From: Heptranchias perlo
Taxonomy: Eukaryota
Assembly: GCF_035084215.1 (NCBI RefSeq)
Contig: NC_090352.1
Location: forward strand, 28,830,001-28,894,000
Direction of reading: 5' to 3'
Length of the DNA stretch: 64,000 nt
Shown here: positions 1 to 64,000 of the stretch, piece by piece
Layout: every line of letters starts with the position of its first letter
How positions within the stretch are numbered: position 1 is the first letter of the stretch
The notes under the pieces: generated by a model
The model's input: only the letters and a program-made list of their open reading frames with translations
Database searches by the model: none
Told to the model about the DNA's origin: nothing
Made by a program: the position numbers and the translations under genes

Positions 1-14800: not shown

Positions 14801-17398
14801 GGTGGGAATTTAAGACAAGAGATAACCATGTACGATTTCGAACTGCTGACCTGAAGGTCTGGTCTGGGAAGTTTATGCTTCCGTCACTCTCAGCTTTTTC
14901 AATGAATTACAAGGAGGTTTTGAGAAACCAAAATAATGCTTTTCAATAAGTGACTGAGTATCAGGCAAACCACTGAAGTTAATTCTAACTTCAAACTGAA
15001 CACAAGTTCTATCACTCATGTTCTACTTAGAAAATTCCATCTAAATCCTAGTTAGTTTCGAACTCGAACTGAAACACTGACGACAGATATTAGGTCTCTC
15101 CCCAAACTATTCTGACCTCCATCCTACATCTGCACAATTGTGTCTATAACCCTTCCGTAACGATGTGATATAGTTTCAACAAAACAGTAGTGACTTTACA
15201 AAGTGTACACATTTTCTGAACATAACTTTTTTTTAAAAAAATTAGTCATATAAATACATTTTTTGATCAGCTGGGCATCTAGCACATGCAGAAATTAATC
15301 ACCAGGTAAAAGAGTCTCCATACCAAGATGTTGAGAAATCTACACAGGTAGAGATTGTTTGCTGATTATGGAGCCTGTTCACTCTCTCTCCCTTTTGACC
15401 TCTTCAAAATAAGGCACACCACATTTAACCAAGTCCCAAAAGCTTAGCCATAGGCTGGCAAGAGCCAAGGCTAAGGCCCCCTAGCAAGCATTGCGTAATG
15501 CTGGAGTTTAGCCAGCTAAAACCATGCACTTCATCAGTACAGAGCATTGATCAACATTCCCACTGCTTGTCCAAGCCAAGATCACCTTACCCATTAAGAC
15601 ATTGGCTTGCATGGTTACCGAGAGTAGAATGGGAAGAATCCCCCCTCCCAGTGACAGGTCTACCCACCAGGTTCCATTAACGAGCCTAGCATCATCAGTA
15701 CCCTGCGTATCTGCCTGGCTCAGGTATTGGTTTACTGGGTCCACCACAGAGAGTTGACCTGGTTCTCATCTTCCATTGCCGGGTGCGTTAGGACAACCTC
15801 AACCTCAGATCCCAGTTACCTCCTCTTCCACCAGCACTCTCAAGGATAGGTCGTACAAGGTGGTGAGCAAGAACACAGATGTGAAACAAATCTGGCAGCT
15901 GAATTTTTAAAAAAAGTTAACTCCATCTTCATTTTATTGCTACAAACTTTGAACTGCTTATTCTTAGTGTAGAACAAGTCTCAGGGTTTAAAGGGTTGTG
16001 GACCCAGCATCCACCCTAAGATGTACCTCCCAGTAATTACGTCATGTTCTTTAGTTGAAGTGGAATATCCTGAATAGGCATTAAATTCATATTGAAATTA
16101 TTCAGCCAGGAACTTTTTGTGGGGTGGAGGGGGGGGTGAAGGAGGGAGAGTGGAGGGGAAAGACTCACTCAGAGGGGCCAACAAGTGATCTGATCATTTA
16201 AATTCTTAATTAGCATTAAGTTCCCAGTTTGCTGTGTTTCTTACATTGCTTAATTCTATTTATTGGACAGCGACTTTTTTTGGCACAAAAAGACGGTTTC
16301 AATTAGGAGCAGATTGTAGTTCAGTCTCACTTGTCCATTTCTGAGCAGGCAGCAAAGAGCAGCTGCGTTTACACTGCCCCGGCTCCACTTTATCCAGCTC
16401 ACTTCAATTTGAAATGGTGCAAGACAAAGTCCAAGACTTGCTTAAGCTTTTCCACACAATAAGTTAGCATTTTAAAAGCCAAAATGCAAGGGCTCAAAAT
16501 TGTGGTTATAACATTAAAATCAAAATCAATAATGAAAGCAACAGTGAGCCATAAGATGTGACAAATAGTGCTGTAAATCAGATACTCTGGTCTATTAAGC
16601 TTATTGGCAACGACTTGCATTTATATAGTGCCTTTAACGTAGTGAAACGTCCCAAGGCGCTTCACAGAGCGATTTCAAACAGAGTTTTGTTTAAAAACGC
16701 TAGAAAATTAAACTGCACTCCATTACATTCAAGGCAGAGTGCAGAACTTGAGGGAAAAACTGAACCTCAAGGTTTGATGCCTATTTCCAGTCTCTCCATC
16801 AAGGATTAAACTGCTACAAATACAGTATCACACATCCTCCTTCAATTATTTTGCTTATTAGAACGCTTCAACTCTATTTCACCTGTCTTACACAAAAGGA
16901 AACTTATAACCTTATTCCAACAGAGCTGGCACAGAGCCTGGCCCCAAAAAAAACCATAACAAAGCTGATGACATCATCGTGGCACCAGGCTCCACTGCAG
17001 AGTCAGGCCTCTCCAGTTGCCAGTGAATTAGTTGTAATTAAATAATTAAACAAACTAATTCATTAGTTTCTGTAGATAGCTTGTGTTTTTCTACTGTATA
17101 GAATCCAGGTGTGGCAAACGTTACATAAATCCTGAAGCAGAGCCTTAATGTTATATGGTTAGGCTTCTTCGAGATTATAGACCCGAAACATAATCCCGAA
17201 AGAGCACGATTTCCAGAGTTTGAGAAAGGAGACTTGTGGACATACTGCAGAACCTAGTAAGGTTTCCAGAAACAATGTTGGGATCATTAGTAGCCCACAG
17301 ACAGAAACAAAAGCAGTGGGGGACTGGTCTAGAGGGACAAATCCCTGCAGACCTGAAGAAGTGAGTCCAAAGGCAGCAGAAACAAACTATAGCCCCAC

Positions 17399-17454
17399 TC
17401 ATGTAACCACAGTGCAAGATAAACTGTCATGTAACCACAGTGCAAGATAAACTG
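17399..17454. repeat. 28-bp perfect tandem duplication
   Basis: TCATGTAACCACAGTGCAAGATAAACTG x2. Confidence 0.9.
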
Positions 17455-19541
17455 GACTAGGAACCATTTTGAAAATTGTAGTCCTACTGAAATATAAGGG
17501 AAAGCTTGAATTAACACAAGAAATTAGAAAGTTACAGGATTCCCCCCCCCCCCTTAATAAGGGTACAGAGCCATTTACCTCAATAAACTTTCCAAATGAA
17601 ATATTGTCTGAGATTTATATGGGATAGACTGTGGTGCTTAAATTGAGACTGACATATGTTCAAGGTCAACAGCAATAAAGAACACCAAATTGTAAAAGGG
17701 AGTACTTTTATTGCAGCTGTTATTCAAACACTAAAGTGAAGCCATACATCAATATTGTAATTTTGACGGGTAGAATAACTGATTGTAAAACTTTTCTGCT
17801 GCTTTTTATTTCACTGGACTGTAATTTGCTTTAATACCCCTTTCTGCTGGCCTATTTATTTGCCTGTCTTAATCGCTTTTGCTAATTATTAATCACTTGT
17901 ACTGTTCTTTTGGACTCTTGGACAAATAACTCCAACAAACCCTGCAGCATGAATTGTACTCCAATGCTTTGGATCGACTGTTATAACAAATGCTGAAGCA
18001 GCTACTACTTCCTCTTAAAATATAAATGGGATAAAAAGGGAATGCAAAGCAAAGCTATACAATCAAAAAGCTCACAATACATTAGCTGCAGGACCGATAC
18101 TCATTATCTCCCACATACGCCAACATCTTAACTCCTGATTGTACACAACCACATTTTTGATTTCACTGGGAAAATTTTCGGTAGCTTGCCAGCGCGCAGA
18201 GTTCTCCTGACCTTGATCCCGTGGAGTGGGCAAAGCCACTGAGTATAGAGTGCACGGTGCTATAACCAAGAGTATATGTAAATGTATTCAACACATGACC
18301 TGGAGAGAAGGCAATGAGCTGCTTTTCCCACTGTAAAGTACTGGGTTACTCATTAACTTGCACATGACTATTGAGGTCCCACTAAACCTAATGACTAACC
18401 ACAAAATCAATTTTATTTGAATTACTGGTCAAAAAAGGTTTTTAGTGCACTAACCAACACCTAAATGGTACCAGAAGTCTATAATACTACAATACCTAAC
18501 AAGAAATTGCTTTGTAGAAGCTTCGATCAGGCTTACTAGATTTCCTTTCAGGGTAAACTTAAAAATAAGGTACTGCGATTATGATAATTAATCACAACAA
18601 ACTGGCCATAAAAGCTTCCATTCCCCTCCCCCCTCACTAATTTGCTGTCAATTTTATCTCAAGGCATTGACACCTTCCTGTACTACGATACCACGCGCAT
18701 CAGATATCCTGAGCTACCTGTCCCAACCCGTCATTAGTCACGTGCGGGCTTCAACAAGTGTAGATATGCTATTTAACAACAGCGGGCTTCACAACTCAAT
18801 CCCATCAGGAAGCTGCATCCCATCTCCTACCCCCATGCCCCCAAAATCCCCAGACAGCAACCAGGTACAAGAGCTCGAACTGATTCTCCCCTCTCTAATC
18901 TAGGGGTGCTGTGACCAACAGTGGCCTTCTCACCGCTAACCCAATTAAGATCAACTAACTCATCCCAGACTAGGGATTGAACCAGAGGGCATCCTGGTCT
19001 GTATGGCTCAGATAAGTAAAACCATTGTTTTCCATATCAATTATTTTAATTATGGTTCTGTGATTAATTTACAATTAAGGCCTGTAAAAATTTCACCCAA
19101 TGAGTAAAATGTTCCTTTCAAGTAAAACTGGAGAGAATGGGAATTGTGCTTTTGCAGATATTCCCTTTAAGCAGGATACCCTTTAACACCTCTAATCCTG
19201 TAATGAAATGTTGACATTGATTTGAATGGCAGACAACTCTCAAAGGGTCAATCTGGTTTTTAAAAAAAAGGCCTGAGGGGCTCATAAAGAGAGCCCATCC
19301 CTCACTAAATTGAAACAACCCACCTTGAGCCAGGCTCATGTTGCAGCCCACTAGCCGAGAACAAATAGACACTCCCATCCCCACGATGAAAGGAAAACAG
19401 CTGTCCGAGGCCACCAAGCCATGACCTACGCAGTGTGGAAAATAGACGCTGGAGAGAGTGATTCCTTAGGACAAGTCACCTGGTCATCAGCTGTTCCAAG
19501 GTGAAACCATGCGGAGCAAATTCAGCTCAATCGTTCACATA

Positions 19542-19766
19542 AATCAAAAGTGGAATACTGCGGATGCTGGAAATCGGAAATAAAAACAGAAAATGCTGGA
19601 GAAGCTCAGCAAGTCAGGCAGCATCTCTGGAGAAGGAAACAGAGTTAACGTTTCAGGCTGGAGATGTTAAACGAAAAGTCTTTGGTCTGAAACGTTAACT
19701 CTCTTTCTTTCTCCACAGATGCTGCCTGACTTGCTGAGCTTCTCTAGCATTTACTGTTTTTATTTC
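19542..19766. mobile_element. Foldback (inverted-repeat) PLE-derived insertion, family B
   Basis: Inverted arms of about 80 bp (19578-19656 and 19687-19766); flanking direct repeat TCAATYGTTCACATA at 19527-19541 and 19765-19779. Confidence 0.8.
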
Positions 19767-20927
19767 AATTGTTCACATATCCAGCCCCTGAATCCCATAC
19801 AACCCCAGTCAGATGCAGATGTGCTGGAATCAGTAGAATAAAAGCCTTTTGAGAGAGAGAGAAAAAAATAAAAACAAAACTTCCGTGAAGGTCACACACC
19901 CTATTTGTCTCTTAGGAAATCAGTTTTCTGAAAGGAGTTTGCAGACTACACTTTGCATGTCAATAAACAGAAGTTACCACCAAATCAGGTGAATCGTCCA
20001 AATTCATCACACATTGAACTCCTCATTCAAAAACTTTATTTGTTATGCTATGCTGCCAGTAAGATTGCGTCCACGCTGGGTTGTGCCACCTAGTCTGCTT
20101 TGTCCTAATTATTTCCCTCAAAATGAGCCATCCAAATTCATAACAGCGACTGCCAACCAATCTGAAGCACAGGAAGCCAATAGAAAGCACTGGTAGATTC
20201 CCCAGCTATTTCAAAGGAGATTTAAGCAAGGTGATCTCAAATGGTAATAACCCAGTGTAGATGCAATATTCTGTGATAAAACACAATGGGTGGGTGGGAA
20301 AGAGAGAGAAAGAGGCCGAGTTGGCAAGCTCAGACATTACCATTGTCCGATTACAGTGCCAAAGTGTAGTCTGGAGTACTAAGGTGTTTTAGAGTATTTA
20401 ATAAAAAGGGCTGAAATTTTTGACTGCCAATTAGCACGATTTGTAAATTAACAACCACCCCCTGCCCCACCAAATTCTGGAACTGCCATGGCGTGACTGT
20501 GGATAAATCTCACTTCCAGAGAAAAACTCCCTTCACAGCACTTGAGACATGCTAAGCGCCACTCTCAATCAGATTGCAACCTTCAAAGCTCACAACATCA
20601 GCAGCTTTGTGCACAAGTTAATGCCTCACAAACATGCGTATCCACCAGGACAGCAACTCAGATGACAAACGAGCCGACGGGTTAAACACCATTAAGAACT
20701 ACTGGCTGAAAAACTCCCACAAGCTAAGTAAGAATTTCACTCCAAAGGCCCAGTGCTAAAAAAGCTTTGAATCAATTGTGATGGCAAAAATCTGTCACTA
20801 GTCACATTTGCATTGGTGAATATTGTAACAGTTTAACCTGTGCAGACTCTTTTGCTTAAACATTTTCACATAGTTAAAATTTCACCTCTGATCGCCCTGA
20901 TGTGAATGTCTAATCAGCAGACTAAAT

Positions 20928-20928
20928 T

Positions 20929-20964
<36 letters not shown>

Positions 20965-20965
20965 T
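20928..20965. repeat. (CA)n microsatellite
   Basis: Read directly from the sequence. Confidence 0.9.
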
Positions 20966-22932
20966 ATCACGAATGATACGTTGTTTCAGGACGGAGGCAA
21001 AGACAGAGTATTGGCTGTGGAGCTGAATTCAGATAAAGTAAATTCAATCGTAAACAAGAAAACACATTCTGCATTCATTACAGAATCAAAAAAAAGAGTA
21101 AAGACAATGTCAGCCACGATGGTATTTTCAAGACCAGTTCATTGCTCCCAACGTCCACCCACCAACACTAAACACCTTCCTTTCCTCAAACCATAATTGT
21201 GAACTACCAGATTGATACACATTTGCCCGAAAATGGGACCAATGGGAGTTTTTTTTTTAAAGTGGTAGGTAGATAAACTTATGCTTGACTGAAAGCAGTT
21301 CATCCATGTTAAAACAGGGCTGCATCTAACTCACCCACTAACAGAGTTCTACAAACAGGGCAAACACCTTAGTTGCTCTTGCACCCTGTTCAACCTACCT
21401 GCTTTATAGTAGTGCAGAGACCAATCCAATATATAGCAGGTTGGCAGAGTTCAGTGGAATGAAACAGTAATAAAACATAGACCAGTGCTGCACAGTCTAT
21501 CCCTAGTATAAATATTCATGTGGTTTTAAATCAGTGCTAAAACTCTACAGCAACCACCATAGGCATGGAACACTGTTAAAATTCATGATTTCATATTTTA
21601 GTGTGGGCCTACCTGATCTACAAACGGAGCTCCTACTTGAATGTAGTGCAAAGCAGCTTGGCTTTCTTTTGCACTAGCACCCAGTGTGACAAATATGATC
21701 TTGCACTGGTTATATTGTGTAAATAAAGCCATACAAAAAGGAGAAAAAAAACTATTTTTGCTTTCTGTTGGACTCTCCAATTTATCCAGTAAGCAGATGA
21801 GCCATATGACCAGAAGTTCCAAGTTTTAACACCTGAAAGAAAATAAAAATTAAAAAAAGCATGCATGCTTTATTGTATCCAGAACGACTAGATGTAAAGA
21901 CATGCTATGTGACTGACATACTTAAGTATGATATTATTAATTGCCAAATCTTTGCTGGTAGAATCTCCTACTATCACTGCCAATTGAGGCGTAATGCCGC
22001 AATAAAGAGCTACAGGAATCACAAGAGCCAGCTGGCTCAAGACAGATGAGAAAACTCCTGCAAGACCTAGCTTGCCCTCAGTGTTTCCCTGTATCTTTAG
22101 ATTGATAGGAACACCTTGAAACTCAACTAAACTGAAACCATGCGTCAACAGCAGCACCAATGCAAAGTCCTTCTCTTCATGTTTTGGCTTGTTCCCAATC
22201 AGATGCTGTTTGAATTTTCTTTTCACCCGCATAGCGTCTCTTTACAAATTGAACCATACACCAGGTTACGTTATTGGGGCTAGATTTGCACTATGCAAAA
22301 TATTGGGACAGTTGGAACAGCAGCAACCACAAAAAGGGAGTAAACAAAACAGAACACTGACCCCACCTAAACCTGAATTTCTCAATGCCTTCCAGGCACT
22401 GTGTCTCCCTGCCCCTATTAGTTCTGCTTTCTCTCACTAACAATCTCTTCCCCCACAACTCAAATTGCGCCAGATTCACTAAGGTGCGTGATTAGCCTAA
22501 TAAGGCCCAATCTACCTACATTAACCATCAGCACAGAGTATAAATTTGGACACTGACACACACAGTGCCCAAGAATCTCTCTCCCCAGGAGAACCGTTTA
22601 CACTGAGGTATTCAGCACCAATAGCATTCAGCGTCATAAGAGAAATATTTTCAAGGCATATTGGGTGAATTGGTATCAACAGATTTCAGAGAAGAAAAGC
22701 TCCCCAAAACCAAATGTTCGATGATAATTTTAGTTATCACCTCAAATTGCTCTCACCAGCACAGACAGCTTGTAACTACTAGCTCAAAATACCCTCTCCA
22801 GATACTAGCCAAGTTTGGAAGGACTAGATCTATAATTGTATTGCTGGGTGTTTTATCACAGTACAAGTGGACACCACCCAAAATGTCATATACCAATTAT
22901 ATTTTATTGAACTGTTAGTGATCCAATTAAGT

Positions 22933-23082
22933 CATGATGTGGAGATGCCGGTGATGGACTGGGGTTGACAATTGTAAACAATTTTACAACACCAAGTTAT
23001 AGTCCAGCAATTTTATTTGAAATTCACAAGCTTTCGGAGGCTTCCTCCTTCCTCAGGTGAACGTGGAGACTTCCTCCTTCCT
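22933..23082 (-). mobile_element. Short PLE-like insertion, family A, with hammerhead
   Basis: Starts CATGATGTGGAGATGCCGG; target-site duplication ATTAAGTCAT at 22926-22935 and 23083-23092. Confidence 0.75.
23022..23062 (-). ncRNA. Minimal type I hammerhead ribozyme motif (family A)
   Basis: GTTCAC-CTGAGGA-A-GGAGG-AAG-CCTCC-GAAA-GC-TT-GTGAAT. Confidence 0.7.
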
Positions 23083-23303
23083 ATTAAGTCATAACATACA
23101 AGGGTAGGGTGAATTTGTCTCACTAAAACAAAGTTGCTTTTATATATTAAGTCCATACCCAGGACGGGTGGCACCAGCTCCCAATGCCAGGGAGCTGTAC
23201 TGCCAGCTTCAACCCAAAAATAAACTTGCTGGGATTCGCCAAGGCGGCTGCCAGGAAGGCCTGGTTAAATGGTGGGTCTTCCTAGCTGCCCGTCTTTCTG
23301 AAT

Positions 23304-23524
23304 CATGTTTTGGAGATGCCGGTGATGGACTGGGGTGGACAAATGTAAGGAATCTTACAACACCAGGTTATAGTCCAACAATTTTATTTTAAAATCACAA
23401 GCTTTCGGAGATTATCCCCTTCGTCACATTCCTCACCTGATGAAGGGGATAATCTCCGAAAGCTTGGTGATTTTAAAATAAAATTGTTGGACTATAACCT
23501 GGTGTTGTAATATTCCTTACATTT
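23304..23524. mobile_element. Foldback PLE-like insertion, family A
   Basis: Inverted arms about 23341-23426 and 23438-23524; duplication TTTCTGAATCA at 23295-23305 and 23522-23532. Confidence 0.8.
23433..23470 (+). ncRNA. Minimal hammerhead motif (family A variant)
   Basis: TCAC-CTGATGA-A-GGGGA-TAA-TCTCC-GAAA-GC-TT-G-GTGA, with one extra G after the predicted cleavage site. Confidence 0.55.
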
Positions 23525-24934
23525 CTGAATCAAGTCAACATTACTTCTGGGTGAAGCCAGCTGTGCAAGAGCCAGGTGTCAGGGGTTTTGTGGGTCTTAG
23601 CTCAAAATAACAGCAACCTAAAACAGTTAACGGAACACACATGCATAGTTTTATTTGATCAGAAAAAAAAAATGATAAAGACTGAGATGCGATACTCAAA
23701 TGAACAGGAAATGCACCAGCACGTTCCAACATTCAGAAGAGAAGCTAGCATTATGTGCTTAAAAAGGTGGCCAAGGAAAACCCAAAAAAGCCGTGCAAAA
23801 TAATTAACAATTCAGCCTTTGACTGCTGCCGGCAAGCATACCTTTACCACAATATGCTGAATGTACAAGGATTGATAAGAATCCACAGGCTTTCTAAACA
23901 AAATGATTTAGTTTGCCCAAAGGCCCAAAGGAAATATCTGCAGGATCAAAGACTTGAGGTCACATTAAGTGTTAGCTTCATAGGGCACAGTTCCTCATCA
24001 AAAAAAAGTCATACATCCATGTCTGATTTGTAAAACTCTGCATGAATTCTTCAATTAAAAGGGAACCAATAAACCATGCACAAGTGTCCAATTGAACTCT
24101 TATTGGTATCGCAAATGCCACCTCGTCGTAGTTGGTTTTGTAACAGCAAGATCAATTAAATCTGCACAGTTACAAAATGGGTTAGAATATGTTTCTTTTC
24201 AAATTGAATTGGAACTGATCATTGACCCACTGTAAATCATTGGGGGGGGGCGGGGCATGCATTGGACCGTAATGAGCAGAGAACCATTAGCAGCAAATCA
24301 ATATCTGCAAACATATTTCACATACCATCAACCATTCTGGTAAAAATTTATAAATTTAAATTGGCTATTTGCAGAGATAAGTAGGTGCGCACATCTACAG
24401 TGGAAAGCTTTTAATCCTTTGAGAGTGGAGACAAACAGACGATTACAGCTGCAGGCATCTTCTGCTCAAGCAGTGGCGTGTAACTTGACATTTGCAGGTC
24501 AAAGCTCGAACTGAGATTTTCAGACTAGAAAGCTTCTGCCTTTACCCGATCAGCTAGCGATAAATAAATACAAATATATCATCGTTTATAAGCTGCCACT
24601 GGCCCAAAAAAAACCAAACTTACTTCACTTTATCCAAACTATTCATTAATTACTGCCTCACGTGCCGGGCAGACAACGGTTGCACTGATTCCAGTGTAAT
24701 GATGTTAAACCAGAGACGAACGGCCTGTTCCAGTGAAGTATCTTCCTCTGCTTTCCTCCATTTCCTTGACTGAACATTGGCCCAGCTCCCATCCCATGTT
24801 GCTTTTGCCTGACAGTTCATGTCCCGTCTCACACTGCAAGCCCACGTTTATCACCACTTTTTCTGCCCTCAGCCATCTGGCTGCGATACTCTTACATAAA
24901 TACAATGATTTTTTTTTTAAATAATCCAGCCAAT

Positions 24935-25165
24935 CCTGTAGCTCTCAAACTTTTCTGTGCAGTGACCCTCTACAAATTTTGACACGTGCCCAGGATCCCA
25001 CTACCCTAACTTCAGAAAGCCATTGTCAGTAATCCATTGGCAAACTTGTATACAGTAAATAATAGTTATTAGTCAACTAATAATCTCAAGACCCCCCCCC
25101 CCCCCAACCCCATGAACCACAATATTCCCTGGGGTCCAGGAACCCCAGTTTAAAAACCTATGCAA
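24935..25165. mobile_element. Possible decayed hAT-type MITE
   Basis: Ends ctgtagctctcaaact and cagtttaaaaacctatg loosely resemble Charlie/MER5-type inverted termini. Confidence 0.3.
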
Positions 25166-26199
25166 TGGAGTTGTGTATTTTTTTAAATAACAAACTATAT
25201 TGAATCTAAAGGGCATTCTTGTGTATCTTGATCAAGATTTCAGTATAAAACTTTACACATTACACTATAGACTATTAACAGCACAGGAACATTCAGCCCA
25301 ATAGGTCTATGCCAGTGTTTATACTCAACACAAGCCACCACCTTACTTCATCTCACCCTATCAACATTACACTGGCCTTCCCTTTCTTATAATGGTGTAC
25401 CTAAAACCATGCGGACAATAACTGATGTAAATTCCCCCCTCCCAACATCTTGGAAGCACATGGATTCCATTGAAGGGGTAATTCATTTGAGCAAAAATTG
25501 GAAGAGTGACTGTTCTTCTGCATAATTAATAACATTTAATTAAATTTGAAATTGCATGAACACAGGGCTTTGAGACATGTCAGTTCCAAGAACGCAATTT
25601 TATTAGCACGTCATTAGTTATGAAGAAAAACATCCCCACCACCACCATTTTTCATTGATAGAAACTGAACCCACCCACGCACATCAGTTAGTGCTAAAAC
25701 AGCTGCAATGACTGCTTCATTTTGATCCCAATTTAACTAGATGCAGCATGAAGAACAAACAAGAGTTAACGTTCGGGAGAGTTTAAGCTGTATTTTAAAA
25801 ACTAGATGTTCTATTCAACCGCCTTGCCGAAAGAAGCAAAAGAAAGTCACCATTCAAAAGGATTAATTTGCTTCAAGCACTTCACTTCCCCGATTGACGA
25901 CCCACGTCTGCTGCTTTTATGTTTGGAACATAATTTGCATCAAAGAAAACTACTCTCGAGGAGCCAGCTCTGCATTTGCTGTTCATACAGATGATTAGAA
26001 ACATTTGTGATTAAAACTAAGGACGCAAATTATCGACAGAGAAATTTTCATCCGTTAAATTTGAAAAAGTGTAGCTTTATTGAGTTTTGTTTTAAAGCCA
26101 ACTGGTTGTCCATTTAATTTCCTCCCCTCACGCTTTCATTCATAAATAAATCAACAGCAGAGATCTGCAAATCCAGCCAGAGGAATCCTGCTATTTTAA

Positions 26200-29100
26200 T
26201 GATCATTAAGGCTTTAGCCTCGCAAAGCACCCCCGTGTGGGTAAACCATGAAACCAGCAGAAATCTATTCCTATCAATCCTCACTCAGCCCTTTTCCATC
26301 AGCCGTCAAGAGCGATGACACAGACAGACACACGCAGACAGAGACACGCAGACAGAATCGACACAAACAATTACACCGTACATAATTTATGAAAGCGAGC
26401 TGCAGTTAGAAATGGGCACACAAGCAGAGCATGTGCGGCCACTTTTAAGAAAGAAACTCGAGCCAGGCCACAGACTCTAATGTAATGAAGATGTGACGGT
26501 TGCACGGAGCCCAGTGGGTTCACGGGGAGATCGTGTCATTGTTTTCTGCTGCCACCAGCAAACAAGGATCGAGTCTAGCCCCGAGCAATTCATTAATAAT
26601 ACGCCTGGGTTCAACTGCTGAGAAAGAGATAAAAGGGAAATGGGCCGTTTTGAATGATTGTAATTTTCCCCTCAATTATTTCCGAGTGACTGACATTAAT
26701 GTAATAAAATCTGGATTGGTTGTGAAGAATCTTCCCCATTCTAGTCGCAGCCCAAATAATATAAAGCAACTGATCTGTGGAGAACAGTAGCAAGTTGGAC
26801 TATAAGAACTTAAAAACAGTAGGCAATATGCTTCCTATTGCTGATAATTTGCACAGCAAAACTTAGAGAAAAATCGAGTTACATTATTTTATGATCGATT
26901 TTTTTTTGTGGCTCTTTTTGGAATAAGAGTCACAGAAATTTGAGGTTTTCCTGAATTTAGTTTTGACGAGGGAACCTTTCACTCCCCAGTTTCCTTGGAG
27001 TCTATGCAAACTACGGGCTACCATAACCCTACGTTTCGCCTTTCCGCAGTTGGTTACGTGCAAAAACATGTCGTGCATCAGTTGCAAATGTACCGTTGCA
27101 ATAAAGAATGCGAACAGTACAGTGGAGCATTGCTCTAAACAGGCCTGTACAGAGAGAGAAACAAGAAAGCCCAGGGGCATCTCCATTTCCTCTTCCTAAC
27201 CCCACGCCCAGCCCCGGCAAGTACCCATAACTGTCTTAAAAGGGAAAGGTCTCCCGTCTCAGTATCAAACACGTTCAGCTTTTTATTTCAAGAGACAAGT
27301 TACGATCGAAGCGGATACGAAGCGTTAAAAAAATCTGTACAAATTCAAACCCCGGTGTTATTTGTGGGTCCCACCTTTTTATATTAAAATAATCGTACGG
27401 AACGTCGAATCTAACGCCGATTCTCCACAATTTACCCAACACTGATCGGATTGATACACGTCGCCCTTCAAATACTCTTTTAAACTAAGGTTTCAATTAA
27501 ACTATACATGATTTAAAATCAAACTCCGGTAGAATAATCCCACAGCCGCCAGCACCAAACTTTACATCCGGCAATGCAGTGTCTGTATATACTGTAACTA
27601 ACACGCACCAAATACCAAATACGCACCAGATCCTATTTATCCTCTTATGCATCACATTTTGCATATATTTATACACACACACACACCAATGATCTGAATC
27701 TAGTACTAAACAGACCAAGGCAAGAGGAGCAGCCGATCCCCTTATCCCCGACTCGGTGCTAGGTTTTGAGAAGTTGTTCCAAGTTTTACCTGAGAAACTC
27801 CTGCAGGCAGGTGTCGCAGAAGCGGTGGCCACAGGTCGAGACTTGCACGGGTTCCCGCATCGGCTTGTTGCACAGAGGACACTGAAAGCGGCGCTTCGGC
27901 TTCTCTAGAAACTTATAATCGTAACCGGGCATGTTTGTATGTTTTTTTTTATATAAAAGAAACACGAGGATGTGAACAGTGCCGATCGCTAATTAATTTT
28001 AATTTAAAGATATATTAAGACAGGGTGAGATTACTGGGTCCGGTTGGGTTTTATGGCTGAGCTCCAATTTCTAAGGTACAGGCGGTTTAAGAAGCAAGCA
28101 GCCAGCTCTCCCTCCGGCCGGCTCTGAATGGAGAATGCCCGGTCTGTTGATGTTTGGAGGTGATTTTCCTGGAGGAGGTTCACGTGTTATCGAGGGAGGA
28201 GGAGATTCAGCAATTACACTGCTGACAGCGCGTCCCCGGGTCCTAGTGACAGAGACGTTACACGTTGTTACTGAGATTCTCCTTAGCCTTTCTGTACGAG
28301 TTATTTCTTTAATTTAAATGACTGAACACATTTATAAAGACACTTCTAGATAGCCTGAAAATGACAGATTCGTGCACTCAATCTTAGTGAGCTGTAATTT
28401 TAATAATTTTGCATATAAAAATTAGTCTCTGGAAGTATACAGTATTAAGTATATCATCTAACCCAATCAGCATATCCTTCTCTCTTCCTTTCTCCTTCAT
28501 GTACTTATACAGTGTTAAGTATACCGTATTAGTTAGGTATACAGTATATAATATTAAGTATACAGTATTGGAAGACTAAGTACGGCATTGTTGGCTGGTA
28601 TCTATAGAATTACAAATGCTACATATTTATTGACAACTGAATTTCTTGTATCGGCGCCGCTGTTGTTTCCATCACACTCTTCCCATTACGGTTAGAGTTA
28701 GCGAAAGGACAGCCAGTTGCCTTGTTTCAGGGTTAAATGAGCACAAAACAGCCCCTTGTCTCGGAACATCCTGCCACATTAGCAAAAAAAAAACGGCAGC
28801 TGCATCTCTACCCTTAACCCGACTCAGTCGGAAGCAGAGAGCGGGATGCCAAAGTTAAAAGGTTATTTCTAATAGACATTCCTTTGTAAGCAGTGCTGGG
28901 CGCCAACTCATTTCATTCATTATCCTAAACAGCTTTATATTTTTTTAAGAACATCGAGCGACTGTATACTATCCGGATATATATTCAGTCCTTTGTCCTG
29001 GTAAACAAGCGAGACTCGGGCCCCGACTGACCATTTCCAACAACTGTGGGATTTCCCCCCCTGCTGTGAATCATGGAACTGCTGTTTTTCAAATCCCTTC

Positions 29101-29300
29101 CCAGGCTCTGTGGGAGTGATGAGATTCGATAACTTTCATTACACCAACTCAGCACTTCAAGCTATCGGAACTGCATTGCTCCACAGCATAAATATTGCAT
29201 ACTAACTGGGAGCGAGATTAAACATCTCGGTCGTGTTTCATCTCGGCTGGCGGGTAGAGAAGGGAGCTGGAAGCTTGAAGTTACGTTTAAGATGAATATC
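26200..29300 (-). promoter_or_regulatory. CpG-enriched TRAF4 promoter / exon 1 region
   Basis: CG dinucleotides are visibly retained relative to the CpG-depleted flanks, the region is free of recognisable transposons, and it surrounds the TRAF4 start codon. TSS not determinable. Confidence 0.65.
27790..27932 (-). CDS. TRAF4: TRAF4 first coding exon (N-terminal C3HC4-type RING finger)
   Basis: Minus-strand translation MPGYDYKFLEKPKRRFQCPLCNKPMREPVQVSTCGHRFCDTCLQEFLS matches the TRAF4 N-terminus. ATG has A at -3 (AAACATG). The 143-nt exon ends AG|GTAAAAC. Not in the ORF track in this frame. Confidence 0.96.
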
Positions 29301-30217
29301 GGATGACACGTTAGTTAGTCTTAAATCAAATCAAAATCTTGACACTAATTTAAGGATATACATTTAAGCAAAAGTACATCTCGAAGCATATAACATTTTA
29401 AAACTGCCTCTCTAAATACTAAAATGCATCATTTGAAGGTGAACGGTTAACAGGGCTGAACTTGTTATGTAAATGAAGATATCAACGTTGACGATTAGGT
29501 GGGGCTGCTGACCAACCATTCACTTTACAAGGTGGGGCTGTAATTGGTTTCGTCAGAGAATAGACTCAGGATTTTATCATCTGACTGTACTCATTAATTG
29601 TTGCTATAGTTACCTAGCTTTGTTTCACATTCATAAAATAATAAAACCATCTAGACAATGGTTTGCATCGCAACTTTATTAACAGCACGCAGGAATGATT
29701 TGAACTGCCACGATTAGAAAATCTTTTGAGAAAACAAAATCAAACTTAAAAGACGTGATGAACTTGTTTATTGTTTATTTGATGTTTCCTTTTTGTTTCT
29801 GATTATACTCCTGCAGCGTTGCTCATGCATGCTTGTGACGTTTAGCTGTGTCAATCTGACTTGTCCATTTGCAGCTCATTTTTCTGTGGGCAATTCCAGG
29901 TACTCGACCGAGGTCGGTTAATGAGCTGCTTGCAAATTCCAATGTTATGCTTCGCATGGCGACCATTACATAATAGATTCAAGACCTTTTGTATGTATAC
30001 ACAGAGCCCTTAGACAACATGATACATATTGGCTTTGAGGAGTCATCGAAGGAACCAAATATGTTACGGTGTGACAAATTTTCAGAATTGGAGAAGGATT
30101 ACATCTGGAATCACGAAGCTGATGTCTGTCGCTTTGTCTCAATAGTGGAACTCTTGCCTCTGAATCAGAAGGTTTTGGGTTCAAATCCCACTCCAGGGCT
30201 TGGGCCCCCTAATCTAA

Positions 30218-30679
30218 GCTCGACACCATCCAGGACAAAGCAGCCCGCTTGATTGGCACCCCATCCACCACCCTAAACATTCACTCCCTTCTCCACCGGC
30301 GCACTGTGGCTGCAGTGTGTACCATCCACAGGATGCACTGCAGCAACTCGCCAAGGCTTCTTCGACAGCACCTCCCAAACCCACAACCTCTACCACCTAG
30401 AAGGACAAGAGCAGCAGCCACATGGGAACAACACCACCTGCACGTTCCCCTCCAAGTCACACACCATCCCGACTTGGAAATATATCGCCGTTCCTTCATC
30501 GTCGCTGGGTCAAAATCCTGGAACTCCCTTCCTAACAGCACTGTGGGAGAACCTTCACCACACGGACTGCAGCGGTTCAAGAAGACGGCTCACCACCACC
30601 TTCTCAAGGGCAAGTAGGGATGGGCAATAAATGCCGGCCTCGCCAGCAACGCCCACATCCCATGAACGAATTTTTAAAA
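30218..30679 (+). mobile_element. 3' end of a young LINE (CR1/L2 group) inserted into a SINE
   Basis: CpG-rich; encodes RT C-terminal-like ...SKSWNSLP...LQRFKKTAHHHLLKG; same tail at 355-540 and 63950-64000; flanked by AATCTAA at 30211-30217 and 30680-30686. Confidence 0.85.
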
Positions 30680-30862
30680 AATCTAACCTGCACTTCAGGA
30701 CAGTATTGAGGGAGTGCTGTGTTGTCAGAAATGCATTCGTTCAAACAAGACATTAAATCACAGCCCTGTCTGCTACTTCAGGTCGATGTAAAATATATCA
30801 TGACACTATTGGTGTCATGGCCAGCAATCGTCATTGCACTAAAACAGATTAATTAGTCAATT

Positions 30863-31243
30863 AACAACAAGAAACACTAGCATTTATATAGCGCCTTCCA
30901 CGACCTCGGGACATCCCAAAGCACTTTACAGTCAATTAATCACTTTTGAAATGTAGTCACTGTTGTAAGGCACGTGGCAGCCAATTTGCACACAGCAAGC
31001 TCCCACAAACAACATGATAATGACCAGACAATCTGTTTTAGTAAATATTGGCCTCCCCTGCTCGTCGAAATAGTACAAAGAGGGTATGTTACGTCCACCT
31101 GAAAGGGCAGACAGGCCTTGGTTTAACATCTCATCCCAAAGATGGCACCTCTGGCAATGCAGCACTAAAGTCTTTGGTGTGCGATTTGAACCCACAGCCT
31201 TTTGACATAGGCGAGAGGGCGAGCAACTAAGTCACAGCTAACA
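30863..31243 (-). mobile_element. Deu-domain SINE nested antisense inside another copy
   Basis: Reverse-complement copy from tail (catttatatagcgcctt) to head (tttgaacccacagcc). Confidence 0.8.
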
Positions 31244-31409
31244 CATTTACTCATTGCTGTTAGTGGAAATACTGTGTGCAAGGTGGCTGCCATGTTTGCC
31301 TACGTAATTTCAGTGATTGCGCATCAAAAGTAATTAATTGGCGGTGAAGTCCAGAAGATACAAAAGGCGCTACATAAATAGACGTTTCTTGCTCCATTAC
31401 GGATAGTAA

Positions 31410-31640
31410 TCAAACTGCTGTGTATTTATACCTTTTGTGGCATATTTCCAGGATTGTCTTTTTAAAGGGAAGGAGGGGGAGGAGGAAGGTCTGTGATAGG
31501 GTGCAGGCAGGAATGGTTAAATGACTAAAGGGATGATTGTGCAAGGCAATGAAGGATGGTAATGGGACACGTAAAAAATCAAAAGTTGGGTCTAGCTGAT
31601 GTGTAAATGGGTACAGCAGAACCATTACCAGCTCCTGCTA
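31410..31640 (-). mobile_element. Diverged PLE 3'UTR fragment
   Basis: Similar to 34070-34280 (gaaggtctgtga...ttaaatgac.aaagggatgat.gtgcaaggcaa...gtaatgggaca...cagcagaaccatta). Confidence 0.65.
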
Positions 31641-32392
31641 TTAATTTTGAGTCTTCACCAAATTTTTTTTTAAAAAACTGACATCCAGTAAACAAGCTTC
31701 AGGGACTCTCGTAACATCTTCATCAACTTCTTGAAACCCACGTCAGAAAAATCGGACCAAGAGAATAACCTCCAAATTCAACTGGCCGCTTGGCAGAGAG
31801 ACTAATTCCAGACTTTAGTCTTCTGATTAATAAATGTTACATCTATGTTTTTCTGCAACGTTGGTTTTACTTTCTTACTCTTTTGTGCCTCAATCCGAGT
31901 TATCTTTCGTCGGTTTTTAATGTATGGTCACATAAGCAAGAAAAGTACAGCATATTTTGAAAATGTAACAGGAAAATAATCTTTGATATTATGCTTCCAT
32001 GTGACTCGGCACAAAAGTCCATTGTTTATATTGCCTAATGGTTCAATAGCATACAAGCAGCTTTCCTCTAATGCGTACTCTGGCCGGGACTGGCCACAAG
32101 GCGGCGAGCTTTCACAGCAACGACAAAGGCAGCGAGACAATATTCTCAAAATGCCAATCATCCTTTCAGTGCTTTTTTAAAAAATAATTATTGCGAGACA
32201 AATAGTTTGAAAAATTATGAAAAGTGCACCATGTTTTCTAATGTCTACTGCTTGTGAGATAATCCGAGATCGCAGTGTCAACCTCACACTAGTGCCTGAC
32301 AATAGGTTAAAAAATAATTAATGATCTAGATTTAACATAGAGAACATTTTGTTCAAACAGCACTTCCTCTGTGCACCTAATATTTTTACATT

Positions 32393-32490
32393 TTCAGTTC
32401 TGACGAACCTGAAACGTTAACTCTGTTTCTTTCTCCACAGATGTTGCCTGACTTGCTGAGTATTACCAGCATTTTCTGTTTTTATTTTAT
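32393..32490 (+). mobile_element. PLE terminal-repeat fragment, family B, hammerhead stem II deleted
   Basis: agttCTGACGAacctGAAAcgttaactctgtttct...gacttgctgag. Confidence 0.7.
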
Positions 32491-33399
32491 ATATTATACA
32501 TTATACATTTTTAAGGTGGGTTGATAACCTTGATTTGCTGCGCATAGTTAGCACCTCATAAAAGATGTAAAACGGATTCTGATCAAGCCTCACGTGTGTT
32601 TTTGTTCAAGTTCCTCACGTACACACACCAAGAGATATCAATGAGCAGCCACTCTATTTGAAATGGGGGAGGGAGAGCGGACTGGACCTAATCAAATAGC
32701 ATTCAGGTAACACAATGAGCCGCTATTCACCGTTAAGTGCTTTAAAATCAAGTGTTAATAATCGATGCATTTACTGAGAGGGTGTGAATTTTTTTTTAAA
32801 AAAGTGTTGAATATTTCAACAGCATTTACAACATCATCTTGCAGAAAACACTCATTCTTACTACTGGTCGATTGGTCGCCATGATGTTAAATGGCTAGTA
32901 CCTCCAGGAAGTGCAGTGTATGTACTTGTGCACGGCACAAGTCTTAATTACTAGGTTCCAGATATGATTTGCAATAAGATCAAGGTGGATCCTTGGGACG
33001 TTTTACTACGTTAAAGGCACTATATTAATGCAAGTTGTTGTTGAACCCATCCCTGACTCTGACCCCCATCCCCATGAAAATATGCTAAAATTGGTGTTTT
33101 GTGTAATGCATTTCATAGTGTGGAGAACTATTATAGAATTGAACTCTCAAGCATAAAAATCATACTTTCAAGAGGCTTTTAGGTCTGATTTCTGAGTTTT
33201 ACAGCTAGACAAAGAAAAAAACCAAAAAGGACTACAAATTATTGTGCTCTTGCAACACATATTCTCCAGAGCAATGTGAGTGAACAATAGTTAAGTGCCT
33301 GTATGGGCCACTCATGTAAACCTACCTTGGTGGAGGGGACAGCAGAACTGAGCCCAGCAAAGTTGATGGATAGTAAAACAAAACAAAAACTACAGATGT

Positions 33400-33845
33400 A
33401 TAGAAAGACTGGCATGAATATAATACCTTTCATGAGCTCAGGATGTCCCAAGGTGCTTTACTGTGAATGAAGTACTTTTGAGGTGTAGTCACTGTTGTAA
33501 TGTAGGAAACACGGTAGCCAATTTGCACACAGCAAGGTCCCACAAGCAGCAATGAGATAATGATCAGATAATTTGTTTTTCAGTGGTGTTGGTTGAGGGA
33601 TAGATATTGGCCAGGACATTGGGGAGAACTCTCCTGCTTTTCTTCAAAAAATGATCTTTTACATCCACCTGAGAGGGCAGATGAGGCCTCAGTTTAATGT
33701 CTCATCTAAAAGACAGTGCAGCACTCCCTCAGTAATGCACTGAAACATTAGCCTGCATTATGTACTCAGGTCTCAGGAGTGGGACTTGAACCCACAACCT
33801 TCTGACGCAAGAGGTGAGAGTTCGACCCACTGAGCCACAGCTAAC
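33400..33845 (-). mobile_element. Deu-domain SINE
   Basis: Reverse complement is colinear with 61024-61472. Confidence 0.85.
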
Positions 33846-33974
33846 ACCATGAAGGCCATACAGGAGATCCAGAGAAGAATCATACCTCAATATGAGTAGC
33901 AGGAACAATAAAAATACTCTTTTATATTGTCCATACTCACTGTTACTCTCTAGAGAAAGCCACCTCTGTAAATT

Positions 33975-34628
33975 GCTCAGCAAGTCACGCAGCATCTGTG
34001 GAGAAAGAAACAGAGTTAACGTTTCAGGTCGAAGACCTTTCGTCAGAACTGGAAGATGGTAAGGAGCTAACAGTTTTTAAGCAAGTACAGAGCCAGGGAA
34101 AGGGACAGAGGAGAGGAAAGAACAAAGGGGAAGGTCTGTGAGAGGATAGAGGAAAAGAGTGATTAAATGACAAAAGGGATGATGGTGCAAGGCAAGGAGG
34201 GTGGTAATGGGACAAGTTAAGAAACAAAAGATGGGTCTAAAGGAGCCATAAATGGCAACAGCAGAACCATTATCAGCAGGTGCAGTCTCACAAAAAGAGA
34301 AAAAAAATGGGAGCAGTGGTTCTGATCTGAAGTTAGTGAAATCAATGTTGAGTCCGGAAGGTTGTAAAGTGCCTAAACGAAAGATGAGGTGCTGTTCCTC
34401 GAGCTTCCGTTGAGCTTCATTAGAACAGTGTAAGAGGCCGAGGACAGAGAGGTCAGAGTGGGAATGGGACGGGGAATTTTTATGGATACGTGGAACATTC
34501 CTTGTTCTAGTCCTACTCAGGTCCCCCCACCCCACCTCTTTTCCTGGTACACTGATGACTGTATCGGTGCCGCTTCCTGCTCTCACCCCAAACTGGAAAA
34601 TTTCATCAACTTTGCTTCCAATTTCCAG
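33975..34628 (-). mobile_element. Penelope-like element remnant with an inverted internal segment
   Basis: Minus strand 33975-34477 has the GIY-YIG C-terminus (SHSHSDLSVLGL...RKLEEQHLIFRLGTLQPSGLNIDF), 3'UTR and hammerhead. Plus strand 34478-34628 has a degenerate RT fragment (YVEHSLF...YTDDCIGAASCS...ENFINFASNF). Confidence 0.85.
34014..34050 (-). ncRNA. Minimal type I hammerhead ribozyme motif (family B)
   Basis: AGTT-CTGACGA-A-AGGTC-TTC-GACCT-GAAA-CG-TT-AACT. Confidence 0.7.
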
Positions 34629-34747
34629 TAGAAATGCAGGGTGGCCGGCTCTCCATGTCTTCTTTCCTGAAACTGCCTCCCTTAATTTAACAGCACATTC
34701 ATAGACCCAAATTCTCTTGTATTTGCGATGTCATCAGTTCCTCGAGT

Positions 34748-34769
34748 GGGGGGGGGGGGGGGGGGGGGG
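34748..34769 (+). repeat. Poly-G tract (22 nt)
   Basis: Read directly from the sequence. Confidence 0.9.
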
Positions 34770-35400
34770 TTTCAATGGAATGCAAACAAAAGGAGTAGGT
34801 CTCCTGTCAGCCACACTCCTGGAAATATGAAAGTGCCTTATATGGCTCCAATTGATGCAATCTTTGTTACTCTCACAGCTGGAGTCCTCTTTATAACAGG
34901 CAGTCGCAGCTTCACTGGAGAATCGAACAACTTACTTTGTGTTACTACATGTTTCATTATAGACATTTTATAATAAATATTTACGTTATCTTGTTTTATA
35001 GAACACAGTTCAATGTCCCTACTAGAAAATTTTAAAGCTGCACAATACAAATCCAACTCCATTGCTGCAAAATATTTTGTTCTGGAGTCTATTCTGAGAC
35101 TATCTCCTTTGTTTTTTTTCTCAGAATAAAACACTTTCCAATGAAAAGAACTATTGGTTCTCTATTAACTCTAGCTCTAATTCAATGCATCCTTTGATCC
35201 ATTTCTGTATTTTAGTCAAAAGTCTTGAGTCAGTATAGTATAACCCTTAAGGCTTCCTGGGTCACCCTGCTGGTTTTCTCTTACTGGAGCATGTAGCTTC
35301 CTTTAAGGCACCATGTCATTCATAGAATCATAGAAGTTTACAACATGGAAACAGGCCCTTCGGCCCAACATGTCCATGTCGCCCAGTTTATACCACTAAT

Positions 35401-38344
35401 CTAGTCCCAATTGCCTGCACTTGGCCCATATCCCTCTATACTCATCTTACCCATGTAACTGTCCAAATGCTTTTTAAAAGACAAAATTGTACCCGCCTCT
35501 ACTACTGCCTCTGGCAGCTCGTTCCAGACACTCACCACCCTTTGAGTGAAAAAATTCCCCCTCTGGACCCTTTTGTATCTCTCCCCTCTCACCTTAAATC
35601 TATGCCCCCTCGTTATAGACTCCCCTACCTTTGGGAAAAGATTTTGACTATCTACTTATCTATGCCCCTCATTATTTTATAGACTTCTATAAGATCACCC
35701 CTAAACCTCTACTCTCCAGGGAAAAAAGTCTCAGTCTATCCAACCTCTCCCTATAAGTCAAACCATCAAGTCCCGGTAGCATCCTAGTTTCTGCACTCTT
35801 TCTAGTTTAATAATATCCTTTCTATAATAGGGTGACCAGAACTGTACACAGTATTCCAAGTGTGGCCTTACTAATCTCTTGTACAACTTCAACAAGACAT
35901 CCCAACTCCTGTATTCAATGTTCTGACCAATGAAACCAAGCATGCTGAATGCCTTCTTCACCACCCTATCCACCTGTGACTCCACTTTCAAGGAGCTATG
36001 AATCTGTACTCCTAGATCTCTTTGTTCTATAACTCTCCCCAACGCCCTACCATTAACGGAGTAGGTCCTGGCCCGATTCGATCTACCAAAATGCATCACC
36101 TCACATTTATCTAAATTAAGCTCCATTTGCCATTCGTCGGCCCACTGGCCCAATTTATCAAGGTCCCGTTGCAATCCGAGATAACCTTCTTCACTGTCCA
36201 CAATGCCACCAATCTTGGTGTCATCTGCAAACTTACTAACCATGCCTCCTAAATTCTCATCCAAATCATTAATATAAATAACAAATAACAGCGGACCCAG
36301 CACCAATCCCTGAGGCACACCGCTGGTCACAGGTCTCCAGTTTGAAAAACAACCCTCCACAACCACCCTCTGTCTTCTGTCGTCAATCCAATTTTGTATC
36401 CAATTGGCTACCTCACCTTGGATCCCGTGAGATTTAACCTTATGTAACAACCTACCATGCGGTACCTTGTCAAAGGCTTTGCTAAAGTCCATGTAGACCA
36501 CGTCTACTGCACAGCCCTCATCTATCTTCTTGGTTACCCCTTCAAAAAACTCAATCAAATTCGTGAGACATGATTTTCCACTCACAAAACCATGCTGACT
36601 GTTCCTAATCAGTCCTTGCCTCTCCAAATGCCTGTAGATCCTGTCTCTCAGAATACCCTCTAACAACTTACCCACTACAGATGTCAGGCTCACCGCGGTG
36701 TCTGTAGTTCCCAGGCTTTTCCCTGCCGCCCTTCTTAAACAAAGGCACAACATTTGCTACCCTCCAATCTTCAGGCACCTCACCAGTAGCTGTCGATGAT
36801 TCAAATATCTCTGCTAGGGGACCCGCAATTTCCTCCCTAACCTCCCATAACGTCCTTGGATACATTTCATCAGGTCCCGGAGATTTATCTACCTTGATGC
36901 GCGTTAAGACTTCCAGCACCTCCCTTTCTGTAATATGTACACTCCTCAAGACATCACTATTTATTTCTCCAAGTTCCCTAACATCCATGCCTTTCTCAAC
37001 AGTAAATACCGATGTGCAATATTCATTCAGGATCTCACCCATCTCTTGTGGTTCCGCACATAGATGACCTTGTTGATCCTTAAGAGGCCCTACTCTCTCC
37101 CGAGTTACTCTTTTGCCCTTTATGTATTTGTAGAAGCTCTTTGGATTCTCCTTTGCCTTATCTGCCAAAGCAATCTCATGTCCCCTTTTTGCCCTCCTGA
37201 TTTCTCTCTTAACTCTACTCCGGCAATCTCTATACTCTTCAAGAGATCCACTTGATCCCAGCTGCCTATGCACGTCATATGCCCCCTTCTTCTTTTTGTC
37301 TAGGGCCACAATCTCCCGAGTCATCCAAGGTTCCCTACTTCTACCAGCCTTGCCCTTCACTTTATAAGGAATGTGCTTACCCTGAACCCTGGTTAACACA
37401 CTTTTGAAAGCCTCCCACTTACCAGACGTCCCTTTGCCTGCCAACAGACTCTCCCAATCAACTTCTGAAAGTTCCTGTCTAATACCATCAAAATTGGCCT
37501 TTCCCCAATTTAGAATTTTAACTTTTGGGCCAGACCTATCATTCTCCATAGCTATCTTAAAACTAATGGAATTATGATCACTGGTCCCAAAGTGATCTCT
37601 CACTAACACTTCTGTCACCTGCCCTTCCTTATTTCCCAAGAGGAGGTCAAGTTTTGCCCCCTCTCCAGTCGGGCCATCCACATACTGAATGAGAAATTCC
37701 TCCTGAATACACTCAACAAATTTCTCTCCATCCAAGCCCCTAATGCTATGGCTGTCCCAGTCAATGTTGGGAAAGTTAAAGTCCCCTACTATTACCACCC
37801 TATTTTTATTGCAGCTATCTGTAATCTCCTTACATATTTGCTCCTCAATTTCCCGTTGACTATCTGGGGGTCTGTAGTACAATCCTATCAAAGTGATCTC
37901 TCCCTTCTTATTTTTCAGTTCTACCCATATATACTCAGTGGGCGAACCATCGGATATATCCCCTCTCACAACTGCCGTGATGTTCTCCCTAATCAAGAAC
38001 GCAACTCCCCCTCCTCTCTTACCTCCTGCTCTATCTTTCCTATAGCATCTGTACCCTGGAACATTGAGCTGCCAGTCCTGCCCCTCCCTTAGCCATGTTT
38101 CAGTAATAGCTATAACATCCCAGTACCATGTACCCATCCATGCCCTGAGTTCATCTGCCTTGCCCATCAGACTTCTTGCATTGAAATAAATGCAGTTTAA
38201 TCTAGACTTCCCTTGGTCTTTGCCCTGCTTTCTCAGACCATCTGTCCGGTCATGTTTTGTACACTCTCCCTTACTGCCTTTTGTTTCTGTCACCACTTTA
38301 CTTCCCACTGACTTCCTGCATCGGTTCCCATCCCCCTGCCACAT
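35401..38344 (-). pseudogene. CR1 ORF2: AP endonuclease and reverse transcriptase, frameshifted near 36700 and 35790
   Basis: APE motifs YFNARSL, ITETWL, VGDFNFP and SDHN; RT motifs MDFSKAFDKVPH, GVPQGLVLGPLLF and FADDTK; C-terminal FFTQRVVSVWNELP. Confidence 0.95.
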
Positions 38345-39296
38345 TAGTTTAAACCCTCCCCAACAGCACTAGCAAACACTCCCCCCTAGGACATTGGTTC
38401 CAGTCCTGCCCAGATGCAGACCGTCCAATTTGTACTGGTCCCACCTCCCCCAGAACCGGTTCCAATGGCCCAGGAATTTGAATCCCTCCCTCTTCCACCA
38501 TCTCTCAAGTCACGTATTCATCCTAGCTATCCTGTCATTCCTACTCTGACTAGCCCGTGGCACTGGTAGCAATCCTGAGATTACGATCTTTGAGGTCCTA
38601 CTTTTTAGTTTAACTCCTAACTCCCTAAATTCAGCTTGTAGGACCTCATCCCGTTTTTTTACCTATATCGTTGGTACCTATATGCACCACGACAACTGGC
38701 TGTTCACCCTCCCCCTCCAGAATGTCCTGCAGCCGCTCCGAGACATCCCTGACCCTTGCACCAGGGAGGCAACATCCCATCCTGGAGTCTCGGTTGCGTC
38801 CGCAGAAACGCCTGTCTATTCCCCTTACAATCGAGTCCCCTATCACTATAGCTCTGCCACTCTTTTTCCTGCCCTCCTGTGCAGCAGAGCCAGCCATGGT
38901 GCCATGAACCTGGCCGCTGTCACCTTCCCCTGGTGAGCCATCTCCCCCAACAGCATCCAAAACGGTATACCTGTTTGAGAGGGGGATGGCCACAGGGGAC
39001 CCCTGCACTACCTGCCTGCACCTCTTACTCTGCCTGGTGGTCACCCATTCACTTCCTGCCTGTACACCCTTTACCTGCGGTGTGACCAACTCGCTAAACG
39101 TGCTATCCACGAGTTTCTCTGCATCGCGGATGCTCCACAGTGAATCCACCCGCAGCTCCAGCTCCGAGATACAATCGGTCAGTAGCTGCAGGTGGACACA
39201 CTTCCTGTACACATGGTCGGCAGGGACACTGGTAGTGTCCATGACTTCCCTCATCTTGCAGGAGGGGCATATCACGGGTGCGAGGTCTGCTGCCAT
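38344..39296 (-). pseudogene. CR1 ORF1: zinc-finger/leucine-zipper region plus SGNH esterase domain
   Basis: CPSC...RKC motif, heptad LTDCISELELRVDSL, then GDSIVR, PGARV and HIGTNDI; continues after an extra A (about 38654-38660) to DGLHL...GLN*. One internal TGA and a second frameshift in a G6 run. Confidence 0.88.
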
Positions 39297-40112
39297 GACT
39301 TGCCTTAGCTTAGTTACCTCTTTTAAATTACGTTGAAATTCGAAAATGTTTACTAGGGACCTAGGTTCACTAAAAAAAAAACTACCTGCTATAAAATCTG
39401 TAGACCTTAAGTTTAGTCAATTAGTTAATTATAAATGTGGTTATGTTACCTGGTTTTATTGTAACTTAGCCCACAGTTCTAAGAAAAAGAAATACTCACC
39501 ACCAACCACCCACCTGCTTTACCGGTGACGTCACTCTTTGATTTCATTGTTCTGTGAGGCTCATTCTGCTGCTCCTTATGCATAATGACAAGTTGTCCCA
39601 TAGGTTTTCACTATAAGGGAGAAGTAAGTTAATTGTGTTTTATTCATTCCGTTACATGGTAAATAAGTTGAGACTTTTTACTCAGCAGTACTGCTGCATA
39701 CTCATCTGTTCAGTGTCCCTCAGGTTGGTATCTAGGATATTACAAAGCAACAACTTCTCTGTTAGTGTGTATGGTGGCCCTCCAGTATGGGAAATCATCT
39801 CACAAGGACAATCTTTCTCCATCGGAGGAAACATTGGGCCAGAATTTGCTGGAGTGGGACGTGCCCCATGTATTGGATTTTTTCCCTCACCCTAGAAATG
39901 TTTTTGTGCTGCAAATTGCTGGGAGCGCGAGTTGATAATGGCGCAGCGAGGGCAACTGGGCCTCTGGGACCAACAGTCTATCTCCTTAATCAATTAAATT
40001 TAAAGATAAAGAAAGAAACAGAGGAACAATGGAGATGGAAATATGGTGAATTAGAGTCAAAATTAGGTACAGAAAGAGAAATAGAGAGGGAAGAAAAGAT
40101 TGGATTAAGAAA

Positions 40113-40223
40113 TGATGTGGAGATCTTGAAACATTTACCTGAGGAAGGAGAAAATCTCCGAAAGCTTGTGAATTTAAAATAAAATTGCTGGACTATAACT
40201 TGGTGTTGTAAAATTGTTTACAA
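40113..40223 (+). mobile_element. Family A insertion with inverted body and hammerhead on the plus strand
   Basis: TGATGTGGAGAT stub followed by the reverse-oriented body; duplication TGGATTAAGAAA at 40101-40112 and 40224-40235. Confidence 0.75.
40133..40173 (+). ncRNA. Minimal type I hammerhead ribozyme motif (family A)
   Basis: ATTTAC-CTGAGGA-A-GGAGA-AAA-TCTCC-GAAA-GC-TT-GTGAAT. Confidence 0.7.
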
Positions 40224-41711
40224 TGGATTAAGAAAGAGAGAGAAAAAAGAGACAAAGGAAAAGTAAGAAAAAAAATTACATTTTAAGAAACCTCTAGGAT
40301 CAATTTACTACCTGCAGGACTGAGACTCCATCGTTTCAAATGTTCCTTTCCTGGGCCTTTGAGGTTGAGTGGCATTGCAGGAACATAAATATTGTCATTA
40401 AAAGGGTTCCTTACATTGTTAAAAACCAGCCCTAACATTCTGCAGCAAGTTTAATTCGTTTGAGCAGTGCAAATGCAGCAATTTTTTGAAATTCATAGGA
40501 AGGTTGAGGGTGAGCTGCGGTTTTTGCGAGGCTAACGGTTGAGCGGCGCAAATCACCCAGCAATTTGTGGCGATTTGCAACTCATGGCCTATCTCTTCAT
40601 TGCCACAAATTACTGGGTTTTTACAAACTAATAACGGTGTGGGCATTTAAGTCACCGTTATTTTCTCAGCAAACTCTAGGCCATAATTAACTGGACTGAA
40701 GGTATCACCTACTTGTAGCAGATGCGTTCTTTATTTATAAAGATACAGCTGATCTCGGCTGGGGTAAGGGTAGAGGTGCATCAGTTTGGCAGCCGAGAAC
40801 CCCAGGATTTCAAATGGGTCATCCTGTAATTTTTAAAATATTAAACAGGCACCAAAGGTTTGGTTTTGAAATCAGAATTCCATTTCTTTTACATTTCTGT
40901 GTCTTATGATGTGGATGCATTACTAGTTATTAAAACTTTCAAAGAACTTTCATCAGTAACTTGAAGTCGTATCAGATTTTATTGGTGATAGTTAGAAAAT
41001 GTAAACATTGGCATCTGCGACAGCTGTGAGAAAGTTTTAAAACTTTCAACTTTAAAATGGGATGGGATAAAAATGATATGATCAGTAAAGGAATATTTAT
41101 ACACGTATTACATACAGACAGACACACACACACACTTCGACAGTTTTCACAGAATAATGGGCAGAGTCAGGGAACTGAAACTTCAAAGCACTGATAAAAA
41201 TCCCAGAATACATGTAATAAAAAGTGATTTTGACTTATTGAATCACTGTAAATCAGTGGCCCTAATGTTATTCCCGAGATGGCATAACAGTTCAGCGTGA
41301 ACAACTCAATGAGGGATCTCCTAGATTAGGACATAACACGCAGGATACCCATAGTATCTCTTTTGGCATCTGTAAAGAGAAAATGCAGGTCAATGTTTGA
41401 AGTCTGGACCCTTCCACCAGGAATTTCCTTCGAGCTTCTCCTGCTCCTCTGCAGAAAGTTACAGCGGTGGAACGGAAGAAGCCCTGAGGAAATTCCCAGC
41501 GTTTGTCAGAACCGAACACCGGAAGATATGTGAGCTACCTGATGGAATTGAAGAAAAGCACACAGTGAGAGAGGAGAGGAAGGAGATAATGGACTGCACG
41601 CCTAAACAAGTTTTATTCAAAAGATGGAAGGAGGTTAAAGTTGGTGGAAGATAATCTCAGTGAAGCACTGGAAAGACATTAAAAGAACACAGGGTGTTAA
41701 AATCCCTAACG

Positions 41712-41875
41712 AGAAAAACTGCAAATGCTGGAAATCTGAAATAAAGACAGAAAATTCTGGAAACACAACAGGCCACCAGGATGTAAAAAGAGAAAATACT
41801 GGTTACTATCCCTGGTGCAGACAGCCCTGCCAAAATTGTTCTGATGAAGGGTCCAAACCTAAAACCTAACTTACT
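41712..41875. mobile_element. Degenerate family-B PLE fragment with inversion
   Basis: ctgcaaatgctggaaatctgaaataaagacagaaaattctggaaac on one side; decayed ttCTGATGAagggtccaaacct on the other. Confidence 0.5.
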
Positions 41876-42789
41876 TCTCCTTGTGTACTATTTCAAACAT
41901 ATTAGGTGATACGAAACTGTTGCTGAATAATATACCAGCACCATTTCTTCAAACTGTTAATCTATATTATCCCATCAGCTGGCTCCTGATGCACACTGAA
42001 CCTTTATGTGGCAAACAAACTTTCACAATCAAATGTTTCTGCTAACAGTTATATAACAGAGCTTGAAACAGAACTCAAATCTACAGCCGTGCAGATCCAG
42101 AAATAAAATGTGTGATAAGTATAGTAGTATCAATGCTGGCATGGAGTGATAATACAATAAGGACTTCCAATATCCTGTAGTCACAGCACTCCTTACTTCA
42201 CAAGCCTCTGGGATCCTAATTTCCTCCCAATCTACTCTGCTGCTCAGTATCAAATGAACTTGGTTAAACCCTGGATTGTTGGCTTAGTGTCTTCTATTTT
42301 AAAAATAATCTGTGAAAAATGGATTCATATTCTGGAAACATCCAGATAGATACACTAGTTCTGCTCTATTTACCTGCGAATAATTGCAAGTTAGGGTAAT
42401 CAATGCTGCTTTATTCGTTTTTTTATTACTTGTGTCAGATAGCATATGGTTCTATTTCTGTACTCAAATAAAAGTATTTACTGCATATAGATTCACTCTG
42501 CACATGTTGCAAACTGCAGTTTCTTTTCTCATATTTTACCGTTATGTACAGACAACACATGAATTACTTCTGGACTTTAAGGGGAAGTGAACTTGTAATT
42601 TTCTTGTCCTTAACATAGATCATTAATTCTCATTTTCAATTGTGTATAATTTCATATCCAGAATACATCCCATAAGTTAGGAGGTTGTCTCAGTCATCAG
42701 TATCCCATTTATGTTAGTTATGTATGGTTTGCTCACATGGGGTGCAAACTCTATATTCATCGACTTACCGGTAAGTATTCTGCTCATAC

Positions 42790-43210
42790 AGGATTGTTTG
42801 ATCCACAATCTTGAGTCGGAAGGTTGTGGGTTCAAATCCTGCTCGAGTCCATAAAATAAACTGACACCCCAGCGCAGTACTGAGCGAGTGCTGCATTTCA
42901 GAGACCCTATCCTTTGAATGAGATGTTAAACCAAAGCCCAATGTGACTCTGATGGACATTAAAGGTCATATGGCAATATTCAAATCAGAGCGAGGAGTTT
43001 TTGCCGTGTCCTGGTCAACATTCCTCCCTCAACAAGCATCACAAGATTTTTTTAAAGTATTAATGATTCTTCTCTGTTGTTTTGGGGATCTTGCTGTATG
43101 TAAAATGGCTGCCACATTGCCAACATAGTATCAATCACTGCACTTCATTATTTGTAAATCACTTTGAATTGTTTGAGTGATAAGGTGCTGTATCAATGCA
43201 AGTCTTTCTT
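42790..43210 (+). mobile_element. Deu-domain SINE, diverged
   Basis: B box gggttcaaatcc, core cagtactgagcgagtgctgca and the shared tail. Confidence 0.8.
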
Positions 43211-45246
43211 TTATATAGTAAGTTAGGTATTTAATAGAATAATATTCAAATAATTGTTTAAATTCATTGTTTGAATCAGATTTGAAATCTGAGGAATTAT
43301 AGTCTATGTCTGTACGTGAGGCAATTTACTTATCAGGATTTTGTCCACCATTTTGAAAATTATGCCAATGGGATAAAGTTGAGGGCAACAGCACCCAACT
43401 GAATTTTAATAATTGATGTTGACATGTTGCTCCAGAATTCATTGGCACTATAAATATTTCAAATTTGTAACTACATTTCAAGTGATGGCCGACTGTCTCA
43501 CCATTAAGTGATCTTTGCTTTGGTTTCTTTCCAGCTGAAGTAGAGCACATGGGCCACTACTGCGTTAAAGGCATTTACAGGCCCAGAACAATAAATTTGA
43601 ACAAACCCCATGATACAATTCTGACTAAGATAATTCCTGGATGGGGTAGTATATAGGAATTGCTTTAATCTGCGCAACTGAATCAATTATGAAAATATAA
43701 GGCAGTTGAAAGCAAGAGTATTCAAAAAGTTTGTATTATCTATAAAAAATAATTCTGTCCTCTTCCAATTTTTTCCACTTGTTTTCTCCTGAGGATGGTG
43801 ACTCAAACTTGGGACACTTCCATAAATGGAAGCAAGCGTTGGTAACCCATATAAACACCAGCTATCCAGGTGTGAATTTGGACAATGCATGTCAGTGGGC
43901 TATTGCACTCTGGGGTTATTATAGGCAAGTGGAGTCCTGTCCTCAGCTCGTACCCCCGCGTCCATGTCAGGATCAGCAATAGGTGCTGGACAGCAGACAG
44001 AATCAGAAACCATCACAGCTCAAGAGACACTGAGGTCAATTGTGAGCCTCTTGCTACCAGCCTCACTGAAGGCAATGATCAAAGCTGGGACCAACCTGCT
44101 CTGCATTGATCCACCAAGCCTTGGGGTTGGGGGAATGAGTAATTATACTTCATTCGTTAAAAAGAATTTGGCAAATCATTGAGGACTATCAGTGCCATAC
44201 TTTCCACTTTGGTCACATAGATCAAGTACAGCACAACCACATACAGCTTAAAACTAACCCTGCTTTGTTACAACAATGCACCTTAACCCCAATGAGAATT
44301 TCCACACACCAATCACTATAATGGCCTCTGTAAACCAAATTGCTAATTTAGTAAGAGATTAAAATAAAAATGTGCACATTCTGAAATAAATTATTGCAAA
44401 TATACAGCAGGTAGTCAGCAAGGTCAACGTTTTGCATAGACAAACATTGGAACTAATAATTTGTGGCAAATAATGGGCCCTGTACTGTGGGACCTCATGA
44501 ACTCATTTCATTTAGAGTCCTCATAGCTGGCAGAGAGAGTGCTTTTATCCAATTGGTCCAGGATGGATTTAGAACCTAGGTCCACATCTTGAGGTGAAAA
44601 GATAATATGTGAAACCCATTACACCATAGTAAGTGTACACTTAGAAGCAACAGGACAGTTATACCAACAGCAACACAAAACTTTCCGGGGAACAAAATGA
44701 TTAGTTCAGTATTGGGTCAAAGCAATTGTTCCTAATAGCCACAGTATTGCCTAAATTTCCACAGTACGCCCCAGTAAAAAGATACCTCTCCTGTCATCAA
44801 CGTGTTTCAGAAAATGTCAGGCAGCATCCCCATAGTTTTGCAATTCACACCGGTGGTGGACAGTGTGTACTCAGGAAATTAATTCTATGACTAGACAGCT
44901 TTGATTCTCCTAATTTTTCTCATACCTGGACTATTTCAAACATTGCTTGAATCATTGAATGTGACCAGCATTTACAAAGTAGTTCTTCTTTAAAGGTTAC
45001 CACTGAGGACATATTTTCTGAGTAACATGTTTCATAAGGAAGATGTTAATTCAATATGGCATCAAAAACAAAAAGAAAAATCAACGTTTACATACAGTTC
45101 CTGTGGTTGAGAAATTGAGTGGCTTCTCAAAATAAAATAAAAACTGAATGTCACAATCTGTAGGTGAAGACGGAACCTGCCTGAAATTTGTCATTACTTC
45201 ATTTTGTTTGAGGTATTACTTTTAGGGTAACAACCTTTTAGGTTTC

Positions 45247-45708
45247 AGCCTTGGTTCAGTTGTAGCATTCTTGTCTCTGAATCAGAAGGTCATGGGTTCA
45301 AGCTCCACTCTCAAGAGACTTGAGTACATAATCTAGGCTGACACTCCAGTGCAGTACTGAGGGAGTGCTGCACTCTCGGAAGTGCTTTCTTTTGGATGAG
45401 ATGTTAACTTGAGGCCCCATCTACTCTCTCAAGTGGATGTGAAAGATGCCATGGCATCATTTGCAGAAGAGTAGGGTAGTTCTGATGTCCTGGGTAACAT
45501 TTATCCCTCAACCAACATCACCAAAACCAGATCAACTGGTCATTAATCTCCTTGCTGTTTGTGGGATCTTGCTGCGTGCAAAGTGCATGCCGCGTTTCCT
45601 ATGTTACAACAGTGATTACACTTTAAACATACTTCGTTGGCTGTGAAGCGCTTTGGGACATCCCGAGAACGTGAAAGGCACTACATAAATGCAAATTCTT
45701 TCTTTCTT
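45247..45708 (+). mobile_element. Deu-domain SINE
   Basis: Colinear with 61024-61472. Confidence 0.85.
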
Positions 45709-46452
45709 GTCTTTTCCCATCTAATCTATATTTATAGAACAGCAATTCCACAGAATAGGTGGGGCTGGGGTTGCAATAATTCAATTTCTAACTTCATGTT
45801 TCACATCAGGAATTCACAGCAAATGATTTTTGTAACTACTTTATTACCAGCAATTTGGGTTCCTTAGAAGCTGAGTTAGAAATTGGTACTCCAAGAGTTA
45901 CCAATACATAAAGAATGGGTTGGATTGCATTTAGTATGTACAAGTCACTCCGTATCAGGCATCTGGTCCCAATGAGGATATGTGCCTGAGGCCAGCTTGT
46001 TGCTAAATTTATTTGTTTATCTGCCAATCTTTGAACATTCCAAAACATTGTTCCTCATAATCACTTCCTAGTGAGATTTCAAATTGCACATTAAGCTTGA
46101 AAATGCAATCGAGCAATGTCAGAGTTCTGCAGCAATGTACAAAAATAAAACCTTCTGAGAACTTTCATACAGTATAAAGTACATTATTGCTTTTTTTAAA
46201 AATTATGAATTACATGTAGCTCTGCTGAGGGCTCAGGGGATAAAGGCACATTAAGCCAGACCAGGAAGATCCCAGGTCCTAATCCTGGGTCTGGGCTGAG
46301 ATAGATAAGATTAACTACAGCAAGGGAGGGGGAATAATTGATCTCCATAATGTTGGGCTGTGGAAGGTTTGTGATTTAATAGCTCTTCATTGCCATATAT
46401 ATTCAGGGCAGTGATGATACTAGGCTTTGAACTAGGATTTATAAACTGCTTT

Positions 46453-46772
46453 TCATAGAGTCATAGAGTCATAGAGTTATACAGCACGGATAGAGGCCCT
46501 TCGGCCCATCGTGTCCGCGCCGGCCATCAGCCCTGTCCACTCTAATCCCATATTCCAGCATTTGGTCCGTAGCCTTGTATGCTATGGCATTTCAAGTGCT
46601 CATCCAAATGCTTCTTGAATGTTGTGAGGGTTCCTGCCTCCACAACCCTTTCAGGCAGTGAGTTTCACCCTCTGGGTGAAAAAGTTCTTTCTCAAATCCC
46701 CTCTAAACCTCCCGCCTTTTACCTTGAATCTATGTCCCCTTGTTATAGAACCCTCAACGAAGGGAAAAAGCT
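46453..46772 (-). mobile_element. CR1 3' fragment
   Basis: (CATAGAGT)3 terminal repeat, ggcccttcggccc hairpin and degenerate ORF2 C-terminus. Confidence 0.85.
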
Positions 46773-47832
46773 TCATATCAAATGTTTATGAAATTGTTAC
46801 ACCTAACCTGCCACCTGAGTTGCATTCAGAAACATCATGTAAGTCACTGTTCTTCGTGGTCACAAACAATCTAAAACTCAATACATCACGATGCAGGTGT
46901 AAGCCTGTACACGCAGAGTAGTCATCTGAGTTTCAGAGTAAACTGGAATAGTCAGTGTGTGTGGCTAACATGTATGTGTTATACTTAACCTACCAGTGCA
47001 TCGCTTATTGACCCAGAAAAATTCTTACTAGTTGGTGGGTACAACTAGCAGCTTCAACATGCGTCATGACACAATGTGCTGGTTTACAGGCCATCCTATC
47101 AACTGATCAGATAACTCTGGCACTGATATATGTTATTGCATCGTGAGATAGGTAGGTCCCAATGGAGGTGATGCAATTGGGGGCCACTTTGGATTTGGTG
47201 GCTTTATACTCAGATTTCTACATTGCATTTATGCTTCTATGATCACAAATGCAGCATAAAGATCCCAGTTAAATGTGCATTTTAATTATCATTTAGTCCA
47301 GTAAGATTCAAAAACGATTTACCTGAATTTATCAGTGAACTGTCTCATTTGCAAAGGTGTGTTCTGGAAGTCTTATCACAGTCAGACAGCACTGATATGT
47401 GGGGATGAACATTATACCACTGATGGGGGACAACAACATTACTATTCATACCTGTGGGATAGACAAGATAGTGGGCACTTGCAGGATAAATGAGATTGCA
47501 TGGACTGTGACCACTCATGGGATAAATGAGATTACATGGGACAAATGAGATTACATGGGCAGTGGATAGCAACACTAACTACACAGAGCAATGAAATAGA
47601 TGAGATTACCATTTACACTGGCAGGATCAAACAAGATTACAGTGGTATAGAGCAGTGATTTTATCATCCACACAAACAGGATAAACAAGATTAAAGCACT
47701 GATGGTGGCAGCGACATCATCCATGCCTATGAGTTAAATGAGATTCCCATTTACATCAACAGGGTAAATTCCGTCACATTCACAGTGGACAGTGACATTA
47801 CCGTTCACACCCACATATAGTGAACGTCCTGC

Positions 47833-47920
47833 TTTTGGTTTACCATTTAATCCCGAGTAGGATTTTGGTCTACTATTTAATCCAGAGTAGGATTTTGGTC
47901 TACCATTTAATTCCGAGTGG
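47833..47920. repeat. 30-bp tandem repeat, 3 copies
   Basis: Unit approximately TTTTGGTYTACYATTTAATYCMGAGTAGGA. Confidence 0.9.
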
Positions 47921-48819
47921 TAACAATATGCATATTACATAGGGACAATAACTGAGGATATTTTGAAAGGGTATTCCGTTTTTAATACAAATATTTAAAA
48001 GTACAACATGACAGCTGCAGAACAAATTATATCTGGGTGACATAATTTAAATAAATTACAAACCCACAAGATGGGGGTTAAATTTGGACCATTTAACTAA
48101 TCTGCAAAGTAGTGCATTATTTTATATGTTTTTTAAAAATGAATACCTGGCTTCATAATCGAACAGGGATGCCCTGAGTGACAGATCTGACGATGGTGGT
48201 GTAGGCTTTATGCTCACCCCAGCCTGCTAACTGTTTTTGACTATAAACAACTGCAATAGCTGAATTCAGTCCAATTTGACACAGCCTCAAAGGAATAATC
48301 AGATCTGGAAATCCAATCTCTGATGAAGCTCATGATAATGTGAGCGAAACGGCAGAAGAAATGAACACAGAAACAGAGCTGTAATCCCCAAAGGAAAGAG
48401 AAAGGTCTTTTAATCTCATGCCCTGTCTACACGAGAATATATTTCATTTCCATACCCAGAAGGTAATACCAAAGATATGTTAAATAGTAACATAGTCATC
48501 ACTTTGACGCAAACACAGTTTCTAGATGCCTTTATTGATTGATGGGAATGGATTTCTTGCAAATAAAAGAGAGAGGGGTACCAGGGCATTTTTATGACTT
48601 TTAAGGAGGTTTTTTATCCCAAGACTTAAAACCCACCAAAAAATGGTTGAGCTATCAGTTCTGCACTGTCTTTTTGACACCTCTATTGATACTCTAAATT
48701 GAAATGCATTTCTGCAGGTTTGAGGCAATCTCGAGAAGCTCAGTATTCTGAGGATTGATAACATGGTCACAGTCGCATTATCTCTATGGAATTCAAACTG
48801 CTTGCGGGTGTTATTGTCC

Positions 48820-48848
48820 CTATTGTTCTTGGTTACTCATGTGTTCTG
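48820..48848 (-). CDS. NEK8: Probable NEK8 terminal coding exon (PEHMSNQEQ*)
   Basis: Pyrimidine tract and acceptor (TTTCTTTGAACCTCTATCATTTTCTACAG|), then 29 nt in phase 1 ending in TAG. This gives 9 residues plus stop after LLAVK, the tail length I recall for human NEK8; the residues are not conserved. AATAAA on the minus strand at 48531-48536. Confidence 0.55.
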
Positions 48849-51112
48849 CTGTAGAAAATGATAGAGGTTCAAAGAAATTTGCATTTTGGGTTTATTTTCT
48901 TTCCTTCCCCTACGGTCGAGCAAACGCTGAGTAGTTTTCAGGCGTACATGGTCCAAATGCTTCCACGCAGGGACCAAGGGAACACAAATTGAAGGGAGGG
49001 CCATCTTGGGCTGCACCTTCAAATAGCCATTTAGTAGAGACACAGGTAGGGACCAGGGAGCAATCACTTGCCAACCCTCAGCCTGGGTATGCTGGGTGGC
49101 ATCGGGACTAGGGAAAGTGGAAAGTAAGCTCTCTAATGGCTCAGAGGTAACAGCACCATTTCTGAGCCATACAGACCAGTTCGGTCCCAGGTTTAAGCCC
49201 TCGCCTTGTTAATTCAGCTGATCTCAGCCATGGCAGGGGTTGAGGTGCTACAATTGGCTACAGTGCCCCTGGGTCAGGGAAGGATAAAAATATGAATCTT
49301 ACCTAAGCTTCCAACTCCTGATTGCTATCGAGCAGCTCTACACTGCCCCCCCCCACTCCCTGAACCCAACACAGTCTCGTCCAACATCAGTACCCACACT
49401 TTCCAACCTGAATCACTAGATAATGATCAAGGATAGGAACCCAAGCTGCTTTTCCGCCCAGCCTAGGCCAATTGTAGCATCCCTATCGACACTCGCGAAC
49501 AGCTACCTCTGCACACATTAGGGATCAAACTGGGACCTTGCTGACCTGTGTGGCTCAGTTCTACACTGGGCGGTGCACACACTGTCAAGGAGCTCAATAT
49601 TGCAATTTTTAATATACTCATTTGTATTGCTTTTGCGCATCGCTGGTAATATTTTATTGTAACTGTATTCAGCATTGTACTGATGATTAATTGCACCCAT
49701 CTGGATCCAGCAGATAGGATCGCTTTTGTAAACTAGGTAAAAGTGAACTAGTGTGAGGGTGAAAGACCAGTGCAGGCACAGATGCAAATTGCACTGCTCA
49801 CAGCAAGTGCTGTGGATGATGGCATTCCTGTCTGTTCAACAAGGTTTGGGTTAATATAATGCCCACCTCACTGCAAGTTTCCAGTATGTGTCATGTCCAG
49901 GCTCTTACTCACCATAGCTCAGACAATCCATCGGAGTAAATTATGTGATGTGGCAGTTCAACTCCTCCAGCTTCATTTTCGTGCATTTAAGCAAAATAGA
50001 ATCTGCTCAGACAACTACGTGGCCAAAGCCCGGGTGATAAAATGAGAAAATCATTTCCTCATTGTCAATATGAAGATAAACATTATGGTGCCGGGAGCTT
50101 GAAAGCAGAAATAGCTAATATGCTTTGAAGTGGAAGATCCAAGCAGATCATAGTTGCCACAAAGAAATTAAAAACAAGCTCACAAAAGGAGCCTTTTTGA
50201 TCATTAGCTTAACAAGCCAGTCGTGGTTTATACAAGTTATTTCACTCTCACTCACCTCCCCCCCCCCCACCCCTCCCCGCCTGCCACACACACCTCCTTC
50301 TAAGCAATGCTTGGTCATTGCTACTCTGATTCCTTCCCTAGCAGTTCCTCGAATGAAGTTTTCAGCAGCAGAAAGAATGAGATAGGCACAAATATGGGCG
50401 ATATTTCAGAGGTGTAAGTAGGTAGCCTTGGTAATCAATTGGATGTGACGTTTGAAGTTGAGATCAACCAGGACACCAAGGTTGCAAACTGTCGGGCTGA
50501 ATGCCAATAGGCATTCAGGAAGGGGGGTGGGATCAAGAGCAAGGATGCAGAGTTTTTAAACAGGGACCAAGCTGCAAGGCTTCGGTCTTGCCGGCATTCA
50601 GGTGTTAATGTCATCCAGAGCACAGATGAAAGATTATCATTCCTTCAATTCCCCCTCCACCCATGATCTGCATTTGAATAACAAACCAGAACACTGCCCA
50701 GGTGCAATCACTTTCTTAGTGATTGTCAATACCCAGTAATTCACAGCTTTTATGGCTACAGTCTGCCAATCACCTGAACTGAAAGAATCTCATTTATTTA
50801 CAAATGAAACTATTCACAACAGATTTAGTCACATAAAAGTGCTTCTTTCTTGCTTTATTGGTGTTAGAGGGGTGTTGGTCAGACATTGACCTGAGTGAAT
50901 CTGGCAAGTTATTTGGTGTTACCATCAGCTGTGCAAGACTGAAGCGTCTGGAGCCAGTGGCATAGAGCAATATGAAAACAGCTTACCTGCACAGACCTTA
51001 ATGTCAGCAGCACAGTAGGTGCGAAGGTTGTCATATAACCTCAATGCAACATTTAAAATATCAGACCTGATAATGCACTGGGTGGGGCGGGGAAGAGCAC
51101 CATGATTTCAGC

Positions 51113-51420
51113 TTGTACACTCCTCCAGCCCTCCGAGATCTCTGCGCTCCTCCAATTCCGGCCTCTTGCGCATTACCGATTTTCATCAATCCACCATTGG
51201 CAGCTATTCCTTAAGCTGCCTGGGCCCTAAACCTCTCCCCTTCTCTCTCCTCCTTTATGACGCTCCTTAATACCTACCTCTTTGACCAAGCTTTTGGTCA
51301 CCTGTCCTAAAAATCTCCTTATGTGGCTTGGTGTCAAATTTTGTTTGACAACACTCATGTGAAGCACCTTGGGACATTTTACTATGTTAAAGGCGCTATA
51401 TAAATGTAAGTTGTTGTTGC
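51113..51420 (+). mobile_element. L2-type LINE 3' fragment
   Basis: Degenerate LRSS...LLNTYLFDQAF coding remnant followed by tail gtgaagcaccttgggac...aaaggcgctatataaatgtaagttgttgttg. Confidence 0.75.
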
Positions 51421-52935
51421 ATGTAGTAACTACCGTAGGTATTGTCGTCACACTGACACCACTGTGCTTTTGAGGTTTCTTTCAAATAGCAACTCAGTGT
51501 GAGGGAGCCCATTTATGAAGGGATGATCATTTAAGGTTATTTGGTAGAGGTGCAGGTTTTGTAATGTTTTTAATCTAACAAATCACTTCAACTTTCAAAC
51601 TTTAGACAACCCAAACTTTTAAAACTAGGTAAGTCAGCACAATTTATGGCACCCATCAATTTATTTAAAAGGAGAAAAAAAATTATATTTTCCTAAAAAA
51701 AAATTATTCTTGGCAAATCAAATTCTTCAAATCATGTCTAAGAACATCTGTTAATATTCACTCCTGCCAAGTTGATGCAAAGAAAAACAAAAAAGATTTT
51801 GGCAGTGTTTAAAATGATTGCAGTATCCCCCGACTGCTTTTCTAAGTGGTAGGAATATACTAAAAATGGCAACGAGGCAGGCCTGCTTGTTTACTTTGGC
51901 AGGGAATCCCCTCAAGATGTGCCAAAAAAATTATATACTTATATAAAGCATCTGTTTTCAGAAATGAGAATATTGAAAATCATAAGTATTGGAGCCTCTG
52001 CTGTCAAAAATGGCCATCTCACTTATTTGCAAATAGGAAAACATTCTTAAATAATGGGGTGTACTCATATCTTCCATTAACAAGCAGTTCGGAGAGAATT
52101 TCCAGCTTTCTATTTGCTAGCCAATAAATCAGTATTAGGGGGAGTCCCGTCACACTCCTTCCCGCATCAATTATTCTTCCACCTCCAATTTTCTTGCTTC
52201 TCTTCCTGAAGGCACCAAATTACTGAGGTATATTCCCATGGGCACCAGCATCCCTCCAGTTCCTTGTGCTTTCTTCATGTGTAACTCTAAAGAGTGAATG
52301 TCAGCAGGGAAGTCAACCATCCGGAAACATCACAGTCCTGCCTGTCTTGTTCACGTTTGCACACTTTCCGTACAGGGTTCATTGGCTAGCAATCAGGAGC
52401 TGAAAACCAGAGTGATTTTCTTCCCTCCCTCACCCAGCGGTGCTGACGCCAGTTACAAGCTACTGCCACTTTAGCAGAGATTGGCTAACTCAGCACAGAC
52501 CCAGAATTGAACCCAAGATCTTCCCAGTCCATGTGACTCAGTTCCACTTTGAGCAGTGCATTTGTTATTGGAGGTGCTCGGTCACATTTTTTAACCCATT
52601 AAGGACTGTAGCAGAAATTCTGTACCGCATTGATAATTATTACGTGACTGCAATACACGTCAATTAGTTTCTTTTGCCAGTAATCTACTACCAAAAAAAA
52701 TTGCCATGCACTTACTTATTATAAGCTCTTCTGTCACTATCTATTATTATTTCACCCCATATCACACTATGATACTGGTTGCAAAAAAAAGTGTAAATGA
52801 TAATATCCTTTACCACATAGAATAGCTTAACAAATAGTTGGCAGTGAATTTAAAATGGAAAATTCAATCTCAAAGATATGCTGACATTTATAAACAATTT
52901 GTGTGTATCTGTTGCAGGTTATGAGCCTTTTAACT

Positions 52936-53212
52936 GGAGAAGGTTGTGTGTTCGAGTCCCACTCCAGGAACTTGATCACAAAATCCAGGCTGACACTGCA
53001 GTGCATTGCTGAGGGAGTGCCGCATTGTTGGAGGTGCCGTCTTTCGGATGAGACGTTAAACCGAAGCCCCGTCTGCCCTCTCAGGTGGACGTAAAAGAAC
53101 CCATGGCATTCTTCGAAGAAGAGCAGGGGAGTTCTCCCCAGTGTCCTGGCCAATATTTATCCCTCAACCAACATCACTAAAACAGATTACCTTGTCATTA
53201 TCACATTGCTGT
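52936..53212 (+). mobile_element. Deu-domain SINE, truncated
   Basis: Well-preserved core ggaggtgccgtctttcggatgagacgttaaaccg. Confidence 0.85.
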
Positions 53213-53864
53213 TTGTCTTTCTTTCATTTATGTAAGTCTTTCTTTCTTTTATACCTTCTACATAACCGTCCACAGTACACTGCCTTTCCAGGACCAGTGA
53301 TTCTGAAATCTAAACACAGTGGAAAAATTACTGCAATCAGTTGCTTGCTAAATTATCCTCCAGCATCTGTTTTTCTGCCTCTGACATGTATGATTATGAT
53401 TCAGTACATTACAGTGGACTGCATTTTTGTAAATTACTTTCCTTGTCAGCTGACAATATCTCAACCGTGGCATCAGTGCTCTGTGCTGATAGGTAGCATG
53501 GTTTTAGCTGATTAAACATCAGCAGTACCCTTGCTCGGGAGTTTCTAAGCTGTGGCTGTTGCCAACCTGTGCCTAAGCTAATTGGACTTGGGTAAGTGAG
53601 GTGTGCCCTGACAAGGAGAGTGTACAAGCATATTGGGTGAACAGAAGCCCTCTGGATTTCTCAGTAGCTTCTCATGGAAACTCTTAAAACAGGATGAAGG
53701 GTTTCTACATGCACCGACATCCAGCTGGACCCCTTCCCACAAATGAAAAAAACCAGAGGATTCTGAAGGGGAAAGGTCCAGGGAGTGTGCTCCAGGGTAT
53801 AATGCAGTCTTGGGATTCAGGAAATAAGCCAAATCCTCTCAATGCATATTATACCCTTACTGGT

Positions 53865-54021
53865 CATGATGTGGAGATGCCGGTGATGGACTGGGGTTGA
53901 CAATTGTAAACAATTTTACAACACCAAGTTATAGTCCAACGATTTTTATTTGAAATCTACAAGCTTTCGGAGGCTTCCTCCTTCCTCAGGTAAATGTCAG
54001 GAGCTCCTTGAAGCCTACGCA
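53865..54021 (-). mobile_element. Family A insertion with hammerhead
   Basis: Near-identical to 22933-23058; duplication TTACTGGTCA at 53857-53866 and 54022-54031. Confidence 0.78.
53955..53995 (-). ncRNA. Minimal type I hammerhead ribozyme motif (family A)
   Basis: ATTTAC-CTGAGGA-A-GGAGG-AAG-CCTCC-GAAA-GC-TT-GTAGAT. Confidence 0.7.
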
Positions 54022-56612
54022 TTACTGGTCAGTCTATGTAGAATATAGTATGTCCCGAATTACCCTGGAATCTACTACAATTTTTGCCTTCTCATAAACT
54101 GCATGATGTCACTACAAAAGAATACCCTCCATGAAAGTAAGCTGCTCTTATCTGTTTTAATTCAGATATCAGCGTCCATGAGCTGCTTCTTAGCATTTCG
54201 TGGTTAAATCTATTTTTCTGTAGCTTGATGGCAGACTCATACACTGATGTCCTGAAATCCGAATTAAAAAAATATAAAAGTAATGTAAATTAGCATTGAT
54301 TACGGAGGCACAGCACAATGAAGCATTTAAAACTCAAACTCCATCCTCAATATGTATTTTATGCAGAAGTACAGACACAAGGGACTGAATTACAAAACTG
54401 TAATCTAAAGCTAAGTGTTCAGATAGTGTTCAAAGATGTTTATCACATCCCTTGATTGGGTTATGGACTTGCAGCTCACTCACAGGTATCCATTATGCTA
54501 GATGTAATTTCTTGTCAGCTTAAAATGGACCGCAAATAGATTGATGTTCTTATGCACTAAAGGGCAATTGTGGAAAATACAACAAGGCTAGAATTTCACC
54601 AGCAAATGTAACACAGTGCGTGAGCATCCAAGATTTCTAATGTGGTAACCTGGCTGAACCTTCTGCTACTTGTACAGACCTATTTAGCTAAATTTTAATT
54701 GAGGATGTGAGTCATTGAATGGTGCAAAGTTGATGATTTATAATAATCCCGCTGTATGTGCAGAATAACTAAATGGAATAGGTTGTGTTCATTGACAACT
54801 AGGTACCAGGTCATAGTGCCATGCCAATAAAACTGTGCACTTTGCATTGGTGTATCAGGATTACAACTGAATAATCAGAAGGAAAACTCCTTAAATGATT
54901 TTTAACAGGCCAGCGCCTCATAGTGGCTCAGTTAATAAAGGCAGTGTATCATTTGGCCTTGCACGCCAGAAGATGTCAGTGAGTGGTGATTTTTTTCATT
55001 TCAGTAGGGAAGCAATTGCCCTCAGTGCCCAGGGAGGGAGGAGAAAATCAATCGGGGTTCCTGCTCCTGGTCATTATCCAGTAACCCCTGCTGGGAAGTA
55101 CACGAGTGGACAGTGGGTAAAGGACATGATTGGGCACAACATTAATACCCACCATAGTCAAATAGTGACTGCTGATGCTCACTGGGCTCATAGATGATAA
55201 AATGGCAACCAGGGCAAAATGCACCTGTGGAATTGCACCTAGTGCGAGTATATGTCTTCAAGTAATATGGGGGTACAAAATTGATAGACAAAATTGGCAA
55301 AAAAAAGTGGATGGAGTCTGATTTCCCGTATTGCACAGAAGGAAGTGAACCAGCTTTACTTTTTTTTTTATTTTAAGTACGTTCCAGCCTTGAAAGCATT
55401 AAACTGATCCCACTGTCCCCTCAATTAAACTTGTAACCATTTAATTCCAATTAAATTCTGTCCATCAAATTGTTCAAGCTGCTGAACTGCTGGAGTGTCT
55501 GTCTTTAATACTATTGGTGGGGACCATTCTGCCATTACAGGGCACCTTTCAGATGCAAGTTATGAACGCTGATGTCAGCCATTTGAACAAAGTAATTTAT
55601 TGGTGGTTTTCTGTGGCAGCTGTGAAAACCATCGGAGTTTCTACCCAAATTAGTACCAAAAAAAAAGCTTGGAATTAGTCCCGGAAAATGTCATAATAAA
55701 ACTGTAAAACATTACAAATGTCTGCACAAGATTTAATTTGCAGCTACTTCCTCTGATCCCGTATTACATGTCACCAAGCTCGTTACTGAACTGAATACCT
55801 GGCACTGCTAATGAAGCAAAAATCTGGTTGCATTTAACTCTGGGTCTTGGTTTAGTGCTAATACCAAAGGAATTTATAGGAGGCCCAATTTGCAGACAAG
55901 TTTCCTAACACTAGGATATATTAACGTATTAATGGCAAAGTGCAGCGTGTGACAACCGAAGGCATTTTGTAGTCTTAACTGTCTCAATAAGAACCATTTA
56001 GTGAGATACAGTCATAGTATTAAGAAGTTATGCATAGTCATAGTATGGGTTTTTGCAATCAGAACAGAATGTGAAAATATGGGGAACATTTGGCTACTCA
56101 AAGCCTATTCCCAAATGCCAACAATACCAGACATTCAGCGGTATTTATACAAAAAGGCACCTAGAATGCTGCCGCAAAAGCATGTCCGTTCCTTCACTTT
56201 GGTCACTTTCTTCTGGCTTTGTCCAGTACCAGCCAATCTCTGATCCAACGTAAAAACAGCAGCTTCAAACTGAATGCTTCAGCTCATCTTGGAATGGATT
56301 CATCTCCTAAAGCTACAGTGAATTATACATTGTAAAAAAAAAAGATTAAGTGATATTTAAATAATCCTCTGTATACTATTTACAAAACAGTATCCCCCCA
56401 CTATATACTCATATTGACAGTACTCTTTTGCTTAAAACAGCATTAAGCACTTTCGAATTAGTTATGCTCTTGGAATATATGATTATGTGTTAACTATACA
56501 TAGAGTCTTGCTCATAGACCACTAACAAAATGTTTAAAGAGAACACACTTAGCTGAGAATACAAAGACATACAACTAAAACAATTAGAAATTGTTCAAAG
56601 TAGATTCCTTAC

Positions 56613-56771
56613 GTTTTACTGCCAACAACGTGTTTCCGTGACAACATGCAACAGAAGTAACAATGTAGGGGTTAGTTTCATCCAGCTGTGCTTGCTTAGG
56701 TATTCTAGTGTCCTCTTCTTTCCTTCCCAGTCTTCCTCTGGCACCCTTTCCCCATGTATACACTTCACCTT
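56613..56771 (-). CDS. NEK8: NEK8 penultimate coding exon, last RCC1 repeat
   Basis: 159 nt between TTAACAG| and |GTAAGG; encodes GEVYTWGKGARGRLGRKEEDTRIPKQAQLDETNPYIVTSVACCHGNTLLAVK; phase 1 is compatible with the upstream exon. Confidence 0.95.
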
Positions 56772-56942
56772 CTGTTAAAGTAAAAGGAGATGCTTTTGGC
56801 ACCCTGTAGTAATACACTCCAATTTTTGCTGCTTTATTCAGACAGGAGGTACTGTTCTATAACTAAGATGCTAGTTTTGCAAAACTGGTAATCATGAGAT
56901 TCTCAGAGGTGCTCAAGTTCAAATATGTAAATCTTACTGAGT

Positions 56943-57360
56943 GGAGCTCTCCTGATAGTTCAGTGGCTAAAAGTACTGTCTAGAATGATAATATGCCACG
57001 TAGACCAGCAAAATCCCAAGTTCTATCTTTGTCCAGTTCTATTTTTAGCTGATTTTAGCTGAGACAGCAGTTGGGTGCAACAATTAGATTCAATGCCCCA
57101 GGGCTGGGAGATACTTTCAGCTGGAATTCCTGCTTCTCCTTGTTACCTTGTGACTGCTGGAAAGAACACACATGTGGACATCAGATGTGGATAGAATCAA
57201 GGTCAACCACCATGCCCCCGAAGGTTGTATAGCTTGTTGACATTCACTGTCTATGCTCACAATTGAAGAATGACCACTTGGGCACGATACCGTAAGGCAA
57301 CTTGCGCCCATGGAACTGTATCCCTGCAAAAGGTGATGCCTTCAAGAGAGGGGGATGAAA
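56943..57360 (+). mobile_element. Second SINE family, near full-length copy
   Basis: Colinear with 268-848. Further partial copies near 8750-9040, 10400-10770, 13170-13440, 18880-19010(-), 46225-46330, 52170-52540(-), 54915-55230, 58925-59050(-) and 62810-63130(-). Confidence 0.6.
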
Positions 57361-57570
57361 AAATTGGAGGGGGTGTGGGATAGACAGACGATAGATAGAT
57401 AGAGAGAGAGATATAGACAGAGAGGCACTGTGGCAGGCAGACAAAGAGAAAAAAAAACTCATTGATCAGCTTTTCTAAGCTAAGGGGCATGGCACTGATA
57501 ACAAACAACCACCATTTAAGCATGATACTAGAGGCCACAAAAGTAAATAAGGACCGGATAGTCCGTGTCA

Positions 57571-58300
57571 AGGATTCACTTTGATCATTACTTCCAAAAA
57601 ACAAGTCTAAAACTAAAGGGTTCACTCACTGAGAGCACCATTGATTGCTGTTGGAGACAATTAACAACTTTTTTATTGCCAGAGGATGCTGCATACCTTG
57701 CTGAATGGAAATCTACTGATTCCTTTTTTCCCATTCCAATTTATTCCCTTTATCCTTTCTTTTCTGAAGTCAGTGACTTGTATCTGGATCTATATAAATC
57801 AGAGTTAGTGACTGAAGGATTAGCATTGACCATGTCAACATTTAACAATAGGTTAGTTAGGTGGTTGAAGGAAAGGGATATGGGAAGAGTGTGAGCTTGT
57901 GAGATTAAGACTACTGCTCATGTCAAGGATAAATTCAACACACACTGTTTGGGCCAAATGGCCCATTTCCCTGTTGTAATTTCTATGCAAGTCCCCCAAA
58001 CTGACAGAAAGACCACCTGTTCCTAGCTTCAATCAAATTCTATTTCACTCCCAGCTTCAAATACATTGTTCCTGGCATGGATTCATTTTGGCCTTTACTT
58101 CCAAAAACAAGTCGAAAACTGAAAGTTTTTCACTCACCGAGAGCACCATTGATCGCTGTTGCACACTATTAGCAACTTTTTATTGCCAGAGGATATTGCA
58201 TACCTTGTTGAATGGAAATCTACTGATACCTTTTTTCCCACTCCAATTCATTCCATTTATCCTTTCTCTTCTGAAGTCAGTGACTTCTATCTGGATCTAT
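57571..58300. repeat. Diverged direct duplication of about 225 bp (57571-57794 and 58079-58301)
   Basis: Shared ttacttccaaaaacaagtc, gagagcaccattgat, ttattgccagaggat, gaatggaaatctactgat and tctgaagtcagtgactt. Confidence 0.85.
57810..57990 (+). mobile_element. Old CR1-like 3' fragment
   Basis: Ends tgggccaaatggcccatttccctgttgtaatttctatg, a CR1-type tail. Confidence 0.5.
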
Positions 58301-59788
58301 ATCCACAGGCATTTGCAGCTACTCATTACCTTATTCAAATGTTGAGTCTTTTATTCTGATCCTGGACGGCAAGGGCTAGATTTTTCACTTGAGTTACATT
58401 TCCCCGGACTTGAGCGGACGGAGACAGAAGCTTCTTCAGCAGCCGTTCCCCACTCTTCCCCACCATTTCTGGGATTTCCCACTGGTGGTGACAGGGGAAG
58501 AACAATATGTCCATCCATATATGGGCGACTGTGTTGTAATGTTATGACAATAACAAAAATACATCATTCAACATATTTTTCTTCATTTGTGCCGTAACAA
58601 TGAGCTTCATACCTGGATTCCTGCATTACTATGGATGGTGGGAGGACCGTCAAAATTTAAATAGCCGAAAAGCAATTGATCGCAGAGTGACTGATTGCAT
58701 AGGCCTAGGCACGGTTTTATTTAAATTTAATTTTTTTCCCCCTACTTTATCAGGCAGCACGTCACGCTGCAATAGGCTTTTGAGACCTGCTCCAGCTAAC
58801 CTCTGCCCCCCTCTACACTCCTCCGAGGCAGGCTCACAGCCAGAGAGTCGGCCTAAAATGCAAATGATCCTGAGGCTGGGGTCGGGGGTGCCTCTTTGCA
58901 AAAAGGGAAGTTCCTGGCCCAATCGTTACCAGCAGCAGGAACCCTGGCTGATTTTTCCCCTCCCTAGATCAGGGCTGCCACAGCCAGTTGTTGTGCTCCT
59001 ACTGCAATTCCAGCTGAGAACAGTTAACTCAGCACAAACCAAGAACTGAGATTTTGGGATCTTTCTGGTCGGCAAATCTCATAGTACATTTACCCACTGA
59101 ACCATTAGGACGGCTACCTGTGTTTTTTTTTTATTCTTGTAAAAAAAAATCTCCCAATTTAAAAGATCTCTTTGCTTCCCTGGGTGTTTGAGTCAGCAGT
59201 AACAAGCAGTGCGGAAATGATTAGCAACAAGAGGCTGTTAACAACCTCTCCAAAGCAATGGAAACACAGTGAAACTCATCTTTCCTGTACACAAAATAAT
59301 AAAAATTAATTAGTCCTAGGATTCAGATATCGGTGCAATGTTCAGCACGTTAGACATAAGCTGTTTGATTACTGGTGTCTACTTTTAACTGCAGGCAGCA
59401 AAGCGAAAAAAGGGCAGATTTTAATGATATAAATTTCTTGCATTTCCACAAATGAAGGCTTCATAATGTTCAGCACAATCATAATATTAAGAACAATAGT
59501 TTGATAGAAAGTGGTTTATAACCTCCACTGGGCCATGTAATGATTCTAATAACCCAAAGGCTACTTTCAAATATTTTAAGGGAATGGATTTATCAAGATT
59601 AGTGTAATTTTAAAAGCTGGAGTTAGCTGTCCATTAGCAATAATTTGATAGATCAGTCCAAGGGAGTGATTTAACTGTTCATATCACTGAATATTAATTT
59701 GAGCATCACTACTGAATTTATTTTTCAGCATCATTCAGGACTTTAATAAAATGCTAATTATCATTCCAATGATCCTGTTTCTACATAC

Positions 59789-59947
59789 CTGCTCCAATCG
59801 CTGCTGTGAAAGCATCTCCACAAGCTACCATGGTAACCTTTACTCCACTCAGGTCGGAGACCAAGTATGGTAAACGATTATTGCGACGTGCGTTGGTGCC
59901 CAGCTGACCATGTTGGTTACTGCCAAACGTATAACATTCTCCAGTTT
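59789..59947 (-). CDS. NEK8: NEK8 internal exon, RCC1-repeat region
   Basis: 159 nt between TTTCAG| acceptor and |GTATGT donor; encodes TGECYTFGSNQHGQLGTNARRNNRLPYLVSDLSGVKVTMVACGDAFTAAIGA, a NEK8-type RCC1 repeat. Confidence 0.93.
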
Positions 59948-60339
59948 CTGAAATGAATAAAGACAAAGACAGTCACCTTCTTTCTGAATCCTTAAATAAA
60001 AGGCTAAGTTGGACAGCCTGATGGCACAGCTCAGTGGTGTACTAACAGAGAAGTGGCTTAGTATATAGGTTTGGTACTAGAATCAACCACCCAAGGTATA
60101 GTTCTAGTTTAGGTCAAGGGGAGGAGGAAAAGATGGAGAGAAAGGTTGGCACCAAATATAATTAAAGCACTTTATGCTGGAGAGGAGGTTAGGAAGAGTC
60201 AGCGTGCATTGCAGTTGCTCACCTCTTCGCAACTGGCTCAACAGCAGCATTGGCAAAGGTCTGGGTTCTTAGTTGTGTATGCCAATGGTGAATGCCCTGG
60301 GGAGCTTCAGGGAGCCATTAAAATAACAATTTGCATTTG

Positions 60340-60652
60340 TATCATAGTATGTTACAGCACAGAAGGAGGCCATTCGGCCCATCATGCCTGTGCCGGTTCT
60401 TTGAAAGAGCTATCCAATTAGTTCCACTTACCTGCTCTTCCCCATAGCCCTGTAAATTTTTTCCCTTCAACTATTTATCCAATTCCCTTTTGAAAGTTAC
60501 TATTCTGCTTCCACCACCGTTTCAGGCAGTGCATTCCAGATCATAACAACTCTCTGCGTCGCCTCTGGTTCTTCTGCCAATCACTTTAAATCTGTGTCCT
60601 CTGGTTACCGACCCTTCTGCCACTGAACAGAGTTTCTCCTCATTTACTCTGG
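60340..60652 (-). mobile_element. CR1 3' fragment
   Basis: Reverse complement closely resembles 11590-11880. Confidence 0.85.
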
Positions 60653-61023
60653 ACTACTATCGCACCTTTAATGTGGAAAAACATCCCACGGTGCTTCACA
60701 GAAACATAAATCAAACAAAAACACATTTCAGGTCAAAGAGAATTTAATTGCTGTTTGGTTGGGGAACTTTACAGATAGAATGTGCTCCTCAGTTTCAGGC
60801 TACAGCAGAGTAGCATCTAACATTACATTTTAAAATTGTTTAGCATCTGTCACAAAGTCTGATATGTGGAGTATGACGTCTAGATAAATGATTCATGAAT
60901 CTCTTTTGCCATTGCTCATTATTAGCCAGATCATGCACTGTTTTATAAGGACAGGCAGTATGCCATGTAATGTGCAAGGTTAAATGCTGAAGTATAGACG
61001 TGCGCCCCTTTATGAATATTATT

Positions 61024-61472
61024 AGCTGTGGCTCAGTGGTAGCACTCTTGCCTCTGTGTCAGAAGGTTGTGGGTTCAAGTCCCACTCCAAGGACTTAAGC
61101 ACAAAATCTAGGTTGACACTCCAGTGCAGTACTGAGTTCTGTACTGTTGAGGTGCCGTCTTTCAGATGAGACGTTAAACCGAGGCCCCGTCTGCCCCCTC
61201 AGGTGGACAAAATAGATCCCAAGGCACTTTTCGAAGCAGAGCAGTGTCCTAGCCAATATTTATCCCTCAACCAACACTACTAAAACAGATTATCAGGTCA
61301 TTATCTCATTGCTCTTTGTGGGACCTTGCTGTGCGCAAATTGGCTGTCGCGTTTCCTACATTACAACAGTGATTACACTGCAAACGTAATTCACTGGCTG
61401 TTTAAATAAATGTCCCTTTGGGATGTCCTGAGGTCGTGAAAGGCGCTATACAAATGCAAGTCTTTCTTTTTT
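61024..61472 (+). mobile_element. Full-length tRNA-derived Deu-domain SINE (SacSINE1-like)
   Basis: A box TGGCTCAGTGG, B box GGTTCAAGTCC, core gacactccagtgcagtactga...gtgccgtctttcagatgagacgttaaaccgaggcccc, and an L2-like tail. Family name is from recall. Confidence 0.85.
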
Positions 61473-63947
61473 CTTTAAATGTTCTGCATTCTTGAAATCA
61501 ATACCTAGATCAGGTACCTAGTCAGACTGCCTCTCATTCTTTTTTTAAAGTGTTTAAGACAACAAAGTCTAATTGCTAAGTAGAAAGAGGGTTAGGTGAA
61601 TGAGAATGTAATTGTTGTTTGATCAGGGAACTTTGCCAATGGATAGTACTCATGCGTTTCTGGTCAGAAGCTGAAGCAGGCAGTGTTATTTTTTTGTTCT
61701 TGGGATGTGGATGACACTAAGGAGGCAGTACTTATTGCCCACCTCTAGTTGGCAGACCGGGCAATGCAGGCAAGTCCCTCCCTGAAGGACATTAGAAAAC
61801 TAGTTGGGCTTTTACGACAATTCAGCAGCTTTTATGGTCATTTTCTGACGTCAGCCCACAAATTGACTTCAGTTTCACAACTTGCCATGGTGGAATTTGA
61901 ACTCACGATCTCTAGGTTACTAGTCCAGTATCATAGGCACGAAGCTACTGTACCCTAAAGTCGTTGGTTTTCTCTTTTTAAGACTGTTTTGCATCTATAA
62001 CAAAGTGCGATATCTAAGCAAATGGACATTCTGTTCTTAATATATCACGAGTGTATCTCCTGTATCGCTGATCATGGTAAATCAGAGCATTATTGTACTG
62101 TGTAAAATACAAAGCATCATTCTGCTGCTAGAGGATAGCTGTGCCCCCATCTTAAGGCTACAAAATCTAATTGATGTTAGTAAACATGGAGTTATACTCA
62201 TTCAAAGGTTAATTGCTGGAGATCAGAACACTGGCTTTGATTGTGGGAATATCAATTAAGACCCTGCAGACATTACAGTTCTGGTATTTGTGTTATTAAA
62301 GAGTTTTTCGTGTATTGCAAACACCAGCTTTTATATATATTTTTAAGTGTGACAGCAAAATTTGGCATTAGACAGTGTGCAACATCAGAAGTGTGATGAA
62401 CAAGAGTGGGCAATTAAGCAAAGTTTTTATATTATGGATGAGAGAAAGGCAAAATCCTGACGAGTGATTGAGTATTTTCATTACGTTGTAGGAGGCAGTA
62501 CAACAGGACGCAGCCACTGAAAGCTGCAACAAAAGCTTTCTCATGAAATTTCCCCCAAGAGCTTAGAGAACGTGGCAGCGACAATAAGTGAGTTACAAGC
62601 AATGATAATGAGCAAGAGTTATAGAGTCAAGAGAAAGTACATAAAGCTTCTCCGCCAATACTCCATTATTGTAAAAGCCAATTTTCAAATCAGAATCTTT
62701 ATACTAGTCCTCAGGTTCCATTTAGTAAGCAATGTTCATTTTCCCCTCAACCCCCCAAATTTACTCCTCCATAACACAGCCATGCTCTTCTCCCTGCCCC
62801 TACCCACCCCCCACTTTCTTTCCTCCACTCCTGAAAGTGCTGACTCATACCAGGTACCGTCCTGCAGGTGGAAATAGCCCTCCAATACCTCACCTAAGTA
62901 ACCATTCTTCACTCAAGGTAGCAAGTTCCAGTGGGCTATCTGACCATATTAGGCATCACTGCCAAGCTTTAGCTGGTCACCATCCAATGTCCACACACAT
63001 ACACTTTCCAGTAAGGGACATCAGATAGCAATCAGTAAGAGGAACCCTAGCTGATTTAACACACCAGAGCACAAGGGCATTAAAGCCAATTGCAGTGCCC
63101 TAACTAATGCCCTGTGTGAGATCAATGCTCTTCTGTTTTAATAGGAGGACAGACAGTGTTACTACATGGTTCAGCTAATACGAGGAGCACTTAATACAGT
63201 GCCAAAATTGAATGTGTTATTGATTTTTGCTACAGAAAAGGATACCCTGCAAACAGAGGTGTAGTATACACTGTGGTTGGTAGATTCATTTGTGAAATAC
63301 TACTGGAATTTAAAACCATTGATTCCTGCAGTGCAAAGCAATTATCTCAATTGCTGCATCAGATTATTTGCATCTCCTTATTTTTAAAAACTGCTTTAAA
63401 TCAGAGCACACGATAGTGTATAAATGTTACTGCATATCATACTGCAGTTTTACTGCATATTATCTCGCTGCAGTTTTACCATCCTGTTCTCAGTTCTATT
63501 TTAGAACCATCAAAAATCATTTGTATTCTGTTTCATTGAGCTTTGCCACATACTGAATAATATGAATTATTGACTTAGAATTACATTTCTGCATTCCTGT
63601 TTCAAGGAAGGTGTCTAGCTTTATCACATAGAGTGGCTAATGTGTAAAATAAGCTACCTCAAAGGAGAGGTGAAAGCAGAGAATATTATCAATTTCTAAC
63701 AAGTGATGGATTTTTTGTGTAGACACGGCTATTGAAAGGTATTGCAGATAAAGTATGGTATGAAATCTGTGAATTTTGAGTCTGGCCCAATGATGGAAAT
63801 ATTCTTAATCAGTCCTGTACAGTGCACTGTTGCTATGGATATTGGGACATGTGGCGGGATTGGGGGAAGGGGGGGGGGGGGGAAGTGGAAGAGGAGAAAG
63901 AGCAAGATGTGGGTTATTTAAGTGTATCTAGTGAGGATTTTTTTTAC

Positions 63948-64000
63948 AATTATTCATTCGTGGGATGTGGGCATCGCTGGCAAGGCCAGCATTTATTGCC
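63948..64000 (-). mobile_element. 3' end of the same LINE family, cut by the window edge
   Basis: ttcattcgtgggatgtgggcatcgctggcaaggccagcatttattgcc is the reverse complement of the tail at about 30624-30670. Confidence 0.8.

Follow-up and report, generated by a model that had tools for sequence, protein, structure and literature searches.

Four related insertions of 147, 216, 111 and 155 bp (copies A–D) lie in a 64,000-nt window of the Heptranchias perlo genome, the window being the whole stretch of DNA that was analyzed. They raise the question of what kind of element leaves such short copies and what part the hammerhead ribozyme motif found in them plays. The initial annotation had described four insertions of about 110–220 bp with target-site duplications (TSDs) of 10–12 bp, and this description holds: exact TSDs of that length lie at the borders of 4/4 insertions, which measure 111–216 bp, and the targets are AT-rich (Table 1). 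A repeat of at least 10 bp was found in 1 of 2000 random boundary pairs. The pairwise identity of the copies is 69–81 over 85–87 positions of the common core, and the copies differ by 5–20%.

The copies have a common anatomy, consisting of a hammerhead motif, AATAAA, a hairpin and a 37-nt AC-rich tail at one end. AATAAA is present in 5/5 arms and is likely the poly(A) signal of the repeat. In two of the four insertions, B and C, an inverted tail-less arm stands opposite the tail end, and copy B (23306–23521) is a head-to-head inverted pair with two damaged hammerhead motifs. The arms of B are identical to each other at 83/86 positions and to any other copy at 69–75 of 85–87; because they are closer to each other than to the other copies, the mirror arm came from the same source. 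A tail of 30–40 bp at one end and an inverted 5'-truncated copy form the signature of Penelope-like retroelement (PLE) insertions (PMC8557442; PMC3846280), and both are seen here, the inverted arm in 2/4 insertions, which favors reading the stubs as pieces of PLE pLTRs. PLE insertions likewise have a head-to-head arm of this kind, a tail at one end only and, as here, a pLTR TATA box readable in both directions; their TSDs are 8–10 bp (Arkhipova et al. 2013, PMC3846280; Craig et al. 2021, PMC8557442). The present copies differ from them in consisting of repeat throughout and in having no coding part. We consider it very probable that the insertions are stubs, 5'-short and inverted, of the pLTR of a PLE with an endonuclease, and that they arose when RNA that had not been cleaved was reverse-transcribed from internal priming sites.

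The 5' ends lie just above the hammerhead and vary among the copies: part of A is duplicated internally, and D extends 26 nt further. This bears on the possibility that A and D are solo repeats which, in the manner of solo LTRs, remained after the two pLTRs of full-length insertions had recombined. Both are indeed single units in direct orientation with TSDs intact on both sides, and solo pLTRs are mentioned for Adineta (PMC3846280); however, besides the variable 5' ends, recombination would not yield the inverted arms of B and C, and the 12-nt tail stub of C points to an aborted cDNA. We regard this origin as highly improbable.

Table 1. Positions of the insertions and their parts in the 64,000-nt window.
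Feature	Position	Strand	Remarks
Copy A TSD, tail side	22926..22935	none	10 bp; partner 23083-23092; last 3-4 bases also match element 3' end
Copy A, 147 bp	22936..23082	-	intact hammerhead preceded by 18-nt partial repeat of its 5' half; then AATAAA, hairpin, tail
Copy A minimal type I hammerhead	23022..23062	-	predicted cut between 23028 and 23027
Copy A AATAAA	23012..23017	-	~10 nt 3' of predicted cut
Copy A AC-rich tail, 37 nt	22934..22970	-	ends mapped on copy D
Copy A TSD, 5' side	23083..23092	none	partner 22926-22935
Copy B TSD, 11 bp	23295..23305	none	partner 23522-23532
Copy B tail-bearing arm	23306..23426	-	stops within hammerhead core; lacks C3 and stem I 5' strand
Copy B inverted tail-less arm	23427..23521	+	hammerhead 23431-23471, one extra G after cleavage triplet
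Copy B TSD, second	23522..23532	none	partner 23295-23305
Copy C TSD, 12 bp	40101..40112	none	partner 40224-40235
Copy C tail stub	40113..40124	-	final 12 nt of tail only; matches tail ends of A and D; opposite orientation to rest of C
Copy C tail-less arm	40125..40223	+	intact hammerhead 40133-40173; predicted cut between 40167 and 40168
Copy C TSD, second	40224..40235	none	partner 40101-40112
Copy D TSD, tail side, 10 bp	53857..53866	none	partner 54022-54031
Copy D, 155 bp	53867..54021	-	26 nt upstream repeat, intact hammerhead, AATAAA, hairpin 53905-53920, tail 53866-53902
Copy D hammerhead	53955-53995	-	predicted cut between 53961 and 53960
Copy D TSD, 5' side	54022..54031	none	partner 53857-53866
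Probable fifth copy, 3' end	1..17	+	cut by window edge; 17/17 match, E 0.002; stops <=2 nt from tail-less boundary

When the five arms were used to build a covariance model, it brought up no additional copies in the window, the next best hit having an E value of 0.14. Four features had escaped the initial annotation: the inverted arms in B and C, the tail of 37 nt, an additional A ahead of stem II and the probable end of a fifth copy at 1–17.

A strict descriptor of the type I minimal hammerhead gave three matches in the window, in A, C and D, and none in 200 dinucleotide shuffles. The claim that each insertion carries a hammerhead is correct for these three but not for B, in which both motifs are damaged (the plus arm retains the core and the minus arm lacks C3), leaving the hammerhead intact in 3/5 arms. 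Its core is CUGANGA with one extra nucleotide, here an A between A9 and stem II, followed by stem II, which is opened by G10.1–C11.1, and GAAA; stem II has 5 bp with a 3-nt loop 2, and stem I has 6 bp. CTGANGA by itself is not enriched in the window (43 vs 35.9 ± 6). The AGCT palindrome, to which stem III had been said to be reduced, is present and followed by T in 5/5 arms, the palindrome lying across 15.1–16.1 and the triplet being of the NUH type, and the predicted cleavage after GAAAGCUU is placed correctly.

The motif lacks a stable stem III: in the monomer it would be a single A–U pair closing two bases, and the AGCU duplex was computed at -2.5 kcal/mol. Such a hammerhead is predicted to be unable to form stem III alone and would cut only as a pair sharing a 4-bp AGCU helix, in agreement with the dimer-only architecture suggested earlier; copies that stand alone are probably inactive. 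Stems I and II are reproduced by the centroid folds of A, C and D (z -1.75 to -1.96; 8–12/200 shuffles equally stable). For an outer stem on the 3' side of the hammerhead, the prediction is good in B alone (0.78–0.85, versus 0.01 in A). No contact between loops 1 and 2 could be assigned, which makes the hammerhead minimal rather than canonical. Rfam gave no match above the gathering score at the copies, and none of the five weak matches up to E 10 belonged to a hammerhead family.

The proposed link to the minimal hammerheads of PLEs is supported by the published consensus, CUGANGAH-stem II-GAAAN-palindrome-NUH with AU-rich flanks (PMC4209133 Fig. S3), which the motif fits. The hammerheads of metazoan PLE pLTRs are likewise of type I, with CUGANGA and an extra nucleotide before G10.1–C11.1, GAAA, a 2-nt palindromic spacer, UH and AU-rich flanks, and they too occur mostly as solo copies, with some close pairs on opposite strands (Cervera and de la Pena 2014, PMC4209133). 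Among the rows of that study, Chrysemys (turtle) agrees with the repeat here in the G C U U that follows GAAA and in the AGCU palindrome, and Latimeria(1) agrees with it in CUGAGGAA; relative to Schistosoma, our stem II is shorter (5 bp and a 3-nt loop vs 7–8 bp) and stem I longer (6 vs 4–5 bp). This kind of motif, including the AGCU palindrome, has thus been in print since 2014, although the searchable part of the supplement to PMC4209133 contains no chondrichthyan term. In the literature on shark Penelope hammerheads we found no description of this repeat family, which Repbase, Dfam and several supplements may hold. Five 13–16 nt words of the repeat retrieved a single unrelated paper, and one supplement of PMC8557442 gave no match.

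Covarying stems had also been claimed. The stem I and II sequences given were correct, and stem II is 100% paired across the five arms, with one compensatory pair (G–C in A and D, A–U in C and both arms of B) and one wobble change. However, 26/500 shuffles reach the covariation score and 40/500 the share paired; the covariation is thin, does not go beyond the shuffle control, and is of a size that kinship alone can give. An apparent conservation of the hammerhead across contigs (10/10 listed variable sites outside it, p ~0.03) was set aside, as the table misses the stem II variants shown by B and C.

Public contigs on copy D show a very high-copy repeat with depth limited to 53856–54023 (~160 bp). 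The left flank of D was uncovered in every run, to which no weight can be given, and none of the runs listed for the repeat is recorded as RNA. At the tail end the flanks are heterogeneous, with unrelated loose letters before 53866 in 86, 8 and 5 contigs (runs X1, X5 and X9), and these short contigs have no common continuation beyond the tail. Both observations agree with the suggestion that most copies are the terminal repeat alone. Two joints listed in run X1 lead to 53902, the tail-less boundary, and the tail-less ends of the B plus arm, C and window 1–17 fall within 4 nt of one another. The window and the contigs therefore have two fixed 3' ends, 37 nt apart. PAc of Anolis (Penelope/Poseidon) likewise has two fixed ends, ~85 and 122 nt after the hammerhead, that delimit an AC-rich tail, and AT-rich targets; two RT start sites flank its tail, cutting and extension take place on both strands, and its copies are made from uncut RNA (Frangieh et al. 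2024, PMC11167929). The PAc ORF starts inside the hammerhead, whereas no reading frame crosses the hammerhead here, all three frames closing within 30 codons, a point against our explanation. TSDs start with TGA in three of the four insertions, matching the bases after the element's common end, which suggests microhomology, possibly of 1–4 nt, at the priming or tail junction. This weighs against the stub interpretation, since PAc starts are reported at non-homologous sites (PMC11167929).

Depth is not lower upstream of the predicted cut (2.7 million at 53952–63 and 4.8 million at 53964–75 in X1), and both ribozyme halves are present in every full arm. Uncut hammerheads in contigs and full arms are as expected if uncut RNA is the template. 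Depth does fall above 53999, but the drop is partly subfamily divergence, as loose ends at 53991 start like stem I of copy A, and this counts against our explanation. No copy begins or ends at the predicted cut site, and the hammerhead appears not to define an inserted end here.

These ends also bear on the label "retrozyme-like" in the initial annotation. The insertions could be offspring of an independent non-autonomous retrozyme, a 125–160 nt unit from tandem arrays whose dimeric hammerheads would cut out monomers to be circularized and re-inserted by borrowed PLE enzymes. Animal non-LTR retrozymes are likewise short and non-coding, with a type I hammerhead, TSDs of >4 bp and pLTR ancestry, and their derivatives are taken to include solo "monomers" (Cervera and de la Pena 2020, PMC7229834; 10.64898/2026.07.22.740005); tandems derived from pLTRs have been preprinted for one chondrichthyan genome (Li, Clavereau and Pollet 2026, 10.64898/2026.07.22.740005). 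The limited depth and the lack of a parent ORF in the window would fit such a unit, and a few X1 joints (54023 to 53902, 53989 to 53902 and 54023 to 53869; depth 26–81, kind not given) could be head-to-tail junctions, but they are rare against summed depths in the millions. Self-comparison of the window found 0/4 copies in head-to-tail tandem; all have the same 3' ends, which are those of the PLE tail, and are not circular permutations, and the hammerhead is not canonical. Because the definition of a retrozyme calls for circular RNA and for tandem units in which two or more hammerheads are complete (PMC7229834; 10.64898/2026.07.22.740005), the label is not supported; the tail and inverted arms are the ordinary signature of PLE insertion, and we judge a retrozyme origin improbable. 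Nor is recent activity of the family shown: the B arms differ at 3/86 positions and the copies by 5–20%, in a lineage with a very low mutation rate.

No RT-GIY-YIG ORF adjoins any copy within the window, and Pfam searches of 364 stop-free frames of at least 55 aa found no PLE RT or GIY-YIG domain there. The earlier statement that the window holds no coding parent of the family agrees with this, as a weak negative, since Pfam also missed a real PLE remnant at 34.2–34.6 kb. In tblastn searches with 11 PLE-like proteins, the window yielded only this remnant, a CR1 LINE and an RT scrap at 11036–11152. As an analogue within the window, a second hammerhead family, with an ACGT palindrome, lies 270–290 nt behind a PLE-type endonuclease C-terminus at 34.3–34.6 kb. 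The repeat pattern occurred in no viral contig and no prokaryotic genome searched; two metagenome matches were rejected as chance, since they lie within coding DNA of bacterial appearance and lack a surrounding hammerhead or tail. We infer PLE membership of the repeat from its anatomy, its coding parent not having been found.

The CR1-like LINE at 35761–38368 is near full-length, with RT and AP endonuclease, and 10–12 bp TSDs are also compatible with LINE insertion; a SINE-like repeat moved by this machinery, with the hammerhead-like motif a chance or fossil feature, might be imagined. However, self-comparison revealed no 3' end in common with the LINE, the repeat has no poly(A) or tandem tail, its fixed ends at two sites and its inverted arms that overlap are characteristic of PLEs, and the motif exceeds chance expectation by far and agrees with the PLE consensus (PMC4209133). 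The probability of this explanation is close to negligible.

For the PLE stubs, a mechanism can be outlined by analogy with PAc. A GIY-YIG/RT protein would nick both target strands, and cDNA synthesis would be initiated internally, from the tail end in some cases and from the tail-less end in others. Priming on both strands would give one cDNA per site, joined head to head, as in B (121 + 95 bp) and C (12 + 99 bp); single priming would give A and D. Hammerhead pairing could occur in RNA spanning two pLTRs, with cutting predicted to be slow or protein-aided. The weakest step, which we put forward with some doubt, concerns the excess of 110–160 bp copies: the element's own mRNA may contain the start sites in its 5' pLTR, so that the cDNA would run off the RNA 5' end just above the hammerhead. 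More tentatively still, the tens of thousands of such copies might be "strong-stop" products, if the mRNA starts just above the hammerhead, ~30 nt below the two-way TATA box, and only this 5' leader is copied from internal primings at the hairpin-marked site and the tail end.

If this is true, one autonomous PLE would flood the genome with MITE-like stubs, with no separate non-autonomous RNA needed, and the stubs would map the start site and both priming sites in vivo. The hammerhead would then be a dimer-gated switch that removes RNAs from the pool and does not shape the template. PLE ends with minimal hammerheads are known in thousands of copies from many vertebrates. Inverted insertions as small as B and C preserve a compact natural record of priming from both sides, and a repeat of high copy number with two sharp 3' ends and clustered 5' ends offers an in vivo test of the internal-initiation model, which so far comes from one lizard element.

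The four copies of family A in the window (copies A–D) are likely stubs of the pseudo-LTR belonging to a Penelope-like retroelement (PLE) with a minimal hammerhead, a known kind of sequence. They were detected by self-comparison of the window, in which one member, copy B, appears twice in opposite orientations, along with a 17-nt match at the window start. The copies are bordered by exact repeats of 10 (A), 11 (B), 12 (C), and 10 bp (D), which enclose 147, 216, 111, and 155 bp, respectively; a border repeat of 10 bp was reached by 1 of 2000 random boundary pairs. In the shared core, copy A is identical to D at 81/86 positions and to C at 81/85, while the two arms of copy B match the other copies at only 69–75 of 85–87 positions and each other at 83/86. 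Copy B therefore represents a separate subfamily, with both arms from one source. The first 18 nt of copy A (23065–23082) partially duplicate stem II and the 5' half of the copy's hammerhead, which probably resulted from template jumping at the 5' junction.

Coordinates of the features in the window
Feature	Position	Strand	Remark
Copy A	22936–23082		
Copy B, tail-bearing arm	23306–23426	minus	
Copy B, inverted tail-less arm	23427–23521	plus	
Copy C	40113–40223		
Copy D	53867–54021		
ACGT-palindrome minimal-hammerhead family	6831–6936, 19574–19657, 19673–19767, 32400–32487, 33975–34052		five pieces
PLE-type GIY-YIG endonuclease C-terminal remnant	34293–34619	minus	270–290 nt upstream of the 34046 hammerhead
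CR1-like LINE, near full-length	35761–39416	minus	esterase-type ORF1 remnant, AP endonuclease, RT; frames broken
RT and AP endonuclease of the LINE	35761–38368		
TRAF-type RING exon, first coding exon	27789–27932	minus	GT donor at its end; best solved relative TRAF6
RCC1-repeat exons	56587–56856, 59784–59972	minus	
Dispersed repeat, ~460 bp	9814–10283, 33402–33844, 45233–45708, 61022–61472, 52938–53216		at least 5 copies, 74–81% identity
Direct duplication, 240 bp	57558–57795, 58065–58302		87% identical, 507 bp apart

A type I minimal-hammerhead descriptor matched 7 sites in the window versus 0.11 expected, and 5 sites with a palindrome versus 0.01. With strict stem lengths it matched three sites, in copies A, C, and D, versus none in 200 shuffles, which upholds the hammerhead motif proposed in the initial annotation. 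In these copies, a 6-bp stem I is followed by CUGAGGA, an additional A, stem II (5 bp, 3-nt loop), GAAA, GC, and UU. Stems I and II form in folds of the isolated motifs, and their probabilities in whole-copy folds are ~0.6 in A, 0.7–1.0 in C, and 0.2 in D. The annotation had placed a hammerhead with covarying stems in each insertion, and both points were overstated. Copy B has no intact motif: its tail-bearing arm stops at U4, and its tail-less arm has an additional G behind the triplet. All five arms have a paired stem II, in which one change is two-sided and another is a wobble, and stem I pairing is 80% when the B arms are counted, but the covariation is only suggestive because shuffle controls reached its score in 26/500 cases and the pairing in 40/500. 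Family A has the extra nucleotide, the palindrome, and the AU-rich flanks in common with the PLE minimal-hammerhead consensus (PMC4209133 Fig. S3), and the machine-read text of that figure gives G C U U behind GAAA in the Chrysemys row. Self-cleavage of family A is thus a prediction: a Schistosoma motif showed no cleavage of the monomer and low cleavage of the dimer (PMC4209133), that of Anolis showed cleavage only in the presence of protein and was dispensable for insertion in vitro (PMC11167929), and among Xenopus dimers 1/9 cleaved (preprint 10.64898/2026.07.22.740005).

On the 3' side of the hammerhead, all arms carry AATAAA ~10 nt past the predicted cut, then a GU-rich segment and a hairpin of 6 bp. 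This hairpin is closed by A-U in A, C, and D and by G-C in the tail-bearing arm of B, and the pair is broken in the other B arm; one such change was reached by 184/500 shuffles and is not significant. A 37-nt AC-rich tail continues A, D, and the tail-bearing arm of B. The ends of the tail-less arm of B, of copy C, and of the match at window positions 1–17 lie within 4 nt of each other at the hairpin foot, and the first 12 nt of copy C are the end of the tail, inverted relative to the rest of the copy. Copies B and C therefore have an outward tail end on one side and an outward tail-less end on the other, as in the PLE architecture described as an inverted 5'-truncated copy with a 30–40 bp tail at one end (PMC8557442, PMC3846280). 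Two internal sites at which the RT starts delimit the tail of the Anolis Penelope/Poseidon element, whose protein cuts as well as extends the two strands of the target (PMC11167929). Copies B and C would be products of two-sided priming, and their overlapping arms would need two template passes.

From three end features found in the sequence and from the motif consensus, family A likely belongs to the PLE class. A second family in the window, marked by an ACGT palindrome, supports this assignment by analogy, as its copy at 34046 lies directly behind a PLE-type endonuclease C-terminus. Its hammerheads are intact at 6930 and 34046 (minus strand) and damaged in the other three pieces; two pieces of opposite orientation lie within 19574–19767. 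The endonuclease segment is a remnant of the coding parent of the ACGT family; among 76 candidate proteins it has 11 matches, of which two carry the PF26215 domain and the best has a faint GIY-YIG score, and it was missed by the Pfam search. For family A, no linked ORF was found next to any copy in the window, and parent scans were negative or weak. Unlike in the Anolis element, all three frames through the family A hammerhead close early. Three of the four duplications (A, 22926–22935; B, 23295–23305; D, 53857–53866), read from the tail side, start with (A)TGA, extending the common end of the element, which reflects either primer-template microhomology or target preference. The Anolis element is said to lack such microhomology, so this hint counts against the PLE reading. 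The literature search, which did not extend to Lunse et al. 2017 or to the repeat libraries Dfam and Repbase, yielded no description of family A.

Part of copy A was found in 19 public sequencing runs from 9 studies, and the 8 runs that match at least half of its words are all from one sample, possibly the one from which the window derives. The contigs aligning to copy D numbered 15645 in run X1, 3178 in X5 (same sample as X1; RNA only a guess), and 175 in X9, which comes from a different organism in a separate study; X11 gave 0, a zero that may be false. The summed X1 depth over 53868–53999 was 1.5–6.5 million versus 21 on the unique right flank; this sum is not a copy number and is inflated up to ~31-fold by overlapping short contigs, and we estimate that the copies still number in the thousands to tens of thousands after correction. 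Loose ends before 53866 agree poorly (0.36–0.58), which fits a tail end inserted at many different sites, and no shared continuation past that end was present among the contigs listed for copy D. Upstream of the predicted cut the depth shows no fall, and both ribozyme halves are present in all full arms; the template of the inserted cDNA was therefore uncut RNA. Joints to the tail-less boundary or tail end were few (depth 26–81), and short tandems are possible elsewhere in the genome.

Toward the 5' end, the depth declines from 3.9 million (53976–53987) to 0.3 million (54000–54011), loose ends are concentrated at 53991 (86) and 53997 (37), and three of the five arms (A, the tail-less arm of B, and C) start 8–14 nt above C3. 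Tentatively, and with somewhat less than even confidence, we read this pattern as cDNA running off an mRNA 5' end. Subfamily divergence would produce the same clustering and depth fall, and the loose ends at 53991 start like stem I of copy A. As for the run-off reading, 16, 4, and 2 contigs run on at 54023 in conserved sequence (agreement 0.77–0.97), and this continuation completes a TATAAAT box on the element sense strand, 30 nt above 53997.

The window is eukaryotic, with a G+C content of ~41%, and the best named relative of one retroelement remnant is a skate protein, which makes a cartilaginous fish the most likely source. Copies A and B lie 4–5 kb 3' of the donor of the TRAF-type RING exon (presumably TRAF4), with A in sense orientation, and are probably in the first intron; no later exon was present among frames of at least 55 aa in the window. 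Copy D, in sense orientation and carrying AATAAA, lies ~2.6 kb past the stop codon of the RCC1-repeat gene, which we take to be NEK8, and might lie inside or terminate its 3' UTR, with further AATAAA words in between. One 2433-nt contig of X5, whose RNA origin is a guess, begins within copy D and spans the right flank.

The arms of copy B differ at 3 of 86 positions, or 1.7% per arm (95% range 0.4–5.1%). At the epaulette shark rate of 7 x 10^-10 per generation (PMC10587355), this corresponds to roughly 5–70 million generations, an upper-side figure given that one of the changes falls on a CpG and that errors of the RT, or the use of two templates, may have contributed. The 43 duplicated bases contain no mismatch, which is compatible with up to 7% divergence. 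With this distance between the B arms, the recent activity initially proposed for the family is not borne out by the four copies. Young copies may be present in the genome, given that 6533 of the 15645 short contigs are at least 99% like copy D.
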